This document shows positions 1 to 64,000 of a stretch of 64,000 nucleotides of DNA, one piece after another. Source of the DNA: a plasmid. The notes under the pieces were generated by a model that saw only the letters and a list, made by a program, of their open reading frames with translations, was not told the origin of the DNA and searched no databases. A program made the position numbers and the translations under genes. The first letter of the stretch is position 1. The number at the start of each line of letters is the position of its first letter. Location: sequence record NZ_CP090684.1; one strand, written 5' to 3'.

Positions 1-212
1 GTCGAGCGATGAACCTCCTGATTTCGCGCGACGGCGGCCGGACTCGCCGGATAGTCGTGATTCGGGCTCGGGATCACGCCGTCGTGGCGCGCACGCACGA
101 GTTCCTGAAACACTTCCTGGCGGCTCTTCGGCTGCGCGGCCACGGCCTGCGAGAAGGCGGCAATCGACAGCGCGACGGCGGCAATGCCGATCAGCGGACG
201 CGGAATGTTCAT
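1..212 (-). CDS. DUF4148-like small periplasmic protein, 5' partial; ORF continues beyond window start
   Basis: Reverse translation from ATG (rc of cat at 210-212) gives MNIPRPLIGIAAVALSIAAFSQAVAAQPKSRQEVFQELVRARHDGVIPSPNHDYPA..., a signal peptide plus the same RHDG..YPP/NKELH-type motif as the paralogs at 2412 and 29655. Not in the ORF track because it runs off the window edge. Confidence 0.5.
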   Translation of the reverse strand, partial: MNIPRPLIGIAAVALSIAAFSQAVAAQPKSRQEVFQELVRARHDGVIPSPNHDYPASPAAVARNQEVHRS

Positions 213-528
213 GGGGTGGGCTCCTTACTGGAATTCCGTGACAGGAGCCGTCACTTTGATCCCGCGGCGGTGCGGATGCGTGACCGCTTCATGACGCTTT
301 CGTCACCGTCCGCGCATCTTGTACATCGCAGTACGAATCGAAATCACCGCATGTTTCCGCACGCATGACACCGCGATGACATTTTTCTCATTTGTCCATC
401 ACCTCCACGATCCGAACGCTTTCCAGAATCGCCACCGCAATCGCGATATTCCGGCCCGTCGCGACACAAGTTCGGCGCCGGCATCGAACGATGCACGAAA
501 CGATCACCTTCAACTTCAGGAACACACC

Positions 529-1689
529 ATGAATAATCCGGTTCGACTCGTCATGATGTCGGGAGCGCTGCTGACGACCGCGCATGCTGCGCATGCCACG
601 GAAGTGATGCTCTACGGCTTGTTCGATACTTCGCTTACGTATGTGTGGAATGCCGATGCGCAAGGCAAGAACCTCGTCGGCCTCGGTAACGGCAACCTGC
701 TCGGCAACCGCTTCGGCGTGAAAGGCGCGGAGGATCTCGGCGGCGGGCTGAAGGCGATCTTCACGCTGGAAAACGGCTTCAACCCAAACACCGGCGCGCT
801 CGGGCAAGGCAACCGGATGTTCGGCCGGCAGGCGTTCGTCGGGCTGGAAAGCGCGCGCTGGGGGACGCTGACGATCGGCCGCCAGTACGATGCGCTCGCC
901 GATGTCGCATGGCCGATCACCGGCGATTTCTACTTCGGCAGCGTGTACGCGACGCCCGGCGACGTCGACAACTACGACACGTCGTCGCGCACCGACAACG
1001 CGGTGAAGTACACGTCACCCGTGGTCGGCGGCTTCCAGTTCGTCGGCATGTACGCGCTTGGCGGCGTAGCCGGCAAGAGCGGCGCCGGGCAAACCTGGTC
1101 GGCCGGCCTGTCGTACAGCAACGGCCCGTTCGACGCGGCAGGCGGCTACTACTACGCGGCCAACCGTTCATCGCTCGCCAATGGCATCCGGACCGGGTGG
1201 AACGGCACATCGGACGGCACATTCGACGGGTCGCTCGTCAACGGTGGCTATATCTCCGCGAAATCGATCGGCATCGCGCGCGGTGCGTTGCGCTACACCT
1301 TCGCGCCGTTCACGGTCGGCATCGACTACAGCAATGCGCAGTACAAGGCCGATGCGACGTCGGCCTTTCGCGGCACGCAGAAGTACGACACCGCGCGCGG
1401 ATTCTTCAACTATCAGACAACAGCCAGCCTGCTCGTCGGCGTCGGTTACAGCTACACGAAGGCGCGCGGCGATACGAGCGCGACCTACCATCAGGTGTCC
1501 GCCGGCGCCGACTACGTGCTGTCAAAGCGCACCGATCTCTATGCAGTCGGCGCGTGGCAGCGCGCGAATGGCGAACAGCGCACGCTCGACGGCGGCACGC
1601 AGCCAGCGCAAGCGTCGATCGGTTCCTACGGCTACGGTGGTACGCGCACGCAGGGCATCATCAATCTCGGATTGCGCCACCGGTTCTGA
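529..1689 (+). CDS. Gram-negative general porin (Burkholderia OpcP/Omp38 family)
   Basis: Within track ORF 319..1689; ATG at 529 (MNNPVRLVMMSGALLTTAHAAHA signal peptide). Beta-barrel porin hallmarks: alternating Gly/aromatic stretches and the C-terminal motif ...LGLRHRF ending in Phe. Confidence 0.85.
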   Translation: MNNPVRLVMMSGALLTTAHAAHATEVMLYGLFDTSLTYVWNADAQGKNLVGLGNGNLLGNRFGVKGAEDLGGGLKAIFTLENGFNPNTGALGQGNRMFGRQAFVGLESARWGTLTIGRQYDALADVAWPITGDFYFGSVYATPGDVDNYDTSSRTDNAVKYTSPVVGGFQFVGMYALGGVAGKSGAGQTWSAGLSYSNGPFDAAGGYYYAANRSSLANGIRTGWNGTSDGTFDGSLVNGGYISAKSIGIARGALRYTFAPFTVGIDYSNAQYKADATSAFRGTQKYDTARGFFNYQTTASLLVGVGYSYTKARGDTSATYHQVSAGADYVLSKRTDLYAVGAWQRANGEQRTLDGGTQPAQASIGSYGYGGTRTQGIINLGLRHRF

Positions 1690-1843
1690 ATCACGGCGAT
1701 CAACCATGCGGGCCGTGTGACGAAAATTTCATGTTCCGATCAACTTCGCGATGTGTCGTGGCGCTACGATCGGAACGGTGGCGGGCCCTGCCCGCTCCCA
1801 TCCACGCAGCGGGTCGCTGCCACACGGCACGATCACGCATTGG

Positions 1844-1876
1844 GCCCGGACTCATCGAGTACCGGGCTTTTTTTTG
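1844..1876 (+). terminator. Rho-independent terminator downstream of porin
   Basis: GCCCGG-(12 nt loop)-CCGGGC stem followed by a T9 run (accgggcttttttttt). Confidence 0.5.
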
Positions 1877-1888
1877 GGCGTTCGACGA

Positions 1889-2116
1889 TCACGGCCTGGA
1901 ATTAGACTGCGGGAACAGGCATGGATGCGTCTTAACATGCATGTTCGGATTACCGCAGCGATGCCCGGCGTAGTCTACCTGCTCGCCCGGCATCAGATTG
2001 GCCGGTGCCGCCTTGCGGGCGGCGGCAGTGGTATCGGAACGAGTCGATACGCAGCCCGCGTACAACGGGACGGTCAGGGCTGCGATCAAGGCGAGGCGAA
2101 TGGCGGGACGAGGCAA
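1889..2116 (-). CDS. Possible small lipoprotein (TTG start), weak call
   Basis: Track ORF 1889..2206(-). An internal TTG gives (M)PRPAIRLALIAALTVPLYAGC..., a lipobox-like LYAGC. No strong SD; could be spurious. Confidence 0.2.
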   Translation of the reverse strand: MPRPAIRLALIAALTVPLYAGCVSTRSDTTAAARKAAPANLMPGEQVDYAGHRCGNPNMHVKTHPCLFPQSNSRP

Positions 2117-2411
2117 TTTCCGGTCCGGAATGAAGGTCTGAACGACGCCGCCCGCGATCGATGCGGCTGTCGCGATCGGCACGAATGCCGCCGGCGCATC
2201 GGCCAACGGCGGGCTTCATGTTCCGCTTCCCGCTCATCGCATCCGTGACGCGAACATGACGATTGCGTCATATCGACCGAGTCCGTCCAGTACATCCCGC
2301 ACCTCGCAATCTGACGCATTTTTCATCTCGCTATCACGATCACGCACGGCTGCTTTCGCATACTGGGTCCATGGTTCGCCACCCGGCGGCCCTGATCAAG
2401 GAGAGCACTCG

Positions 2412-2696
2412 ATGAAAACGGCAAAACTCGCAGCACTGTTCGTCACCGCCACGCTGTCGCTCGGCATGGCCACGCAGGCCGCGTTCGCCCAAACGCAAAC
2501 GCAGGGCAAGTCCCGCACGCAGGTGATCAACGAACTGAAGCAGGCGCAGCACGACGGCATCGTGCCGATCAACAAGACGCAGTACCCGCCGACCGCCGAG
2601 GTCGTCGCGCGCAACAAGGAACTGCACGGGATTTCGGTCCATGGCGGCGAGAAGAAGCCGCAGACCGACAACCACGACGCCCTCGCCGCGAAGTAA
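2412..2696 (+). CDS. DUF4148-like small secreted protein
   Basis: ATG at 2412 preceded by AAGGAG; MKTAKLAALFVTATLSLGMATQAAFA signal peptide; QAQHDGIVP...YPPTAEVVARNKELH motif shared with two paralogs in the window. Confidence 0.75.
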   Translation: MKTAKLAALFVTATLSLGMATQAAFAQTQTQGKSRTQVINELKQAQHDGIVPINKTQYPPTAEVVARNKELHGISVHGGEKKPQTDNHDALAAK

Positions 2697-2778
2697 TGAA
2701 CCGCAGCCACACGGCCGCCGGCGACGCGCCGCGCGAGGCCGCCTTGCGGCGAACGCGCGGGAGTGTCCGCCCGCGCTG

Positions 2779-4185
2779 TCAGGTGCTGATGGCGGCCGGC
2801 CGTCGCGGAAAGCGCAGCCAGAAGGTCGTGCGGCGGCCCGGCTCGCTGTCGACGCCGCATTCGCCGCCGTGATTGTCCATGATAGACCGGACGATCGCGA
2901 GGCCGAGCCCCGTGCCCGACGCCGAATTGTGGCGCGACGGATCGACGCGATAAAAACGCTCGAAAATCCGCCCGACGTGCTCCGCCGCGATGCCGGGCCC
3001 CGTATCCGACACGGCGATCGTCGTCGCACCGCCCTGCTCGACGCAATCGATCGTCACGACGCTGCCGCGCGGCGCATAGGTCAGCGCATTCGACAGCAGG
3101 TTGCTCAACGCGCGCTGGTACAGCGTCAGGTCCGCATCGACCCACGCATGGCCGTCGACCTTCACCGTCACGCCCGCGTCTTCCGCAAGCGGCTCGTAGT
3201 AGCCGGCCACCCGCTCCGCCTCCTCCGCCGCGTTCAGGCGCCGCACATCGATCGACGTGCCGGCCTGCTCCGAACGCGCGAGAAACAGCATGTCCTCGAT
3301 CATTCGCGACAGCCGCTGGTATTCGTCGATGCTCGACTCGATCACGCTCCGGTATTCGTCCGCGCTGCGCGGTTGCGACAGCACGACCTGCGCGGCCGCC
3401 TGCAGGTTCGTCAGCGGCGTGCGCATGTCGTGCGCAAGATTCGACGAGAACTGGCTCAGCCGCGTGAACGATTCGTTCAGCCGCGCGAGCATCCCGTTGA
3501 ACGCATGCTCGAGCTCCTTCAGCTCGCCGGACGTATCGAGTTCCGGCAGCGGATGCGCGAGCCGGCTCGACGACATCTGCTCCGCGCGCGCCGCGAACCG
3601 CCGCAGCGGGCTCAGCCCGAGCGCGGCGATGCCGTATGCGATCGCGGCCGCAAGCACCACGCCGAACACCTCGATCACGACGATCGTATAGGCATGCGTG
3701 CGCAGCAGCAGCACGTCGGCGCTGCGATCGTACTGCACGGCGACGCGCACCACCGGCGCACCCGCGCCGGCGAGCGGCACGGTCGTCAGCAGATACTGGT
3801 GTCTTGCGCCGGGCGGGGCGATGCCGACCGGCACGCGCCCGGCGTTCGTCAACATCAGCGGCGCGTACGGACGGAAGCCGGGCGTGCCGACGAGGCGCGT
3901 ACCGGCGGCATCGAAGATCGCGAGATCCATGTTCGGATGACCGTGCAACTGGTCGATCCAGATATCGGTGTTGCGCGCGACGTCGGCCGTCGTGCGCGCC
4001 TCGGCCAGGTGTGCGCCCAATGCGGCGGAAATACCGGCCATCTGCTCGGCTGCCGTCGTTTCGACACGGTTGCTCAGCGCTTCGTACAATGCGACGCCGC
4101 TCGACGCGAGGATCACCGACGTCGACAGGATGATCAGCGCGGTCAGCCGGCCGCGCAGCGTCCGCGGCAGCAGGCGCGCGATCAT
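2779..4185 (-). CDS. czcS: Heavy-metal sensor histidine kinase (CzcS/CusS family)
   Basis: Frame of track ORF 2779..4395; likely start at [10 protein letters not shown] (ATG 4185-4183), overlapping the upstream regulator stop by ATGA. Motifs [19 protein letters not shown] (H-box) and the C-terminal HATPase G-boxes GTGLGLAIV; two TM segments flank a periplasmic domain. Confidence 0.85.
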
Positions 4186-4864
4186 GCGGCCGCGCCGCCG
4201 CGCGCTTCGAGCACGTAGCCCATGCCGCGCACCGTGTGGATCAGCTTCGGTTCGTACGCGTCGTCGATCTTCGAGCGCAGCCGGCGGATCGCCGAATCGA
4301 CGACGTTCGTGTCGCTGTTGAAGTTCATGTCCCACACCTGCGACGCGATCGTCGCGCGCGGCAGGATCTCCCCTTCGCGGCGCATCAGCAGCCACAGCAG
4401 CGCGAACTCCTTCGCGGTCAGCAGGATCGTGTCGCCCTGCCGCGTGGCCTTGCGGCGGGTCAGGTCGAGTTCGAGATCGGCCACGCGCAGCGTGTTCGAA
4501 TCGCGCGGCTGGCCGCGCCGCAGGATCGACTTGATGCGCGCGGTCAGCTCGACGAAGTCGAACGGCTTCGCGAGATAGTCGTCCGCGCCGAGCTCGAGCC
4601 CCTTCACGCGATCGCCGACGTCGTCACGGGCAGTGAGGAACAGCACGGGCGTCGATTTGCTGCGCCGCAGGTTCTGCAGCAGCGTCCAGCCGTCCTGCCC
4701 GGGCAGCATCACGTCGAGCACGAGCAGGTCGTACTCCTCCGTTTCGGCCTGGTGCTGGCCCGTGATGCCGTCCTCGACCCAGTCGACGACGTAGCCGGCC
4801 TCGGTCAGGCCCTTGCGCAGATACGCGCCCGTCTTCGGTTCATCCTCGACAATCAGAATTCGCA

Positions 4865-4865
<1 letters not shown>
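4182..4865 (-). CDS. czcR: OmpR-family heavy-metal response regulator (CzcR/CusR/CopR family)
   Basis: [11 protein letters not shown]...[14 protein letters not shown] receiver domain plus a winged-helix C-terminus ([12 protein letters not shown]...TVRGMGYVL). The track start is GTG; the ATG is one codon downstream. Stop overlaps the kinase start (ATGA). Confidence 0.9.
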
Positions 4866-8110
<3,245 letters not shown>

Positions 8111-8205
8111 TCACCGGACGGGCCGCGCGGCCGGTCACCCGGCCGACCGGAAAGCAGGCCGCATAGCGGGCCGCCAGTCGCGCCACGGCGCACGCGTATT
8201 GCTGC

Positions 8206-9681
8206 TCATTCATGTTCCGCGCTCCCCTTGCCGAGCTCCGCCTTCAGCACGAAGCTGTTCGACGCCGCGTATTCCTGGCCGGGCTGGAGCCCCTTCAGCA
8301 CTTCCGTCGCGCGTTCGTCGCGCCGCCCCGTTTCGACGGCCTGCGCGACGAAGCCCTTCGGCGAGCGCACGAACACCGACGGCGCACCGTCGACGTCCTG
8401 CAGCGCGTCGCTCGCGACCGCGATCGGCACGCCCTGCCTGCCCGCGTCGACCGACACGTTCACGAACATTCCCGGGCGCCACACGCGATCCGGGTTCGGC
8501 AGCACGACACGCGCCGGCGCGGTGCGCGTCTGCTCGCCGAGCAGCGACCCCACGTAAGCGATCGGGCCGCTCGAACGCGATTCGAACGCGGTCGCGCTCA
8601 CCGTGGCATCGCGACCGACGCGCACGTCGTTGAGCCGCTGCGCGGGCACCGCCATCTCGGCCCACACGGTCGACAGGTCGGAGATCACGAACATGCTCGC
8701 GTCGGCGGCAATCGCCTCGCCGGGTGTCGCATGCTTCTCGACGATCGTGCCCGCGAACGGCGCGCGCAGTTCATAACGGTTCAGCGCACCCGCGCCGACC
8801 GGCGCATTCAGCGCGGCGAGCTTCTGCCGCGCGTTCTGCACGGCGATCTCGGCCTCGCGCAACTGCACCTGCGCCTGCTGGTAATCCTGCTCGGCAGAAA
8901 TACGCTCCTGCCACAGCGTGCGTTCGCGTTCGTAGGTTGCGCGCGCCCCCGCCAGACGGCGCTCGGCCGTCAGCAGCTCGCTGCGGCGGTCGGCCAGATC
9001 GGTGCTCGCGATCACCGCGAGCACCTGCCCTTTCGCGACGTTCTGGCCGAGCGACACCGACACCTGCTCGACGATGCCGGCCACGCGCGGCACCACGTGC
9101 GCGGTGCGATCCTCGTTGAACTTGATCTCGCCCGGCAACTGGAACGGCGTCGCGATCTGCGCGGGGCCGGCTTTCGCGAGCGCGATCCTCGACGTCGCCA
9201 GTTGTGCGTCGGTCAGCGCGATCGCACCGTCGGCGCGCGCGAACGGGAACGACGCGGCGTCGTTGCCGGACTTCACGTCGATCGTCGCATCGAACACGTG
9301 TGGTTTCGCGATCGACTGCGCGGACACGAACTTTTGGCCGGCCGCGTCGAATCGCAACGGTTCGTGCGTGCGATCGTAGCGCACCAGCGTGCCGGACACG
9401 GTCACGCCCTGGGTCGCCGGCTTGTCGTCGACGAACGGATAGACGACGAGCCGCGCGTCGCCGGGCTTTTCCGTCATCACGATCTCGACCGACAGCTTGC
9501 CGCGCTTGAGCACGACACCGCCGCGCGCGCCGACGCCGGCGGCGTCGGTCGGCTGCGCGGTTTCGGCGGCGGTCGGCGCCGACGCGCCGCTGCCGCCCCG
9601 CGTGACGGCGAGCGCGCCAATCACGATCCCTGCGCCGCCGAGCACGGCCGCCGCAATAACGAAGATTCTGCTGCGTGACAT
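8206..9681 (-). CDS. czcB: RND membrane fusion protein (CzcB/HlyD family)
   Basis: Track ORF 8206..9870; true start MSRSRIFVIAAAVLGG (ATG ends at 9681) preceded by GGAGGA. Coiled-coil region (ELLTAERRLAGARATYERERTLWQERISAEQDYQQAQVQLREAE) and a biotin-lipoyl-like fold. Confidence 0.85.
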   Translation of the reverse strand: MSRSRIFVIAAAVLGGAGIVIGALAVTRGGSGASAPTAAETAQPTDAAGVGARGGVVLKRGKLSVEIVMTEKPGDARLVVYPFVDDKPATQGVTVSGTLVRYDRTHEPLRFDAAGQKFVSAQSIAKPHVFDATIDVKSGNDAASFPFARADGAIALTDAQLATSRIALAKAGPAQIATPFQLPGEIKFNEDRTAHVVPRVAGIVEQVSVSLGQNVAKGQVLAVIASTDLADRRSELLTAERRLAGARATYERERTLWQERISAEQDYQQAQVQLREAEIAVQNARQKLAALNAPVGAGALNRYELRAPFAGTIVEKHATPGEAIAADASMFVISDLSTVWAEMAVPAQRLNDVRVGRDATVSATAFESRSSGPIAYVGSLLGEQTRTAPARVVLPNPDRVWRPGMFVNVSVDAGRQGVPIAVASDALQDVDGAPSVFVRSPKGFVAQAVETGRRDERATEVLKGLQPGQEYAASNSFVLKAELGKGSAEHE

Positions 9682-9706
9682 GATGATCCTCCAGTAAGAG
9701 GCGCGC

Positions 9707-11014
9707 TTATTGCGCGACGGCCGCGAGCGGCGTGCCGACGAGCCGGCCGATATCGGCGCGGGCCGCATGGGCGCCGGCGAGCGCACGGACGTATTGCGAC
9801 TGGCCCTGGAACAGCGTGCGCTGCGCGTCGAGCACGTCGAGGAAGCTGAACTTCCCGAGTTCGTAGCCACGCCACATCGCGTCGAGCGCGAGGCGCGCGG
9901 CCGGCAGGATGTCGGACTTCAGCCGCTGCGCTTCCTGCTCGGCCGCCTCGAAATTCGCGTATGCCTGCGTCAACTCCAGCCGCAGGCGGGTGCGTTCGCG
10001 ATCGAGATCGGCGTTCGCGCGCTCGGCCTTGTGCGTCGCCTCGAGCAGCGCGCCCTTGTTCGTGTTGAACAGCGGAATCGGGATCGACACGCCGACCACC
10101 GCCTGGTTGTTCGGCACGCCGCCGGTGGTCACGCGCTTCACGCCGGCGCTGACCGTCACGTCCGGAATGCGCCGCGCGCGTTCGAGCGATATGGCCGCGT
10201 TCGAGCGCAGCATCTCGGCGCGCGCGACCCGCGCGAGCGGCGCATCGTCGAGTTGCGCGGTCAGCGCGGACAACGGCTCGACCGGCGGCACGGTTTCCAG
10301 GTCGCCGAGCACCGCAAGCCGGTCGTTGCGCGCCTCGCCCATCACCGCGTTCAGTTTCTCGCGCGCGACCTCGACACGGCCGCGCGCGGTCACGACTTCG
10401 ATCTGCACGCCGGCCGCCGCGACCTGCGCCTTGGTCGCCTCGACCGGCGACACCTTGCCGGCCTGCGCGCGACGCCCCGCGAGATCCGCCGAACGCGCGG
10501 CGATCGCGGCCGATTCTTCGGTCACCTGAAGCTGGCGCTGCGCGGCGAGCAGCCCGTAGAACGCGGCGATCACGTCGGCGCGCACGGCGGCGCCCTGCTC
10601 GTCGAGCGACGCGCTGGCCGCCTCCCGGCCGTACGACGCGACGTCGAGCCGTGCGCGGCGCTTGCCGCCCAACTCGATGGTCTGGTTGATCAGCGCGGTG
10701 GACGTGCGTTCGGCGCGACTGAAGCCTTCCTGCAGGAACGACACTTCGGGGTTCGGCCGCGCGCCGGCCTGCATCAGCACGCCGGCCGATGCATCGACAT
10801 CCGCGCGTGCGCCGCGCAGCGCCGGATTGTTCCGGGCCGCGACCGCGAGCGCGTCGGACAACGTCAACGACGACGCAGGAAGCGCATCGGACGGCGGTGC
10901 GCCGATCGGCGCGGCGGCGGCACCCGGGGCCGGCCCCGGCGACAGCGATGGCTGCGCATGAGCCGTCGCGGCCATCGCGAACACGATGGCCAGGGCGAGG
11001 TTGGGTTTGAGCAT
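9707..11014 (-). CDS. czcC: Outer-membrane efflux protein (CzcC/TolC family)
   Basis: Track ORF 9707..11077; start MLKPNLALAIVFAMAATAHA signal peptide (ATG ends at 11014). Duplicated TolC repeat architecture. Gene order czcC-czcB-czcA on the same strand. Confidence 0.85.
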   Translation of the reverse strand: MLKPNLALAIVFAMAATAHAQPSLSPGPAPGAAAAPIGAPPSDALPASSLTLSDALAVAARNNPALRGARADVDASAGVLMQAGARPNPEVSFLQEGFSRAERTSTALINQTIELGGKRRARLDVASYGREAASASLDEQGAAVRADVIAAFYGLLAAQRQLQVTEESAAIAARSADLAGRRAQAGKVSPVEATKAQVAAAGVQIEVVTARGRVEVAREKLNAVMGEARNDRLAVLGDLETVPPVEPLSALTAQLDDAPLARVARAEMLRSNAAISLERARRIPDVTVSAGVKRVTTGGVPNNQAVVGVSIPIPLFNTNKGALLEATHKAERANADLDRERTRLRLELTQAYANFEAAEQEAQRLKSDILPAARLALDAMWRGYELGKFSFLDVLDAQRTLFQGQSQYVRALAGAHAARADIGRLVGTPLAAVAQ

Positions 11015-11070
11015 GTTGGTCCTGCGGTAACGGTTTGTGACCGATGCTACGATCACGCCGCAGCGCGAAC

Positions 11071-11098
11071 ATGACACGGTGATGACGTTTCCGTCATC
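11071..11098. promoter_or_regulatory. Candidate response-regulator box upstream of czcC: ATGAC-N6-ATGAC direct repeat overlapping palindrome GATGACG-TTTC-CGTCATC
   Basis: Read directly: atgacacggtgatgacgtttccgtcatc, 57-84 bp upstream of the czcC ATG. The same ATGAC-N6-ATGAC architecture recurs at 23795-23826. Confidence 0.3.
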
Positions 11099-11177
11099 TT
11101 GGGAGAGTCAAGAAAGCACTTCGGAAACCCACGGCTGGGGTAAAGGTTGTGTGAAAGTCTCGCTGCCCATCGATCAT

Positions 11178-11945
11178 CAGATCTTTCTCTGGTACGCGCG
11201 CGGCGCCAGTTCCTCGGCCCTTTCCTAGCGCTCGCTGTATCGGTCGACCAGATTTGGGCCGTCGTCTCGGGTAGAGTGAACTTGACTGGCTCCTCCATAA
11301 CGTCAACGAGCCGATCGTAATGGGCCGACGGCTTCGTCCGCCCTGCTTCGTCGAATTCCGCGAACGCCTTGGCCGACGACGACTGGTTCGGGATCATCAG
11401 CATGCGCATCCAGCCTCAGAGCATGCGCATCCGGTTTACAGCGTTGAACGACTGAGATCCGCCGCCCACCTGCATCACCGCGAGCGTCTTGCCCTGCTTC
11501 GGCCGCACCGCGCCGACCGACGAAGGAATCCAGTCGATCCGTGATTTCATGATGCCGGTCATTGCGCCGTGCCGTTCCGGCGAGCACTACACTATGCCTT
11601 CCGCTCACGTCACCACCCCGCGCAACCCGGCCACCTTCGGGTGGCTCTCGGGTGCAAAATCGGACGAAGGCCGCCCACTTGGATTGAACACGCGTACCCG
11701 GCACCAATCGCTGTGAACGGCGGCGCAGCTTCCTCGACCGGCAAGCAGCTGAACAAGCGTTCATGCAGGGAGCCGTGCAGAAGCACGAGCCGGGGCGGAT
11801 GGGTCGACGGTGGCGTCGGCCGCGCCTTCCGGCACGAGGATCAGCGTGGTGTCGAACTGAGGCGGGTCGTCCAATTGTTCAGACGCGCTTGCCCTCCGCA
11901 TCGGTTACGACTCCGCCGCCTTCCTTGGTGCACGGACCTCTCTGC
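11178..11945 (-). pseudogene. arsH: Decayed inverted copy of arsC(3' end)-arsH: arsH pseudogene with three in-frame stops and frameshifts, preceded by the last ~23 codons of a Grx-type arsC
   Basis: Minus-strand translation aligns codon-by-codon with the intact arsH at 19835..20572 (...[14 protein letters not shown](R/Q)IDWIP..., ...[12 protein letters not shown](T/M)KPS...). Three in-frame stops: TGG>TGA, TGG>TAG and GGA>TGA. There is also an 8-nt deletion near the N-terminus and a 3' frameshift. At 11886-11945 the sequence tacccgcagagaggtccgtgcaccaaggaaggcggcggagtcgtaaccgatgcggagggcaagcgcgtctga mirrors the arsC end at 19790-19857. Confidence 0.7.
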
Positions 11946-12054
11946 GGGTAGGCAATCGTCGGTCAGGTCACCGGTACCGTCCGCGGTCTGCATTAACTAC
12001 CCTGGCTCACTGTCTTCGGAAGGCATGGCGGTCCCCCCTCCCATTGTTTTAACG

Positions 12055-14640
12055 TTACGTGGCAGGCTCAGCTGCCGTGGCACTCTTGTCGAAAGGCTTG
12101 TAGGCCAGCAACCGCAGCGCGTTGGCAACCACGAGCAAGGTAGACCCCTCATGGAAGATGACCGCCGTACCGATGTTCAGCCCTAGCACGGTTGCCGGAA
12201 TCAGCACCGCCACGACGCCAAGACTCATCCACAGGTTCTGCTTGATGACGCGGCTCGTACTTCTCGACAGGCCCACAGCGAACGGCAATTGCGCCAGATC
12301 GTCGGCCATCAGTGCCACGTCGGCGGTCTCCAACGCAACATCGGAGCCTGCGGCACCCATCGCGATGCCCACGGTCGCGTTAGCCATGGCGGGTCCATCA
12401 TTGACGCCGTCTCCCACCATCGCCACCTTGCCGTGCTCGGTGCGCAGTTTCTTGATCTCCTCGACCTTCTGCTCGGGCATAAGGTCTCCTTGGGCCTCGG
12501 TCAGGCCAACGGTTTGCGCAACGGCCTCGGCCACCTTCTGGCTGTCGCCGGAAATCATAATTAGCCGCTCGATGCCGAGTTTCCTGAGTTCGCCCATGAC
12601 TCGGCCAGCGACGGGGCGCGGCGTGTCCATGACGCCGATCACGCCCAGGAAGCGCGCTCCCTTGCGGATGATCATCGTCGTATGTCCGTCGGCGATGAGT
12701 TTCTTGTTGGCCTCGTCGATGTCATCAGGGACGGTTGAATCAGACAGCTCCCTGAACAGAATCGGCTTGCCGATGTGGACAGTCTCGCCCCCTAACTGAG
12801 CCCGGACACCGCGCCCGGTGATGCTTTTGACATCCACAGCCTGCGGCAGATCGGTCTTGTCTCGCAGCCGTTCCTTCGCCCCGTTGACAATCGCCGCGGC
12901 GAGCGGGTGGTCGCTGTGTTCTTCCACCGCCAGCGCCACTGCCAGCAGTTCGTGCTCAGGCACGCCTTGAGCTGGGACCACCTCGGTGAGCTTCGGCTTC
13001 CCCTCGGTCAGCGTGCCGGTCTTGTCAAAGGCAATTGAGGTTAGCGTGCCCAGGTTCTCCAAAGGCCCACCACCCTTGACCAGCACACCGCTCCGCGCGG
13101 CGCGCGCTACGCCGCTGAGAACTGCACTGGGCACTGAGATTGCGAGCGCGCAGGGGCTGGCAGCCACCAACACGGCCATCGCCCTGTAGAAGGTGTGGGA
13201 GAATGGCTCATCGATAACAACACCAGCGCACAGCAGCAGACCGACCAACACCAGCACTGATGGCACGAAGATGCGCTCGAACTTCTCGGTGAACTGCTGT
13301 GTCGGCGAGCGCTGGGCCTCCGCCTCAGTGACCATCTTGATGACGCGCGCCATCGTCGACTGATCGGCCTTTCGGGCGACCATGATATCCATGGCGCCCG
13401 CGCCGTTGATCGTGCCGGCGAAGACGCGGCTCTCAGCCGCTACGCCCTCGAAGCGCCCGATTGTGATTCGGCCATCCTCGACGGGGCGCTTGTCGACTGG
13501 AACACTCTCGCCCGTGACCGGTGCCTGATTGACGCTGGAAGTGCCAACGACCACAACACCGTCCGCAGGCAGCCGCTCGTTGGGCTTCACGACGACGACG
13601 TCGCCTACTTCCAGCTTCTCCAGTGGCACAACCTCCGTCCCGGAATCGCGCCGCACCGTGGCCGTGTCAGGTGCAAGCTTGGTTAAGGCCTCGATGGCAC
13701 GCCGGGCCCTACCCATGGCGTAGTGCTCGAGCGAATGCCCAAGGCTGAAGAGGAACAGCAACAAAGCGCCTTCTCCCCAGGAGCCCAGAGCCGCGGCACC
13801 CGCAGCCGCTACGAGCATGAGCGTGTCGATCTCGAAACGCTTGGCACGCAGGTTCTCGATGGCTTCTTGGATGGTGTAGTAGCCGCCGAAGAAGTACGAA
13901 ACCACGTAGCAGTGGGTGGACAGCCATTCAAGACCGGTGCCGCGTCGCCCCACGAGCCATCCAGCCATCAGGAAGACTCCGGACAAGCAAGCAAAGATCA
14001 GCTCGGTCTTTTCGCCGAACAACCCGCCGTGTCGATGGCTGTGCTCGCCGCCCTCGTCTTTCCCGCAAGTGTGGTTGGCTCGCTGCAGCGCACGGTGGTC
14101 ATTGGCAGCCGCCTTATGCCCTGCCGTGCCGGAATCTGCGGATGCCTTGCAAGAGCGGACCGCCGTGGTCGGCTGAACAGCCGGCGTTGCCCAATTCACA
14201 GAGATATCGAGTAAGGTCAGGCGCTGCGTGAGATCGGACTCGTCAGTGAGGGAACGGTCGTATTCGATGCGGACAACGCCGCTTGGCGATACGTCGGCCT
14301 CAATGATCCCACCGAGTGAGCGCAGCTGCTCAGCAACACGCCTGGTGGCACGCACATGCATCGGCGCATTCACTCGTCCCACAATGTGCGCGAAGCGGCC
14401 CGCCACAGCGAGCCCTTCAGACCGAATCAGCTCACGCAGCCTGCTTAGTGAGATCACGGCGGGGTCGTAGTGCACACACAACTGCGGCTCTCCTTCAGCC
14501 GCGCCAGTGATATGAGCCCCTTCAATGCCAGGCCTGTCCGCCAGCTTGTCTTGCAGGCGGCTCACGCAGCGGTCTTCGGCGCCATATATGTCCGGCAGAA
14601 CCAACGGCAGATCCAGCCGCAGCTTCTGGATGTCGCTCAT
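12055..14640 (-). CDS. P1B-4-type heavy-metal translocating P-type ATPase (CzcP/CtpD-like, SPC motif)
   Basis: Track ORF 12055..15081. Motifs: AFDKTGTLTEGKP (DKTGT), GDGVNDGPAMA, HEGSTLLVVANALRL, and TM6 ASPCALAISVP (SPC, not CPC, hence the PIB-4 subgroup). Preferred start MSDIQKL (ATG ends 14640; GGAG 6 nt upstream); alternatives at 14658 or 14652. The N-terminus carries a degenerate HMA-like domain without CxxC. Confidence 0.85.
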   Translation of the reverse strand: MSDIQKLRLDLPLVLPDIYGAEDRCVSRLQDKLADRPGIEGAHITGAAEGEPQLCVHYDPAVISLSRLRELIRSEGLAVAGRFAHIVGRVNAPMHVRATRRVAEQLRSLGGIIEADVSPSGVVRIEYDRSLTDESDLTQRLTLLDISVNWATPAVQPTTAVRSCKASADSGTAGHKAAANDHRALQRANHTCGKDEGGEHSHRHGGLFGEKTELIFACLSGVFLMAGWLVGRRGTGLEWLSTHCYVVSYFFGGYYTIQEAIENLRAKRFEIDTLMLVAAAGAAALGSWGEGALLLFLFSLGHSLEHYAMGRARRAIEALTKLAPDTATVRRDSGTEVVPLEKLEVGDVVVVKPNERLPADGVVVVGTSSVNQAPVTGESVPVDKRPVEDGRITIGRFEGVAAESRVFAGTINGAGAMDIMVARKADQSTMARVIKMVTEAEAQRSPTQQFTEKFERIFVPSVLVLVGLLLCAGVVIDEPFSHTFYRAMAVLVAASPCALAISVPSAVLSGVARAARSGVLVKGGGPLENLGTLTSIAFDKTGTLTEGKPKLTEVVPAQGVPEHELLAVALAVEEHSDHPLAAAIVNGAKERLRDKTDLPQAVDVKSITGRGVRAQLGGETVHIGKPILFRELSDSTVPDDIDEANKKLIADGHTTMIIRKGARFLGVIGVMDTPRPVAGRVMGELRKLGIERLIMISGDSQKVAEAVAQTVGLTEAQGDLMPEQKVEEIKKLRTEHGKVAMVGDGVNDGPAMANATVGIAMGAAGSDVALETADVALMADDLAQLPFAVGLSRSTSRVIKQNLWMSLGVVAVLIPATVLGLNIGTAVIFHEGSTLLVVANALRLLAYKPFDKSATAAEPAT

Positions 14641-14854
14641 GAACGGCTCCATTTTCATACAAATGGCCAGCCGGCCCGGAAGGTTCACCGGCCACCAGGG
14701 TGCTCCATCAGCAAGAGAGTCTATCAGTCCGTTCCAATCGCCGGCAAATAGCGCCGGCTGCGCTGCCCGAAGCAGATGCTCCGAGCTGAGATCAGGATAC
14801 CAATCAATCAGATAGGGGCCGACGTCGCGCGGGTCAGGACGTGAAATTCGCCAA

Positions 14855-14941
14855 CTTCCATTACGTCCAGTCTCTTCCGGTCCGTGACCCGAACGGGTTA
14901 TGGCGCCCCCCGCGTCTCGTCTAATCCCTCGCTGACAGGTT
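14855..14941. repeat. 87-bp direct repeat, copy 1 (copy 2 at 31164..31250; 86/87 identical)
   Basis: cttccattacgtccagtctcttccggtccgtgacccgaacgggttatggcgccc(c/t)ccgcgtctcgtctaatccctcgctgacaggtt occurs at both places in the same orientation, and the flanks differ completely. Confidence 0.85.
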
Positions 14942-15185
14942 GAAGGTCGGCCGGGATAAGCACTTATGCGAAGGTTCGCATATTCACGAATCCCGGCGGA
15001 CCCTCTACTAACTGTTACACGATGGTAAGTCGTTGTTTTGGTATGCACTTCCACTACGAACAGTTTGCCGCTCGCCAACATCGGAGCGCTCTAATTTTTG
15101 CCGTAGGTGCCCGCATCGCTCGAGTTTGCGCCCGACAAGGGGCCGCGGTTCGACACTATCAAATCCAGGCATTCCAATGCAGGGC

Positions 15186-15225
15186 CGAAATATCGACCGA
15201 TTTCTTTCCTGCTTTCGATATTTCG
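15186..15225. promoter_or_regulatory. Candidate ArsR operator: 11-bp inverted repeat CGAAATATCGA-N18-TCGATATTTCG ending 15 bp before the arsR ATG
   Basis: Seen in sequence. Metalloregulator operators of the ArsR/SmtB family are imperfect IRs overlapping the promoter. Confidence 0.4.
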
Positions 15226-15239
15226 ACTACTATTGAAAC

Positions 15240-15575
15240 ATGGAAACAAACCAAACCATTGCCGCCCTCGCGGCACTCGCCCACGAATCCCGGCTCGCCG
15301 TCTTTCGTGCACTCGTGCAAGCGGGGCCGGAGGGCATGCCGGCCGGGCAGATCGCCACGCTGCTGGACGTGCCGCCGTCGTCGCTTTCCTTTCATCTGAA
15401 GGAACTGGCGCATGCACAACTCGTCACCAGCCGCCAGGAAGGCCGCTTCGTCTTCTACTGCGCGAACTTCGCCACGATGAACGGCCTGTTGGCTTACCTC
15501 ACGGAGAACTGCTGCGGCGGCAATCCCTGCTCGCCTGCGGGCGCGTGTTCCCCGGTCAAGGAGCAACACTCATGA
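15240..15575 (+). CDS. arsR: ArsR/SmtB-family arsenic-responsive repressor with C-terminal Cys cluster
   Basis: wHTH (LLDVPPSSLSFHLKELAHAQLV) without the canonical ELCVCDL site; C-terminal ENCCGGNPCSPAGACSP resembles AfArsR-type As(III) sites. Confidence 0.9.
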   Translation: METNQTIAALAALAHESRLAVFRALVQAGPEGMPAGQIATLLDVPPSSLSFHLKELAHAQLVTSRQEGRFVFYCANFATMNGLLAYLTENCCGGNPCSPAGACSPVKEQHS

Positions 15576-16051
15576 AGCGCTTCCATGTGCACATCAGCGT
15601 GCCGGATCTCGTTGACAGCATCCGTTTCTATTCGGCGCTGTTCGCCGCTGAGCCGACCGTCGTCAAGAGCGACTACGCGAAATGGATGCTCGACGATCCT
15701 CGCGTCGACTTCGCGATCTCGCAGCGCGGCGCGGCGCCCGGTCTAGATCATCTTGGCGTGCAGGTCGAAAACGATGCCGAGCTGGCGGAGATGCATACGC
15801 GCTTGAACGGCGCCGCGCTGCCGGTCGACGAGCAAATCGGTACGGCGTGCTGCTACGCCCGCTCCGACAAGTACTGGACGGTCGACCCGCAAGGCATCGC
15901 ATGGGAAACGTACCAGACGCTCGGCGACGTCCCCACCTTCGGCGAATCCCGTAACGCGTCGGCGGCTGAATCGAATGCCGACGCTTCTGCTTGCTGTTCC
16001 CCTGCACGCGGCAAGCCGATCGGCGTGCCGGTGAAATCGTCCTGCTGCTGA
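15572..16051 (+). CDS. arsI: ArsI-like C-As lyase / glyoxalase (VOC) family protein
   Basis: Within track ORF 15107..16051; ATG at 15572 after AGGAG, overlapping the arsR stop (ATGA). VOC fold with the vicinal Cys pair IGTACCYARSDKYWTVDPQG, as in characterised ArsI (TCCYA motif, recalled). Confidence 0.65.
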   Translation: MKRFHVHISVPDLVDSIRFYSALFAAEPTVVKSDYAKWMLDDPRVDFAISQRGAAPGLDHLGVQVENDAELAEMHTRLNGAALPVDEQIGTACCYARSDKYWTVDPQGIAWETYQTLGDVPTFGESRNASAAESNADASACCSPARGKPIGVPVKSSCC

Positions 16052-16060
16052 GGTCCAACC

Positions 16061-16555
16061 ATGAGCGACAAGCCCTACAACGTGCTGTTCATCTGTACCG
16101 GCAATTCCGCCCGATCGATCCTGTCCGAGGGACTGATGAACCGCCTTGGCGAGGGCCGCTTCGTGGCGTACTCGGCGGGCAGTCATCCGAAAGGCGAGGT
16201 GAATCCGTTCGCGCTGCGCGAGCTGGCGCGTTGGCAATTGCCGACCGAAGGCTACCGGAGCAAGAGCTGGGACGAATTCGCGGCACCCGGCGCACCGGCG
16301 CTCGATTTCGTCTTCACCGTGTGCGACAAGGCCACCGGCGAGGTGTGCCCGATCTGGCCCGGTCAACCGATCACCGCACATTGGGGTGTGCCTGACCCGG
16401 CCGACGTCGAGGGCTCCGACGAACAGAAACAGCAGGCCATGCACGACGCCGCGCTGACGTTGAAGCGTCGTATCGACCTGCTGCTGTCATTGCCGCTCGC
16501 CAAACTCGACAACGTCGCACTGCAAAAGTCCCTGACCGAGATCGGGCAAAAGTAA
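16061..16555 (+). CDS. arsC: Arsenate reductase, LMW-PTP / thioredoxin-coupled type
   Basis: P-loop LFICTGNSARSIL (CX5R), downstream Cys (TVCDKATGEVCP) and the AHWGVPDP motif. Confidence 0.85.
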   Translation: MSDKPYNVLFICTGNSARSILSEGLMNRLGEGRFVAYSAGSHPKGEVNPFALRELARWQLPTEGYRSKSWDEFAAPGAPALDFVFTVCDKATGEVCPIWPGQPITAHWGVPDPADVEGSDEQKQQAMHDAALTLKRRIDLLLSLPLAKLDNVALQKSLTEIGQK

Positions 16556-16572
16556 CTTTGGATCGTCAACCC

Positions 16573-17067
16573 ATGACCACGAACGTACTGATCCTCTGCA
16601 CCCACAACTCGGCGCGCAGCGTGCTGTCCGAAGGGATGCTCAATCATTGGGCCGCGAAGCTCGGCAAGGACGTCCGCGCATACAGCGCCGGCAGTGCGCC
16701 GAGCGGTCGCCTCAATCCGTTCGCGCTGGAAGCGCTGACGACCGCTGGCGTCGACGTGAGCGGCTACCGCAGCAAGAGCTGGGACGAGTTCGTCGGCGAT
16801 GGTGCGCCGGAGATGCGCGTCGTCATTACGGTGTGCGACAGCGCGGCCGCCGAGACGTGCCCGTACTGGCCCGGCAGCCCCGTCAAAGTGCATTGGGGCT
16901 ACGCCGATCCGTCGAACGCGTTGGGCGGCGACGAAGGCAAGCGACTCGCCTTCGAACTCACGCGCCAGGCGATCGGCTATCGCATGCTGCAGTTGTTGGC
17001 GCTGCCGCTTGATCGCATGAGCAATGCCGAACTCCAGACGGCGTTGACCGAGATCTCGCAAAACTGA
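16573..17067 (+). CDS. arsC: Second tandem LMW-PTP-type arsenate reductase / phosphatase paralog
   Basis: Within track ORF 16558..17067 (TTG); ATG at 16573. LILCTHNSARSVL P-loop, TVCDSAAAETCP, VHWGYADP. Confidence 0.8.
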   Translation: MTTNVLILCTHNSARSVLSEGMLNHWAAKLGKDVRAYSAGSAPSGRLNPFALEALTTAGVDVSGYRSKSWDEFVGDGAPEMRVVITVCDSAAAETCPYWPGSPVKVHWGYADPSNALGGDEGKRLAFELTRQAIGYRMLQLLALPLDRMSNAELQTALTEISQN

Positions 17068-17130
17068 CCATTCGCATGGCGGTCCGCTGAACCGCGCGGC
17101 CGCCGACGACTTCAAGACTGAACCCTATCC

Positions 17131-18204
17131 ATGAACACGTCCAATGTCGCCCCGCCGGGCAAGGCCGTCGCAAAGCCTTCCATCAATTTCTTCGAACGCT
17201 ACCTCACCGTCTGGGTGGCGCTGTGCATCGTCGCCGGCATCACGCTCGGCCAGGTGCTGCCCGGCCTGTTCCAGCAGATCGGGCGGATGGAATATGCCCA
17301 GATCAATCTCCCGGTCGGGCTGCTGATTTGGGTGATGATCATCCCGATGCTGGTCAAGGTCGACTTTGGCGCGCTGCATGAAGTGCGTCAGCACGTCAAA
17401 GGCATCGGCGTCACGCTCGTCGTCAACTGGCTCGTCAAGCCATTTTCGATGGCGTTTCTCGGTTGGTTGTTCATCCGCCATCTGTTCGCGCCGATGCTGC
17501 CGACGGACCAGCTCGACAGCTACATCGCCGGCCTGATCCTGTTGGCCGCAGCACCGTGTACGGCGATGGTGTTCGTGTGGAGTCGACTGACGGGCGGCGA
17601 TCCGCTGTTCACGTTGTCGCAGGTCGCGCTGAACGACAGCATCATGGTGATCGCCTTCGCGCCACTGGTCGGCCTGCTGCTCGGCATGTCCGCAATCACG
17701 GTGCCGTGGGCGACGTTGCTTACGTCCGTCGTGCTCTACATCGTTATCCCGGTGATCATTGCGCAGATCCTGCGTAAGCGGCTGCTCGCGAATGGTCAGG
17801 CTGCATTCGATGCCGCGATGGCGAGGATCGGCCCTTGGTCGATCGCGGCGCTGCTGGCCACGCTTGTGCTGCTGTTCGCGTTCCAGGGCGAAGCGATCCT
17901 GAAGCAGCCTCTGGTGATCGCGCTGCTCGCGGTGCCGATCCTGATTCAAGTGTTCTTCAACTCGGCGCTCGCGTACTGGCTCAACCGCGCCGTAGGCGAG
18001 AAGCACAACATCGCGTGCCCGTCGGCGCTGATCGGCGCATCCAACTTCTTCGAGCTTGCCGTCGCGGCCGCGATCAGCCTGTTCGGTTTCCATTCCGGCG
18101 CGGCACTGGCTACCGTCGTCGGCGTGCTGATCGAGGTGCCGGTCATGCTGTTGGTGGTGCGCATCGTCAACCAGTCGAAGGGCTGGTACGAGTGCCGGAC
18201 CTGA
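17131..18204 (+). CDS. acr3: ACR3-family arsenite efflux permease
   Basis: 10-TM BART-superfamily profile. LILLAAAPCTAMVFVW contains the conserved Cys of Acr3. Confidence 0.9.
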   Translation: MNTSNVAPPGKAVAKPSINFFERYLTVWVALCIVAGITLGQVLPGLFQQIGRMEYAQINLPVGLLIWVMIIPMLVKVDFGALHEVRQHVKGIGVTLVVNWLVKPFSMAFLGWLFIRHLFAPMLPTDQLDSYIAGLILLAAAPCTAMVFVWSRLTGGDPLFTLSQVALNDSIMVIAFAPLVGLLLGMSAITVPWATLLTSVVLYIVIPVIIAQILRKRLLANGQAAFDAAMARIGPWSIAALLATLVLLFAFQGEAILKQPLVIALLAVPILIQVFFNSALAYWLNRAVGEKHNIACPSALIGASNFFELAVAAAISLFGFHSGAALATVVGVLIEVPVMLLVVRIVNQSKGWYECRT

Positions 18205-18205
18205 C

Positions 18206-19438
18206 ATGTCCACGCATGCACCCCGCCCGCACGCATGGCTGACGCCGTCGCTCGGGCTGACGCAGATCGTCGGCTGGGGTTCCATGTTTTACGCGTACGG
18301 CGTCCTGATGCAACCGATGCAGGACGAGCTGGGTCTGTCGAAGCCAGTCGTCGTCGGCGCCTATTCGGTGGCGCTGCTGATCTCGGGGCTGTTGTCCACG
18401 TCGGCCGGCAGCATCATCGACCGCGTCGGCGGGCGCGCCCTGATGGCGGGCGGATCGTTGCTGGCGGCGCTGATGCTTGTCTGCTTGTCACGGGTGAATA
18501 ACGTGGTCGGGCTGTATCTCGTGTGGGCCGGCATCGGCGTTGCGATGAGCGCAACTCTCTACCAGCCTGCGTTCACCGTCATCACGCAGATATTCGGTAA
18601 CGACTACCGCCGCGCGATCACGCACCTGACCTTGTTCGGCGGTTTCGCCAGCACGGTGTTCTGGCCGCTGACGCAAACGCTGTTGCAGCACGTCGGATGG
18701 CGCGACACATGGCAGCTCTATGCCGGCGCGAATCTGGCGATCTGCGTGCCCGTGCATGTCGCGCTGCCAAGTCGTTCACACGCACCGCATGGCGTGACGC
18801 CAACGCAAACGGAACAGCCGGCCGCTAACCTTGGCGCTGTCCTGCGCGACCCGGCCTTCTATCTGGTGACCGCGGCGGTCACGCTCAATGCGCTGGTGTT
18901 CGCCGCGATGTCGCTGCACATGATCGCGGTCTTGCAGGCGCATGGCATTTCCGCCGCGAACGCGGCATGGGTGGGGGCGCTGGTTGGGCCGATGCAGGTT
19001 CTCGGCCGCGTGCTGGAAACGACGATCGGCAAACGCGCGAGCACGCGCCAGGTCGGCATGGCCGCGATGGCGTTGCTGCCGCTTTCGCTGGTCCTGCTCT
19101 TTGCGTCCGGGACGTGGCTGCCCGTGTACGTTGTTTTCGCGGCGCTGTATGGCATCGGCAACGGCGTCATGACGATTGTCCGCGGTGCATTGCCTGCGGA
19201 ACTGTACGGGCGAACCGCCTATGGCGCGATCAGCGGGGCGATGGCGACGCCCGTGCAGATTGCCATCGCCGCCGGTCCGTTCGTTGCATCACTCCTGTAT
19301 GTCGCCGGGAACGGCTATCCCGGCACGCTATTGGCCCTGGCCGGCATCGGCGCGACAGGTGCGATCCTGTTCCGCTACGCGATCTTGCATTTGCGCCATC
19401 ACGCTGTCCCTCTATCGAAGCAAGGAATCTCGACATGA
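18206..19438 (+). CDS. MFS transporter embedded in the ars operon (ArsK/ArsJ-like organoarsenical or arsenite exporter candidate)
   Basis: 12-TM MFS profile, immediately after acr3 (2-nt gap), and its stop overlaps the next arsC start (ATGA). No adjacent gapdh, so ArsJ coupling is not supported. Confidence 0.7.
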   Translation: MSTHAPRPHAWLTPSLGLTQIVGWGSMFYAYGVLMQPMQDELGLSKPVVVGAYSVALLISGLLSTSAGSIIDRVGGRALMAGGSLLAALMLVCLSRVNNVVGLYLVWAGIGVAMSATLYQPAFTVITQIFGNDYRRAITHLTLFGGFASTVFWPLTQTLLQHVGWRDTWQLYAGANLAICVPVHVALPSRSHAPHGVTPTQTEQPAANLGAVLRDPAFYLVTAAVTLNALVFAAMSLHMIAVLQAHGISAANAAWVGALVGPMQVLGRVLETTIGKRASTRQVGMAAMALLPLSLVLLFASGTWLPVYVVFAALYGIGNGVMTIVRGALPAELYGRTAYGAISGAMATPVQIAIAAGPFVASLLYVAGNGYPGTLLALAGIGATGAILFRYAILHLRHHAVPLSKQGIST

Positions 19439-19857
19439 GCAACATCACGATCTATCACAACCCGGATTGCGGCACGTCGCGCAACGCGCTGGCCCTGATC
19501 CGCAACAGCGGCGAGGAGCCTGTCGTCATCGAGTATCTCAGGACGCCCCCGTCGCGGGAAACGCTGGTCAAGCTGCTGGCCGATGCCGGCCTGACCGTAC
19601 GCGAGTTACTGCGGGAGAAAGGCACGCCTTATGCGGAACTCGGTCTGGGCGATCCGAAGTGGACCGATGAGCAACTGCTCGACTTCATCGGGCAGCATCC
19701 GATCCTGATGAACCGGCCGATCGTGGTTACGCCGATCGGCACGAAGCTATGCCGGCCGTCCGAAGCCGTGCTGGATATCCTGCCGAACCCGCAGACGGGG
19801 CCTTTCACCAAGGAAGATGGCGAAGTCGTGATCGATGCGGAGGGCAAGCGTGTCTGA
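19435..19857 (+). CDS. arsC: Arsenate reductase, glutaredoxin-coupled (R773 ArsC/Spx family)
   Basis: Tail of track ORF 18967..19857; ATG at 19435 overlapping the MFS stop. [17 protein letters not shown] with catalytic Cys12. Confidence 0.85.
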
Positions 19858-20572
19858 GCAATTGAACGACATGCCGCAGCTCGACGCCACGCTGTTCCGC
19901 GTGCCGGACGCCGCTCAATTGCGGCCGGCGACACCGTCGACGCATCCGCCTCGACTCCTGCTTCTGTACGGCTCGCTGCGCGAGCGTTCGTTCAGCCGTC
20001 TGCTGGTCGAGGAAGCCGAGCATTTGCTCACGGCGATGGGGGCCGAAGTCCGTGTGTTCAATCCGAGCGGCTTGCCGCTGCCCGATGATGCGCCGGAAAG
20101 CCATCCGAAGGTGGTCGAGCTGCGCGAGCTGGTGATATGGTCGGAAGGCATGGTGTGGTGCTCGCCGGAACGACACGGCGCGATGACGGGGATCATGAAA
20201 TCGCAGATCGACTGGATTCCGTTGTCGGTCGGCGCAGTCCGGCCGACGCAGGGCAAGACGCTTGCGGTGATGCAAGTCAGCGGCGGTTCGCAGTCGTTCA
20301 ACGCCGTGAACCAGATGCGCGTGCTCGGACGCTGGATGCGCATGCTGACCATCCCGAACCAGTCGTCGGTGGCCAAGGCGTTCGCGGAATTCGACGAAGC
20401 GGGTCGGATGAAACCATCGCCCTACTACGATCGTGTTGTCGATGTCATGGAAGAGCTGGTCAAGTTCACTCTGCTGACCCGAGATATCGGCCCGTATCTG
20501 GTCGACCGGTACAGCGAGCGAAAGGAAAGCGCCGAGGAACTGTCGAAGCGCGTGAACCAGCGAAGTATCTAG
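19835..20572 (+). CDS. arsH: ArsH, NADPH-dependent FMN reductase (organoarsenical oxidase)
   Basis: [16 protein letters not shown] flavodoxin-like P-loop, ...[13 protein letters not shown].... Start ambiguous: ATG 19835, in-frame GTG 19850 or ATG 19871. It overlaps the arsC 3' end. Confidence 0.85.
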
Positions 20573-20593
20573 AATCCGGTCCAAGGAGTAAGG

Positions 20594-21022
20594 ATGGAGA
20601 TCCGCCCCGCCACTGTCGACGACCTAGCGTCGATCGAAACGCTGCTGCGTCAATGTGGCCTTCCCGTCGTTGGCGTCAGCGACCACTTGCGGAACTTCGT
20701 AGTCGCGACGGAAGGTTCAATGATGTGCGGATGCGGTGGCCTTGAGCACTATGGTGACGCCGCACTTGTGCGCTCTATTGCGGTAGCTGAACGTGCACGC
20801 GATTCTGGTCCGGGGCAACGTATCGTGTCGCGGCTCGTCGCCGAGTGTCATGCGCTACAAGTTCGGTCGCTTGTGCTGCTCACCACGACCGCGGAGCACT
20901 ATTTCACCCGTCTAGGGTTCGTGCGCGTTGCGCGTGGCGACGTAATGCCCTTGGTGTTGGCGTCGAGCCAATTCCAAGGCGTATGTCCGGGATCGGCCGT
21001 CTCGATGTTGCGAGTTCTGTAG
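20594..21022 (+). CDS. GNAT-family N-acetyltransferase at the end of the ars operon (ArsN2-like candidate)
   Basis: 142 aa with a GNAT fold pattern (acetyl-CoA binding region RIVSRLVAECHALQVRSLVLLTT). The ArsN assignment rests on position only. Confidence 0.55.
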   Translation: MEIRPATVDDLASIETLLRQCGLPVVGVSDHLRNFVVATEGSMMCGCGGLEHYGDAALVRSIAVAERARDSGPGQRIVSRLVAECHALQVRSLVLLTTTAEHYFTRLGFVRVARGDVMPLVLASSQFQGVCPGSAVSMLRVL

Positions 21023-21111
21023 CCATTGACGGGAGCACCAAGGGATCGGTCCGACAAGGGGGATCTGCTTGCCTTCGATGCGATTTACCGGTGGTCGCCC
21101 CCGGTCAAAGA

Positions 21112-21507
21112 TTATTGGCTGCCGTATTTCGCTTGCCAGCGCTTCATCTTCGTAATTTCTTCCTTTTGTGCTTTGACGATGCTTCGGGCAAGCCTTCTCA
21201 TCTCAGGATCCTTGCCGTACTTCAGTTCGGCTGCCGCCATATCGATTGCGCCTTGATGGTGCGGAATCATGTGGGAAACAAAATCTTTGTCAGCGTCGCC
21301 GGTGTAGGTCTGTCCTTGCATCCTTCGCATCATCCTCTGGTCTGCACCCTTGAAGGCTTGTACAGACGCCGAATTAGCTTTAGTCGACTGCCCCATATTC
21401 ATGTCTGGCATGGACGTGGCTTGCTGAGCACTCGTTGTACCGATCATCAGGCCGAGCGTTGCAATTACGTTGATGACGAACCACGGGATGGAAATTCGCG
21501 TTTGCAT
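21112..21507 (-). CDS. DUF305-family periplasmic protein (metal-stress associated)
   Basis: Track ORF 21112..21618; start MQTRISIPWFVINVIATLGLMIGTTSAQQ (ATG ends 21507, AGGAGG upstream). Hallmark FVSHMIPHHQGAIDMA. Confidence 0.8.
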   Translation of the reverse strand: MQTRISIPWFVINVIATLGLMIGTTSAQQATSMPDMNMGQSTKANSASVQAFKGADQRMMRRMQGQTYTGDADKDFVSHMIPHHQGAIDMAAAELKYGKDPEMRRLARSIVKAQKEEITKMKRWQAKYGSQ

Positions 21508-21658
21508 ATTTACCTCCTGATGCATAAAAATTATGCTTTCGGGAAACGAACAATTTTTGCTGGTCGAACTTTTTCCACTTTCGACACTGATTCGAGGCTT
21601 CATGACGGCGCAATCCACGCTCCTGTGCCGCGCACTAGTACCCCTTCGAGGAGAATCC

Positions 21659-23053
21659 TCATCGTTCCCGCGGGAATTGCAAGTGGAACGTCGTACTGAC
21701 GTCGTTACTCGAAACCTGGACTTGTCCCCGGTGCAGTTCCATGATCGATTTCACGATCGCGAGTCCCAGCCCGGCATTCTTCGAGGATCCATGACGTGAC
21801 GCGTCGACACGGTAGAAGCGCTCAAAGATTCGATCAAGATGTTCCGGCGCGATAGGCCGTCCGTGGTTGGTCACTTCAACGACGACGTATTGCAGCGAGC
21901 GAGACGAGGCGAGTTTGATTGCCGTGCCTGCGAACGCATGGTCCAAAGCGTTGGATATGAGGTTGCTCACCGCTCGTCGAAAAAGCGTTGCATCCGCGAC
22001 CACATGCGCGTCGCCGACGACGACAAAATTGACCCCCTTTTCGTCCGCAATGCTCTGATAATAGGACGCCAGTCGTTGCAGTTCCATCTCAGTATCAAGG
22101 TCCGATACCTTCAGGTGCAGGTGTGCATTCTCTGTACGTGCAAGGAACAGCATGTTCTCGATCATCCGTTGCAGACGTTCGCATTCTTCGATGTTCGAAT
22201 CGATCAACGCCTCATATTCGTCGCTCGTTCTCGGTCGCGACAACGTGACCTGCGACGAGCTGATCACGTTGGCAAGCGGGGTGCGCATATCGTGGGCGAG
22301 GTCGGAGGAGAACTGAGAAAGGCGCACAAACGCACGTTCAAGTCGATCCAGCATTCGATTGACCGACGACGCGAGTTCGCGGAGCTCCATCGGACCGCCG
22401 CGAATGTCGAGTCGCTCGCTCAAATTGTGCGCTTCGATAATTGACGTCTGGCGGCCCAGACTTTCCACTGGACGAAGGCCTCGACGTGCGATCGCATAGC
22501 CCAAGCCACCGAGCAATATCGCGCCGACGGCGACCGCCAGCCAGATGTCGACGCGATAGCTTTTCAGAAGCGACTGCCGGTCGGTCGCGGTCCGTACAAG
22601 GGCGATCCGTACATCTTCGCCTGACGGCAGCCTGTCGCGCGCGAAAACACAGCGTGATGGCCCGATTCCCGTCGGATCGCACGTGTATGGAATACGAGGC
22701 GGACGGTCGCTCGAGGCGATCGACTTCAACGTCACGCCCGGCGCGGCCGTGTGCTCGATCAGCGAATTGTTTTGCCCGTCGTAGATCCCAAGATACACAC
22801 CGGGATGCGAGAGCAGTACCTCGTGAAATACCGCAGGCGTTGCACGAATGGCCTGTACCGAACCGCTGGCGTGAGCCAACTGCAGAAACTGGCTCAGCTT
22901 GCCACCGATTTCGATGTCGTCGCGGCGCTGCAGTTCAATCGACAGGGACCGATACAGGTAAGCTCCAGTCAGCGCAAACGCTAGTCCTGCGACGACAGCG
23001 AAGGCGACGGTCAACCGAGTGAGCAGTGAGTAAGGTGCCGCCTTCCCCGTCAT
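21659..23053 (-). CDS. Heavy-metal sensor histidine kinase (CopS/CusS family)
   Basis: [20 protein letters not shown]-box, a HAMP domain, and HATPase G-boxes (NAGLGLAIVKSIMELH); a periplasmic loop between two TMs. Confidence 0.85.
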   Translation of the reverse strand: MTGKAAPYSLLTRLTVAFAVVAGLAFALTGAYLYRSLSIELQRRDDIEIGGKLSQFLQLAHASGSVQAIRATPAVFHEVLLSHPGVYLGIYDGQNNSLIEHTAAPGVTLKSIASSDRPPRIPYTCDPTGIGPSRCVFARDRLPSGEDVRIALVRTATDRQSLLKSYRVDIWLAVAVGAILLGGLGYAIARRGLRPVESLGRQTSIIEAHNLSERLDIRGGPMELRELASSVNRMLDRLERAFVRLSQFSSDLAHDMRTPLANVISSSQVTLSRPRTSDEYEALIDSNIEECERLQRMIENMLFLARTENAHLHLKVSDLDTEMELQRLASYYQSIADEKGVNFVVVGDAHVVADATLFRRAVSNLISNALDHAFAGTAIKLASSRSLQYVVVEVTNHGRPIAPEHLDRIFERFYRVDASRHGSSKNAGLGLAIVKSIMELHRGQVQVSSNDVSTTFHLQFPRER

Positions 23054-23721
23054 GAACGGTCCTCGAGCACGTATCCCATGCCCCGGATGGTATGGATCAG
23101 TTTCTTATCGTACGCGTTGTCGACTTTGGCGCGCAGGCGCTTGATCGCGGCATCGACCACGTTCGTATCGCTATCGAAATTCATATCCCAGATCTGCGAG
23201 GTAATGAAAGTACGCGTCAAAACCTCGCCCTCTCGTTCAGCCAGGAGTTGCAACAATGCGAACTCCTGTGCGGTCAGGTCGATGCGATTGTCGCCGCGAC
23301 GCACTCGCCGCTTGAGGAGGTCAATCTCCATGTCCGCAACGAGCAGAATGTCCCGAATGCTCCGCGGTGCGCGCCGTAGCAACGAACGGATGCGTGCGAG
23401 AAATTCCGCGTAGGCGAACGGTTTGTGTAGATAGTCGTCTGCACCAAGTTCAAGCCCAGCGACCTTGTCCTCGATTGCTTCGCGGGCGGTCAGCATCAGC
23501 ACGGGTGTCTGCTTTTCCGCGCGGAGGCGCTTCAGCACCTCGAACCCGTCCAGCTCCGGGAGCATGACGTCGAGCACGACGAGGTCAAAATTTTCATGCA
23601 GCGCGAGAAACAATCCGATTTTGCCGTTCTCGGCAACATCGACGGTATAGCTCGCTTCCGTCAGTCCCTTTCGGAGATATGACGCCATTTTCGGTTCGTC
23701 TTCGACTATCAGTATCCGCAT
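23050..23721 (-). CDS. OmpR-family heavy-metal response regulator (CopR/CusR family)
   Basis: [20 protein letters not shown]...VLDVMLPELDGF; wHTH C-terminus; stop overlaps the kinase start (ATGA). Confidence 0.9.
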   Translation of the reverse strand: MRILIVEDEPKMASYLRKGLTEASYTVDVAENGKIGLFLALHENFDLVVLDVMLPELDGFEVLKRLRAEKQTPVLMLTAREAIEDKVAGLELGADDYLHKPFAYAEFLARIRSLLRRAPRSIRDILLVADMEIDLLKRRVRRGDNRIDLTAQEFALLQLLAEREGEVLTRTFITSQIWDMNFDSDTNVVDAAIKRLRAKVDNAYDKKLIHTIRGMGYVLEDRS

Positions 23722-23794
23722 GGGAGTGCAGTAGGACTGTCAACGGGTTCGACGCGGGGAGCGCTGCGCTCAGCATACGGCCGCGAAAGCGCGC

Positions 23795-23826
23795 AAAAAA
23801 TGACGGCCGGATGACAATTTTTTCAT
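23795..23826. promoter_or_regulatory. Candidate CopR/CusR-type box in the divergent copRS/cop promoter region: AAAAAATGAC-GGCCGG-ATGACAATTTTTTCAT
   Basis: ATGAC-N6-ATGAC direct repeat flanked by A/T tracts. TGACA half-sites resemble the E. coli CusR box (AAAATGACAANNTTGTCATTTT, recalled). Confidence 0.3.
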
Positions 23827-24011
23827 GAATCTCCGAGCGCCGGAACAGCGAGAGCCGTCCACCGCCGCTGGATGAAAAAATGGTCATCTTTCGACCACGC
23901 CGTCGTCACGCATCGGCCGTTAAGCTAAATACCGGCTATACCGCTTGTGGTTACACCCGGACACGTTCTCGATGTTATCGTTTCGAACTGCTCGTGCTAG
24001 ACTCCGCACCC

Positions 24012-24413
24012 ATGTCATATTGGCGCAAACTCTTCGTCGTCGTGCTGTTGGCACTGAGCCTGCCGGTTCAGTCGTTCGCGGCTATCTCGATGAATTGCGT
24101 CGCTTCGCATGCCGAAGCCAGCGAAACGCCGATCGTGCATGCCGGGCAGTCCATGTCCGGGCATCATCGCGACATGCATGGAGCGGCGCTCGCGGCCGAC
24201 GACCATCACACTTATCACCACGGCGGCGGTCATCACGCGCATTCATGTTCGACATGCGCAGCCTGCTGCTTCGGCACGGGATTACCCGCGGTTCCCTCCG
24301 TCGTCGTATCGTCGGACGTAACACGCGTCACCACCTCGATTCCGCCTTCTGCCGGTGTCGTGTCTTTCCTGACCGACGGCATCGAGCGACCTCCTCGCCA
24401 CACCCTCGTCTGA
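24012..24413 (+). CDS. Small secreted His/Cys-rich protein (CopL/DUF2946-like putative periplasmic metal binder)
   Basis: Track ORF 23880..24413; ATG at 24012. MSYWRKLFVVVLLALSLPVQSFAA signal peptide; GHHRDMH, HHTYHHGGGHHAHSCSTCAACCF. Confidence 0.6.
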   Translation: MSYWRKLFVVVLLALSLPVQSFAAISMNCVASHAEASETPIVHAGQSMSGHHRDMHGAALAADDHHTYHHGGGHHAHSCSTCAACCFGTGLPAVPSVVVSSDVTRVTTSIPPSAGVVSFLTDGIERPPRHTLV

Positions 24414-24500
24414 TTCTCCACCGCGGGTAATGCCCGCGATGTGCCATTCGTACTGACGGTCTTGCGTGGACCCGTCAGATGATTCACGACGAGAAAATTT

Positions 24501-24818
24501 ATGCGACTGATTTCTGCGGCGCTGCTCGGCGCGGCGGCTTCATTGCCGACGCTCGTGCACGCCACCACAACGATTCCCGACCCGACGGATGCCGCGGCCT
24601 CGGTCCCGGCGATTTCGGCGCCGTCGGCCTTCAACGGCTATCGCCCCTACAACGACGCCGACAACCCGACCTGGCAACAACTCAATCAAGCGGTCCAGGA
24701 GAAGCCGGCCAAGGGCGGCATGACGCACGGCGGCGCAATGGGCCACGGCGGCGCCATGAACAAGCCCGCTGGCGACCATCAGTCGAATCATTCGCAGCAT
24801 GGGGAGCCCGCCAAATGA
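24501..24818 (+). CDS. Small secreted Met/His-rich protein (putative periplasmic Cu binder)
   Basis: Signal peptide MRLISAALLGAAASLPTLVHA; C-terminus GGMTHGGAMGHGGAMNKPAGDHQSNHSQHGE. Stop overlaps the next gene start (ATGA). Confidence 0.55.
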   Translation: MRLISAALLGAAASLPTLVHATTTIPDPTDAAASVPAISAPSAFNGYRPYNDADNPTWQQLNQAVQEKPAKGGMTHGGAMGHGGAMNKPAGDHQSNHSQHGEPAK

Positions 24819-26311
24819 TGAAGCGACTCGTTTCAACGCGCATGGGTGCGGGCGTTTCCATCATGGTGTTTCTGGCTGGCTGCACCACCTTCTCGAAGGA
24901 CGGTGGATTCGGTACGGTGTCGTCGACGGCTACGGAGCGGCTCGGTAAGGACGCGGTTATCGTCAAAACCGATGCCGATCGGGATGCAGTGGCGAAGCGA
25001 ACGCAGGAATTGCTCGCCAAGCCGCTGTCGATGGACGATGCCGTACAGGTCGCCCTGCTGAACAACCGAGGACTGCAGGCCTCGTATGCGGAATTGGGGC
25101 TGTCGGAAGCCGATTTGGTCCAGGCCGGGCGACTGCCGAATCCAGGCTTCACCTTCAGCCGCACGCGAGCGGGCAACGGCGACCTGAGCATCGGCCGCAC
25201 ATTCTCCGCGAACGTACTCAGTATTCTGACGCTGCCTTTCGCTGCCCACATCGAGGGCCGACGCTTCGAACAGACGAAGCTCGAGACTGCCGATACGATG
25301 CTGAAGCTCGCCGCCGAGGCGCGGCGGGCGTACGTCAACGCGGTGGCCGCGGAGCAGGCTGCCAAGTACGCGGAACAGGTAAAAGATTCGGCCGACGCAG
25401 GCGCCGAACTCGCTTCACGCATGCGGCAGGCCGGAAACTTCAGCAAACTCGATTATGCGCGAGAGCAAGCCTTCTACGCGGACTCGGTCGCCCAGGCCGC
25501 CAAGGCCCGGCAGCAAGCCGTATCGGCCAGGGAGAAACTCACGCGCACGATGGGCGTATGGGGCACTGGTACGCAGTACACCTTGCCTGAGCGTTTACCG
25601 GACTTGCCAAAGGACCGCCCGGAACTGAAAGATCTTGAGCGGTTTGCGATGCAGAACCGGCTCGACATCCAGGCAGCGAAGCTGCAGACGCAAGGCGTCG
25701 CATCGTCGTTGGGCCTCAGCAAGGCAACGCGGTTCATCAACGCAATCGATGTTGGTTACCAAAACAACTACGAAACCGACAAGGGTCACGAGCACGGCTA
25801 CGAAATCAGTATCGAGATTCCCATTTTCGATTTCGGCAGCGCCAAGGTCGCCCGCGCGGAAGCCATCTACATGCAGTCGGCGAACCGCCTTGCCCAAACG
25901 GCGATTGATGCACGATCGGAGGTCCGCGAGGCGTATTCCGCGTACGTGAACAGCTACGACGTCGCGAAACACTATCGCGACGAGGTTGTGCCGATTCGCA
26001 AGACGATTTCTGACGAACTTCTGCTCCGCTACAACGGCATGCTCGCCAGTGTCTTCGAACTGCTCGCCGACTCGCGCGAGCAAGTCGGCGCGGTGAACAG
26101 CTACATCGACGCGCTGAAGGACTACTGGCTCGCCGAAACGGATCTCCAGCAAGCGCTGGGCGGACGTTTACCGAGGGCTGGGGCCGAGCAAACCGAGCAG
26201 ACGCCTCCGGGGCCGAATTCCGCACCGCAGTCCGCCCCGAGACCGGCAGCCCGGCCGGAGCCTGCCTCGACCGCGCAACCGGCGCATGAAACGCATTCGG
26301 AAGGTAAATAA
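24815..26311 (+). CDS. Efflux outer-membrane lipoprotein, NodT/TolC family
   Basis: Frame of track ORF 24479..26311; start MMKRLVSTRMGAGVSIMVFLAGC (lipobox LAGC). TolC-type duplicated repeats. Confidence 0.8.
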   Translation: MMKRLVSTRMGAGVSIMVFLAGCTTFSKDGGFGTVSSTATERLGKDAVIVKTDADRDAVAKRTQELLAKPLSMDDAVQVALLNNRGLQASYAELGLSEADLVQAGRLPNPGFTFSRTRAGNGDLSIGRTFSANVLSILTLPFAAHIEGRRFEQTKLETADTMLKLAAEARRAYVNAVAAEQAAKYAEQVKDSADAGAELASRMRQAGNFSKLDYAREQAFYADSVAQAAKARQQAVSAREKLTRTMGVWGTGTQYTLPERLPDLPKDRPELKDLERFAMQNRLDIQAAKLQTQGVASSLGLSKATRFINAIDVGYQNNYETDKGHEHGYEISIEIPIFDFGSAKVARAEAIYMQSANRLAQTAIDARSEVREAYSAYVNSYDVAKHYRDEVVPIRKTISDELLLRYNGMLASVFELLADSREQVGAVNSYIDALKDYWLAETDLQQALGGRLPRAGAEQTEQTPPGPNSAPQSAPRPAARPEPASTAQPAHETHSEGK

Positions 26312-26312
26312 C

Positions 26313-27608
26313 ATGGTGTCCCGTCGACAATTTCTCAGCGGCTCGGGGGCCGCAATCCTCGGCGCCGCGATGGTCAGCAAGGCCGGCGCGGCTTCGTTGC
26401 CGGAAGCACCGACCATGGCAAAGGCGACGATGCAGCCGCCGCTCGTGCCACCCAACGGTCGGCCATACACACCGGTCGCGACGTTGAACGGCTGGACGCT
26501 GCCGTGGCGCATGAAGAACGGCTGGAAGGAGTTTCACCTGACAGCCGAGCCCGTCGTGCGCGAAATGGCTCCCGGGATGAAGGCCAATCTGTGGGGTTAT
26601 AACGGTCAGTCGCCTGGCCCGACGATCGAGGCCGTCGAAGGCGACAAGGTCCGCATCTTCGTCACCAACAAGCTGCCGGAGCACACCACGATCCACTGGC
26701 ACGGGATGCTGCTACCGAACGGCATGGACGGCGTCGGCGGCTTGACGCAGCCGCACATCCCGCCCGGCAAGACGTTCGTCTACGAGTTTCAGCTCGAGAA
26801 GCATGGCACGTTCATGTATCACCCGCACGCGGACGAGATGGTTCAGATGGCGATGGGCATGATGGGCATGTTTATCGTGCACCCGAAGGACCGCAGCGTG
26901 ATGCCGGTCGACCGCGATTTCGTGTTCCTGCTGTCCGCCTATGATATCGACCCGGGCAGCTTCACGCCGCGTGTGAACGAGATGACCGACTTCAACATGT
27001 GGACGTTCAACTCACGCGTATTCCCTGGCATCGATCCGTTGCCAATTCGGGCCGGCGACCGCGTGCGCATCCGGTTCGGCAATCTGACGATGACGAATCA
27101 CCCGATTCACCTGCATGGCTACCACTTCGAAGTGGCGGGTACGGACGGCGGCTGGATCCCGCCGGCCGCTCGTTGGCCGGAGGTGACGGCCGACGTCGCC
27201 GTCGGCCAGATGCGCGCAATCGAGTTCACCGCCGATCGTCCTGGCGACTGGGCGTTCCATTGCCACAAGTCGCACCACACGATGAACGCAATGGGCCATA
27301 GCGTTCCGAACATGATCGGCGTGCCGCAGAAGGACTTGGCCAAACGCATCAACAAGCTCGTTCCCGACTACATGGCCATGGGCAGCACCGGTGGCGCAAT
27401 GGGCGAGATGGAGATGCCGCTACCCGACAACACACTGCCGATGATGACCGGTACGGGCCCATTCGGGCCGTTGGAGATGGGCGGCATGTTCACAGTCGCC
27501 AAGGTCCGGCAAGGGCTCGGGCGGAACGACTATCGCGACCCGGGCTGGTTCAAGCATCCCAAAGGCACCGTCGCATACGAATACACCGGTGAACTGCCGG
27601 ACAGTTGA
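26313..27608 (+). CDS. Multicopper oxidase (small, about 431 aa) with Tat signal
   Basis: Track ORF 26286..27608; preferred ATG 26313 (GGAAGG upstream; MVSRRQFLSGSGAAILGA twin-arginine motif). Copper sites HWHGM, HPH, HLHGYHF, HCHKSHH plus a Met-rich region (MAMGMMGMF, MAMGSTGGAMGEMEM). Confidence 0.85.
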   Translation: MVSRRQFLSGSGAAILGAAMVSKAGAASLPEAPTMAKATMQPPLVPPNGRPYTPVATLNGWTLPWRMKNGWKEFHLTAEPVVREMAPGMKANLWGYNGQSPGPTIEAVEGDKVRIFVTNKLPEHTTIHWHGMLLPNGMDGVGGLTQPHIPPGKTFVYEFQLEKHGTFMYHPHADEMVQMAMGMMGMFIVHPKDRSVMPVDRDFVFLLSAYDIDPGSFTPRVNEMTDFNMWTFNSRVFPGIDPLPIRAGDRVRIRFGNLTMTNHPIHLHGYHFEVAGTDGGWIPPAARWPEVTADVAVGQMRAIEFTADRPGDWAFHCHKSHHTMNAMGHSVPNMIGVPQKDLAKRINKLVPDYMAMGSTGGAMGEMEMPLPDNTLPMMTGTGPFGPLEMGGMFTVAKVRQGLGRNDYRDPGWFKHPKGTVAYEYTGELPDS

Positions 27609-27673
27609 TTTACACAACAAGGTCGGGGCACGCCCGACCGTCGGTTTCATCACCTCAACTCTGGAGAAGCACG

Positions 27674-28021
27674 ATGAAGAAAGCACTGTTCTCGATTGCA
27701 ATAGGCTGCGCCCTGGCGTTCTCTGCGTCGACGTACGCGGCAGGCGACATGGGCAACATGGACATGAGCGGTGGCACAAAGCAAAGTACCGACGCGAAGA
27801 GCAGCATGTCGCACGGCGAGATCAAGAAAGTCGACACGACTGCAGGCAAGCTGACCATCAAGCACGGTCCCCTCGAAAACCTTGGCATGGAAGCGATGAC
27901 GATGGTGTTCAAGGCCAAGGATCCGGCGATGCTGTCGCAGGTGAAGGTCGGCGACAAGATCGATTTCGTCGCCGAGGAAGTCAACGGCGCACTGACGGTC
28001 GTCAAGCTGCAGAAGCAGTGA
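27674..28021 (+). CDS. cusF: CusF-like periplasmic Cu(I)/Ag(I) chaperone
   Basis: Track ORF 27605..28021; ATG at 27674 after GGAG. Signal peptide; HGEIKKVDTTAGKLTIKHGPLENLGMEAMTMVF (H...M-x-M CusF site). Confidence 0.8.
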   Translation: MKKALFSIAIGCALAFSASTYAAGDMGNMDMSGGTKQSTDAKSSMSHGEIKKVDTTAGKLTIKHGPLENLGMEAMTMVFKAKDPAMLSQVKVGDKIDFVAEEVNGALTVVKLQKQ

Positions 28022-28082
28022 CGACAATCGACGGGGACGCGCAGCCGCGGTCCCTGTCTCATTCTTCGAGACGAGCAACAAT

Positions 28083-28457
28083 ATGAAGATTTTGACCCTC
28101 AGACATTTTGCCGGCCTCGCCGTCGCTAGTGCTGTTGCGTTCGCGCCCATCGCCGCGCTCGCACACGGCAAACTGGAAAGCGCAACGCCGGCGTCGGGCA
28201 GTACCGTCGACGTCGCGCCGGACGCATTGCGCCTGACCTTCAATGAAGACCTCGAGTCGACCTTCAGCTCGGTGAAAATCGCCGATGCTACGGGTGCGCC
28301 GGTGACGAAAGAAAAGGCGAAGATCGATGCGTCGAATCCGCGCGTCATGACGCTCGTCGTACCGAAGCTCGCGTCGGGAGCGTATACGGTTCAGTGGGCC
28401 GTCATGACTTCGGACGCGCACAAGACCAAGGGTACGTACACGTTCAAGGTGAAGTAA
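28083..28457 (+). CDS. copC: CopC periplasmic copper chaperone
   Basis: Signal peptide then HGKLESATPASGSTV (N-terminal His site); cupredoxin-like CopC family length. Confidence 0.85.
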   Translation: MKILTLRHFAGLAVASAVAFAPIAALAHGKLESATPASGSTVDVAPDALRLTFNEDLESTFSSVKIADATGAPVTKEKAKIDASNPRVMTLVVPKLASGAYTVQWAVMTSDAHKTKGTYTFKVK

Positions 28458-29398
28458 TGAACGACGGGTTCCTGGGCATCCTGCGTCTGATCGCCGTAGC
28501 GATCCAGAACGTTGGCTTCGCCGTCATCGTAGGCGCGTTGCTCAGCAGTCAATGGCTCGCGCGCGGTGACTCCACGTGGCAAGCCGACGTGGGCCGACGG
28601 CTCGTCCTGACAGTCCGGATGGCGTCCACGCTTGCTCTGCTCGCGAGCGTGTTGTCGTTCTGGGCACATTGCGCGCTGATGAGTGAGTCAACGTTGCTTG
28701 AGGCCGGGCCCGCGGTGTGGTCGATGCTCGTGGGAACCGGCTTTGGACACGCGTGGCTGGTCGCTGCAGTTTTCATGGTTTGCGTGGTCGTGCTGGCATT
28801 GCTGCGATCGGGTAGCGATGGGAGTTTCCCGACCGGAATCTGGCTTGCTTTGGCCGCCGTAGCATTGGCACGCAGCAATGGCGGACATCCAGTCGATTCC
28901 GGACTCTTCAGCCTTCCGGTGTGGGTCGATTGGTTGCATTTGCTAGCCATCAGCGCGTGGGTCGGGCTCGTTCTCGTGACGACCTACGTCGTCATGCCGC
29001 GGCTGCTCGATGCCCCTGGAAGCGAACGGCAGACCAGTGCATCATTCGTGCAATCGCTGTCCGACACCTCGACGTACGCGTTGGTGATTTTGTTCAGCAC
29101 TGGCGCATACAACGGCTGGCGAGGCGTCAGTACGCCGGCGAATTTGTGGACATCGACGTATGGACAGATCCTACTGCTGAAGTTCGTGCTCGTGCTGGTC
29201 GCCGCCGCGCTGGGCGGACACAATCGCTTCTTTGAAATGCCGACGCTAATGTCGACGCTGAAGAACCCTGCTCAAGAAGTCCCGACCGTGCCGCTTCGAC
29301 GATTCAGTACGGTGCTTCACGTCGAGTCACTGATTTTGCTTGGTGTCTTGATGGTAGCGGCCGTGCTCGTATCGAGCCCGTTGCCGGGAACCACATAA
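28457..29398 (+). CDS. copD: CopD inner-membrane copper resistance protein
   Basis: Track ORF 28394..29398; ATG at 28457 overlapping the copC stop; 8-TM profile typical of CopD. Confidence 0.85.
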   Translation: MNDGFLGILRLIAVAIQNVGFAVIVGALLSSQWLARGDSTWQADVGRRLVLTVRMASTLALLASVLSFWAHCALMSESTLLEAGPAVWSMLVGTGFGHAWLVAAVFMVCVVVLALLRSGSDGSFPTGIWLALAAVALARSNGGHPVDSGLFSLPVWVDWLHLLAISAWVGLVLVTTYVVMPRLLDAPGSERQTSASFVQSLSDTSTYALVILFSTGAYNGWRGVSTPANLWTSTYGQILLLKFVLVLVAAALGGHNRFFEMPTLMSTLKNPAQEVPTVPLRRFSTVLHVESLILLGVLMVAAVLVSSPLPGTT

Positions 29399-29474
29399 AT
29401 TCGTCGGTCCCTCCGTCCACGCAGGTGGTCTGTCACTCATGTGCGAGTTGCGCGTGAGCGGGCCATCTCTTTGC

Positions 29475-29503
29475 AGCCCGGCCCTCCAGCCGGGCTCTTT
29501 TTT
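29475..29503 (+). terminator. Rho-independent terminator after copD
   Basis: agcccggc-cctcc-agccgggct stem then T7 (ctcttttttcat). Confidence 0.6.
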
Positions 29504-29654
29504 CATTCCGCATTGCGTTTGGTCGACGATTCCAGATGAAGGACGCGTGACCAAAAGATCATATTCATGTCACGGCTCGATCAGTGGCTGCTCTCCACAA
29601 TGACTTTCAATGGAGTCGCATGTGCGGTTCCATGCCTCGCAATGGAGAGAAAAC

Positions 29655-29987
29655 ATGAAACTTCAAATCGTCGCCGCCCTCATAGTGGTCGCCTGTGCCG
29701 CCACGTCCGCGTCTGCATTCGCTGATAGCGGGCACGGTTATCCCGACGTTACGCGAAACGGCAGCGTGGTATCGAACGAAAGCGTTGCTGCACCGGCAAC
29801 GGCGCAAATTGAAAACACGGTATCGCGCGGCAAGACCCGAGAGCAGGTTCAACAGGAACTTATTCAGGCTTATCACGATGGTTTGCTGCCAACGAGCAAG
29901 CATGACTATCCGCCCAGCGAAGCGACTATCGCGCGCAACAAGGAACTCCATCAGTTAAGTGAGCCGAAGTGGGCCGCACAGCATTGA
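29655..29987 (+). CDS. DUF4148-like small secreted protein (third paralog)
   Basis: Track ORF 29610..29987; ATG 29655 after GGAGAG; signal peptide; QAYHDGLLPTSKHDYPPSEATIARNKELH. Confidence 0.75.
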   Translation: MKLQIVAALIVVACAATSASAFADSGHGYPDVTRNGSVVSNESVAAPATAQIENTVSRGKTREQVQQELIQAYHDGLLPTSKHDYPPSEATIARNKELHQLSEPKWAAQH

Positions 29988-30097
29988 GGCACGCACCGTT
30001 GCGGAAAGCCAGGCGTTGCTCAGCCTGAACGTACACGACTCCGGCCATATTCCATGTGGAACGTAGGCTCGCCAGACCAGATAGAGGAGTTCACGCG

Positions 30098-30295
30098 ATG
30101 AGACCGATACCCGGCATATGGATTTATGTGACGGCGATTACTACGGTCCTGGCTCTTGATGGATGTGCGAGCGCGACGGGCAATACGGATGGGAAGACGC
30201 GGATGCCGGACTCCCGTTCCGCAACGACCCGATTACCGAAGTCCTATCCGTGTCAAAATCTGCACGTGCGTTCGGCGAATTGCCCGCCGCGCTGA
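30098..30295 (+). CDS. Possible small lipoprotein
   Basis: Track ORF 30056..30295; ATG 30098 with a strong AGAGGAG SD; MRPIPGIWIYVTAITTVLALDGC lipobox-like. Followed by the 10-bp IR GTGCCACGCC/GGCGTGGCAC (30305-30314 / 30343-30352). Confidence 0.3.
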   Translation: MRPIPGIWIYVTAITTVLALDGCASATGNTDGKTRMPDSRSATTRLPKSYPCQNLHVRSANCPPR

Positions 30296-30364
30296 CGGCA
30301 ACGTGTGCCACGCCTCTTGCGTGCGCGATATCACCGACGCCGGGCGTGGCACGGAGCTGACCGT

Positions 30365-30694
30365 CTACTGAGCCATCGTCCGGCATTCCTGAGCGCAGCG
30401 TCGACAAACTTGTGCGCATTCTTTGCAATGCGCATGTTGATGTTTCTCGCATTCGGTTGCGCACGCGTCGCACAAAGTCGCGCAACTCGAGCAAACTGCC
30501 TTGACTTGCTTGCTGCCTCGCGCCATCGCTGCGGAAGCGAGGCGGCACAGCGTGGCGCAATCCAGGTCGAGTTTGATGCAGTCAATAAGCTGGCCGACTT
30601 GGGTCTCTTCAAGACACGCGGCCGCGCAATGATCGCAAGCGGTCGCGCAAGCGTCGCAGGCCGAGATGCATGTCTGGTATTGTTGATGTGCCAT
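30365..30694 (-). CDS. Cys-rich four-helix-bundle copper-binding protein (Csp/DUF326-like), cytosolic
   Basis: Track ORF 30365..30760; start MAHQQYQTCISACDACATACDHCAAAC...; repeated CxxxC spacing throughout; no signal peptide. Confidence 0.75.
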   Translation of the reverse strand: MAHQQYQTCISACDACATACDHCAAACLEETQVGQLIDCIKLDLDCATLCRLASAAMARGSKQVKAVCSSCATLCDACATECEKHQHAHCKECAQVCRRCAQECRTMAQ

Positions 30695-30855
30695 TTTGAC
30701 TCTCCTATCGTGGACTGCCCGGATCGGGCCCGACTCGTCGCGCAAGCGTTGTACCCACATTCCGGATTAGCCCCACGCGGCTCCAGTGGCGGGGACGTTT
30801 CAGCGTTGAAACGTCAGTACAATTCCGATGTAATCACCGGCATCGGCGGACTATA

Positions 30856-31233
30856 ATGCTGGCTATGAAATTGCTCCGGACCTTCATCCTGTCGCTGCTC
30901 TGCGCGGTGCTGCCCATCAGCGGGCTGGCAGCCAGTGGCTTGACCGGTGAATGTCCGATGCAGCAAACCATGTCCATGGGCGCGGATGCCAGCATGTCCG
31001 GCGATATGCCGGGCTGCGATTTGATGAAGTCCTCGTCCGTCGATAAAGCCAAGGCCAAGAGCGTGTTCTGCAAAGTGACCGCCCAGTGTCAGTTCGGCAG
31101 CCTCTATCATCCAGCCGCCAAGACCGACATCAGCCGTCCCGCTGCGGTCGGTACGCCCGTCATCTTCCATTACGTCCAGTCTCTTCCGGTCCGTGACCCG
31201 AACGGGTTATGGCGCCCTCCGCGTCTCGTCTAA
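30856..31233 (+). CDS. Small secreted Cys/Met-rich protein; C-terminal 28 codons lie inside the 87-bp repeat
   Basis: Signal peptide MKLLRTFILSLLCAVLPISGLAA; GECPMQQTMSMGADASMSGDMPGCDLM. A TATAAT overlaps the first ATG (30852-30857), so the real start may be 30865 or the gene may be leaderless. Coding status uncertain because of the repeat. Confidence 0.4.
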   Translation: MLAMKLLRTFILSLLCAVLPISGLAASGLTGECPMQQTMSMGADASMSGDMPGCDLMKSSSVDKAKAKSVFCKVTAQCQFGSLYHPAAKTDISRPAAVGTPVIFHYVQSLPVRDPNGLWRPPRLV

Positions 31234-31250
31234 TCCCTCGCTGACAGGTT
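31164..31250. repeat. 87-bp direct repeat, copy 2 (see 14855..14941)
   Basis: 86/87 identity to copy 1; followed by hairpin CACCGCA-gt-TGCGGTG. Confidence 0.85.
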
Positions 31251-31323
31251 CACCGCAGTTGCGGTGAGGTTCGTCCTATGCCGGACGTGGAATCCCTATG
31301 GGATTTCGCATTGGGGTTAGAAC

Positions 31324-32616
31324 ATGCTATTCATTTTCGGCACGCCGCTGCGTCGGCGTGTTCCTTGGCGTGCGCACGCGCTTGTTTCTGCGCTATTCCT
31401 CGCGGGTGTCGTTCATGCCCAGCAGGCACCGATGACGCTTGATGCTGCGCTACAGTCGGCGACCGATCGCTCCGCATCGATGCAGGCTGCGCAGGCGTCC
31501 GTCCGCGCCAGTTCCGAGGCGGCAGTCAAAGCCGGCCAACTTCCGGACCCGATGCTCAAGGCGGGTATCGACAACCTGCCGATCAACGGTCCTCAGCGCT
31601 TCACCGTCGGCCAGGACTTCATGACGATGCGGCGCATCGGCATCGAGCAGGAATGGGTCTCCGGCGACAAGCGGCGGCTGCGCTCGGCGCTCGCCGACCG
31701 AATGGTCGGGCGCGAGCGCGCCGGCTACCTCGTGCAACTCGCGAACGTGCGGCAGCAAACCGCCACGGCCTGGCTGAACGCCGTGTACGCGAAACAGGCG
31801 CTCGCCCTGCAACAGGCGCTGCTCGACCACATGCATCACGAGCTGGCTGCGACGAAGGCGTCATATCGCGGCGCCAAGGCCGGCGCGTCTGATGTGGTGC
31901 AAGCGCAGGCGATGCTTGCGCAGACTCAGGATCAGGTGCTCAAGGCGCAACAGACTTATCAAACAGCGCTCATTGGGCTGTCGCGCTGGACGGCCGCTCC
32001 CGTTTCCGAGGTGACTGGCGAACCGCCGGCGCCCGAGTCGTTCGTATCGTCGCTCCCTCCCGACGAACTGCGCCTGTCGCAGCCAACGCTCGTGGCTGCC
32101 GCGGACGACATTTCGGTCGCCGAAGCCGATACGGCAGTCGCCAACAGCGAGCGCAGCCCGAACTGGACTTGGGAGGTCGCATATCAGCAACGCGGCGGTG
32201 CGTACTCGAACATGGTGTCGATCGGCGTCACCATTCCGTTGCCATTGAATCGGAAAAATCGCCAGAACCGCGACGTCGCGGAGAAAGCCGAGCTCGCCAC
32301 GAAGGCGCGGTTGATGTACGAGGACGCGCTGCGACAGGTTCAGGCCGACATTCGCACGCAATCGGCCACGCTGGCGAGCGGACGCGAACGCATCGCCAAT
32401 TTGAGTCAGTCATTGCTGCCCGCTGCGGACCAGCGCGTGCAACTCGCCAACGCCGCCTATCGCGCGGGAAGCGGCTCGCTCGCGGACACGTTCGCGGCTC
32501 GCCGCGCGCAGCTCGAGGCCGAACTGCAGGTGCTCGACCTCAAGCGCGAAGTGTCCCAGACCTGGGCCCAGCTCGAATATCAAGTGGTGCCGTCCACGAT
32601 GGCTGCTGCGCAGTGA
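31324..32616 (+). CDS. cusC: Outer-membrane efflux protein (CusC/TolC family) of monovalent HME-RND system
   Basis: ATG 31324; signal peptide ...LAGVVHAQQ; TolC repeats; first gene of the cusCBA-like operon. Confidence 0.85.
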   Translation: MLFIFGTPLRRRVPWRAHALVSALFLAGVVHAQQAPMTLDAALQSATDRSASMQAAQASVRASSEAAVKAGQLPDPMLKAGIDNLPINGPQRFTVGQDFMTMRRIGIEQEWVSGDKRRLRSALADRMVGRERAGYLVQLANVRQQTATAWLNAVYAKQALALQQALLDHMHHELAATKASYRGAKAGASDVVQAQAMLAQTQDQVLKAQQTYQTALIGLSRWTAAPVSEVTGEPPAPESFVSSLPPDELRLSQPTLVAAADDISVAEADTAVANSERSPNWTWEVAYQQRGGAYSNMVSIGVTIPLPLNRKNRQNRDVAEKAELATKARLMYEDALRQVQADIRTQSATLASGRERIANLSQSLLPAADQRVQLANAAYRAGSGSLADTFAARRAQLEAELQVLDLKREVSQTWAQLEYQVVPSTMAAAQ

Positions 32617-32627
32617 AGGAGAACGAT

Positions 32628-34157
32628 ATGACCCAAAAACCACTGGTGCGCGCGGTGCTGACTGTATTCGCCGGCGCGGCCTTGCTCGCAGCTGGCTATT
32701 TTGCGGGCACACGCCATGCAGCAACGCCCGCGGCCGCGGCCTCGACGGTAACGGCTTCGTCAGGCGAAAAGATTGACCCGAAGACCGGCAGGAAGGTGCT
32801 GTACTGGCACGACCCGATGGTGCCGAACCAGCATTTCGACAAGCCCGGCAAGTCGCCTTTCATGAACATGCAACTGGAGCCTGTCTATGCGGACGACGGT
32901 GGCGGCTCTTCCGGCATCAAGATCGACCCGGGCCTCCAACAGAACCTCGGAATTCGCTATGCGACCGTGCGCCGGCAGGAAACGACGGGGGGATTCGACG
33001 CGGTCGGCACAACGCAATTCGACGAGTCGCGCTCGGATGTCGTGCAGTCGCGCGTTACAGGCTACATCGACCGGTTGTATGCCAGTGCGCCGATGCAACG
33101 CATCGCGAAAGGTGCGCCGATTGCGTCGTTGTTCGTTCCGGACTGGCTCGCGCCGCAGGAAGAATATCTTGCGCTCAAGCGCGGCGGCATGGATGCCAGC
33201 CTCCTCGAAGCGTCGCGTGCGAGGATGCGCGCGATGTCGATTCCGGACGGCATCATCGCGAGCCTCGACCGAACCGGGAGGGCCCAGACACACGTCGTAC
33301 TGACGTCGCCCGAGGCTGGCGTCGTTAGCGAACTGAACGTCCGTGACGGCGCGATGGTCGCGCCCGGGCAGACGCTCGCGAAGATTGCCGGCCTGTCGAA
33401 GCTCTGGCTCATCGTCGAGATTCCCGAGGCGCTCGCGCTGAGCGTACAGCCCGGCATGACGGTCGACGCGACGTTCGCCGGTGATCCGGCACAACATTTC
33501 GCCGGGCGCATTCGCGAGATCCTGCCGGGCATCAGCACCACCAGCCGCACGCTGCAGGCGCGCCTCGAAATCGACAACGCCTCGCTCAAGCTGACGCCGG
33601 GCATGCTGATGCGCGTGCGCGTTGCCGGTCAGAAGGCTGTGTCGAGACTGCTGGTGCCGTCCGAAGCGGTCATCACGACCGGCAAACGCTCGGTCGTCAT
33701 CGTGAAGAACGGTGACGGGCGCCTTCAGCCGGCGACAGTGACCGTTGGCAATGACATTGGCAGCGAAACCGAGGTGTTGAGCGGCCTGAACGATGGCGAC
33801 ACGGTCGTCGCTTCCGGCCAATTCCTGATCGATTCCGAAGCGAGCCTGAAGTCCGTGTTGCCGCGGCTGGAAGGTGGCTCAGGGGCAAGCGCAACCGCGC
33901 CGGCGTCCGCGCCTGTCGCCACTGCGCAGACCTATGAGACCACCGGCAAGGTCGAGAAAGTGACCGCCGCAGACATTACGTTCTCTCATCAACCCGTGCC
34001 GGCGCTCGGTTGGGGTGCGATGACGATGGCGTTCAACAAGCCGGCGCCGAGCGCATTCCCCGACATCAAGGCCGGACAGATGGTGCACTTCGTCTTCAAG
34101 CAGTCGGATGAAGGCTACCAACTGACGAAGGTCGAACCGGTCGGAGGCGCGCAATGA
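32628..34157 (+). CDS. cusB: Membrane fusion protein CusB/SilB type with fused C-terminal CusF-like domain
   Basis: Track ORF 32169..34157; ATG 32628 after AGGAG. MFP core plus a C-terminal domain [21 protein letters not shown] (CusF-like H/W/M-x-M metal site). Confidence 0.85.
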
Positions 34158-37100
34158 TTGCCCGGCTCATCCGCTGGTCCATCCACAACCGCTTCCTGGT
34201 GTTGCTCGCGACCGTGCTCGTAACGGGTTGGGGCCTGTACTCGGTCGCCGAGACACCGCTCGATGCACTGCCCGACCTGTCCGACACGCAGGTCATCATC
34301 AAAGCGTCGTATCCGGGCAAGGCGCCGCAGGTCATCGAGGACCAGGTGACGTACCCGCTCACGACGACGCTGCTCGGCGTGCCGGGGGCGAAGACCATCC
34401 GTGCGTACTCGTCGTTCGGCGATGCGTTCGTCTATGTGCTGTTCGACGACAAGACCGACCAGTATTGGGCACGTTCGCGCGTGCTCGAGTACCTGAATCA
34501 GGTGCAAAGCCGCCTGCCGCAAGGTGCGACGGTCTCGCTCGGTCCGGACGCGACCGGCGTGGGCTGGGTGTACGAGTATGCGCTCGTCGACAGGAGCGGA
34601 CGGCATGACCTCGGTCAGCTGCGCGCGCTGAACGACTGGTTCCTGAAGTTCGAGCTGAAAGCAGTGCCGGATGTCTCCGAGGTCGCCAGCATCGGCGGCA
34701 TGGTGCGCCAGTATCAGGTCGTGCTCGACCCGGACAAGCTGCGCGCGTACGGCATCACGCAGGCCGCGGTGGCCGATGCGCTTGGCAAGGCGAATCAGGA
34801 GTCGGGCGGCTCGGTGGTGGAGATGGCCGAGTCCGAGTACATGGTGCGCTCGTCTGGCTACCTGCGCTCGCTCGACGATTTCCGGCATGTCGTATTGCGG
34901 ACCAACGACGCCGGCACGCCGGTGCTGCTGGGCGACGTCGCACGCATCCAGATCGGCCCCGAGATGCGTCGCGGCATCGCGGAGCTGAACGGCCAGGGCG
35001 AGGTCGCCGGCGGCGTCATCGTGATGCGCTCGGGCAAGAATGCGCTGAAGACCATCGATGCGGTCAAGGCGAAGCTCGCCGACCTGAAGCGCTCGCTGCC
35101 ACCCGGCGTCGAAGTGGTCACCACCTACGACCGATCGCAACTCATCGAACGAGCGGTGGACAACCTGAAGGACAAGCTCATCGAGGAGTTCATCATCGTC
35201 GGGCTCGTCTGTGCCGTGTTCCTGTTTCACCTGCGCAGCGCGTTCGTCGCCATTCTGTCGTTGCCGCTTGGCGTGCTGGCCGCGTTCATTGTGATGCGCT
35301 ATCAGGGAGTCAACGCGAACCTGATGTCGCTTGGCGGCATCGCGATCGCGATCGGCGCAATGATCGACGCGGCCATCGTGATGATCGAGAACGCGCACAA
35401 ACACCTGGAAGCGTTCGATCATGAGCATCCCGATACACGGATGACCGCCGCTCAACGCTGGGAGCTCATCGCGACTTCGGCCGCCGAGGTTGGGCCGGCA
35501 TTGTTTTTCTCGCTGCTCATCATCACGCTGTCGTTCATTCCGGTGTTCTCGCTCGAAGGACAGGAAGGCAAGCTGTTCTCGCCGCTGGCGTTCACGAAGA
35601 CCTACACGATCGCGGCGGCGGCCGGCTTGTCGGTCACACTCGTGCCCGTGTTGATGGGCTATCTGATCCGCGGGCGGATTCCGCACGAAAACGCGAACCC
35701 GATCAACCGCGTGCTGATACGGTTGTATCGTCCGTTGCTCGAGGCGACGTTGCGTCGGCCGTGGACAGCCATTGGTCTCGCGGCGGTTGCCTTGGTGCTC
35801 ACGATCGTTCCGATTTCGCGTCTAGGCGGCGAATTCATGCCACCACTCGACGAGGGCGATCTGTTGTATATGCCGACCGCGCTCCCGGGCATTTCGGCCC
35901 AGAAAGCGAGCGAACTGCTGCAGCAGACCGATCGCCTGATCAAGACCGTGCCCGAGGTCGAGACGGTATTCGGCAAGTCTGGTCGCGCGGATACGGCCAC
36001 GGACCCGGCGCCACTCGAGATGTTCGAGACCACCATTCAGTTCAAGCCGCGTAGCCAGTGGCGGCCGGGCATGACGCCGGAGAAGCTGGTCGATGAGCTG
36101 GATCGGACGGTCAAGGTGCCCGGTCTGTCGAACGTATGGGTGCCGCCGATCCGCAATCGTCTCGACATGTTGTCGACCGGCATCAAGACGCCGGTGGGTG
36201 TCAAGATTTCCGGGCCGGACCTGACGCAAATCGATCGTATCGCGACCCAGGTCGAAACGGCCGTCAAAGGTGTGCCTGGCGTGACGTCGGCACTCGCGGA
36301 ACGGCTGAACGGCGGACGCTATATCGACGTGGATATCGACCGGCTTGCCGCGGCCCGCTACGGACTGTCGGTGGCCGATATCCAGTCGGTCGTGTCCTCG
36401 GCGGTGGGCGGCGAGAACGTCGGCGAGGTAATTGCGGGGCGTGAGCGTTTCCCCATCAACATCCGTTATCCACGCGAAATTCGCGACTCGCTCGAGAAAT
36501 TGCGACAGTTGCCGGTCGTCACTGACCGCGGCGCGCAAATCCAGCTCGGCGACGTCGCGCACATCACGATCGCCGACGGCCCACCGATGATTCGCAGCGA
36601 AAACGCACGGCTCTCCGGATATGTCTATGTCGATATCCGCAACACCGACCTGCAGTCCGCCGTGAAGGCGATGCAGAAGGTTGTGGCCGAGCAGGTCCAA
36701 TTGCCACCCGGTTATTCGATTGCGTGGTCGGGCCAGTTCGAGTACCTGGAACGCGCGGCGGCCAAGCTGCGCACGGTGGTCCCCGTCACGCTCGTCGTCA
36801 TCTTCGTGCTGCTGTTCCTGACCTTCAACTCGGCTGCCGATGCGCTGCTGCTGATGTCGACCGTACCGTTTGCGCTGGTCGGCGGGTTCTGGCTCATCTG
36901 GATGCTCGGCCATGCGGTGTCGGTTGCGACGTCAGTCGGATTCATCGCGCTCGCGGGCGTCGCTGCCGAATTCGGCGTGGTGATGCTGCTGTACCTGAAA
37001 GGCGCGCTCAATCGCCGGCTGGAGGATGGCGAGCCGCTCACCGAGGCGCTGCTGTTCGATGCGATCCGCGAAGGCGCCGTGCTGCGCGTGCGGCCGAAGG

Positions 37101-37360
37101 CCATGACGGTGGCCGTCGTGCTCGCGGGCCTCATTCCCATCATGGTCGGACATGGCGCCGGGTCGGAGGTCATGCAGCGGATCGCCGCGCCGATGGTCGG
37201 CGGCATGGTGACCGCACCACTTCTGTCCATGTTCGTGATTCCCGCAGCGTGGTTCCTGTTGCAGCGCCGTCGCGCGCGACAGGCGCCTGCTGCCAGTTTC
37301 CCCCAAGCAGTACCTTCCGGCACGAACGTGCCAGTCAACCAAACCGGAGAAGTCCAATGA
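34154..37360 (+). CDS. cusA: HME-RND pump, monovalent Cu(I)/Ag(I) type (CusA/SilA)
   Basis: 1068 aa; TM4 motif [15 protein letters not shown] (monovalent HME4 signature; contrast czcA); start overlaps the cusB stop (ATGA). Confidence 0.9.
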
Positions 37361-37707
37361 AGAAGCTCATCGTTGTATCTGCCGCACTCGCAGCCGCTTT
37401 CGTCACGCCCGCATTTGCCGGCAACGACATGGCTGGCATGGACATGTCGACCAAAGCTTCCGCGATGAAGGCGTCGTCGAACAACGCACTCACCGACGCG
37501 GAGGTCAAGAAGGTCGACACGGCGACCGGCATGGTCACGTTGAAGCACGGCGCGCTCGAAAACGTCGGCATGCCGCCGATGACGATGGCGTTCAAAGCGA
37601 AGGATGCCGCGATGGTCAAGCAGATTAAGGAAGGCGACAAGGTCAAGGTGCGCGTTGAAGAAGTCAACGGCACCCTGACCATCGTGAAACTGGAAAAGCG
37701 TTCCTGA
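37357..37707 (+). CDS. cusF: CusF-like periplasmic Cu(I)/Ag(I) chaperone (second paralog)
   Basis: Tail of track ORF 36724..37707; ATG 37357 overlapping the cusA stop (ATGA); [17 protein letters not shown]. Confidence 0.8.
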
Positions 37708-37782
37708 CGAAAACATTGGTGCCCGGCGCGCAGGCGTCTGTCCGCGCGCCGGTACGCCAAAGGGGCGGCCGAGGAGACCAAC

Positions 37783-39654
37783 ATGCGCACGACATCCTCT
37801 AACACGTATCGGTACGTCTATCGAACAGCGGACGCGTTGAGTCGCATGCTTCGCTTCGTCCTTGTGCTGGTGTTCGGACTTGTATCCTTTGCGGCATACG
37901 CAGTCAACGAATCCGAATTGCTGGCGCCCGAGCAGGCATTTCCGTTGACCGTCAGCCTTGCGAGCCATAAGGAGGTCGTGCTCGACTTCAAGACGAAGCC
38001 CGGGTATTACCTGTATCGTGACCGATTCAGCTTTGCGGTGAGCGGCGCGCCGGTAAAACCGGTTGCGATGCCTCCCTCCGAAACCAAGAACGACCCCACG
38101 TTCGGTGTCGTGCAGGTCTATCACCAGCCGGTCCGAATTCTTCTTCCGCTGTCCGCCGCCGTCACGTCAAGCGCCACGCTGACGGTGACATCCCAGGGAT
38201 GTGCAGACGTTGGTGTCTGTTATCCGCCTCAGACTCGCCGCTTTCGGATCGCTGCGGACGGTGGGGTGACGCCTGCCGCGCTCGTGGGGAGCGCGAAGGG
38301 GGCGGACTTCCCTGTCGCAGAGAAAGACCGGCAGGCCACCGTACTCGGTCTACCGCTGCGGCCGGCCAATGGTATCGGCATCGCCGAAATGCTTGGCTTC
38401 CTGTTGGCGGGTCTGCTGATGGCGGGTACCGTGTGCATGTATCCGCTCATTCCGATCGTCACGGCGGTCATTGACGGTACTCGCGAGCGGTTGCCGGTAT
38501 GGCGCGGGTTCTCGCTGTCGTTGGCCTATGTGCAAGGACTGGCGATCACGTATGCGGCAGCCGGAACTGTCGCGGCCGTCATCGGCATTCCGCTCGTGGC
38601 GCTGACGCAGAAACCCTGGTTGCTGGCCACGTTCGGCATGCTCATGCTCGCGTTCGCGCTCGGTATGTTCGGCGTGTTCCGATTGCAACTGCCGACGGGT
38701 TGGCAGACGCGGTTTGCGGGATGGAGCAAGCGCTTGCCCGGCGGCCGTGTTGGGCCCGTGTTCGTGATGGGCATGTTGTCCGCGCTGATCGTAGGGCCGT
38801 GTTCCACACCGGCGCTGGCCGGCGCACTGCTCTACATCGCAAACAGTCGTGACATCTCAGGCGGTGCGCTGGCGCTGTATCTGATGGGTATCGGAATCGG
38901 CATTCCATTGTTGCTCGTCGGTACGTTCGGAACGCGCTTGCTGCCCAAGTCGGGACACTGGATGGTCGCCGTCCAGAACACGCTGGGGGTCATGCTGTTG
39001 GCCGCCGCGCTGTGGTTCGTTTATTCGCTGCTGCCCGCGTGGCTGCTGATGTCGCTGATCGCGTTGCTGCTCACCGCTTGCGGGACGATGCTGCGGGCGA
39101 TCGACCCGTTACCGGCGGATGCTACGGGCATCGCGCGAGTCGGCAAAGCGCTCGGTGTGTTGCTGCTGGTCGCTGGTATTGCCGAGTTTGTTGGCGTCGC
39201 ATCGGGCAACTTCGACATTTTGACGCCGCTGGGCGGATTGACTCGGACATCGACGTCGGCGGGCGGCGGCACAAGTGCGGCAACGCAATTCGACACGATA
39301 ACCTCGAACGCGAAGCTGGACGAGGCGCTCAAGGCAGCACGAGGTCAACCTGTCATGGTGGACTTCTACGCGGACTGGTGCATCACCTGCAAGGAACTCG
39401 AACGCTTCACGTTCACGGATGCGCGCGTGATGAACGAGTTCACGCATTGGAAGTTGCTGCGCATCGACGTGACGAAGAACACCGAGGCCGACACGGCCAT
39501 GTTGCGGCGGTTCGGTCTGTTCGGCCCTCCGGCGCTGATCTTCTTCGACAAGACTGGTCGGCCACAGCCCGATGCGCAATTGATCGGATTTATTGGCGCG
39601 GACACGTTCCTGGCCCATCTGAAGCGGTTGCAGTCGGGCGATGTGGCGCAATAG
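37783..39654 (+). CDS. dsbD: DsbD thiol:disulfide interchange protein (membrane electron transporter)
   Basis: N-terminal dsbD-alpha domain, 8-TM core with a conserved Cys pair, and a C-terminal thioredoxin-like domain with FYADWCITCK (CxxC). Start 37783 has an AGGAGA SD; alternative ATG at 37846 (MLRFVLVLVFGLVSFAAYA). Confidence 0.85.
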   Translation: MRTTSSNTYRYVYRTADALSRMLRFVLVLVFGLVSFAAYAVNESELLAPEQAFPLTVSLASHKEVVLDFKTKPGYYLYRDRFSFAVSGAPVKPVAMPPSETKNDPTFGVVQVYHQPVRILLPLSAAVTSSATLTVTSQGCADVGVCYPPQTRRFRIAADGGVTPAALVGSAKGADFPVAEKDRQATVLGLPLRPANGIGIAEMLGFLLAGLLMAGTVCMYPLIPIVTAVIDGTRERLPVWRGFSLSLAYVQGLAITYAAAGTVAAVIGIPLVALTQKPWLLATFGMLMLAFALGMFGVFRLQLPTGWQTRFAGWSKRLPGGRVGPVFVMGMLSALIVGPCSTPALAGALLYIANSRDISGGALALYLMGIGIGIPLLLVGTFGTRLLPKSGHWMVAVQNTLGVMLLAAALWFVYSLLPAWLLMSLIALLLTACGTMLRAIDPLPADATGIARVGKALGVLLLVAGIAEFVGVASGNFDILTPLGGLTRTSTSAGGGTSAATQFDTITSNAKLDEALKAARGQPVMVDFYADWCITCKELERFTFTDARVMNEFTHWKLLRIDVTKNTEADTAMLRRFGLFGPPALIFFDKTGRPQPDAQLIGFIGADTFLAHLKRLQSGDVAQ

Positions 39655-39705
39655 CGCAGCTGCCGGCGGTCGCAGCGGGACTGATCGGCGCCTATACTGG
39701 AAATC

Positions 39706-40068
39706 ATGAAATTCTGGGTCAAACTCGTTGCCTGCTTTCTGATTGCGTGGTTGCCAATGCTCGGTTACCCCGCACAGGCGGCGTTGTGTCCAGAAATGTC
39801 GTCGATGCCAGCGGTACAGCATCACATGAAGGCAGCAAGTGCGATCGAAGCGACCGGATGCACGTCCGGTACGAAGCCTCTCGGTACCAGCGATCGTCCA
39901 TCTGCGTGCCACGCGGGCATGGGAAGTGCCGTGTGCGGGATGCTGGCTATACCGATGTCGCATCGCGTCGGCATCGTCGTTTCTACGGCCGACTATCGGG
40001 CCATCACGCCGTTCCTCGCCGAGCAGTTCATTCCTGAGCTGCCAGCACCACCCCCGCGTTCGTTGTAA
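39706..40068 (+). CDS. Small secreted/membrane Cys-containing protein, putative metal-related
   Basis: MKFWVKLVACFLIAWLPMLGYPAQA signal peptide; Cys at LCPEMSSMP, GCTSG, ACHAGMGSAVCGM. Confidence 0.45.
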   Translation: MKFWVKLVACFLIAWLPMLGYPAQAALCPEMSSMPAVQHHMKAASAIEATGCTSGTKPLGTSDRPSACHAGMGSAVCGMLAIPMSHRVGIVVSTADYRAITPFLAEQFIPELPAPPPRSL

Positions 40069-40187
40069 CTCTCATCCGTCGACGCTTGCCCAGCGGTTCC
40101 GTACCGCGGCCCGAGTTCGCTCGTGGCCCGCGTATTCATCCGGGAAGCGTCGCATGTTCGATTCTTTGAATGCAGATGGAGATATAC

Positions 40188-40475
40188 ATGAACGCAAGTC
40201 ATGCACGAATGGCGGTCCTTTCCACACTATTGGTTGCAGCGAGCGCAGTGAGCTTCGCTGCCACTGGTTCAGCGTCCGGCACGTCGGCGCAAGATCGTGA
40301 GCACGGTCACGGCTCGATGATGATGGGCGGCATGATGGGTGGTTGCCCGATGATGGGGGGGAGCGCCGGACTGGACTCGAAGACCGCAATGCGAATGCAC
40401 GCCGAGATGATGCGCGCGATGAGCGACATCATGATGAAGTATTCCGACCAGGCGGGTGCGGCACCGTCAAAGTGA
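40188..40475 (+). CDS. Met-rich periplasmic protein (putative Cu/Ag binder)
   Basis: Track ORF 40170..40475; start MNASHARMAVLSTLLVAASAVSFAA; EHGHGSMMMGGMMGGCPMMGGSAG...MHAEMMRAMSDIMMKY. Confidence 0.6.
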   Translation: MNASHARMAVLSTLLVAASAVSFAATGSASGTSAQDREHGHGSMMMGGMMGGCPMMGGSAGLDSKTAMRMHAEMMRAMSDIMMKYSDQAGAAPSK

Positions 40476-40527
40476 CGCAAGCCAGACCACATGACTCGCA
40501 TTGAATTCCGCTTGACAAGGACTTCAC

Positions 40528-40755
40528 ATGAAATGCAACTGGAAAACCATGGTGGCTGTTGGGTCCGCACTGGTCGCCGTCATCGCCCTCGGGTACTGGG
40601 CATTTCCTCCGCTCAGAGGCCCGCTTGCAACGCTCGCCGTTATCGCCAGTGGGTTTATCTGCCCGCTATCGATGATTTTCATGATGCGCGGCATGCAATC
40701 TCACGCTGACGGTTCCGGTGTGGACACTCGCCTGACGGACAAAGCCGAACACTGA
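40528..40755 (+). CDS. Small 2-TM membrane protein (DUF2933-like)
   Basis: 75 aa, two hydrophobic helices, C-terminus MQSHADGSG; recurring small gene type in Cu/Ag loci (recalled). Confidence 0.4.
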   Translation: MKCNWKTMVAVGSALVAVIALGYWAFPPLRGPLATLAVIASGFICPLSMIFMMRGMQSHADGSGVDTRLTDKAEH

Positions 40756-40832
40756 GCCCGCCGACTTACGTCGGTACATCGGGCCGGAGCGATGGCATTT
40801 GCCACCGCTCCGGTCCGCTTCACGGAGCGTAT

Positions 40833-40994
40833 ATGTTCACTGGGAAACCAATCGTCAATTTCATCATTGGCCTACTCGCGGCCATCGGCCTGCTAGCGGT
40901 GCTGGGCACGGCCGCGATGTGGGGGATGCATAGCGGGATGATGCACGGCATGCTGTCGTGTGGAAGCACGATGTATCCGCGTTCCGGAACCTGA
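40833..40994 (+). CDS. Unannotated 53-aa membrane peptide with Met/His-rich tail
   Basis: Not in ORF track (<60 aa). GGAG then ATG 40833: MFTGKPIVNFIIGLLAAIGLLAVLGTAAMWGMHSGMMHGMLSCGSTMYPRSGT. Confidence 0.3.
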   Translation: MFTGKPIVNFIIGLLAAIGLLAVLGTAAMWGMHSGMMHGMLSCGSTMYPRSGT

Positions 40995-41016
40995 GCGGGA
41001 GTTTGGGAGATTGAAA

Positions 41017-41574
41017 ATGAAACGATACAAACGACATCAGTCTGGCAGCGCCGCCAACGAGCGCTCCGGTCGTGTCGTCAAGGTGAAGTTGAATCTGCTG
41101 TCTCTGCTTGCCCTGATTCTCGCGGTATCGACGGCGTTGGTTTGGGGGCCTTCACTTGTGCATTGGGCCTTTGGTCCAAAAAGCGCTGCGGTCACGCTGG
41201 AGAACACGGTCCAGCAGGTACCCGGCTGGCGAGTCGGAATGCTGCGCCCAGATGGACTGCGCATCATTTCATCGGGCGTATCGGATGCCTCGCATGTACT
41301 GAACCCGGTGCAGTTTCCCGACATTGCTGTGCGGCACGCGTACTGGGTCGCGACCCAGATCCCCGCGACGCTCAACAAGCTCTACTGCTGGTGCGGATGC
41401 GAGAACCGCGGCGAGCATCGTTCGAACCTTCAGTGCTTCGAGGACAAGATGGCGGTGTCGTGCCCGGTTTGCCAAGGCACAGCCGAAATCGCTTACCAGA
41501 TGACGCAAGCTGGTGTCCGGGACGCAGCGAAGATTCAAGCGGCAGTCGATGCAAAGTGGGCGCCGAAGGGATAG
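41017..41574 (+). CDS. Membrane-anchored periplasmic protein with CxCxC...CxxC motif (putative metal-binding; CopG/DUF411-like?)
   Basis: Track ORF 40960..41574; ATG 41017 after GGGAG; one N-terminal TM; YCWCGCENRGEHRSNLQCF...CPVCQG. Confidence 0.5.
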   Translation: MKRYKRHQSGSAANERSGRVVKVKLNLLSLLALILAVSTALVWGPSLVHWAFGPKSAAVTLENTVQQVPGWRVGMLRPDGLRIISSGVSDASHVLNPVQFPDIAVRHAYWVATQIPATLNKLYCWCGCENRGEHRSNLQCFEDKMAVSCPVCQGTAEIAYQMTQAGVRDAAKIQAAVDAKWAPKG

Positions 41575-41610
41575 CCGCCGGGCGTTTCAATTTCGAAGCA
41601 GGAGGATGTG

Positions 41611-41919
41611 ATGGAACTGAAATGCGTTGTCGCAGTGCTGCGGCCCGAGGTGCTCACCGCGCTCGAGCAGCGATTGGGTGCGTTGCACATCCATGGAATG
41701 ACGGTGACCAAGGCAAAGGGATTCGGCGCGCATCCCAACTTCTTTGGCAACGACTGGACAACGGAACACATCAGGATCGAAGTCTTTACGGTCGCAGAGA
41801 GCGTCGACGCGCTGGTCGAGGAAATTACGACGGTCGCGAACGAACAATCGGGCGGCGATGGCGTCGTGGCCGTCGTACCGGTAGAACGGTTTCTCCGAGT
41901 GCGGTCGGCGACTCCGTAA
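41611..41919 (+). CDS. PII (GlnB-like) family signal-transduction protein, heavy-metal-locus associated
   Basis: AGGAGG then ATG 41611; IHGMTVTKAKGFG matches the PII T-loop/B-loop region (GMTVTEVKGFG); 102 aa. Confidence 0.7.
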   Translation: MELKCVVAVLRPEVLTALEQRLGALHIHGMTVTKAKGFGAHPNFFGNDWTTEHIRIEVFTVAESVDALVEEITTVANEQSGGDGVVAVVPVERFLRVRSATP

Positions 41920-41985
41920 CACCGGTTTGGCGATTGTCGGTTACCGGGAAAATGCAATGAGATCAAAGGGATCCCAGCATACGAC

Positions 41986-42423
41986 TTAAACGTCCCTCAC
42001 AGGGGGCAGAACATGGATCTTTCCAGAAGCTACCGCCTGCAGCGTTGCAATCTCCTGACGCAGTGTTTCATTAATCGACGCCAGCGTCGCGACATCAGCC
42101 AGTGCAGCGTCTCGCTCCGCGCGGACGGTCTTCAGCTGTTCTCTTACCTTCTTGACCTCCGCAACCGTGGCGTCGCGCTGCTGCCGAATGCCGCGGCCGA
42201 CTTGAGTGCGGATCTCTTCGGCGATGTCGGGGTACGTATTGTGAATGAGGCCGGCGCTTACGCCAGCCTCCGCCGCGACGGAGGAGATGCTCAATTTCAG
42301 TCCCCTCGTCTTGACCCGGAGGATCGCCAGCTGTAGCGCTTCGCGCGTCTTCCCTCTGCTACGGCGCCGGGGCGCCGACCCGGGCCGCGTATCGTCGGGC
42401 GAGGTGCCTGCACGGCTGCTCAT
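41986..42423 (-). CDS. Small HTH + coiled-coil protein, fourth gene of the recombinase operon (GinD-like)
   Basis: 145 aa; LSISSVAAEAGVSAGLIHNTY HTH-like, C-terminal heptad-rich region; start overlaps the stop of the upstream recombinase. Confidence 0.55.
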   Translation of the reverse strand: MSSRAGTSPDDTRPGSAPRRRSRGKTREALQLAILRVKTRGLKLSISSVAAEAGVSAGLIHNTYPDIAEEIRTQVGRGIRQQRDATVAEVKKVREQLKTVRAERDAALADVATLASINETLRQEIATLQAVASGKIHVLPPVRDV

Positions 42424-44372
42424 GCTCCCTCCAGCGCGGCAGTGTACGCCCGGGCCCGGTCATCGGTCGGCAGCGCACAGCCGAGATCCCGCAGCACCTG
42501 CGTCGAGCGCTCCACCACGCGCCGCGCCTTATCGGCCACTGCGGGACCGCAGTCGGTGATCGCAGCTAGCCGCAGGTTGTCCAGGTGAATCATCTGCCAG
42601 GCAGATGCTTGCCCCTGGTCGATGATGGCCTGCGAGCACCCCGCGCACATTGATGGGTCGTACACCCCCTGGCCGTGACATCCTCGCGTACCACTGATGC
42701 ACCACGCGTGTCCGGTGCTGCGCAGTTCGATCGACTCGGCGGTTTGTCTCAGGAGTTGCTTGAGGTCGCGTGCGGCACGCGTGCGCGTCTGCATGATCTT
42801 CTTGCCGGCACCCCCGCTGAGCAGCGCATCGGAATGCGCCCAACTTTCCAGCAGCCCCAGCCGCGCGTCGGCCATTTCCTCCTCGAACTCGCGATATAGG
42901 GCGTGATCCTGGTGCGGGCTGGCAGCGTAGAGCTGCGTCCACGACATCGACGCATGTTTGAGTTGCCACTTCAGGAAGACGAGGCCCATTCGGCCCAACC
43001 GCGAGTTCGCGACGTTGTACGCGAAGGTGCGGCGGCACTGATGGTTGGCCAGGTTCCACTCTGTCCCGGCGGCCGCGGCCAATTGCTTCAATTGGTACCC
43101 GCAGGATGCTGAACTCAGCACCTCGACCCGCGAACCGGTTCCCAGATGATCCGAGGCTTTCACGTTCAGTCCTAGAACCAGATGCCGGCCGATCTCTCGC
43201 ACATGGTTCAGGCGGTGCGCGGCCTCAGCCATTTTCATGCCGTTGCACAGGTGGCCGGTGAGATCGGGGCCCTGCGCCATCAGGTCTTCGAGCCATCGCG
43301 CCTCGCCGACCAACCGTGCTTGGAGCGGTTGGGCGTAGCGCTGCAGGATCTCAAGCGCGCGAATAGCCTCCGGCGGCACCAGAAAGTCGACCTCGGTTCC
43401 GCCGGTCGTCTTGACTTCGCGCGTGCGCACCCAGTGATACGTCACGCCGTTGCGCTGTTCGGTACGCCAACATCCGCTGGTCACGCCGGTGCTCTCCGAG
43501 TTGCGCATTCCGGAGGAGATCTGCAAGAGGTATAGGACCGCATTGCGGATCGAAGTCATTGCGGGGCGCTTGGGCGCCCCGAGCCCGCCCGCGTCTCGAG
43601 CCTGAAACAGCTCGTCCGCCTGCGCAAGACTGGCCTCGCAGTAGGCGAAAAGTATGCGCTGCACCGACCGCGGGATCACGGGGGTCGTGCCGGTCCGCCC
43701 TGACGGCATCCGATTATCTTCATTGCCGCCACATGCATCCCAAAGGGCGAGCCCCGCCCACGGGTGCTCGAGCAACGGGTGCAGGACTTCCGTATGGAAC
43801 GTCCAGACCAGGTCGACAATTTGCAGCCGACCACGCACCGACACGGGCTTGAGCGTACGCCGCAAATCCGCGATGTGGTCAGACAGGTGCAGAGCTCGTA
43901 CCTGACTGAAGTCGGCCAGCCCCAATTGTGCGAGATATCTCAGAGCCAGGACGCCCGAGCGGCCAATATCCGCTATCGAGCTGCCGGACCACTTTCGCCC
44001 GTGGGGGCCGCGTCGCTGAGCACAATAGAGTGCCGCCTTGGCATCGTCGATCAGTGCTTTCGGTACGTCGTCCGGCCAAACGATCTTCAGGGCCGAACCC
44101 TTGCGGTTCTTCGCCTCGATCTCCGGCGCGAGGTCCCAGACCCGATCACCGAAACGACTCACTGGATGCTCGTGGCCTGCGGCATCGGCCACGGCAGTCA
44201 CCACGATAGCGTCACGTTCGGCCGGCGGAATGCCGACCAGGCTGATCGGCTGAGCCGCCAGCAACTCGAAGGCCCGCAGGGCACGTGGGGCGGGCAAGGA
44301 TGTGGCCGGCACGGCGCGAGCCCCAGATAGCGTTTGGGGCGTGTCAAGGATCGAGGCAGAGGTACTTCTCAT
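42420..44372 (-). CDS. Large tyrosine recombinase (third of trio; GinC-like)
   Basis: 650 aa; C-terminal catalytic region ...LKHASMSWTQLY... (H-x-x-R...Y pattern); overlaps neighbours by 4 nt at both ends. Confidence 0.75.
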   Translation of the reverse strand: MRSTSASILDTPQTLSGARAVPATSLPAPRALRAFELLAAQPISLVGIPPAERDAIVVTAVADAAGHEHPVSRFGDRVWDLAPEIEAKNRKGSALKIVWPDDVPKALIDDAKAALYCAQRRGPHGRKWSGSSIADIGRSGVLALRYLAQLGLADFSQVRALHLSDHIADLRRTLKPVSVRGRLQIVDLVWTFHTEVLHPLLEHPWAGLALWDACGGNEDNRMPSGRTGTTPVIPRSVQRILFAYCEASLAQADELFQARDAGGLGAPKRPAMTSIRNAVLYLLQISSGMRNSESTGVTSGCWRTEQRNGVTYHWVRTREVKTTGGTEVDFLVPPEAIRALEILQRYAQPLQARLVGEARWLEDLMAQGPDLTGHLCNGMKMAEAAHRLNHVREIGRHLVLGLNVKASDHLGTGSRVEVLSSASCGYQLKQLAAAAGTEWNLANHQCRRTFAYNVANSRLGRMGLVFLKWQLKHASMSWTQLYAASPHQDHALYREFEEEMADARLGLLESWAHSDALLSGGAGKKIMQTRTRAARDLKQLLRQTAESIELRSTGHAWCISGTRGCHGQGVYDPSMCAGCSQAIIDQGQASAWQMIHLDNLRLAAITDCGPAVADKARRVVERSTQVLRDLGCALPTDDRARAYTAALEGA

Positions 44373-46270
44373 GCCCTGGGTCCTGCCTGCTGCGTTCCGC
44401 GAATCCGCGGTATCGCCGTATCGCCGTGCGAGCCATCAACGCGCAGATCCGGCGCTGACGCACGGTGTCGTGCGCGGCGGCTCATGGTCATCTGGTGCTG
44501 CCAGTAAGGGTGCAAGCCCGAGACGGTCTTGGCGCGGGCCTGCGCGACCCGGCTGCGCGCGAATTGGCGTTGCGTGAAGTCGTCGATGTAGGGGATGACC
44601 ACCCGGTATCGGTCGCGCAGGTCCTCAAGCAGTCCGTCGGTCGTGCGCTCCGGACCCAAGGCTTCGTCAAGGTAGTCGAGTTCGGCCTGCGCGAACATCT
44701 GAAAGCTGAACAAGCGCCAGAGTTCGTCCACGGTGCCGACGATCGCGAAGCTCGAGCAGAACAAGCACATGACGTAGCGATCGCAGTGGCTGCGGCCATC
44801 ATTCGGCGCATGCTCGCCGCTGATCGAGTCCGAGCATGCGGAGACGGGCGTCGGGCTTGGCGGGGCGCTTATGCTGCCTTTGCCGACCTTGAAAGGTTCC
44901 ACTTGCACTGGCCGAATCTCATTCCCCCTCGGAGCCTGTGCTTCGGCCCGCATCAAAACGGTATAGTCGCCGTTCATGAAGCTCGCTGCATCGGCCTTGC
45001 GCGCCTCATTCATCGACGGGTAATTCACTCCGGCGACCCTCGGTGTGTTGCCCATCAGGTTGGCGGTGATGGCTATGTCGCCGTCGGCGGTACGCAGAGC
45101 ACGGTCGAAGCGGCTCTTACGCAGGCGACTCAGGTTGACGCGCAACGGCAGGCCGCCGTCTCCCAGTAGACTGCGGCGTTCGATGACGCCTTCGATTGCC
45201 CTGTTGAGGGACTTGCTGTCGAGGCACGTGATGTTGCCCCTCTTTGTCGACCCTGCACTTGCTTCAGCGCGATACAGCCAGATCCGTGTCTTGAACGCGG
45301 ATGGCGCCTCACCCACCAGTTCGCGGGTGCTTGCGATGGCCTGCTGCAAGACTGCGCCCTCGGAGAGGTCGAAGCAAAGGTTCTGCTCGTCAGCTTGCTC
45401 GTTCGGTTGATTTGATGCGTGCCGTCCAAGAGCGGAGCGGCCAACATTGGAACGAATCTTCTTGCTGCGGTGCTTTGCAGTACGAATTAGGATCGTGCCA
45501 GGCAGAAATCCCGGCGCTAAGGCATCGCGGCACATTTCGAGCAGGGGCGTCGGGTTGAGCCCTTGACGGTGTGCCACCAACAACAGCCTGAGTCCCTGCA
45601 CGGCACTTTGCTTCAGTTGCAAGCGGCCGTGGTGAACATCAACGAGGTCGGACTTGATCGCCTTGGCCAGGCGCTCTTGCTCCGCGTCACTCAGGCTAGT
45701 CTGCAGGCTGTCTTCGCTGCTCCAGGGCAACGCGCCGCGCCGGAAGAAGCGAGAAGGCTCGCCCTCGATGAAGCCCTGCGCGAACATTTCGGCGAGTACG
45801 GCCTTGACCCCCCTGTAGGTATTGCGCGTCGAACTCGGTCGCCAGCCTTCAGCCTGAGCTCGCTTCTGCAACCATCCGATGAAATGCTGGACATGCATCG
45901 GGGAAAGGTCCGACGGCAACTTGGGTCGCTGGGGCAGCGGGGTTTGCGAACTGCCCGCGAGGTACTCGAACAGGTAAGGCAGCTGCCCGAAGTACGTGGT
46001 GACGGAGGCTGTCGCGCGTGCACCCGAGAGCAGCATCGCCTTGAGGCAGAAGCCCGATGAGCATACCCAGTCGTCGATGCCTCGGCCCAGCCAGTCACGA
46101 AGGTCGAGCGTCTTGATTCTCTGAGGAAAGCGTGCCTCGAGCCCCAACAGCGCGACCATGTCGATGCAGGCGTCGTCGGCGCCGGGCTTCGGCCGTTCGA
46201 GTGATGCCGATATGACACCGACCGGTGCGGCGCGATTCTCGCTGACGTTGTAGTTCTTCTTTCTGACCAT
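44369..46270 (-). CDS. Large tyrosine recombinase (second of trio; GinB-like)
   Basis: 633 aa; phage-integrase-family C-terminus (...LMGNTPRVAGVNY...). Confidence 0.75.
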   Translation of the reverse strand: MVRKKNYNVSENRAAPVGVISASLERPKPGADDACIDMVALLGLEARFPQRIKTLDLRDWLGRGIDDWVCSSGFCLKAMLLSGARATASVTTYFGQLPYLFEYLAGSSQTPLPQRPKLPSDLSPMHVQHFIGWLQKRAQAEGWRPSSTRNTYRGVKAVLAEMFAQGFIEGEPSRFFRRGALPWSSEDSLQTSLSDAEQERLAKAIKSDLVDVHHGRLQLKQSAVQGLRLLLVAHRQGLNPTPLLEMCRDALAPGFLPGTILIRTAKHRSKKIRSNVGRSALGRHASNQPNEQADEQNLCFDLSEGAVLQQAIASTRELVGEAPSAFKTRIWLYRAEASAGSTKRGNITCLDSKSLNRAIEGVIERRSLLGDGGLPLRVNLSRLRKSRFDRALRTADGDIAITANLMGNTPRVAGVNYPSMNEARKADAASFMNGDYTVLMRAEAQAPRGNEIRPVQVEPFKVGKGSISAPPSPTPVSACSDSISGEHAPNDGRSHCDRYVMCLFCSSFAIVGTVDELWRLFSFQMFAQAELDYLDEALGPERTTDGLLEDLRDRYRVVIPYIDDFTQRQFARSRVAQARAKTVSGLHPYWQHQMTMSRRARHRASAPDLRVDGSHGDTAIPRIRGTQQAGPRA

Positions 46271-46278
46271 GGCGTCGC

Positions 46279-47514
46279 TCAGTGTCGAGGATCGACTGTG
46301 GATGCATGCGGCGCCGTGGCCAATGCTTTGCCAACCCCGTAGAGCCGGTCAAACTCGTCCATCATCGCGAGCGCCTCTGCGCCCAGCAGCCGCTCTATCT
46401 GCTGCAAATACACCATGGTGGTCTGGACACTCGCGTGGCCGAGGCGGTCGCGGACGTACATGAGCGGCTCCATCGGTATCTCGGGACGGCTGCGAAGCAG
46501 CAGCAGGGTATGAATCGCGTAGCTGTGGCGCAGCATGAGCGGGCGCACCCGGAAGCCCACCGTGTTGCTGAGATCGGTGTAGACCTTCACCGCGGATTCC
46601 TTGCTGTAGCGTTGCCCGTGAATCGTCAGGATCAGTTCCTTGCGGTCTGCCGCGTCGGCAAGACCGTTGCGCTCGAATGTCGTATATGCGTACATGTCCT
46701 CCATCAGGCTGTATGGCACGTGCACAACGCGGGACTTGTTGAACTTGATCTCCATGTCCCGTGGGTCGAGGCGCACGTCGATAAAGGTGCCTGGCTTCCA
46801 AGCCTTTTGGGTCCGTGGATCAACCACGTACGACAGCGGGAAGGTACGTGCCTCGACTGAGCGCAAACCCACCCGCGCCATCAGGTCGAACAGCAGCCGC
46901 TGCGCTGCAGAGCGAATCGATTGCCGCACGATCTTCAGTTGATCGGCTGTCAGGAACGCAGGTTCCTTGTTCCACTCGTTGAGCAGCACTGCCGGACGGC
47001 TCGACCTCTTCCGACCGCCGGTGATATGAGTCAGGTCATGCTCAATGCCGTACACTGCGACGTCGGAACAGGTGAAGGGCAAGCGGTCGATCCGCCCGCG
47101 TTCATGTGCCCACCGGTACATTGCCGTGACCAATTCCAACCGGGCGTTGATGGTTGCGGGGTCCAGCTTGAGGTCTTGGGCCTGCCAATCGCGGTAAACA
47201 CTGACGACGCTCTGCCCAACCGACATGAATGGATCGTCCCAACACCATTCGTTCGCTTGTAGAAATCGAGCGAAATCCCATAGCCGGCGACCGTACGCCT
47301 CCCACGTCTTTTGATCAAGCGCCTTTCCGCTCTCAAGCAATCGGTACAGCAGGTAGTCATGGAACGGTTGCGCCGGCTCCATCGAATCGTCGAGGATCAA
47401 GGGGAATCCCGGCCGCGGGCGTCCGGCGAAGACAAACTCATCAGTGGCGCGTACGTACCTCACGCGCTGGCCTCGCGCAACATCTTCGCTGCTTGCTTGA
47501 ATGGCACGCGCCAT
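46279..47514 (-). CDS. Tyrosine recombinase (first of trio; GinA-like)
   Basis: 411 aa; LRHSYAIHTL...GHASVQTTMVYLQ (R..H-x-x-R...Y catalytic motifs). Confidence 0.8.
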   Translation of the reverse strand: MARAIQASSEDVARGQRVRYVRATDEFVFAGRPRPGFPLILDDSMEPAQPFHDYLLYRLLESGKALDQKTWEAYGRRLWDFARFLQANEWCWDDPFMSVGQSVVSVYRDWQAQDLKLDPATINARLELVTAMYRWAHERGRIDRLPFTCSDVAVYGIEHDLTHITGGRKRSSRPAVLLNEWNKEPAFLTADQLKIVRQSIRSAAQRLLFDLMARVGLRSVEARTFPLSYVVDPRTQKAWKPGTFIDVRLDPRDMEIKFNKSRVVHVPYSLMEDMYAYTTFERNGLADAADRKELILTIHGQRYSKESAVKVYTDLSNTVGFRVRPLMLRHSYAIHTLLLLRSRPEIPMEPLMYVRDRLGHASVQTTMVYLQQIERLLGAEALAMMDEFDRLYGVGKALATAPHASTVDPRH

Positions 47515-47669
47515 TGGCGCATCACGAGGTCGTCGGCACCGTCAGCAATCGCGCGCGCCGCGAGGCAATGCAGCCGCCCTATTTCCGGATCATCCATAGG
47601 TTGCCAAATCTCCCCCGAATTCCATCCCGCTACTCGACTTCAAGAAATTGAATAGCAGTACACAGGACG

Positions 47670-47846
47670 ATGTCTGTCAACCCATTTATTACTAACAAAA
47701 CGAGGTATTCGTACCGATGCATCGTGCCGATCAAATCGTCGAACGTCGACGCATGGCTGGCGCCGGATCCGTCTCGCCGCGCGCAGCTGCGCGAGATCCT
47801 CGCCGATCGCGAACGGCCCTACTACGAGCACCAACTGGCGGCGTAA
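47670..47846 (+). CDS. Unannotated 58-aa ORF between the recombinase operon and the LexA box (possibly 3' remnant of the island target gene)
   Basis: AGGACG then ATG 47670: MSVNPFITNKTRYSYRCIVPIKSSNVDAWLAPDPSRRAQLREILADRERPYYEHQLAA; just below the track's 60-aa cutoff; lies in a lower-GC junction. Confidence 0.25.
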   Translation: MSVNPFITNKTRYSYRCIVPIKSSNVDAWLAPDPSRRAQLREILADRERPYYEHQLAA

Positions 47847-47886
47847 TTCGGGTAGGGATTGGAGTCGGCATGGGGAATGGCATATA

Positions 47887-47902
47887 CTGTATAAACATAC
47901 AG
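47887..47902. promoter_or_regulatory. LexA (SOS) box CTGTATAAACATACAG upstream of imuA
   Basis: Perfect CTGT-N8-ACAG palindrome 19 bp before the imuA ATG. Confidence 0.7.
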
Positions 47903-47920
47903 TGCCAGAACCCCACGACC

Positions 47921-48637
47921 ATGCAAGCCGCTCTTGCCCATCCTGAAACCATCCATCCCGCGCTCTGGCGTGCCAGCCAGCTGGCGCGCTCGAGCTCGCG
48001 CGGCGTCGACACGGGGCACGCTGAGCTGACCGCCGAGCTACCCGGCGGCGGCTGGCCCGCGGGCGCGCTGGTCGATTTGCTGACGCAGCAGGCCGGCATC
48101 GGCGAGCTCCGGCTACTCGCGCCTGTACTGGCGCGCTCGAGCGGCCGACCGATCATGCTGATCCAGCCGCTGCACGGGCTGCAGCCGCTGGCGCTGTCGT
48201 ATTGGGGTGTCGATTCGTCCAGCTTCGTCCTGCTGCCTGCCCCGCGCACCGCCGACGCACTGTGGGCCGCCGAGCAGGTGCTGCGCGCCGGCACGTGCGC
48301 GGCTGTCCTGCTGTGGCAGTCAAACGTGCGCGCGGACGCGCTGCGGCGTCTGAACCTGGCCGCGCAAACCGGATCCGCACTGTTTTTCCTGTTCCGGCCG
48401 GCGGCCGCCGCACGCGACGCGTCGCCGGCGCCATTGCGGCTCGCGCTGGCCCCCAAGCGCGACGGCATCGAGATCACGTTCGTGAAGCGCCGCGGACCCG
48501 CGCGCGATACGCCGTTGTTCGTCCCGTTGTCCCCTTCGCCGATTTTGTTGAATCGCCATGCAAGTCTGGATCGGCGTGCATCTGCCGCACCTCAACCTCG
48601 AAACGTTCCGGCCACGCTCGCCGGCGCCATCGCCTGA
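47921..48637 (+). CDS. imuA: ImuA (SulA/RecA-fold protein of the mutagenesis cassette)
   Basis: Track ORF 47717..48637; ATG 47921 directly after the SOS box; followed by imuB and dnaE2 with an overlap. Confidence 0.7.
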   Translation: MQAALAHPETIHPALWRASQLARSSSRGVDTGHAELTAELPGGGWPAGALVDLLTQQAGIGELRLLAPVLARSSGRPIMLIQPLHGLQPLALSYWGVDSSSFVLLPAPRTADALWAAEQVLRAGTCAAVLLWQSNVRADALRRLNLAAQTGSALFFLFRPAAAARDASPAPLRLALAPKRDGIEITFVKRRGPARDTPLFVPLSPSPILLNRHASLDRRASAAPQPRNVPATLAGAIA

Positions 48638-50036
48638 CGATGCGCGCGGTCTCGTCGTGCTCGAGAGCGGCCGTGTCGTGGCGCTGGACCGTGCCGCGCG
48701 CGCGCTCGGCATCGTCGTCGGCATGCGGCGCGCCGGCGTGCTGTCGCTCGCGCCCGACGCACAGATCCGCGAGCGCGACGTCGTGCGAGAACGCGAACTC
48801 GTGCTCGGCGTCGCGTACGCGCTGCTGCAGTTCACGCCGAACGTCGTCGACGCTGACGAAGCAGTGGTACTGCTCGACGTGACGGCCAGCCTGCGCCTTT
48901 TCCATGGCATTCGCGCGCTGCGCCGGCGCGTGCGCGACGTCGTCGCGTCGTTCGGCGTCTCCGCGGCAATCTCCGTCGCGTCGACAGGCCCGGCCGCATG
49001 GATGGTCGCGCGCGGGCTGCGCGGCGGCCTCGCGCTGTCTGCCCGGTCATTGCGCCGCGCGCTCGCGCGCGTGCCGCTCGTGGTCGCCCCTGATGCGCGG
49101 CGGTACGCGACGTGGTTCGACGAGCTCGGCTGCGAAACGCTGGCGGACCTGCAGCGCCTGCCCCGCGCCGGGCTCAAGAAGCGTTGCGGCACGCAGCTGC
49201 TCGACTGGCTCGACCAGGTGGCCGGCACTGCGCCGGCGGCCTATGACTGGCTCGACATGCCGCCGTCGTTCGACACGCGCGTCGAGCTGATGGACCGCGT
49301 CGAGCACGCCGAGGCGCTGTTGTTTGTCGCGCGCCGGCTGATCCTGCAGCTGACCGGTTGGCTCACGGCGAAGCAGCTGGACGTCGCAGCATTCGCGCTG
49401 CTGCTCGAGCACGAGCGCGGACGCGACGCGATTGCGCCGACCGAGATCGAGATTTCGCTGGGCGCCCCCACGCGCTTCGAAGAGCACCTGACCCGGCTCG
49501 TCAAGGAGCGGCTTGGCCATGTCGAGCTCGCCGGGCCCGTGATCGCCGTGCGGCTCGTCGCGCGACGCGTGCAGGAAGCGGCCGCGCCGAGCGATTCGTT
49601 GTTCCCGGAACCCGGCGGCACGCCGCAGGATCACGCTCGATTGCTGGAACTGCTCACCGCGCGCCTCGGCGCAGAGAATGTGCTGGTCCCGGCTCCCATA
49701 GCCGACTACCGTCCGGAGCCGGCCGCCCGATGGGTGCCGATGCGCGACGCGCCGAAGGCGGCACCGCTGCCGGCGGATTTGCCGCGCCCCGCCTGGCTGC
49801 TCGCCAAGCCGGTGCCGCTGCTCACGCGCCAACACCGGCCGTTCTACGGTACACCGCTGCGCATGGTGTCGCCTGGCGAGCGTATCGAAGGCGGATGGCA
49901 GGACGGGCAGACTGTGACGCGCGACTACTTCGTTGCCGAGGACGACAACGGCATCTGCTACTGGATCTTCAAGGAGCGGCCGACGGCCAGCGACGAAAGC
50001 GACTCGCGCTACTTTCTGCACGGCCTGTTCGGTTGA
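48558..50036 (+). CDS. imuB: ImuB (Y-family polymerase-like protein)
   Basis: MQVWIGVHLPHLNLETF...; UmuC/DinB-like fold; overlaps imuA by 80 nt. Confidence 0.8.
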   Translation: MQVWIGVHLPHLNLETFRPRSPAPSPDDARGLVVLESGRVVALDRAARALGIVVGMRRAGVLSLAPDAQIRERDVVRERELVLGVAYALLQFTPNVVDADEAVVLLDVTASLRLFHGIRALRRRVRDVVASFGVSAAISVASTGPAAWMVARGLRGGLALSARSLRRALARVPLVVAPDARRYATWFDELGCETLADLQRLPRAGLKKRCGTQLLDWLDQVAGTAPAAYDWLDMPPSFDTRVELMDRVEHAEALLFVARRLILQLTGWLTAKQLDVAAFALLLEHERGRDAIAPTEIEISLGAPTRFEEHLTRLVKERLGHVELAGPVIAVRLVARRVQEAAAPSDSLFPEPGGTPQDHARLLELLTARLGAENVLVPAPIADYRPEPAARWVPMRDAPKAAPLPADLPRPAWLLAKPVPLLTRQHRPFYGTPLRMVSPGERIEGGWQDGQTVTRDYFVAEDDNGICYWIFKERPTASDESDSRYFLHGLFG

Positions 50037-50042
50037 TTCGCG

Positions 50043-53000
50043 ATGAGCGCTGCGAGCTACGGCGCCCTGCCCGCCTATGCGGAGCTGCAGGTCGCCAGCG
50101 ACTTCTCGTTTCTGCACGGCGCGTCGCGCGCCGAGGAATACGTGGCGCGCGCGGCACAGCTCGGCTACAGCGCGATCGCGATCACCGATGAGTGCTCGCT
50201 CGCCGGCGTCGTGCGCGCGCACGTCGAAGCGAAGGCAGCCGGCCTGCCTCTGATCATCGGCTCGCACTTCCGGCTGACGGCCGCCGACGGCGCGCCGGCG
50301 ATCGCGTTCAGCGCGCTCGCGATGAATCGCGACGGCTACGGCAACCTCTGCGAACTGGTGTCGCTCGGCCGTATGCGCGGCAAGAAAGGCAGCTACCGGT
50401 TGGCGCCGCGCGATCTCGAGCAGCCGGACGCGCCATTCACGCATCTGCGCGGCTTGCCCGACTGCATTGCGATCCTGTCGCCCGACTTCCCGGCCAATGA
50501 GCAGCGGCTCGACGCGCAGGTCGAATGGTTCGCGCGCGTGTTCGGCGATCGCGCATGGGTCGCGCTCACGCTGCATGCGCGTGCGATGGACGATATCCAC
50601 CGCGGTGTCGTTGAACGCGTCGCCGCGCGCCACGGCGTGCCGGTGGTCGCAACCAGCTGGCCGCTGATGCATGTGCGATCGCGCAAACCGCTGCAGGACG
50701 TTCTGACGTCAATCCGGCTGGGGCGGCCGGTGTCCGAGTGCGGATACGAGCTCGCGCCGAATGCAGAGCGGCATTTGCGATCGCGCTTGCGGCTTGCCAA
50801 CCTCTACCCGGCCGGCGCGCTCGAGGAGACCGTGCGGGTCGCGCGGCGCTGCACGTTCTCACTCGACGACCTGAAGTACGAATATCCGGACGAGGTGGTT
50901 CCAGCCGGCTACGACGTCGCGACCTACCTGCGCGAACAGACGTATATCGGTGCGCAGCGGCGCTTTCCGGCCGGCATTCCGGTCGACGTGCAGGCGCAGA
51001 TCGAACACGAGCTGCAGTTGATCGCGGAACTGAACTACGAGGCGTATTTCCTGACCGTCTACGACATCGTGCAATTCGCGCGTCAGAACGGCATCTTGTG
51101 CCAGGGCCGCGGGTCGGCGGCGAACTCCGCCGTCTGCTACTGCCTCGGCATGACGGAGGTCGATCCCTCCCGTCAGTCGATGCTGTTCGAGCGGTTCATG
51201 AGCAAGGAGCGCAACGAGCCGCCGGACATCGACGTCGACTTCGAGCATCAGCGTCGCGAAGAGGTGATGCAGTACATCTACCGCAAGTACGGCCGCGATC
51301 GCGCGGCGCTGACCGCGGCCGTCAGCACGTACCGACCGCGCAGCGCATTGCGCGAGGCCGGCAAAGCGCTCGGCGTGGATCCGGCGATCGTCGATCGGGT
51401 CGCCAAAAGTCACCACTGGTTCGACTCGCGCGCGGATCTGCTCCAGCGTTTCGCCGAAGCCGGTCTCGATCCCGAGGCGCCGCTCAATCAGCAGTGGGCC
51501 GCGTTCGCCGCTCAGCTGCTCGGCTACCCGCGCCATCTGTCGCAGCACTCGGGTGGCTTCGTGATCAGCCGCGGCAAGCTCACGCGACTCGTGCCGGTCG
51601 AGAATGCCGCGATGGAAGATCGCACGATCATCCAGTGGGACAAGGACGATATCGAAGCGCTCGGCATCCTGAAAATCGACGTGCTCGCGCTCGGCATGCT
51701 GTCGATGGTGCGCCGCGCGCTCGACATGATCTCGGAGAAGCGCGGCGAAACGTTTGAGCTGCAGGACATACCGGCCGAAGACAAAGCGACCTACGACATG
51801 CTGTGCGACGGCGACAGCATGGGCGTATTCCAGGTCGAGTCGCGCGCGCAGATGTCGATGCTGCCGCGCCTACGGCCGCAATGCTTCTACGATCTCGTGA
51901 TCGAGGTCGCGATCGTTCGACCCGGCCCCGTGCAGGGCGGCATGGTGCATCCATATCTCCGCCGCCGGCAGGGACTTGAGCCCGTCACGTTCCCTTCAGA
52001 CGGCATGGAAAAGGCGCTGAAGCGCACGCTCGGCGTGCCGATCTTCCAGGAGCAGGTGATGCAGGTCGCCATGCTTGCGGCCGGCTTCTCCGCCGGCGAG
52101 GCCGATCAGCTGCGACGTGCGATGGCGGCATGGAAACGCAAGGGCGGCCTCGAGCCATACCACGATCGGCTCGTGAGCGGCATGCTCGAGCGCGGCTACG
52201 ATCGCGAATTCGCCGAGGCGATCTTCGCGCAGATCAAGGGCTTCGGCGAGTACGGGTTTCCGGAGAGCCATGCGGCCAGCTTCGCGTTGCTCGTCTACTC
52301 GAGCGCGTGGTTGCGCCGGCACGAGCCGGCCGTGTTTCTGGCCTCGTTGCTCAACAGTCAGCCGATGGGCTTCTATACACCATCGCAGCTGCTGCAGGAC
52401 GCGCGACGCCGTGGCGTTGAAGTATTACCTGTCGACGTGAACGTGAGCACGTGGGATTCAGTCATCGAGGGGCCGACGACCTCGGCGCCGGTGCGTCTCG
52501 GATTCTCACTGCTGCGCGGCATGCGCGCGGACGTCGCCGGCCGCATCGAGCTCGCGCGCGCGGTGCGGCCGTTCGTCGACGTCGCGGATCTCGCTCGACG
52601 GGCGCAGCTCGATCGGCACGACCTGCAGGTACTCGCCCGCGCGAACGCGCTGCGCTCGCTCGCCGGCGGCAATCGTCGCGCCGCGCTGTGGCTGGCGGCC
52701 GCGGCGATCCCCGATCGGGATCTGTTGCGCGGCACTGAGCGTGACGACGCCGTGCCGGCGCTGCCGCAGGCGTCGGAAGGCAAGGAGATTGTGACCGACT
52801 ATCGCGCGATGGGCTTCACGCTCGGCCGGCACCCACTGGCGCTGCTGCGCGATCGTCTGACGCTCGATCGTTTGCAGTCGGCCGAGCAGCTGGCAACGTT
52901 ACGCAGCGGCCAGCTCGCGCGCGCATGCGGACTGGTCACCGTGCGACAACGGCCGGGCACGGCCAACGGCGTGCTGTTCATGACGCTCGAGGACGAGACG

Positions 53001-53192
53001 GGCCAGGTGAACGTGATCCTGTGGCCCGGTCTGCTGGAGAAGTTTCGCAAGGAGGCGCTAGGCGCGGCGCTCCTCGCGGTCTACGGTGTATGGCAGGCCG
53101 AGGGGAAGGTGCGGCACTTGATCGCGAGCAAGCTCGTCGACCGGAGCGAATTGCTCGGCTCGCTGCCGACGACGGCAAGGGAGTTTTGTTGA
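50043..53192 (+). CDS. dnaE2: Error-prone DNA polymerase DnaE2 (ImuC)
   Basis: 1049 aa; N-terminal PHP domain (VASDFSFLHGASRAEEY), Pol III alpha core, OB-fold C-terminus. Confidence 0.9.
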   Translation: MSAASYGALPAYAELQVASDFSFLHGASRAEEYVARAAQLGYSAIAITDECSLAGVVRAHVEAKAAGLPLIIGSHFRLTAADGAPAIAFSALAMNRDGYGNLCELVSLGRMRGKKGSYRLAPRDLEQPDAPFTHLRGLPDCIAILSPDFPANEQRLDAQVEWFARVFGDRAWVALTLHARAMDDIHRGVVERVAARHGVPVVATSWPLMHVRSRKPLQDVLTSIRLGRPVSECGYELAPNAERHLRSRLRLANLYPAGALEETVRVARRCTFSLDDLKYEYPDEVVPAGYDVATYLREQTYIGAQRRFPAGIPVDVQAQIEHELQLIAELNYEAYFLTVYDIVQFARQNGILCQGRGSAANSAVCYCLGMTEVDPSRQSMLFERFMSKERNEPPDIDVDFEHQRREEVMQYIYRKYGRDRAALTAAVSTYRPRSALREAGKALGVDPAIVDRVAKSHHWFDSRADLLQRFAEAGLDPEAPLNQQWAAFAAQLLGYPRHLSQHSGGFVISRGKLTRLVPVENAAMEDRTIIQWDKDDIEALGILKIDVLALGMLSMVRRALDMISEKRGETFELQDIPAEDKATYDMLCDGDSMGVFQVESRAQMSMLPRLRPQCFYDLVIEVAIVRPGPVQGGMVHPYLRRRQGLEPVTFPSDGMEKALKRTLGVPIFQEQVMQVAMLAAGFSAGEADQLRRAMAAWKRKGGLEPYHDRLVSGMLERGYDREFAEAIFAQIKGFGEYGFPESHAASFALLVYSSAWLRRHEPAVFLASLLNSQPMGFYTPSQLLQDARRRGVEVLPVDVNVSTWDSVIEGPTTSAPVRLGFSLLRGMRADVAGRIELARAVRPFVDVADLARRAQLDRHDLQVLARANALRSLAGGNRRAALWLAAAAIPDRDLLRGTERDDAVPALPQASEGKEIVTDYRAMGFTLGRHPLALLRDRLTLDRLQSAEQLATLRSGQLARACGLVTVRQRPGTANGVLFMTLEDETGQVNVILWPGLLEKFRKEALGAALLAVYGVWQAEGKVRHLIASKLVDRSELLGSLPTTAREFC

Positions 53193-53229
53193 TGGTGCTC
53201 TAGCAAGCCAGAGCGCCCGACGCGAAGCT

Positions 53230-53556
53230 TTAGAACAACGACATTTGCCTCGGGTCGCATTCCGGCCCCTTTGGCGATCGCTTGACCGCCACAGTGCGAC
53301 GCATCCACGCGACCAGTGGAACGCCCATGCCATCCACGGTAACTGCAAAGCCGAACGCCTCTTGCCCCTCGCGAGTCCAGTCCGGGAGCTGCTTCCAAGT
53401 CGGGCTCCATCCGCGGGCCCTCGCGCACTCCATCAAGCGCTCTTTCGTGAGACCCGGCTCGCAGCACGCGACGAATCGGGCAAGGGGTGTCGGCACCAGT
53501 TCCTTCGGAAAAGTCCCCGGTAACGAGAATGAAACCAATCGCAACGTCCTCGCCAT
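53230..53556 (-). CDS. Hypothetical protein (108 aa)
   Basis: Protein-like composition (…CCEPGLTKERLMECARARGWSPTWKQLPDW…); between convergent dnaE2 and repA; no domain recognised. Confidence 0.3.
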   Translation of the reverse strand: MARTLRLVSFSLPGTFPKELVPTPLARFVACCEPGLTKERLMECARARGWSPTWKQLPDWTREGQEAFGFAVTVDGMGVPLVAWMRRTVAVKRSPKGPECDPRQMSLF

Positions 53557-53620
53557 TTCTACCCTCGACAGGCAGTAAGCAGTTCAATCGCTCGGATCCG
53601 GCCGCTACGGCTCGGGCGAA

Positions 53621-54745
53621 CTATGTCCCAGCAATCAGTTCAAGCTGGCCAACGTCTCGCGCGTCCGAATCCCAGCGGCGCAGCGCGTAGTACCACTTTG
53701 ACAGCTTCTTGGCCAGCAACTCACGATGAATGCTCGCTGTGAGTTGCTCGTCCTGCCGTCGGTTGTCACGGTCGCACCGAAAGAAGACGACCATTGCCTT
53801 GTCGTCGTCGAGCGCTATGTGAAATTCCGGCAGTTTGTCCGCTTTCATGGCCGCAATGAGATCTCTGCGGAAATACTTAAGTGCTTGAGCGGACCCCGAC
53901 TTGCCGTAGAGCTTTTCAAGGCCGATTTTGAACCACAGCTTGTCACCACAGTGCTTCTTGGCCAAATCGTAAAGGCGACGCTCAAGACCTTGCCCCAAAT
54001 CGAAGTAACCCGGATGTAGGGTTAGGATGCGCCGACTCAGCAACAAATCGTAGGTCCAACTCGACAATACTAGCTCGACCTCCAGCGCCCCTTTCCGATT
54101 GGCGGTATACGTGATCACCGAATATTCCTGGATCAACCCGTATCCGCGTAAGGTCTCGTGGATCCCGGCTTCATTGGCACCCGGGCGCGTCGTATCGAAA
54201 TTTGTTTCGATGATGGTGCCTTTCAAGCGTCGGCAGCTATCAACGATGCGCTCATACGAAGCGCCGCCCGTACTGCGTCGGGTGTATTTGAGAAAGTCAC
54301 GGACCTTGAATCGGATTCGGCGTGAAACCGGGATATCGGAGTCGGCCGCCTTGCAAATCAGTGTAGCGGCGTAGACGAGCAGATCCTTATCGAAGATATT
54401 TGCCGCCCCCACCCCGCTTGGGATGATTCTGACGATTTGTTCGCCGTTGCGGTAGACGCGAACCCGCGTGTCTTTGCCCTTTTGCAGTGAGAAAAGGGGG
54501 AACTCGAGAGAATGAAGGTCCTCGCGGGGCTTCCAGGACAAGTCAAGTTGCTCGCCGAAAAACAGTTCGAGCTGCTCTGGATCGAACTCGCCCTCGTCCA
54601 GTCGAACGACATCATCGCCGTCGGCTGAGTTTTCCGATTGCTCAGCGCCTTGGCTGCGTGCCAATGGTGGTCGTGCGCCCATCGGCAACTGCGCCGCTCC
54701 TGCCCCCCTCAGTGAGTAGCTGTTCTCGGAATTGACTGTACTCAT
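53621..54745 (-). CDS. repA: Plasmid replication initiator protein (RepA/RPA family)
   Basis: 374 aa; last gene of a korA-like/par operon; C-terminal ...LYDLAKKHCGDKLWFKIGLEKLYGKSG... resembles RepA-type initiators (recalled). Confidence 0.65.
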   Translation of the reverse strand: MSTVNSENSYSLRGAGAAQLPMGARPPLARSQGAEQSENSADGDDVVRLDEGEFDPEQLELFFGEQLDLSWKPREDLHSLEFPLFSLQKGKDTRVRVYRNGEQIVRIIPSGVGAANIFDKDLLVYAATLICKAADSDIPVSRRIRFKVRDFLKYTRRSTGGASYERIVDSCRRLKGTIIETNFDTTRPGANEAGIHETLRGYGLIQEYSVITYTANRKGALEVELVLSSWTYDLLLSRRILTLHPGYFDLGQGLERRLYDLAKKHCGDKLWFKIGLEKLYGKSGSAQALKYFRRDLIAAMKADKLPEFHIALDDDKAMVVFFRCDRDNRRQDEQLTASIHRELLAKKLSKWYYALRRWDSDARDVGQLELIAGT

Positions 54746-54767
54746 TCTCTCCTGCTTTCCCCGTATT

Positions 54768-55178
54768 TCATTCCAGCTTGCTCGTTTGCGTGCCGAGATG
54801 TTTGATCAGGGCAGACACTGCCGACTGGACTTTATTCGTATCTTTCGATCGTTGTGCCTTCGCAAGGAAGCGCGCGAGCGGTTCGACAAGCGGGCTCGGC
54901 ACTTCGAATTCCTGCTTTAGCCAGACGATGACCTCCGCACTTCGCAGTTCCGAGTTCGTCAGGCTCTCGTAGTAGCGCTTCACCAACTGGCTGACGCGTT
55001 GTCGAGAAACCCCAAATTCACTCGCAACGTCCGCCGCCGGCCGCCCGTCGACGATCACGGCGCGTGCGATATCGCGAGTAGCTTCGTCAAACGGACGTGT
55101 CCCGAACTCGCGCGCGTGCTTCCGCATGGCGGAGTCCAATGCTGAAAAATGCTTCGCTGAAAGGCGGAATGTAGCCAA
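54768..55178 (-). CDS. KorA/TrfB-family HTH repressor
   Basis: IARAVIVDGRPAADVASEFGVSRQRVSQLVKRYY parallels IncP KorA (IARGVLVDGKPQATFATSLGLTRGAVSQAVHRVW, recalled). Confidence 0.65.
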   Translation of the reverse strand: MATFRLSAKHFSALDSAMRKHAREFGTRPFDEATRDIARAVIVDGRPAADVASEFGVSRQRVSQLVKRYYESLTNSELRSAEVIVWLKQEFEVPSPLVEPLARFLAKAQRSKDTNKVQSAVSALIKHLGTQTSKLE

Positions 55179-55240
55179 GATTGCTTTCCGAATAGGTTGA
55201 CAAGCAACGAACTGGCGCCTGCCCGCCTCGGTCCGTTGCG

Positions 55241-56599
55241 TTACAGCGACCAGTCGTTCGGCGCCAGAGGATGAATTTCGCGGTCGGTATCGTAACCGAA
55301 GTCATCTGGCAGAACGCCGGGTCGCCGGCACGGATGCAATCTGTTCAGCAGCTCGAGCGGCCCACTCGAATTTATTTCATCATTGAACCTGTTTATTATT
55401 TTACCCGCTGTTTCAGTTGGCATGCCAGCAAGCGCCGAGGCAGCCAGGTCCACAAAGCAGACCCACAACCTCCATTCGATGTCCTCCGCACGCACGCCAG
55501 CCGCCGAAAGGTCGGCGTGCAACCGGCGAACTCTCTCGACGGATCCGGTGCCGATTTCGTAGATTTCCTCTACGCGCCAAACCGACGTCTCACTCGGATC
55601 GGCGGCGGCAGCGTGCAAACGCTTCGCTTTGGGTACTTGCCGCAGCCCCTCCGGAGATGCCGCCGGGCTCGGAGCTAGGCGAGCGTCCGCCATATTCGGC
55701 ACATCGGCATCATGTTCTGCGCCGTGGGCCGCCTGACCCTCGAATACAGGACCAGGTGACGGTTGTTGGCCATCGTCAATGGACTGCGATGCAGTAGAAC
55801 CCGGTGCCTCGGCCGGCGCGCTCGAGCGAGCCATAGCAGCTGCCTCGCCGACCGCATCTTTCACCGACGGAGCGGCGACCTGCTTCAGCAGGTTCAGTCG
55901 CGCATCGAGCGTCAAGCGTCCGAACTTCTTTCCTGCCCGCATGTCCGTTGCGATTTCGTGCGCAGTCGCGGCACTGCAAGCCTCGATGTCGGCCATTTTG
56001 TTGGCCGCTTCGACGTCGTCGAACATGTCCTCATCGAACAAGGCTCGGGTCGTGGGACCATAACGAAGGAACCGCAAGTGTTTCGAGACCCATGACGCGC
56101 TGCGCTCCTTGCCGCTCGGCGCCGCCCAGATGCTGGCTGCTTGCTCTCGCCCGTACAACTCGACGTCTGTCGCAAGGCCGATAGCCGTCTCTCTCACCGA
56201 GAGTTGCTTTCGATCGATGTTCTCGGACACCTGATACATCCGGATTGCCAAGTCTGACGTCCCGGCGGGGAAAATCTTTGCCTGTATCTCCGGCCAGTCG
56301 TTCAAAAGGCTGCCTCGGATGCGCCGCTCGCCGGCGATCAGCTCATACTCGTCGCTGTCCGAAATTGCTCGCACCAATATCGGCGTGTGCACGTGACCGA
56401 TCGCCCGAAGCCGCTCGGCGAACGCCTGCACATCGGCGAAATCGTCGCGAACTTGAGGTTTGATCCGAACTTTATTGACCGCGATGAACCTCGTCACCGC
56501 CCCTGTGGCCTGCTCGATTTCAGCCACACGCGATGCCGCGCTTGCCGCTCGAGTCAGTGCCGAAATAGAAGCAAACTTCCCGCTTGTCGCCTGCTGCAT
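55241..56599 (-). CDS. parB: ParB/KorB-family partition protein
   Basis: ParB N-terminal box GERRIRGSL; HTH region; long C-terminal low-complexity linker. Confidence 0.8.
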   Translation of the reverse strand: MQQATSGKFASISALTRAASAASRVAEIEQATGAVTRFIAVNKVRIKPQVRDDFADVQAFAERLRAIGHVHTPILVRAISDSDEYELIAGERRIRGSLLNDWPEIQAKIFPAGTSDLAIRMYQVSENIDRKQLSVRETAIGLATDVELYGREQAASIWAAPSGKERSASWVSKHLRFLRYGPTTRALFDEDMFDDVEAANKMADIEACSAATAHEIATDMRAGKKFGRLTLDARLNLLKQVAAPSVKDAVGEAAAMARSSAPAEAPGSTASQSIDDGQQPSPGPVFEGQAAHGAEHDADVPNMADARLAPSPAASPEGLRQVPKAKRLHAAAADPSETSVWRVEEIYEIGTGSVERVRRLHADLSAAGVRAEDIEWRLWVCFVDLAASALAGMPTETAGKIINRFNDEINSSGPLELLNRLHPCRRPGVLPDDFGYDTDREIHPLAPNDWSL

Positions 56600-56613
56600 T
56601 CAACGACCCCTCT

Positions 56614-57447
56614 TTATGCGTTGCTCACCGAAAGGCCGATGCGCTCCAAAATGGAGTCGCACACGGCGTGCATTTCTTTCGCAGCAAGCCGATCACTTTC
56701 GCCCCTCCGACGCGCCCACACCGGATGAAAACTTGTCAGGCGGACCCCCGCACGATCGCGCAATTCGTGTTCGAGTACTGCGTCGTCGAACGCATTCCGA
56801 ACAGTCGTCCTCATCGATTGGTCATCGGCGCGTCGCAGATTGACCTTGTTGAGCAGAACGCCCACCAGCTCGAGATCCGGATTCCATTCGCGCTTGACGA
56901 GCTCAAGCTTCTCCGACGTACTGAGAAGGCCCGACATACTGTCAATTCCGAGATCAGTCGGAATCACGACGTAGTCGGCGCAGATCATCCCGCCCAACAC
57001 GAGGTTGCTCATCGTTGGCGCGGTGTCGATCACGCACAGATCAAATTGGTCCGCCAGTGCATCCAAGGATTCCCGCGCCTTCGCCGCTGATTCGAGCGGC
57101 CAAGTCATGACGTCCTCGAGCTCCGGCGTCGCGCCGATCATTGCCGCCCCGTCGACAATTCGCATTGGATTGACGTCCCGTTTGCCCTGGTAGAGCAAGT
57201 GCGCACTCGAATTTTCTGTCACATCCGGTAGGCCCAAGTGCTCCCATGTAAGTGCCGCGCCCATCACCGACGGACCCGACTTCGCGGTCAGCTTTCGGTA
57301 CAGCATCGACCTTGTCAGATTGCCTTGCGGATCCAGATCCACCACCAACACGCGGATCCCTCGCTCGATTGCCGTGTAGACCAGATGCCGAACAATAGTC
57401 GTCTTGCCGGTGCCGCCCTTCCCATTCACGATGCTTATCTTCTTCAT
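56614..57447 (-). CDS. parA: ParA/IncC-family partition ATPase
   Basis: MKKISIVNGKGGTGKTT deviant Walker A; track start is 3 codons upstream. Confidence 0.85.
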   Translation of the reverse strand: MKKISIVNGKGGTGKTTIVRHLVYTAIERGIRVLVVDLDPQGNLTRSMLYRKLTAKSGPSVMGAALTWEHLGLPDVTENSSAHLLYQGKRDVNPMRIVDGAAMIGATPELEDVMTWPLESAAKARESLDALADQFDLCVIDTAPTMSNLVLGGMICADYVVIPTDLGIDSMSGLLSTSEKLELVKREWNPDLELVGVLLNKVNLRRADDQSMRTTVRNAFDDAVLEHELRDRAGVRLTSFHPVWARRRGESDRLAAKEMHAVCDSILERIGLSVSNA

Positions 57448-57457
57448 GGCCACCATC

Positions 57458-57841
57458 TCATGCGCAGGCCAGTGCTTCGATTGGCTGAAACGAGCGGCCC
57501 AACGTATGGAAGACCGCTAGCCAGTTCGCCGCATAAACATTCACGCGCCCGCTCGCCACACTGAAGTAACCGCCTTGCTCCAGCTGGGTTACGCATGCTG
57601 TGCCTCGCATCAGATCTACGTCGAAGCAAATGCGGGATTGGGAACGCCGGTGGTCACCGGCAATATCCTGTGCAATCTCGATCTCGAGATGGCCGTCAAC
57701 TCCATCGTCGATCGTGCAATGAACCGCCATATCCCCCGGCACGCGCGGTGGAGCAAACCGTGTTCGTGATGCGCTCACCCCCAGCTCCGGAATGAGGTCG
57801 ACAAGAAGTCGGTAGATGCGGGATTGCACGGTGCTCGACAT
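57458..57841 (-). CDS. Hypothetical protein, first gene of the par operon
   Basis: Track ORF 57458..57943; ATG at 57841 (MSSTVQ) has GGAG at -10; no recognised domain. Confidence 0.45.
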   Translation of the reverse strand: MSSTVQSRIYRLLVDLIPELGVSASRTRFAPPRVPGDMAVHCTIDDGVDGHLEIEIAQDIAGDHRRSQSRICFDVDLMRGTACVTQLEQGGYFSVASGRVNVYAANWLAVFHTLGRSFQPIEALACA

Positions 57842-57928
57842 TTGGTTCTCCATCTTTTTTTGGTTGCTCTTTTTCCGGCGTTGGCACACCGCCGGACCTC
57901 GTAGTTCTTTCATCTTATTATTAGATAC

Positions 57929-57941
57929 GTTGACGGTCAAC
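57929..57941. promoter_or_regulatory. 13-bp palindrome GTTGACGGTCAAC upstream of the par operon (candidate operator/parS-like site)
   Basis: Seen in sequence in the divergent par/XRE intergenic region. Confidence 0.35.
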
Positions 57942-58404
57942 ATATCTAGGTTGAATGCTGGCGAAATCGTGCGGTCGAACGCTCTGGGCTGTTGAAATTG
58001 AACGCTGAGAGCCAGGTCCCCAAGGCGGACAGCATTTCGCTCGCCTGCGATATATAATTTTAATCACTTATCACAGTGATCTATTTTCGCATGCGAAACC
58101 GCTTACCTCCAAGCATTCGAGCTGGAGTGCATAGAATGAGCGCTCGAAGTGTGTTTGCCGCGCCACAAAGCGGCCTGCTCGGGCCGCGCAGATTTCCGAC
58201 TTCCCCTTTGTCCAACCGACCTGCATCACATTGCGCTGCGTTAAGCCGCGCCGCATCCTGCATCGGACGGCTCGGTGAAACCGCCGGAGCAAAGAGGCTG
58301 GTCCGGTAAAATGGGGCCACATTAAAAACGTAAGCACCCGCAGCGGGATCATATCCGATCTAGGTCAAAATGGGATAGCCACTGGAACGGGCGAGCATTC
58401 GGAT

Positions 58405-58971
58405 ATGCCCCGGTCCATCCCGATTACCAGTGAGCGCTATCGGCGCCTTCGCGTTCAACTTGCCACCATGCGCATCCGCGCAGGTCTAACGCAAACTGAA
58501 CTCGCAAAACGTTTGCACATCGACCAATCGAACCTGTCCAAGATCGAACGAGGAGAGCGCTACGTCGACTTCCTGACCTACGTCGACTGGTGCCGAGCCT
58601 GTGGCGTCTCCCCTGCCACATCAATGAGAAAGTTCTTGGAGCAGGACGACAGTCCACGACGGCCAGCCGACACCTCGATTCCTAAATCGGCGCGCAGCCA
58701 GCCGACGAAGCACGGGCCGCGGCGCGATCAGCAACATAGTCCGCACCGCGTACCGCCCGTCAAAGTCGTGTCATCGATAAGCCAGCAGGAATTCTTGAGG
58801 TTCGCGAAAGCAACGCTCGGAATGACGTGGGATCAACTTGCAGCAGCTGCAGAGATCAACGCCCGCGCCCTGAAAACGTACCGCATGCCGGATACGTCGA
58901 AGGACTTCAGGCCACTCCCGATGCTTGCGAGAGCCGCAATCGAGAAGCTTCTTGACGGGCACTCCGCCTGA
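58405..58971 (+). CDS. XRE-family HTH transcriptional regulator with C-terminal domain of unknown function
   Basis: LTQTELAKRLHIDQSNLSKIERGER (Cro/CI-type HTH), then a roughly 110-aa unassigned domain. Confidence 0.75.
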   Translation: MPRSIPITSERYRRLRVQLATMRIRAGLTQTELAKRLHIDQSNLSKIERGERYVDFLTYVDWCRACGVSPATSMRKFLEQDDSPRRPADTSIPKSARSQPTKHGPRRDQQHSPHRVPPVKVVSSISQQEFLRFAKATLGMTWDQLAAAAEINARALKTYRMPDTSKDFRPLPMLARAAIEKLLDGHSA

Positions 58972-58992
58972 ATGGTACGCGGTGCGTACCAT
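58972..58992. other. Perfect 9-bp-stem hairpin ATGGTACGC-ggt-GCGTACCAT immediately after the XRE stop
   Basis: Seen in sequence; no T-tract, so either a protein-binding site or a non-canonical terminator. Confidence 0.3.
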
Positions 58993-59280
58993 TACTATAG
59001 ACGTCTGCAATGGAAGGCGATCGATGGATGATGCGGCGTCGCGACTCGGCGCCGGGCCTCGGCGTGTCGGACACATGCCCCCCGCCAGGAACCGTTATGC
59101 GTTCCCGTTTCGGATGTCGCGCGTGAACCAAGTCCGGACGCGCCAGTAGCCGCCCGGGCGCAACGCATCCGGTCGAGTAGCCACAACGGGTGCCCACGGC
59201 AACGGTTGCGGTCTCAAGTTGCGGCGCCAATTGCCGATATACGACACATATCGGACATCTTTGAGGAGGAATTGAGCCAC

Positions 59281-59649
59281 ATGCGCAAGAAGTTCATTGC
59301 ATCAACGCTAGTCGCTATAGCCCTTGCTGCTGGTGCGGTTTGCAACGCCATCGCGGTGCCAAGCACGCAATTTACCCAAGCCTTCTCACCCGCCGAATAC
59401 CAAGCGCTTGCGGTCGAACAGCGCCAGATCTACGTTGCAGGAGCGCTCGACACCGTTCGTATTTTCGCGCCGTCCGCCGAGCTCAGAAATTTCTACAATG
59501 TGTGCCTCACCCGGACGACCCTCGCTCAAGTGACCGCCGTGGTCGATGCTCGCGCAAGTCATCCAGAGCCGATCGACCAAGGGCTTATGCCGTTGATCGT
59601 GAATAACGCGGTGGCAGCGGAGTGCAATCGGAGCGGTTTCAGGTACTAA
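59281..59649 (+). CDS. Secreted hypothetical protein (122 aa, two Cys)
   Basis: Track ORF 59206..59649; AGGAGG then ATG 59281; MRKKFIASTLVAIALAAGAVCNA signal peptide. Confidence 0.55.
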   Translation: MRKKFIASTLVAIALAAGAVCNAIAVPSTQFTQAFSPAEYQALAVEQRQIYVAGALDTVRIFAPSAELRNFYNVCLTRTTLAQVTAVVDARASHPEPIDQGLMPLIVNNAVAAECNRSGFRY

Positions 59650-59914
59650 CCCGGATTGCCGATAGCTGGCCCCACGGCCATCGAGCACCCATCGCCTGCC
59701 ACGCAGGAATCGATTGCAACATGGGCCTTTCCTAATACCGCGGCATTTACGTGCTCGGTCCGCCGGAGGATGTCGACGACGTTCAACAGAGACGACAGCG
59801 ATTCGATGCCGCGCTGCCTTGCAGCACGCGCGAGGCGATGCTTCAGCGATAGTCTCCGGACCTGGTCGCGTGCCAGAGGCAGCAACCGAGCTGTTGAAAT
59901 CGGACCGCGACTCT

Positions 59915-60808
59915 TTATTGAGCACCTCGCGTCGGCGCAATCGCGACAGAGGCCGGTCGAGCCGTGGCGGTCGCGTTTTCGTTTGTCGCGTGGAAGGCTG
60001 GAGTCTCGCCGGTAGGCTTATCGAACCATTCCTGCTTCACGTTCACAACGGCTTGCACTGCGCTTGCAACGGCCGCAACTCCACCCAGGATCATCACCTT
60101 GCGCTGCAGTGCCTGGCTGTCAGCGTGTCGGCGCTCCTCGGTCAAGTATTGATCGAGCACGCGAACAGCGTTGGGAAGCATTCGGTAAGCCGTGTTCTGT
60201 TGCACTACTTCAACGAGCCCCTCGGCAACCAATACGCGGACCAGCGCGCGAATCCGCTGGAGCACCTCATCGGCTGCGGGGTGACGAATCCAACCGCGCT
60301 GATACAAAAGCGTGGCGATCATCACGGCGTCGATCGTGCGTCCATCTTGGTCCATCGAAAGCCTGACGATCGCCTGCAAGACGTCCATGCGCTCTTTGCG
60401 TTCTAACTGGCGGCGGTTGAATCGACCCTCTCGCCGTTCCTTGCGTCGTGCAACTCGGCTGTAGTGGCGAGTTCGGACCTTCAGCCAGAACCGAAACGGG
60501 TCGCGCTCGATAAACTCAAAGCGGCGAAGGTAGTAGACGAAGGTCGGTTTCGCCTGCACTGCGCGCGCCATTGGAATATCGACTGCGTCTGGTTGGTATC
60601 GACCGTCGTGCCACGGCCGACCCAGTACCCCGGATCTCGACAGGCCGACGATCAGCACGTCTCCCTCCCCTTCAATACCGTCGAGTCCCGCGTAGAAATA
60701 GTTTCGTTGTTTCAAGCGCTCGTCACCCGTTACCGGGATGCGATCAGGCGACGGGTTCTTCTGCACGATTTCGATGGCCTTACGCAGCCACAGCTCGTTC
60801 GGAAACAT
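59915..60808 (-). CDS. Hypothetical protein with central wHTH-like region and C-terminal TM anchor
   Basis: Track ORF 59915..61087 (390 aa from ATG 61087; alternative ATG 60808 gives 298 aa). Noticeably more A/T-ending codons than neighbouring genes; TM VMILGGVAAVASAVQAVV near the C-terminus. Confidence 0.5.
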   Translation of the reverse strand: MFPNELWLRKAIEIVQKNPSPDRIPVTGDERLKQRNYFYAGLDGIEGEGDVLIVGLSRSGVLGRPWHDGRYQPDAVDIPMARAVQAKPTFVYYLRRFEFIERDPFRFWLKVRTRHYSRVARRKERREGRFNRRQLERKERMDVLQAIVRLSMDQDGRTIDAVMIATLLYQRGWIRHPAADEVLQRIRALVRVLVAEGLVEVVQQNTAYRMLPNAVRVLDQYLTEERRHADSQALQRKVMILGGVAAVASAVQAVVNVKQEWFDKPTGETPAFHATNENATATARPASVAIAPTRGAQ

Positions 60809-61458
60809 AGGTCGTGTTTTTATCTGGCGCGTACTCGCCGTATTGTTTGGTTCAGCGTTAAGAGCGTCGCGAAAATTTCCAACCGCGATTTCAATCAAAG
60901 CGCTGTTGGAACAGTCGCGTACCGGATAGACTGCTCGATGCCCGCCCCTCTCGGGGCGGGCTGGCCTTGTCAGTGGAGCATAGGTCCGTACAGTCGACTC
61001 AGCCTGATGCTCCAGGACAGCAGTTCGACGCCGGCGGCGGCGCAGTTCAGTCAGAGAGTCAGCGTTTTGAGTTTCATCCGGGCACATCCATTTTCATTTG
61101 ATGTGCTCCGTATAGGCGTTCAAAGAGACGATGCCCGCGATGCCGGCGCGGTATGTCGGAAAAACCGAATCGTTCTTCTATTCCTTCTGCTCGCCGTGTC
61201 CGGCCCTTCACCCCCGATTCAAACGCGGCCTTATATCTGACGCCAGTACATCACACCTATCCGGATGTGTCATCTGGCGTAGTACACCACTGGTTGCCGG
61301 CCGGGCTGCGTTTGGGCCGGTCGTCGCATAGCCGTCATTGGCCTACGCAACCTGCAGAAGGACGCTCTGATACTTTTCCCATTATCGCCGCCGCGCGCAA
61401 CGATGTCGGGATGACGAGCAGCTCCTCGAACGATGTCGCCCGATTGCTACTGCGTCGG

Positions 61459-63771
61459 TCACCACGTCCAGCGCTCACCGGCCACTTCGGCCCACGCCTC
61501 GCTCTCCGACGCACACCGATGCTGTTCTGCGGTCATCGCGATCTGAACAAGCAGGTCATCGACGCGCCGATCGAACGCATCTTGGTTGTCAAATGGCACC
61601 TGTAGCACGGTCACACCGTCTCGGATCGGCGTCCGCCCGAACCCGGCCAGTACTTCACGTTCGACGCGCTCGAGGACGCGTGCGCGACCACGCCCGCCCG
61701 GCCGCTTCGGCTCGACCCGCAGCTTCACGTGCACGGCGACGAGTTGGGCCGCTGCGCCCGTGTCCGCCCGGGCAGGCGGCGACGCGACCGGCACGCCCAT
61801 GGCCGCCGGCGGATCCGCGCGATCGAGCGCGGCGTTGAACAACGCCTCGACCGACTGGAACTGGCGTACCGCATCCGCCTTTGTATATAGCGTGGTGGTC
61901 CCTAGGCTGGCATGACCGAGCAACTCCTGCATGTCTCGTATGTCCGCGCCGGCGTCCAGGCCATGGTTCGCGAAAGTGTGGCGCAACCAGTGCGTGCTCG
62001 CACGGCGCAAGTCCGCCGCCGCGTTCGGATACGTGGCGGCCAACTGATCCGCCGCCCGCGCAAAAATCCCCTTGTAGAGCCGTCCGACCACGTCCGGATG
62101 CAGTGCTTCGCCGGTCACCAGGTTCGCGATGAGCGGCGTATCGGCCGGCGCGGTTTCGAGCGTCAGCGGAATCGGGCGGGCGCGCAGCTGCGCGCGCAGC
62201 GCGTCGATGAGTCGCCGCGGCATCGGCACAGTGCGTGCGCGCCGGCCCTTGCCCATCACCTTCAGGCTCCACGCATCGTCGAGCGCGCCATCGAGCGCGG
62301 TGCGCGTGAGTGCGCCGGTGGTCGCGGCGGCGATTTCAGCCCGTCGCAGTCCGGTGACGTAGGCAAACAACAGCAGGAACGCGTCGCGCGCGTTTGCAGC
62401 CTGATTCGCTGACCGATTCGCCAGTTGGGAGTCGCCGCCATCGAAGGCCGACGTAGGGCGCAGCACCGTCTGCAGCACATACTGCCACTGCGCACGCGTG
62501 AGCGAGCGCCCGGTCGCGTCGATCGGTACCGAGGGCGCGGCCGGAAGTCCAGCGAACGGATTCACACGCAGATACTGCTGGGCAACCAACCATTCGCCCA
62601 TCGCATTCAGGATCCGCCGCGCGGTGTCGCGGCTGCGTTCGGACAGCGGCCCGACGAACGGTCGCCATGCGGGATCGAAACGCTCGACGCGGCTGCGGCC
62701 GATCCAGCGCGCAGCGGGTTGCGGGTCGCGCAGGAACACGTCGAGATATTCCGCGCAGTCCATCGTATTCAACGACGACAGCGGCTTGCCCTTCGCGACG
62801 ATCGCCCACAGCAGCAATCGCTCGGCTTCGCGCCGGTACGCGCGGCGGGTCGCTTCGCTGCGCGCGCCGCGCGTCGCGATCCAGGCATGTACCGCCTGCA
62901 GGTCGGTGTTCAGTTCGGCCTGGTGCGCAGGCACAGGTGCACGGTTCAGGCCGGCCGAGCCGTCGAGGGCGGCTGGCACGCGCAGCGCCTCGAGCGGCGC
63001 CACGTCGGCAGCAGCGCCCGGTAGCGGCTGCAGCGCCGGGTGACCCGGTGCGAAATGCCGACGCGGCGTGACGGCGAGAGGCGAAAGGTACCCAAGCGTG
63101 TCCGGGTGTTGCGCAATGAAGTCGGTAATGCGCTGCGCGCCGATCGCGCCCAGGCGCGGTATCGCGCGGTACCACCGTTGGCGCCGTGTACGCATCAGCG
63201 CGAGCAGCTCGGCGAACGTCGTGATGCCGGCCGCCGCGAGCCGTGCGACCACGCGCGAGTCGAACCAGCCGTCGAGCGTGTGGTCGGGCCGCGGCGCCTC
63301 GACGAGACTGGCCTCCATGCGCGCGAGTGCGGCGTCCTGGCGATCGCGTAGTCGACGATTGCGCGCGGTCTTGCTATCGAGCGCGGGCGACGACGCCGGC
63401 GGGTAGGTCTCGATATACAGCGCGACGAGCTCCCGCTCGCTGTAGAACGCGTCCGGATCCACCTCGGCCCGGAACTCCTCGAGCGTCGGCACTTCCCGGC
63501 CGGCCGCGGCGCCGGCGTGCGCGTCGCGCGGCAGGCTACCAGGTTTCAGGCGTAGCAGGTGCGCGGCGTCGACGTCGCGCGCGCGCCGCGCGGCGATCGT
63601 GAGCGTATCGCGCAGCGTCGCGATCGTGCGGCGCGTCACGCGCACGTCGGTCCCCGGCACGCCGTAGTGCGCATGCAGCGTCGCTTCGTCGAGCCCTTCG
63701 AGGTACGCTCGGTACAGCGCGAAGTGGCCCGGGGTCAGGCGCAGCGTTGCGCGAGCGGGTGAAGCACGCAC
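61459..63771 (-). CDS. Large tyrosine recombinase / integrase (770 aa)
   Basis: HWLRHTFANH...LGHASLGTTTLYT catalytic region; GTG start whose first codon abuts the stop of a truncated membrane-protein ORF. Confidence 0.85.
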   Translation of the reverse strand: MRASPARATLRLTPGHFALYRAYLEGLDEATLHAHYGVPGTDVRVTRRTIATLRDTLTIAARRARDVDAAHLLRLKPGSLPRDAHAGAAAGREVPTLEEFRAEVDPDAFYSERELVALYIETYPPASSPALDSKTARNRRLRDRQDAALARMEASLVEAPRPDHTLDGWFDSRVVARLAAAGITTFAELLALMRTRRQRWYRAIPRLGAIGAQRITDFIAQHPDTLGYLSPLAVTPRRHFAPGHPALQPLPGAAADVAPLEALRVPAALDGSAGLNRAPVPAHQAELNTDLQAVHAWIATRGARSEATRRAYRREAERLLLWAIVAKGKPLSSLNTMDCAEYLDVFLRDPQPAARWIGRSRVERFDPAWRPFVGPLSERSRDTARRILNAMGEWLVAQQYLRVNPFAGLPAAPSVPIDATGRSLTRAQWQYVLQTVLRPTSAFDGGDSQLANRSANQAANARDAFLLLFAYVTGLRRAEIAAATTGALTRTALDGALDDAWSLKVMGKGRRARTVPMPRRLIDALRAQLRARPIPLTLETAPADTPLIANLVTGEALHPDVVGRLYKGIFARAADQLAATYPNAAADLRRASTHWLRHTFANHGLDAGADIRDMQELLGHASLGTTTLYTKADAVRQFQSVEALFNAALDRADPPAAMGVPVASPPARADTGAAAQLVAVHVKLRVEPKRPGGRGRARVLERVEREVLAGFGRTPIRDGVTVLQVPFDNQDAFDRRVDDLLVQIAMTAEQHRCASESEAWAEVAGERWTW

Positions 63772-63772
63772 G

Positions 63773-64000
63773 TCACTGGCCTCCGGTCGGCGTCGGGTGC
63801 AGCCACGCGGTGCGCCGCGCGATCCAGCCGAGGCCCCAGCTGACGCCCATCAGGCCAGCGAGGCCGAGACCGAGATGCACGGCGACCAACGCCGGCGCCT
63901 CGTGCACGCGCGGCGCGTGATAGATCTTCCACATGACGTCGAGAAACAACCAGAATCCCGACCCCGCAACGGCGGTGAACCACTGCGGCACCGCGAGCGC
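63773..64000 (-). CDS. 3' end of a membrane protein gene (partial, continues beyond window)
   Basis: Hydrophobic ...FWLFLDVMWKIYHAPRVHEAPALVAVHLGLGLAGLMGVSWGLGWIARRTAWLHPTPTGGQ* ending 1 nt before the integrase start. Confidence 0.4.
   Translation of the reverse strand, partial: ALAVPQWFTAVAGSGFWLFLDVMWKIYHAPRVHEAPALVAVHLGLGLAGLMGVSWGLGWIARRTAWLHPTPTGGQ

Follow-up and report, generated by a model that had tools for sequence, protein, structure and literature searches.

An arsC'-arsH pseudogene between czcC and a P-type ATPase gene on a metal-resistance island of Burkholderia plasmids

Introduction

Gene remnants stranded at the junctions between the modules of mosaic resistance islands and plasmids form a general and well-known class. 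In this work we focused on such a locus on a plasmid (sequence record NZ_CP090684.1), of which a stretch of 64,000 nucleotides, hereafter called the window, was analysed. Between czcC (9707..11014, minus strand) and a gene for a P-type ATPase, the letters resemble the end of an arsenic-resistance operon, an intact example of which lies some 8 kb away in the opposite orientation. Is this a second arsH gene, a decayed copy of the resident one, or the trace of something else?

A sequence-only reading of the window had described the interval as an inverted and decayed arsC'-arsH duplicate, the relic of an earlier ars module. It had also pointed to a further arsH-like fragment upstream of the ATPase gene and to open reading frames likely to mislead automated annotation. 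The literature search that we carried out found no paper on this relic. The resident operon is annotated, on an essentially identical plasmid, as arsR-arsI-arsC-arsC-acr3-MFS-arsC-arsH-arsN2, and the NCBIfam models agree with this order; the arsC gene at 19435..19857, directly preceding arsH, was recovered as TIGR00014 in the model search.

Results and discussion

A truncated and interrupted arsC'-arsH pair

Local alignment of positions 11949..11179 on the minus strand with the arsC 3' end and arsH of the resident operon (19787..20570, plus strand) gave 633 identities over 784 columns (80.7%), which is far beyond chance. The same pair scored 728 bits in blastn and appeared, in a repeat search of the window, as four inverted arms split by indels. 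The stretch is therefore confirmed, as far as sequence comparison can tell, as a decayed and presumably non-functional arsC'-arsH relic, i.e. a pseudogene on the minus strand (Table 1). Its location and its lesions both agree with the inverted remnant wedged between czcC and the ATPase gene that had been proposed.

The lesions were located by a codon-aware walk of the relic against the intact resident arsH. All three premature stops noticed earlier are present (codons 102, 108 and 165), as are the 8-nt deletion and the 3' frameshift, and the walk added a fourth stop at codon 230 and a 1-nt deletion at 11699 that were absent from the earlier list. Since the 8-nt and the 1-nt deletions add up to 9 nt, together they restore the frame of arsH'.

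Upstream of arsH', what is left of arsC amounts to its last 23 or so codons, as the sequence-only reading had stated. The 71 nucleotides of arsC' share 60 with 19787..19857, the 3' end of the intact gene, and homology sets in abruptly at 11949-11955, which corresponds to 19787 in the resident arsC. From 11950 to 12054, no arsC similarity was found above shuffled controls. A 'CRP' common to the translations had suggested by eye that homology might extend upstream of 11949, and both local and anchored DNA alignments of that part were no better than shuffles. Compared with the glutaredoxin-type ArsC family (TIGR00014 / PF03960), arsC' keeps the last ~23 codons and the stop, whereas the first ~117 codons, including the catalytic part, are gone and unrelated DNA stands in their place. 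The complete domain with its N-terminal catalytic region, by which TIGR00014 is recognised, is accordingly missing, and the 26-aa translation of arsC' matched no family model.

The ATG of the relic arsH lies inside the 3' end of arsC', in the same layout as in the intact operon. Other than the 23 arsC codons nothing of an operon remains 5' of it, neither arsR, nor a transporter gene, nor a promoter, and the context is that of a former operon.

Table 1. Position of the relic, its lesions and the adjoining features in the window
Feature	Position	Strand	Remarks
czcC upstream region	11015..11097	-	common to the czc module of B. contaminans plasmids (alignment 10950..11097)
81-nt stretch, arsH' stop region to czc-module boundary	11098..11178		no arsN2 or arsH-downstream similarity
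arsH pseudogene	11179..11901	-	ATG (11901) through stop region; 82% nt identity with resident arsH
Premature stop 4	11225..11227	-	codon 230 AAG>TAG
4-nt deletion site (GCTG), 3' frameshift	11272..11273	-	relative to intact arsH
Premature stop 3	11416..11418	-	codon 165 GGA>TGA
Premature stop 2	11587..11589	-	codon 108 TGG>TAG
Premature stop 1	11605..11607	-	codon 102 TGG>TGA
1-nt deletion site	11698..11699	-	codon-aware comparison with intact arsH
8-nt deletion site (2+6 nt)	11824..11826	-	relative to intact 19911-19920
arsC'	11879..11949	-	last ~23 codons and stop of a glutaredoxin-type arsenate reductase gene; no start codon, no catalytic N-terminal part
Junction spacer, 105 nt, ATPase stop to truncated arsC'	11950..12054		no arsC similarity above shuffles; none to flanks of ATPase relatives
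Heavy-metal P-type ATPase (P1B-type, 861 aa)	12055..14640	-	TIGR01525, 566 bits; abuts truncated arsC'
Claimed arsH 3'-end-like stretch	14791..14829	-	RDVGPYLIDWYPD, 8/13 residues identical to ArsH; not counted in the relic
Intact counterpart: arsC 3' end and resident arsH (19835..20572)	19787..20572	+	annotation of identical plasmid; TIGR02690, 418.4 bits

Relaxed constraint and relation to ArsH

In an alignment of the relic with five intact arsH genes, substitutions found only in the relic fall on codon positions 1, 2 and 3 in the numbers 23, 27 and 10. The unique changes of the intact plasmid arsH genes in the same alignment are distributed 1/1/13, 2/1/10 and 2/0/3. The changes along the relic lineage are thus not concentrated at third positions, as is expected under neutral drift. 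Moreover, the relic differs at 29 of the 136 columns that are invariant in 120 intact ArsH proteins, against at most 4 for any intact sequence. GSxRxxSxS is the flavin-phosphate-binding motif of this flavoprotein family, and the altered invariant residues include R49H and S52L in its GSLRERSFS version, and also R55C. The even spread over codon positions 1 and 2, together with the loss of so many invariant residues, identifies a true pseudogene.

The comparison with the ArsH family (NADPH-dependent FMN reductase / organoarsenical oxidase; TIGR02690, PF03358) leads to the same point. The relic is homologous over its full length to the ArsH of Burkholderia cepacia complex plasmids, but unlike them it carries four stops and three deletions and stands without promoter or upstream operon. 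Searched as it is, it was found by the ArsH profile as pieces in three reading frames, with E-values from 2e-33 to 0.05; no uninterrupted frame spans the four in-register stops and the 8-nt, 1-nt and 4-nt deletions. Even when repaired and translated in register, it scored 278.6 bits against TIGR02690 (E = 2.3e-83), below the curated cutoff of 292.25 for full-length members, compared to 418.4 for the resident copy. Homology to ArsH is certain, but the relic falls outside the functional equivalog as the model defines it. For the island this means one working arsH, not two.

The resident arsH was not the source of the relic

The word 'duplicate' implies that the relic was copied from the resident gene. 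An inverted duplication in situ of the resident arsC-arsH pair, with subsequent decay of one copy, has some points in its favour. The resident arsH is nominally the nearest to the relic, with a DNA identity of 82%, followed by the plasmid genes of B. contaminans (79.9%) and B. glumae (79.5%), a chromosomal copy (77%) and Caballeronia (74%). The third-position distance between relic and resident (0.264) is also the smallest among the distances of the relic, and the two pairs are inverted relative to each other at about 8 kb. Nevertheless, the resident arsH is itself much closer to its orthologues on other plasmids, at 90.5% for B. glumae and 88.3% for B. contaminans.

A recent paralogue would be expected to share the states derived in the resident gene, and the relic carries only 5 of these 17; the corresponding figures are 3 of 27 for the states derived in B. 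glumae and 5 of 25 for those derived in B. contaminans. It likewise has only 6 of the 16 states by which the resident and B. glumae genes are grouped together, and quartet counts of 10:12:4 do not group it with the resident. As the relic shares so few resident states and the resident is closer to the orthologues of other plasmids, the relic was not copied from the resident gene, and the term 'duplicate' has to be abandoned in this sense. A duplication would have to predate the split of these plasmid ars operons, which makes it indistinguishable from a separate acquisition. We consider such an event in situ unlikely.

The relic does belong to the plasmid type of this operon. With the B. contaminans, B. 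glumae and resident arsH it shares an N-terminal extension beginning MRRAS and a start buried in the 3' end of a Grx-type arsC, both of which are missing from the chromosomal copies. No closer intact parent was found: none of the top-scoring matches listed in a search of 5.8 billion proteins exceeded 75% with the repaired translation, ArsH of Burkholderia and Ralstonia heading the list, and the best plasmid DNA outside the island reached 79.8%. On sequence grounds, the relic is what is left of another ars operon, older and separate, of the same plasmid-borne family, and not a recent duplicate made in situ. The 'earlier ars module' of the sequence-only reading fits this origin well.

The decayed state is common to all copies of the island

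The 2.5 kb around the relic are 100% identical in six complete plasmids, those of Burkholderia sp. IDO3, B. aenigmatica, B. vietnamiensis, two B. multivorans and sp. MBR-1. The longest ORF of the relic has entries in 371 blocks of the assembly collection, and in all 24 contigs that were read (24/24) its surroundings are alike, ars operon - ATPase - relic - czcCBA, within which the exact ATPase was likewise always found. In a base-by-base comparison over 12100..11000, six of seven contigs were identical to the window. Assembly GCA_902833265.1 has an additional 4-nt deletion at 11532-11535, a further disabling change in a descendant, as drift would produce. In plasmid pMBR01, ISBvi4 is inserted in the junction spacer (11995-11998), and another IS insertion lies within the ATPase 3' end in one contig. 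A 180-aa member of the cluster of relic ORFs looked like a less decayed intermediate; it results from a downstream frameshift and has no fewer lesions.

The relic is therefore fixed in every island copy seen, and it occupies the interval from the ATPase stop to the czc promoter region. Both facts would suit a remnant kept for a new non-coding role, as 3' UTR or terminator of the ATPase gene, as insulator, or as an upstream element of the czcCBA promoter. However, we found no promoter-like or terminator-like site in 10900-12200, and no Rfam family reached its threshold for the relic region. In B. contaminans, where there is no relic, the homologous czc module functions with the same 83 nt of upstream sequence, and the extra 4-nt deletion and an IS insertion have been tolerated. 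Finally, copies of the relic are no more alike than the 31 kb of DNA around them (zero mismatches across 9874-40937 with the IDO3 plasmid), so that their identity reflects recent spread and not selection. We regard such a role as very unlikely. Very unlikely, too, is a reading that invokes serial replacement of ars modules, takes 14791-14829 for a genuine but very decayed third arsH end, and makes the relic a 3' tail of the ATPase mRNA that regulates or insulates the czcCBA promoter. As to sequencing or assembly errors that would have put stops and frameshifts into an intact second arsH, this reading is practically ruled out, since identical lesions recur in the six complete plasmids, filed under five species names, and in another six contigs of NCBI, JGI and ENA assemblies, and since errors creating stops or indels do not explain replacement changes at 25 invariant residues.

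Junctions and the probable order of events

Both ends of the relic are sharp. At the 3' side, the czc module, made up of a porin, a two-component system and czcABC, matches that of a B. contaminans plasmid exactly as far as 11097, and the 81 nt from there to the arsH' stop region had no match; between its czcC and the next ATPase gene, a different one, that plasmid has unrelated debris. No remnant of arsN2 was detected 3' of the relic in comparisons with the resident, B. contaminans or B. glumae sequences. At the other end, the nearest relatives of the ATPase belong to Roseateles, Pelomonas and Acidovorax (80-82% amino acid identity), whereas the relic is nearest to Burkholderia plasmid arsH. 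The DNA flanking the ATPase relatives in 36 genome loci showed no similarity to the window, and neither an IS end nor a repeat, which could have told the mechanism of recombination, was seen at the junctions of the relic.

Taken together, we consider it very probable that the relic is a non-functional remnant of the distal part of a plasmid-type ars operon, which was truncated by recombination, drifted, and then spread with the island. In this scenario the distal end of such an operon (...arsC(Grx)-arsH) would once have stood on the minus strand upstream of the czcCBA promoter. Recombination may then have replaced everything 5' of arsC codon ~118 with foreign DNA bearing the P-type ATPase, which would have deprived arsC'-arsH of its promoter and of any intact gene 5' of it. 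Neutral drift could subsequently have produced the four stops, the three deletions and the many replacement changes, and this decayed state would already have been reached when the metal-resistance island spread among plasmids of the Burkholderia cepacia complex. Today the relic is probably inert and would do no more than take up space between the 3' end of the ATPase gene and the czc promoter.

The order of these events, and the arrival of the ATPase as the cause of the truncation, are what we infer, as the ancestral arrangement (an intact ars operon beside this czc module, or this ATPase without the relic) was not found in the contexts examined. That the older module was overwritten while the czc and ATPase genes were assembled, as the sequence-only reading had it, is plausible in view of the sharp junctions at both ends and of ATPase relatives outside Burkholderia. 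The relic resembles other gene remnants at module junctions of mosaic resistance islands in being truncated at a sharp junction, fixed in the descendants and mis-called, without any notable difference. It is a genuine scar of recombination, of an ordinary kind, on a metal-resistance island that is widespread in Burkholderia. It raises no new biological question; its value lies in annotation and in the reconstruction of how the island was assembled, for which it marks the junction of Burkholderia-type ars DNA with a Roseateles/Pelomonas-related ATPase.

Consequences for annotation

Two open reading frames of the relic had been expected to mislead automated callers. This holds for the one at 11053..11409, which is present in public collections as an ORF at 11056..11409 (minus strand) of 116 or 118 aa, the 116-aa form on 329 contigs; for the other, at 11303..11764, no exact sequence exists in the collection. 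One 114-aa copy of the former is named 'NADPH-dependent FMN reductase'. A 114-aa ORF on one contig, which might be taken for a stop-free version of the relic, is the product of the additional 4-nt deletion. On the opposite strand, a 63-aa ORF at 11037..11228 is a RefSeq 'hypothetical protein' on 97 contigs, and other callers report ORFs of 46, 48 and 114 aa, as well as a 1008-aa ATPase extended to an ATG at 15081. A RefSeq locus tag of NZ_CP028965.1 (DCN14_RS36600) that is missing between RS36595 and RS36605 in the PLSDB table, from which pseudogenes are omitted, suggests that PGAP already marks a pseudogene here. The relic seeds spurious protein entries in public databases, and therefore matters for annotation hygiene.

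With regard to the ATPase itself, its ORF on the minus strand (12055-15081) remains open beyond the RefSeq start (14640), for a further 441 nt in the upstream direction. No Pfam domain matched the N-terminal ~240 residues of the 861-aa product, so that no HMA metal-binding domain was detected.

A supposed third arsH fragment and other sequences near the junctions

The sequence-only reading had pointed to another arsH 3'-end-like stretch at 14790-14850. Its translation (Table 1) gave a tblastn E-value of 0.16 within the window, and the ArsH profile search did not report it. A 73-column DNA alignment of the region with arsH reached a z-score of ~8.5 against mononucleotide shuffles. However, under three scoring schemes the scores of this candidate were equalled or beaten by those of arsH against unrelated parts of the window, and the similarity is therefore not beyond chance. 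The first 19 nt of the alignment, furthermore, belong to a 93-nt repeat that is a fragment of another gene. The resemblance of 14791-14829 to arsH is thus probably due to chance, and the claim was not upheld.

The repeat in question is direct (14849-14941 and 31158-31250, 97% identity). Its second copy consists of the last 76 nt of a conserved hypothetical gene (30865..31233), which sits upstream of a TolC/adaptor/RND copper-type operon, and of 17 nt downstream of it. Since this copy is the 3' end of that gene, 14849-14941 is another gene fragment, stranded between the ATPase gene and arsR, and forms a second junction remnant 3 kb from the relic. The 93-nt piece also occurs on many replicons of Burkholderia and Paraburkholderia, where its conservation is 73-94%.

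Next to it, at 14941-15008, lies an imperfect palindrome of 68 nt with a predicted hairpin of -21 kcal/mol (z = -4.9). Copies with 76-83% identity occur in unannotated gaps of Cupriavidus necator pENH92, of Ralstonia syzygii and of Paraburkholderia replicons, and the element looks like a small repeated palindromic element situated at a module junction. A Tn3-type terminal repeat was considered at 14963-14994 and rejected, because the sequence is part of this single hairpin element and not one of a pair.

A second palindrome, ATGAC-N6-GTCAT (ATGACGGAAACGTCAT), is found at 11082-11097 on the minus strand, about 70 nt upstream of czcC and at the very edge of the czc homology. It may be a binding box of the adjacent IrlR-type response regulator.

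In the resident operon, homology with the B. contaminans plasmid begins at 15202, 38 nt before arsR, and continues at 87% identity as far as the arsH stop (20570); arsN2 is only ~72% identical, whereas the B. glumae plasmid stays at 90% through arsN2 (module 15202-21011). Given this drop beyond the arsH stop in B. contaminans, the 3' end of arsH seems to serve repeatedly as the limit of a module.

In the first 25 kb, the window differs from plasmid p1 of Burkholderia sp. IDO3 by 163 mismatches, all of which fall within 693-9873 and are dense across the czc sensor/regulator and czcA/czcB genes. This segment looks, from the clustering of the mismatches, like an allelic recombination patch inside the czc module. 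Further along, at ~40937 and ~43578, an IS1071-type Tn3-family transposase and an IS21 element are present in the IDO3 plasmid and missing from the window, and the two sequences part beyond ~47846.

Follow-up and report, generated by a model that had tools for sequence, protein, structure and literature searches.

The near-perfect 87-bp direct repeats that bracket the arsenic and copper resistance genes of this plasmid region are probably an ordinary recombination scar, made up of the native end of a copL-like gene and a stray fragment at a mosaic junction. The window, meaning the whole stretch of 64,000 nucleotides that was analysed, belongs to a Burkholderia cepacia-complex plasmid and falls within a metal-resistance island of mosaic make-up. 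The features of the window that bear on the repeats are as follows.

11179-11992, minus strand: arsH pseudogene, full-length but disrupted (11179-11901), with an arsC tail (tblastn; inverted repeats I1 and I2)
12055-14640, minus strand: intact PIB-4-type heavy-metal P-type ATPase of 861 aa (SPC and HEGST motifs; Pfam and NCBIfam matches)
14657-14854: 198-bp spacer from the end of the ATPase homology to copy 1, found in PLSDB only in six island plasmids
14855-14941, plus strand: copy 1 of the repeat, an orphan 87-bp piece of a copL-like gene (last 22 codons, stop and 17 nt), non-coding, both edges being breakpoints
14942-15006: 66-bp near-perfect palindrome, abutting the right edge of copy 1 to within 1 nt
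15007-15212: 206-bp spacer from the palindrome to the ars module, with no PLSDB matches outside the island plasmids
15213-21049, plus strand: ars module (arsR, arsI, arsC, arsC, acr3, MFS, arsC-grx, arsH and arsN2, from annotation), mobile on its own
21686-29987: cop module (copSR, a CopL-like paralogue at 24012-24413, TolC, multicopper oxidase, CusF-like, copC, copD and DUF4148, from annotation)
30851-37707, plus strand: cus module (copL-like ORF, cusC, cusB, cusA and cusF), whose left boundary recurs elsewhere
30865-31233, plus strand: small secreted CopL-like ORF of 122 aa (WP_012464980.1; annotation and translation), first gene of the cus module
31164-31250, plus strand: copy 2 of the repeat, in its native place, where the copL-like ORF ends and the ORF-cusC spacer begins (17 nt of the spacer included), in unbroken homology with relatives
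31251-31266, plus strand: hairpin with a 7-bp stem (CACCGCA-GT-TGCGGTG) immediately 3' of copy 2, kept in relatives and absent after copy 1

Alignment of the two copies with 50-nt flanks gave 86 identities over 87 positions in the same orientation (14855-14941 against 31164-31250), and with looser edges the repeat grew to 93 nt with 90 identities (14849-14941 against 31158-31250). Beyond the repeat the sequences to the left and right were unrelated, and local alignment of 150 nt from each flank scored no better than shuffles. A pattern search of the whole window allowing up to 3 mismatches returned exactly two sites, with 0.00 expected from 100 shuffles. No other long direct repeat was present in the window, the next families being 36-40 nt in length with 64-78% identity. 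The preliminary description of near-perfect 87-bp direct repeats with unrelated flanks was thus borne out at a level far beyond chance, and its remark that gene annotation does not explain the repeat also holds. The single difference between the copies is a synonymous C/T position, which would be consistent alike with very recent copying, with gene conversion and with a distinct donor allele of 99% identity.

Copy 2 is the ordinary 3' end of the small secreted CopL-like gene heading a cusCBAF-type copper/silver efflux operon. Translation and tblastn showed that it includes the final 22 sense codons (F101-V122) and the stop codon, followed by 17 nt of downstream sequence, correcting the 28 codons originally proposed. 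The homology ran unbroken across both edges in G4 pBVIE02, B. pseudomallei p1, B. contaminans, Trinickia, a Burkholderia MAG and two metagenome contigs, with one copy in each. In relatives from Burkholderia, Trinickia, Caballeronia and Paraburkholderia the sequence was single copy and always in the copL-like/cus context. The sequence occurred in 22 PLSDB records; the 16 that lacked the island contained one copy, placed inside the small ORF wherever this was annotated. Searches of the genome and metagenome collections with a 75-nt core found four loci, all in the native context. The preliminary description had named, as the outcome that would overturn it, a conserved 3' gene end present once per locus with no structural variation, and this is essentially what was found for copy 2. 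The hairpin that it placed after copy 2 is real.

Copy 1 is an orphan piece of what appears to be the same allele of the copL-like gene as in copy 2, non-coding and with no predicted structure. Residues 101-122 of the ORF were matched by tblastn at 14856-14921 with 100% identity. No similarity to the cus module extended beyond the edges of copy 1, and nothing else of that module lay nearby. The plus strand over copy 1 contained only a 27-aa ORF, which has no signal peptide. The features expected of an orphan gene fragment were therefore present, namely near-identity to part of an intact gene whose remainder is missing here and absence of coding potential, together with a parent that is single copy in a conserved context among relatives (PLSDB, genome and metagenome loci). 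The predicted fold of the 87-mer was no better than that of shuffles (z +1.2), no Rfam match was obtained for it and no promoter-like or terminator-like site was found in or around copy 1; the fold, Rfam and terminator searches thus gave no grounds for assigning the 87-mer to a structured RNA or terminator. No orphan copy was found on any other replicon in PLSDB or the genome and metagenome collections.

The spacer that holds copy 1 is a patchwork of at least five pieces with no relation to one another. The order is the PIB-4 ATPase, 198 bp of unplaced origin, the 87 bp, the 66-bp palindrome, 206 bp of unplaced origin and the ars operon, and no source for the two flanking spacers was identifiable in PLSDB. 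DNA homology with a Roseateles ATPase locus ended at 14656. The ATPase had been correctly named as a PIB-4 type, both signatures being present. Its homologues begin at the same Met as the 861-aa form, and a 1008-aa minus-strand ORF that runs through copy 1 is a spurious upstream extension of it. The arsH 3' remnant that had been proposed beside copy 1 was reduced to a 13-residue similarity, RDVGPYLIDWYPD, at 14791-14829 on the minus strand, with a tblastn E of 0.16 at window scale and no ArsH profile match reported. The real arsH pseudogene lies on the opposite side of the ATPase from copy 1, where the tblastn match extended over arsH residues 1-245 but was interrupted by stops and frame changes; with the adjoining arsC tail it is the relic of an older ars operon.

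The 66-bp palindrome folded as DNA at -19.6 kcal/mol (z -5.1). It is a discrete element that occurs by itself in intergenic regions of other Burkholderiaceae replicons, where the context is unrelated. It was considered as a candidate MITE or REP-like element, for which many dispersed copies, target duplications and a cognate transposase would be expected. Homologues were present in seven other Burkholderiaceae records, apparently at one locus each, the count of two places being consistent with matching of a palindrome on both strands, and no flanking duplications were seen at the homologues in these seven records. The palindrome is unrelated to the nearby Tn3-family IR and had no Rfam match.

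The 16.3-kb interval between the copies consists of separately distributed ars, cop and Csp modules and the first 313 bp of the cus module. In B. glumae plasmids and in L018, homology to the ars module sets in at 15213/15214; in L018 the module is inverted and adjoins the copL-like ORF. The cop module was found separately on plasmids of B. pseudomallei, B. contaminans and B. cenocepacia, and on a 3.2-Mb B. cenocepacia replicon it has a different order relative to cus. The left boundary of the cus module, at 30851, was the same in five independent contexts. The Csp-copL-cus order recurred independently in B. contaminans plasmids and a metagenome contig. The ars-cop interval is, on this comparison, not a unit or module, its right edge cutting the conserved cus module. 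A Tn3-family transposon carries the cus module and is 100% identical in four other plasmids; on IDO3 p1 it forms a third copy. Because the cus module travels in such a transposon, extra cus modules on one replicon are plausible.

Both copies were present in the same arrangement in all six complete plasmids examined, which were independently sequenced and represent five Burkholderia species or strains. Each contig look-up was based on the 24 longest of roughly 300 contig blocks; on this basis the two-copy arrangement was kept in 24/24 contigs with an identical ATPase, the ATPase-ars arrangement of the window in 23 of the 24 with an identical ArsR, and the native cop-Csp-ORF-TolC arrangement in all 24 with an identical TolC. 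The survey covered assembled consensus sequences, in which rare deletion, circle or amplification products within populations are invisible. On that footing neither a deletion junction nor a circle junction between the copies was found in PLSDB or in the genome and metagenome collections, and the same collections contained no empty site or second insertion site for the interval. No relative with an intermediate arrangement was found. The RefSeq annotation of a 100%-identical record listed no integrase or transposase between the copies (14942-31163); tyrosine recombinase genes are present elsewhere on the plasmid, and the nearest integrase, at about 46.3-47.4 kb, is some 15 kb to the right of the interval. 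Alignments of the inner and outer edges scored at or below shuffles, giving no inverted repeats at the edges of the interval. Assignment to the site-specific elements was rejected on the grounds that the interval contains no recombinase and is not present or absent as a whole, and assignment to the transposons or insertion sequences on the grounds that it has neither terminal inverted repeats nor a short (2-14 bp) target duplication, the repeat being 87 bp. The earlier suggestion of a modular insertion or duplication, or of a deletable site, was thus correct in that recombination made copy 1, a duplicated fragment, but failed in that the interval is not a module, has no mobility genes and showed no variants. 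Its further proposal of deletion or circularisation stands to the extent that an 87-bp direct repeat could in principle serve RecA, but neither recombinant junction was found.

Direct repeats that bracket accessory resistance genes, on a plasmid with tyrosine recombinase genes, could suggest the attL and attR sites of an integrative element carrying ars and cop, or the ends or target duplication of a transposon. This reading is highly improbable, as no integrase or transposase lies within or beside the interval, terminal inverted repeats are lacking, the interval is a composite whose right end cuts a conserved module, and the collections searched contained neither an empty site nor a circle junction nor a further site of insertion; to our knowledge, 87 bp also far exceeds any target duplication. 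It is very unlikely that copy 1 has been kept as a cis element from the copL-cusC region (for instance an operator, a promoter or an RNA element) that now influences the ATPase or arsR. Copy 1 is located in a divergent promoter region, and in the cus module of close relatives the 87 nt and the following spacer had 90% and 93% invariant columns, compared with 81% in the 5' part of the ORF. However, this extra conservation is modest, disappeared once a more distant relative was added and is accounted for by the WRPPR motif at the C-terminus of the protein. Copy 1 lacks the conserved hairpins that follow copy 2, and neither the searches of copy 1 for regulatory sites, structure and Rfam families nor those for orphan copies on other replicons gave this reading any support. 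The chance that a collapsed or mis-joined repeat produced the pair during assembly is practically negligible, since six complete plasmids, each sequenced independently, and over 20 other assemblies share the same two-copy structure.

A Campbell-type integration, in which a circle containing the palindrome, ars, cop, Csp and the copL-like ORF underwent a single homologous crossover with 87 bp of leftover copL sequence already present between the ATPase and cusCBAF, would generate both repeats at once. The topology fits this exactly, with near-identical copies in the same orientation bounding the interval precisely, and modules of this island family do relocate. The minimal length for RecA recombination is below 87 bp. 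We nevertheless consider such an event unlikely: the required recipient (ATPase-87bp-cusC) and donor (copL-87bp-palindrome) junctions were absent from PLSDB and from the genome and metagenome collections, the crossover must rebuild by chance the Csp-copL-cus order seen independently in the B. contaminans plasmids and the metagenome contig, and prior events are still required to produce the truncated recipient. There is a slim chance of a more active role, in which either the repeats act as a RecA-dependent copy-number switch, by loop-out or tandem amplification of the 16.3-kb segment under changing metal stress, or the palindrome is an undescribed, dispersed Burkholderiaceae element that provokes breakage and templated repair; the latter would explain a copied 87-bp patch.

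On the preferred reading, copy 1 is probably a scar left by the illegitimate or short-homology recombination that assembled the island. Such a scar could have arisen by two routes. Copy 1 may be all that is left of a second cus module formerly at this position, which was trimmed from both sides, or it may be a short patch copied from the cus module during repair of a break next to the palindrome. Copy 1 serves neither as an att site or transposon end nor as a regulatory element, and we infer that it is neutral. All that the two copies could now provide is passive 87-bp homology for low-frequency deletion, circularisation or tandem amplification of the 16.3 kb by RecA.

When compared with known systems, copy 1 resembles the orphan pseudogene fragments at the junctions of mosaic resistance islands and plasmids: it is short and non-coding, nearly matches part of a gene of which the replicon has an intact version elsewhere, and lies between unrelated modules, with the arsH pseudogene as a second relic nearby. 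Like them, it is inherited stably along with the island. It differs from the usual junction fragments in that its edges have no visible IS element, integron or transposon end, and one edge abuts a palindrome. The pair also resembles attL and attR, being direct repeats of which one overlaps the 3' end of a gene, but lacks an adjacent integrase, unit-like behaviour and empty sites, and brackets composite DNA. As two same-orientation 87-bp copies of 99% identity around 16.3 kb of resistance genes, the repeats are similar to those that support RecA-mediated deletion or amplification, unlike which they showed no amplified, deleted or circular form among the sequences examined. An 87-bp homology is short, and low rates of RecA recombination are therefore expected. 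Arsenic and copper resistance on these Burkholderia plasmids, which are of clinical and environmental origin, might be lost or amplified through the repeats. As the case shows, resistance genes may be flanked by a conspicuous long repeat without forming a mobile unit; here the repeat is probably a leftover gene end in a junction of several pieces, of little significance beyond correct annotation: copy 1 should be annotated as a copL-like pseudogene fragment and the 1008-aa ORF as spurious, and the ars-cop interval should not be handled as a cassette.

The CopL-like ORF lies directly upstream of cusCBAF and has a signal-peptide-like N-terminus, the motifs CPMQ and CKxxxxC and a C-terminal WRPPR. 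Its size of about 120 aa, signal peptide, Cys motifs, C-terminal WRPPR and position upstream of a copper efflux operon are those of the CopL family of small metal-binding regulatory proteins (NF033807, related to DUF2946). The ORF itself had no match to the CopL_fam (none at E <= 0.1), DUF2946 or CzcI models, and is placed in a small, divergent branch that comprises 62 clusters. The CopL-like paralogue in the cop module scored 27.8 bits against CopL_fam, under the cut-off of 40. Within the family of the ORF, 15 of 37 members matched the NCBIfam CopL_fam model (E <= 0.01).

The two copies of the 87-bp repeat (copy 1, 14855-14941; copy 2, 31164-31250) were aligned with 50-nt flanks, which gave 86/87 identity in the same orientation and a sharp end of similarity at both edges. 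The single difference between the copies is a synonymous C/T. With looser edges a repeat finder extended the repeat to 93 nt (90/93) and reported this pair as the sole long direct repeat within the 64-kb window. A pattern search at up to 3 mismatches returned exactly two sites, with 0.00 expected in shuffles, and 150-nt local alignments of the flanks, direct or inverted, scored no better than shuffles. The near-perfect direct repeat with unrelated flanks noted in the preliminary description was confirmed by alignment, repeat finder, pattern search and shuffles alike.

The stretch 12000-36900 is 100% identical in five complete Burkholderia plasmids (sp. IDO3 p1, B. aenigmatica, B. vietnamiensis, sp. 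MBR-1 and B. multivorans), and in a sixth, also from B. multivorans, it spans the record origin. Both copies of the 87-mer are present in 6/6 of these plasmids. The annotation of IDO3 can be transferred to the window only as far as 40.9 kb; to the right of this point the window lacks the IS1071 and IS21 insertions of IDO3 and carries a B. multivorans-type plasmid backbone instead. In this backbone (40.9-64 kb) a site-specific integrase, on the minus strand at about 46.3-47.4 kb, precedes an imuA-imuB-dnaE2 mutagenesis cassette.

Gene order around the repeats, from the RefSeq annotation of the identical stretch:
2779-11014, minus strand: czc-type RND operon with irlRS
12055-14640, minus strand: P-type ATPase
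15240-21022: arsR-arsI-arsC-arsC-acr3-MFS-arsC-arsH-arsN2
21112-29987: DUF305, copSR and the cop cluster
30365-30694, minus strand: Csp-type four-helix-bundle copper protein
30865-31233: 122-aa hypothetical protein
31324-37707: TolC/MFP/RND/CusF genes, with dsbD after

Copy 2 spans the final 22 codons of the 122-aa ORF, its stop codon and the next 17 nt. The 87-mer was found in 22 PLSDB records at 74-100% identity, and the 16 records without the island (the mosaic metal-resistance region) hold one 87-mer each, within a small ORF upstream of an RND operon wherever annotated. Exact scans of the species-representative genome collection and the metagenome collection with a 75-nt core located it in a Burkholderia MAG, in Trinickia dabaoshanensis and in two metagenome contigs, four loci in total, each with one copy in its native context. 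Homology with these relatives is unbroken across both edges of copy 2 and continues into conserved hairpins downstream; copy 2 is in its native place.

The family to which this ORF belongs is small, with 62 clusters among 1.84 billion representatives. Its members are approximately 120 aa long, with a signal peptide, and share the motifs CPMQ, DCC, CKxGxxC and, at the C-terminus, WRPPR. Weak matches to NCBIfam CopL_fam or Pfam DUF2946 were obtained for 15/37 family members and for a paralogue at 24012-24413, while the 122-aa ORF itself matched neither these nor the other family models searched. The motif alignment and the weak matches of its relatives thus identify the repeat as coding for the conserved C-terminus of a CopL-like protein. 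Among close relatives the proportion of invariant columns is 90-93% in the 87 nt and the following spacer, compared to 81% in the 5' part of the ORF. This higher conservation is modest, is gone once a more distant relative is added, and is attributed to the conserved WRPPR end of the protein. The paralogue at 24012-24413 is distant (25% identity), ends in ERPPR and is the first gene of the cop cluster, so that a CopL-like gene stands first in each of the two copper operons of the island.

The repeats had been proposed to bracket an ars-cop block inserted as one module. This did not hold, as the ars, cop and cus parts are distributed apart and the right repeat lies inside the cus module; the 16.3 kb between the copies do not form a unit. 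B. glumae plasmids have the ars module by itself. In contig L018 (GCA_001532285.1, LPJT01000065.1, 1-8336) this module is inverted and adjoins the 5' end of the copL-like ORF, on the side of the Csp gene, with a left boundary equal to window position 15213; this contig has no counterpart of window 18198-19844 (MFS and glutaredoxin-type arsC genes). In B. pseudomallei and B. contaminans plasmids the cop module is not accompanied by cus, and in a 3.2-Mb B. cenocepacia replicon it lies downstream of cus. The left boundary of cus recurs at 30851, 14 nt upstream of the ORF start codon, in five independent contexts (the G4 transposon, a Burkholderia MAG, an AACY02-set metagenome contig, L018 and the B. 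cenocepacia replicon), which indicates that the module is exchanged without its promoter and that the right repeat is internal to a module. Copy 2 lies 313 bp inside the conserved cus module and not at its edge. One of these contexts is a Tn3-family transposon (IR GGGGCATGG...CATAAG; left IR GGGGCATGGACAAGGTAAGCGCGAATTCCTATCATAAG) with tnpA and tnpC, in which the cus module is a passenger as copL-like-cusCBAF-dsbD cargo. Copies of this transposon with 100% identity are carried by G4 pBVIE02, B. pseudomallei p1 and two B. contaminans plasmids, a distribution also recorded as plasmids of four species. Besides the island, IDO3 p1 carries, at about 290 kb, a 95%-type copy of the transposon, giving three 87-mers on that plasmid.

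Copy 1 lies in a spacer composed of the following pieces:
up to 14656: end of the ATPase module; DNA homology with Roseateles loci stops here, 16 nt upstream of the start codon
14657-14854: matches only the island itself (PLSDB blastn)
14855-14941: the 87-bp fragment, copy 1
14942-15006: 66-bp near-perfect palindrome
15007-15212: matches only the island itself (PLSDB blastn)
from 15213/15214: ars module, with a boundary common to the B. glumae plasmids and contig L018

Alignment and tblastn found no other cus-module sequence near copy 1. Its plus strand yields only a 27-aa peptide without signal sequence, and a 1008-aa minus-strand ORF across it was rejected as a spurious extension because the annotated Met is also where homologues of the ATPase begin. 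Copy 1 is an orphan gene fragment within a patchwork spacer. Its allele is of the copy 2 type (GTCC...CGCCC[C/T]CC) and not of the G4 transposon type, and the copy 2 version of the C/T position was found exactly in one metagenome contig.

The palindrome begins within 1 nt of the right edge of copy 1, has the consensus GAGGGTCGGCCGGGATTCGTGAATATGCGAAGCTTCGCATATTCACGAATCCCGGCCGACCCTC and folds at -19.6 kcal/mol (z -5.1). Seven other records have solitary homologues with 76-83% identity at unrelated intergenic locations; these records are plasmids or large replicons of Cupriavidus (two), Ralstonia (one), Paraburkholderia (two) and further Burkholderia (two). The palindrome had no Rfam match, and literature searches on its sequence or on this island gave nothing relevant. 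Its identification as a Tn3-family end or TIME was rejected, as its arms are unrelated to the IR of the G4 transposon and no target duplications were found beside its homologues.

The motifs SPC and HEGST are signatures of PIB-4 among the P1B subgroups. Both are present in the ATPase, which supports the PIB-4 label given to it earlier. The nearest relatives of the ATPase, at 80% amino acid identity, are proteins from Roseateles, Pelomonas and Variovorax, not from Burkholderia; in the first three genera the homologue comes after czcRS and a czcI-like gene. The His-rich linker of the window ATPase is shorter, lacking about 40 residues that homologues have. A 5' truncation of the ATPase at the junction was rejected, as homologues begin at the same Met, as was a czcI-like gene hidden in the spacer, since tblastn with the Roseateles CzcI-like protein found nothing. 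The arsH 3' remnant described beside copy 1 was reduced to a 13-residue similarity that has an E value of 0.16 at window scale and is not supported by a profile match. Beyond the ATPase, 11179-11992 (minus strand) contains an arsH pseudogene of full length, disrupted by several stop codons and frame changes, and the tail of a glutaredoxin-type arsC. At the DNA level this stretch shares 78-83% identity with the intact arsC-arsH at 19787-20572. The region is a relic of an older ars operon, the ATPase now lying between the relic and the live operon. Because the pseudogene (11179-11901) is full length with its own C-terminus, the idea that it and the left flank of copy 1 are halves of one arsH split by the ATPase was rejected.

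The deletion, circular or block-less forms suggested previously were absent from the plasmids, contigs and collections searched. In the genome collection a pattern search for the deletion junction, with the ATPase spacer joined through the 87 nt to the cusC hairpin, gave 0 matches. A search of the metagenome collection for the circle junction, with the ORF joined through the 87 nt to the palindrome, also gave 0, and scans of both collections with the 75-mer core gave neither junction, as far as exact matching allows. In PLSDB a lone 87-mer was never accompanied by the ATPase spacer or the palindrome. Among the 24 longest of roughly 300 contig blocks per look-up, contigs with an identical ATPase had the same neighbours in 24/24, and contigs with an identical ArsR had the window's ATPase-ars arrangement in 23/24, the sole exception being the more divergent L018 arrangement. 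Contigs with identical TolC, small ORF or Csp retained the native cop-Csp-ORF-cus order in all that were read.

The reading of copy 1 that fits best is a scar. It may be what is left of another cus module after losses on both sides, or a short patch that could have been copied from the cus module while a break at the palindrome was repaired. A Campbell-type single crossover that made both repeats would give the same topology as observed, but is improbable, as it needs two unobserved precursors and must recreate the Csp-ORF-cus order, which exists independently elsewhere. The repeats lack the defining features of an att site, as the interval is not a unit and the RefSeq annotation of the identical stretch places no integrase or transposase between the copies, the nearest integrase being about 15 kb to the right. 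Nor are they transposon ends, as there is no transposase between them and edge alignments compared with shuffles gave no terminal inverted repeats. A cis-regulatory element was rejected for copy 1, which has no predicted structure (fold z +1.2), no Rfam match and no promoter-like or terminator-like site. In behaviour and in kind, copy 1 is an orphan gene fragment at a mosaic resistance-island junction, whereas the pair resembles amplification/deletion repeats in topology only; the 87-bp repeat is not new in kind. The 87-bp homology could be used in loss or amplification of the ars-cop segment, and is of mild interest, as is the adjacent palindrome.

Follow-up and report, generated by a model that had tools for sequence, protein, structure and literature searches.

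A metal-resistance island on Burkholderia plasmids that very probably belongs to the SE family of integrative elements

Introduction

The SE family (strand-biased circularizing integrative elements) is defined by homology to two proteins, Tfp and Srap. In the published survey, homologues of these proteins were found in Gammaproteobacteria only (Idola et al. 2023, PMC10214605).

GInts (Bardaji et al. 2017, PMC5385486) resemble the island described here in several respects. They have four essential genes at the 5' end, three of them integrase-like. They carry variable cargo, have short direct repeats, and some members leave no empty site. They differ in protein size: GinB of E. coli Sakai has an ordinary 437 aa, while two proteins of our island exceed 630 aa and contain four-cysteine clusters.

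The Tn554 family (tnpA-tnpB-tnpC; Tn6188) shares target specificity and a 6-bp footprint with the island. Unlike the island it has no Tfp and resides in Firmicutes, and we set it apart on these two grounds. A RIT trio consists of three complete recombinases of ordinary size.

Here we analyse a stretch of 64,000 nucleotides (the window) from a Burkholderia multivorans plasmid, sequence record NZ_CP090684.1. We conclude that positions 41986-47720 very probably contain the recombination genes of an SE-family integrative element of about 49.3 kb with metal-resistance cargo, together with its end next to intA.

Results

Four genes at one end of the island

On the minus strand of the window lie four co-oriented ORFs at 46279-47514, 44369-46270, 42420-44372 and 41986-42423. 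In operon order they encode 411, 633, 650 and 145 aa, and we refer to them as intA, tfp, intB and srap. A gap of 8 nt (46271-46278) separates the first gene from the second; the remaining two junctions overlap by 4 nt. The operon runs from 47.5 kb down to 42 kb, that is, into the cargo.

Judged by comparison with related sequences, the four ORFs are real genes and not chance ORFs of GC-rich DNA, because they have homologues at E-values between 2e-27 and 5e-140 and because 68 of 80 related loci contain the collinear block, with all four genes in the same order.

A preliminary description of the window had already recognised four co-oriented genes. Its 4-nt overlaps hold for two junctions but not for the first, and its operon pointed away from the cargo, which is the reverse of the direction that we find. 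It had also assigned catalytic motifs to the first three proteins. Pfam bears this out for the first and the third, whereas the second has a partial motif. Along the four proteins the Pfam pattern is + - + -, the pattern of SEs. Finally, the 145-aa protein had been called a small HTH/coiled-coil protein, and weak signals for a TetR-type HTH and a coiled coil agree with this.

The proteins of the module

IntA is a tyrosine recombinase of ordinary size. An alignment of homologues favours a start at the GTG at 47463 over the maximal ORF of 411 aa from 47514, which places intA at 46279-47463 on the minus strand with 394 aa. The protein matches Pfam Phage_integrase (1.5e-8); a single-sequence PDB search with it returned no match. 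Its catalytic residues, in the numbering of the 411-aa ORF, are R218, K257, R329, H360 and Y369, with L326 at the His II position. Leu takes the place of His here in 9 of 68 family members. These are 9 distinct members and include elements with other cargo at the same site. The Leu variant might have lower activity.

Between the element end and intA lies a conserved leader (47624-47691, minus strand) with a TTGACA hexamer at 47675-47680. This block is kept across the elements of the window, B. ambifaria MC40-6 and B. metallica, which are otherwise divergent. It may contain a promoter, recombinase binding sites or both, a function that we can only infer because a consensus promoter scan found no site meeting its criteria.

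The second gene, tfp (44369-46270, minus strand), encodes a protein of 633 aa that has the fold of a tyrosine recombinase but a degenerate active site. The partial motif comprises N239, K266, S381, R384, N408 and Y417. Arg I is replaced by N239 and His II by S381; K266, R384 and Y417 are retained. Among 75 distinct members the Lys, Arg II and the nucleophilic Tyr are invariant (75/75), Asn is invariant at the Arg I position, and His never occurs at His II. Going by these aligned residues, Tfp is less degenerate than the literature says. A four-cysteine cluster follows at C479, C496, C502 and C505. Tfp has no match in Pfam, NCBIfam or a single-sequence PDB search, and its family profile matches XerA (5hxy) at E 1e-4. 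When Tfp is compared with IntA and IntB by hhalign, the alignments are collinear at a probability below 10% and back the residue mapping only. For the genome scan we used a five-sequence alignment of Tfp, since a nine-sequence set was too diverse.

IntB (42420-44372, minus strand) is a large tyrosine recombinase of 650 aa with the full catalytic set: R290, K321, H444, R447, H473 and Y482, conserved in at least 69 of 71 members. The Pfam Phage_integrase match (1.1e-5) lies in the C-terminal part, and the alignment to XerA covers the HxxR..H..Y of IntB. Like Tfp, IntB has a four-cysteine cluster (C558, C565, C576 and C579), located at the C-terminus.

Srap (41986-42423, minus strand) is an auxiliary protein of 145 aa in which a TetR-like HTH at the N-terminus is followed by a coiled coil at the C-terminus. 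Weak matches to TetR_N and to DUF6262 (the TnpC family) occur in 6 of 11 family members. For DUF6262 the Srap of the window reaches E 0.0035 and 6 of the 11 members have E<=0.05, with a best value of 3.3e-4, all below the Pfam cut-off. A terminator-like hairpin directly after srap is no better than chance.

Ends of the island, target gene and cargo

The intA-proximal terminal inverted repeat, motif C, occupies 47692-47714 and reads GTACGAATACCTCGTTTTGTTAG on the top strand of the element. It is the element end: homology with empty-site plasmids stops there. The far-end motif C' is present in two near-identical plasmids (L003 and L010) and reads ATCTGAATACTATTAGCCGTTAG in L003. C and C' pair imperfectly, at 12 of 23 positions (GAATAC...GTTAG). 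Comparing attB, attL and attR places a crossover spacer of 6 bp at 47715-47720, CGATGC on the plus strand and GCATCG on the top strand of the element, in a register that could shift by one base on these data. An 11-bp direct repeat, ACCGATGCATC (47713-47723), contains the spacer and recurs at the far junction. The far end is AT-richer, as seen in L003.

The window stretches 1-22000 and 21900-53196 are collinear with plasmid NZ_CP143553.1 at 99.3-99.45% identity. In that record the left junction lies at 63042-63052, and window position 1 corresponds to position 64683. The far island end, with motif C' and attR, is about 1.63 kb left of the window, and the whole island measures about 49.3 kb in this near-identical plasmid.

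The cargo (window positions 1-41985) contains czc/cus-type RND efflux, a P-type ATPase, an ars operon, cop genes, dsbD and two-component sensors, as read from the annotation of near-identical plasmids (NZ_CP143553.1). Neither an IS nor a second integrase is annotated in the island cargo. The island is not the Tn7-like metal island of Burkholderia that Lan et al. (2023) described.

Most of what the preliminary description said about the island itself stands. RND pumps, P-type ATPase, ars and cop genes in the near-identical plasmids confirm its metal-resistance cargo, and its suspicion that the other end lies left of the window was correct. Its junction at about 47560-47720 can now be narrowed to motif C and the spacer. 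It had proposed to look for imperfect direct repeats at both ends, and an 11-bp repeat is present at both junctions.

Beyond the spacer follows the 3' remnant of the target gene (47721-47846, plus strand), which encodes an SOS-response-associated peptidase (YedK-like). The insertion falls within the peptidase codons H-D-R-C-I-V (reading frame checked). Intact copies of the gene in NZ_CP090750.1 (L001, 7220-8134) and NZ_CP090789.1 (L011) represent empty sites. The target gene sits upstream of imuA-imuB-dnaE2 and is antisense relative to intA. The flanking host DNA (47887-53192, plus strand) begins with the sole match to a LexA box in the window (47887-47902). According to the annotation of related plasmids it continues with imuA (47921-48637), imuB (48558-50036) and, after imuB, dnaE2, all of them outside the element.

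Homology to the SE family

As reference elements we compared pAQU1, pPME5 and the GInt of E. coli Sakai. The SE of pPME5 (Pseudomonas mendocina) has one-to-one, collinear matches to all four proteins at 31-51% identity. IntA is 43.5% identical to its counterpart (blastp, E 2e-107), Tfp 30.9% to WP_010794484.1 (E 3e-81), IntB 38.8% (E 5e-140) and Srap 50.5% to WP_008567186.1 (E 2e-27); these E-values refer to a database of 12 sequences and carry meaning for pPME5; for the weak matches to pAQU1 they do not, and there we rely on the plasmid searches and the profile comparison below. The Tfp and Srap of pPME5 are in the curated orthologue list of the survey (Additional file 3, Idola et al. 2023, PMC10214605). 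Hence the window proteins show the homology to curated Tfp and Srap orthologues by which the family is defined.

More distant members can be reached as well. A tblastn search with Tfp through 7.3 Gb of plasmids extends to the listed Tfp of Pseudoalteromonas (E 8e-16), and the plasmid search with IntB extends to a Vibrio alfacsensis plasmid (E 3e-10). Compared with Tfp of the experimentally validated SE-Pda04Ya311, Tfp has an hhalign probability of 92.9%. To validated Vibrionaceae SEs the window proteins are 20-30% identical, a similarity that is significant at profile level or in parts only. Betaproteobacteria account for 48 of the 80 related loci.

Distribution among plasmids

The exact proteins of the window are those of the 167-kb plasmid of B. 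multivorans ATCC 17616. With a query of 5.9 kb, module and junction are 99.8-100% identical in six plasmids, with all four ORFs intact. The plasmids represent at least five species or strains, namely B. multivorans, B. vietnamiensis, B. aenigmatica and two further Burkholderia strains. In the same six plasmids the first 22 kb of the window cargo are 99.2-99.3% identical. In relatives at 85-86% identity the cargo consists of CBASS or catabolic genes instead. The CBASS-cargo element occupies the same site at both junctions, the catabolic-cargo element at the intA-side junction only. This peptidase position was found for two element variants at both junctions, for JP2-270 at attL only, and in B. 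metallica.

The insertion nucleotide is identical at each checked junction, including those at which identity of the target gene drops to 78%. The aligned junctions show the same island to have entered at least two diverged alleles of the peptidase gene, on different plasmids. In NZ_CP091982.1 (B. vietnamiensis) the sequence on either side is that of the diverged allele (78% identical) up to within 7 nt of the spacer, and this divergence up to the junction rules out import by flanking homology.

The spacers of this copy differ from each other. Its attL reads ACACCT, which encodes Arg-Cys in synonymous host codons. Its attR reads GCATCG, the spacer of the B. multivorans-type (donor-type) site. 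Read in this way, NZ_CP091982.1 conforms to the SE pattern, with the 6 bp of the host beside C and apparently carried-over 6 bp beside C'. In B. ambifaria MC40-6 the spacers are ACACCA (attL) and GCACCG (attR). The SE of pPME5, in the same 6-bp register, has a one-base spacer difference of the same kind in umuC. The window island has GCATCG at both attL and attR, and its spacers are uninformative on origin. The spacer pattern does not prove strand bias, because an ordinary two-strand exchange of the Tn916 kind, in which a heteroduplex from mismatched overlaps is resolved, would produce it in half the progeny.

Alternative explanations

The preliminary description took the four genes for those of a GInt, a genomic island with ginABCD at its 5' end. 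GInts have been reported from Betaproteobacteria, and their structural hallmarks are found here: the four genes form an operon at one end that is transcribed into the cargo, a direct repeat of 11 bp flanks the island, and the far end is richer in AT. This tripartite layout and direct repeats of 10-17 nt do not discriminate, however, because SEs share them. The proteins do discriminate. Fragments of GinA, GinB and GinC from P. stutzeri DSM 4166 gave noise only against the four proteins, and neither these fragments nor ginABCD of E. coli Sakai produced a corresponding blastp match at E<1. In the profile comparison that the preliminary description had proposed, the Tfp profile reached hhalign probabilities of 0.6% with GinC and 0.4% with GinB. 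The degenerate recombinase is the second protein here and the third in GInts, and the Pfam pattern in E. coli Sakai is + + - -. All four proteins strongly match SE proteins, and in the literature SE and GInt proteins cluster separately. By the blastp and profile comparisons the ginABCD assignment is abandoned, and we regard a GInt as very improbable. We see next to no chance for a Tn554-like transposon or a RIT (recombinase-in-trio) element. Srap and 5 of 10 aligned relatives do match DUF6262 (TnpC) faintly, and the resemblance of the small protein was also remarked on by Idola et al. (PMC10214605). Yet tnpA-tnpB-tnpC contains no counterpart of Tfp, which here is a 633-aa gene between two recombinases. 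Tn554 is known from Firmicutes; neither Staphylococcus nor Enterococcus is among the ten commonest organism names in the tblastn matches to Tfp and IntB, where the tails of the rankings were sampled at 60 and 30 matches, respectively. RIT trios lack a fourth gene, whereas here a fourth gene is conserved, the three recombinase-like proteins measure 394, 633 and 650 aa, and the second of them is without Arg I and His II. On this point we agree with the preliminary description, which had recognised neither a single phage integrase nor a RIT trio: the locus is a four-gene tyrosine-recombinase module at the end of a cargo island.

Alternatively, the module could be a relic, and the island could spread by plasmid transfer and homologous recombination instead of by its own recombinases. 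When metagenome contigs were searched for the attS joint predicted for a circular form, 10 matches came up, all of them due to chance and flanked by unrelated sequence. The His II position of IntA is occupied by Leu, and some flanks are rearranged: NZ_CP091982.1 lacks imuA beside attL, and the attR flank of JP2-270 is not the target gene. Nevertheless, a relic seems improbable. The four ORFs and both ends are intact at the identity reported above for the six plasmids, the Leu variant has been kept across cargo types, and the diverged flanks of NZ_CP091982.1 reach almost to the spacer.

Discussion

Membership of the SE family remains our preferred reading. Judged by protein homology, the betaproteobacterial loci show that the family extends to Betaproteobacteria, where the published survey found none. 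In the literature we found no description of the island, of SEs in Betaproteobacteria, or of pTGL1/pBMUL01. Together with the window element, the 48 betaproteobacterial loci indicate that the SE family is common in Burkholderiales too. Metal resistance (copper, silver, zinc, cadmium and arsenic) would move as a 49-kb block between plasmids of cystic-fibrosis-associated Burkholderia species.

By analogy with the SEs of Vibrionaceae, IntA and IntB, aided by Tfp and Srap, would recombine attL with attR to yield a circular copy. The joint of this circle, attS, would carry the 6 bases beside motif C, and no empty site would remain. On integration into a matching target, the 6 bp of the target would come to lie beside C and the carried 6 bp beside C'. 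Because the element is without transfer genes, it would move between cells on the conjugative plasmids into which it inserts. Since the 6-bp spacers are carried over, the direction of past transfers becomes readable. In NZ_CP091982.1 it would run from a B. multivorans-type site to a B. vietnamiensis-type site. For work on the SE mechanism, B. multivorans ATCC 17616 offers a tractable host.

We tentatively add a joint reading of Tfp and of the target sites, which we consider possible but rather doubtful. Tfp may be a deliberately half-active recombinase that forms the basis of SE strand bias and copy-out. A Tfp subunit in a mixed IntA/IntB/Tfp synapse could permit the exchange of one strand pair only. 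Alternatively, Tfp could donate its tyrosine in trans, in the manner of Flp. If true, either role would explain at the molecular level why SEs are strand-biased and copy out. As part of the same reading, a large clade from Beta- and Gammaproteobacteria may target plasmid SOS-mutagenesis loci, either umuC or the peptidase gene of the imuABC cassette. In umuC-type members the recombinase operon would then be placed downstream of a LexA-controlled promoter.

Comparison with known systems

As in published SEs (Idola et al. 2023, PMC10214605), intA, tfp, intB and srap follow one another in this order at one end of the island, and the domain pattern agrees. Further shared features are a 6-bp spacer flanked by imperfect terminal inverted repeats, specificity for a target site, the lack of transfer genes, and resistance cargo of comparable size (published SEs reach 58.5 kb; PMC10214605). 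One copy has a host-type attL spacer and a donor-type attR spacer, as in SEs. The catalytic scheme is that of SEs (RHRY in IntA and IntB, incomplete in Tfp), with a complete IntB and, in the window, an IntA with Leu at His II. In contrast to published SEs, the target is a plasmid gene for an SOS-response-associated peptidase upstream of imuABC, the terminal motifs are GAATAC..GTTAG instead of the Vibrio-type CACCCnTACGATT, and the host is a betaproteobacterium.

The closest characterised relative is the putative SE of pPME5 (NZ_CP013125.1; also in pBT2436-type megaplasmids of Pseudomonas), listed as an SE by Idola et al. It differs from the window island in its target, which is umuC, interrupted after codon 34 and oriented like intA, in its small cargo of about 5 kb, and in an IntA that keeps His II. 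The two elements nevertheless have similar C' motifs (common CTAAC…ATTCAGAT), both carry metal resistance (mercury, mer, in pPME5), and both sit in a plasmid SOS/translesion locus.

The four-gene module

The module at 41986-47720 consists of four minus-strand ORFs. We name them after the core genes of SEs (integrative elements that circularize with a strand bias), intA-tfp-intB-srap: IntA (46279-47514, 411 aa), Tfp (44369-46270, 633 aa), IntB (42420-44372, 650 aa) and Srap (41986-42423, 145 aa). The preliminary description had seen the module largely correctly. The 4-nt overlap it gave to all four genes occurs at the second/third and third/fourth junctions, while the first and second ORFs are separated by 8 nt. 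The operon was also said to point away from the metal-resistance cargo; in fact transcription runs from 47.5 kb down into it. The public annotation places the intA start at 47400 (373 aa) and a 45-aa ORF at 47460-47597. By their conserved N-termini, homologues point to a GTG at 47463, rather than 47400, as the likely intA start.

Pfam finds a Phage_integrase domain in IntA (1.5e-8) and, just under the cut-off at 1.1e-5, in the C-terminal part of IntB. Tfp has no Pfam match, and Srap yields weak TetR_N, DUF6262 and coiled-coil matches, nothing stronger; NCBIfam is concordant.

Residue conservation was assessed in family alignments of 68-75 distinct members. IntB carries R290, K321, H444, R447, H473, Y482 and a four-cysteine cluster, each kept in at least 69 of 71 members. 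IntA has R218, K257, R329, H360 and Y369, but L326 takes the place of His II; 9 of 68 members have Leu there and the other 59 have His. Tfp keeps K266, R384 and Y417 and has a four-cysteine cluster, with N239 at Arg I, S381 at His II and N408 at His III. All 75 members share N239, K266, R384 and Y417, and position 381 is never His; three of the four cysteines are present in 75/75 and C479 in 74/75. The Tfp positions were mapped onto XerA (5hxy), which the profile matches at E 1e-4; in this match SRLR is aligned with HvLR and G-N/H...Y with G-H...Y. Weak collinear hhalign matches of Tfp to IntA and IntB support this mapping. Hence, of the three proteins said to carry catalytic motifs, IntB does so fully, IntA nearly and the middle protein, Tfp, only partly.

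The conserved cysteine clusters, in the C-terminal third of each protein, are common to Tfp (C479, C496, C502, C505) and IntB (C558, C565, C576, C579). In both proteins a conserved helix motif follows (LWRLFSF in Tfp). The region has no Pfam model and is probably a zinc-binding domain.

Island borders, target and cargo

In other B. multivorans plasmids the match to the window begins only at 47713; these plasmids have an intact SOS-response-associated peptidase gene, followed by imuA-imuB-dnaE2. The 5' part of the peptidase gene is found in NZ_CP143553.1 at 61740-63052, and window position 1 equals position 64683 of that record. Therefore the island starts to the left of the window, about 1.63 kb away, where the far end had been suspected to lie. 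It extends to window position 47714 and measures about 49.3 kb in NZ_CP143553.1. The plasmid backbone with RepA and ParB occupies 53-64 kb. Annotated cargo comprises two RND metal-efflux systems, a P-type ATPase, an ars operon, cop genes and sensors; the annotation lists no IS or additional integrase inside the island.

Read on the top strand of the element (the window's minus strand), attL in the window is GGCACGAT-GCATCG-GTACGAATACCTCGTTTTGTTAG..., attR in near-identical plasmids is ...CTAACGGCTAATAGTATTCAGAT-GCATCG-GTCGTGTCC, and the empty site is GGCACGAT-GCATCG-GTCGTGTCC. The spacer register could be shifted by one base. An 11-bp repeat, ACCGATGCATC, occurs once at each junction and as a single copy in the empty site. 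The element ends pair imperfectly (GAATAC...GTTAG).

An H-NS family gene lies immediately upstream of the target peptidase gene, both in a near-identical plasmid (L003, 1304-1627) and at the empty site of NZ_CP090750.1 (L001, 6762-7085). The sole LexA-type box in the window, CTGTATAAACATACAG (47887-47902), is located 19 nt upstream of imuA; therefore, even with the insertion, the imuA-imuB-dnaE2 block (47921-53192) stays under SOS control of its own. At 53188-53196 the similarity with other plasmids stops abruptly, as if this cassette were a separate module.

Mobility of the island

Six Burkholderia plasmids share the module at 99.8-100% identity: two from B. multivorans and one each from B. 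vietnamiensis, B. aenigmatica, strain MBR-1 and strain IDO3. The accessions of identical module proteins are from the 167-kb plasmid of B. multivorans ATCC 17616, and these proteins occur on 414-663 contigs. The gene set, the ends, the precise target and empty sites are established for this island. The identical island recurs in diverged target alleles, and sister elements bear different cargo. Very probably, the island has moved recently through its own site-specific recombination.

In the B. vietnamiensis plasmid NZ_CP091982.1 the same island is inserted in a target allele of 78% identity, and the host flanks diverge already within 7 nt of the spacer. Its attL spacer, ACACCT, encodes the same Arg-Cys through host-type synonymous codons, and its attR spacer, GCATCG, is of the B. 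multivorans type. These sequences suggest that the island came from a B. multivorans-type site, and the junctions match the fingerprint/footprint spacer pattern described for SEs. Ordinary exchange tolerating a mismatched overlap would leave the same pattern in half of its progeny. Therefore the spacers fit strand bias but do not prove it. For the window's copy we give a strand-biased copy-out mechanism, proposed by analogy, even chances.

Following the SE literature, the four proteins would link attL to attR and so form a circular copy. This copy would take the six bases adjoining motif C, the intA-side end, and leave no empty site behind. The predicted circular joint (attS) is ..AATAGTATTCAGAT-NNNNNN-GTACGAATACCTCG.. 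and the circle would then insert into a matching site. To pass from cell to cell, the element would rely on its host plasmids, and several of these have been typed as conjugative.

Relatives and host range

Polaromonas, Diaphorobacter, Paraburkholderia, Cupriavidus sp. P-10 and C. metallidurans CH34 (pMOL28) also have plasmids with the module. Scanning one genome for each species yielded 80 loci. All four genes are present in order in 68, the remainder being mostly interrupted by contig ends. Judged from record titles, 48 loci belong to Betaproteobacteria and 27 to Gammaproteobacteria. Tfp and Srap homologues were reported as not found in Alpha- and Betaproteobacteria (Idola et al. 2023, PMC10214605), and we found no later literature contradicting this. 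Directly downstream of umuD or the first 34 codons of umuC lie 46 of the 80 loci; only B. metallica shares the peptidase/imuA context of the window. The element is a new SE family member that widens both host range and target repertoire.

In the umuD/umuC-type relatives (within L024-L095; for example L026, 4825-6857) intA is on the same strand as umuDC. Therefore the SOS-controlled umuDC promoter could drive the recombinase operon by read-through. The window element has the opposite orientation. In relatives that lack cargo, srap is immediately followed by a full-length umuC, and a diverged copy of umuC codons 1-34 lies upstream of intA (a Polaromonas plasmid, L012, 4248-4370 and 9826-11124; also L024, L025, L028, L037-L040, L042, L070 and L093). 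They seem to carry a surrogate umuC 5' end that restores the interrupted gene.

Module identity falls to 85-86% in two Burkholderia elements. The one on B. ambifaria MC40-6 pBMC401 (L004, 2123-7130) carries a CBASS anti-phage system and an ImmA/IrrE-HTH pair, and has the same target site at both junctions. The one in strain JP2-270 (L005, 3615-11632) carries an opine-type catabolic cluster; its attL junction alone lies within the target gene, the far-end flank being rearranged. On one Azohydromonas lata contig (NZ_BCTC01000016.1, 60205-92008; L020, L023) two different SE modules, about 16 kb apart, are possibly tandem insertions. Complete or partial modules on contigs labelled Streptomyces hayashii (L055), Sulfurimonas MAG (L031) and Melainabacteria MAG (L072) most likely reflect contamination or misbinning, not true hosts; the first two sit behind a umuC 5' fragment, as in proteobacterial relatives. 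The pMOL28 module (L016, 4554-9739) is distant (22-27% identity); the annotation calls its middle gene a recombinase, yet here too Asn stands at Arg I.

Comparison with known systems

Two families resemble the module in layout. GInts, the family first proposed for it, have catalytic ginA and ginB, a degenerate ginC and then ginD (Bardaji 2017, PMC5385486), whereas in SEs intA is followed by a degenerate tfp, intB and then srap (Idola et al. 2023). Along the four genes, Pfam matches follow the pattern + - + - in the window and in the pPME5 SE (NZ_CP013125.1), and + + - - in the E. coli Sakai GInt; in the validated pAQU1 SE, IntA alone scores. None of the four proteins matches the E. coli Sakai GInt proteins or the published P. 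stutzeri Gin fragments, and the Tfp profile reaches only 0.6% probability against GinC and 0.4% against GinB. The same profile reaches 92.9% (E 3.7e-7) against Tfp of the experimentally validated SE-Pda04Ya311. Plasmid tblastn matches of Tfp fall on orthologues listed by Idola et al. (NZ_CP013125.1, 162119-163735; NZ_CP039989.1, 229378-230994; NZ_CP033067.1, 78429-80081). The four window proteins match those of the pPME5 SE one to one: IntA with 43.5% identity (E 2e-107), Tfp 30.9% (E 3e-81), IntB 38.8% (E 5e-140) and Srap 50.5% (E 2e-27). The GInt label is therefore wrong, and we are highly confident that the element is of the SE type.

Srap and 5 of its 10 aligned relatives faintly match DUF6262, to which TnpC of Tn554-type transposons belongs; this fits SEs and Tn554 being distantly related, but not membership. 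The pPME5 SE is located in umuC, with attL spacer GCAACG and attR spacer ACAACG, and its far-end motif is closely similar to that of the window element (common CTAAC…ATTCAGAT).
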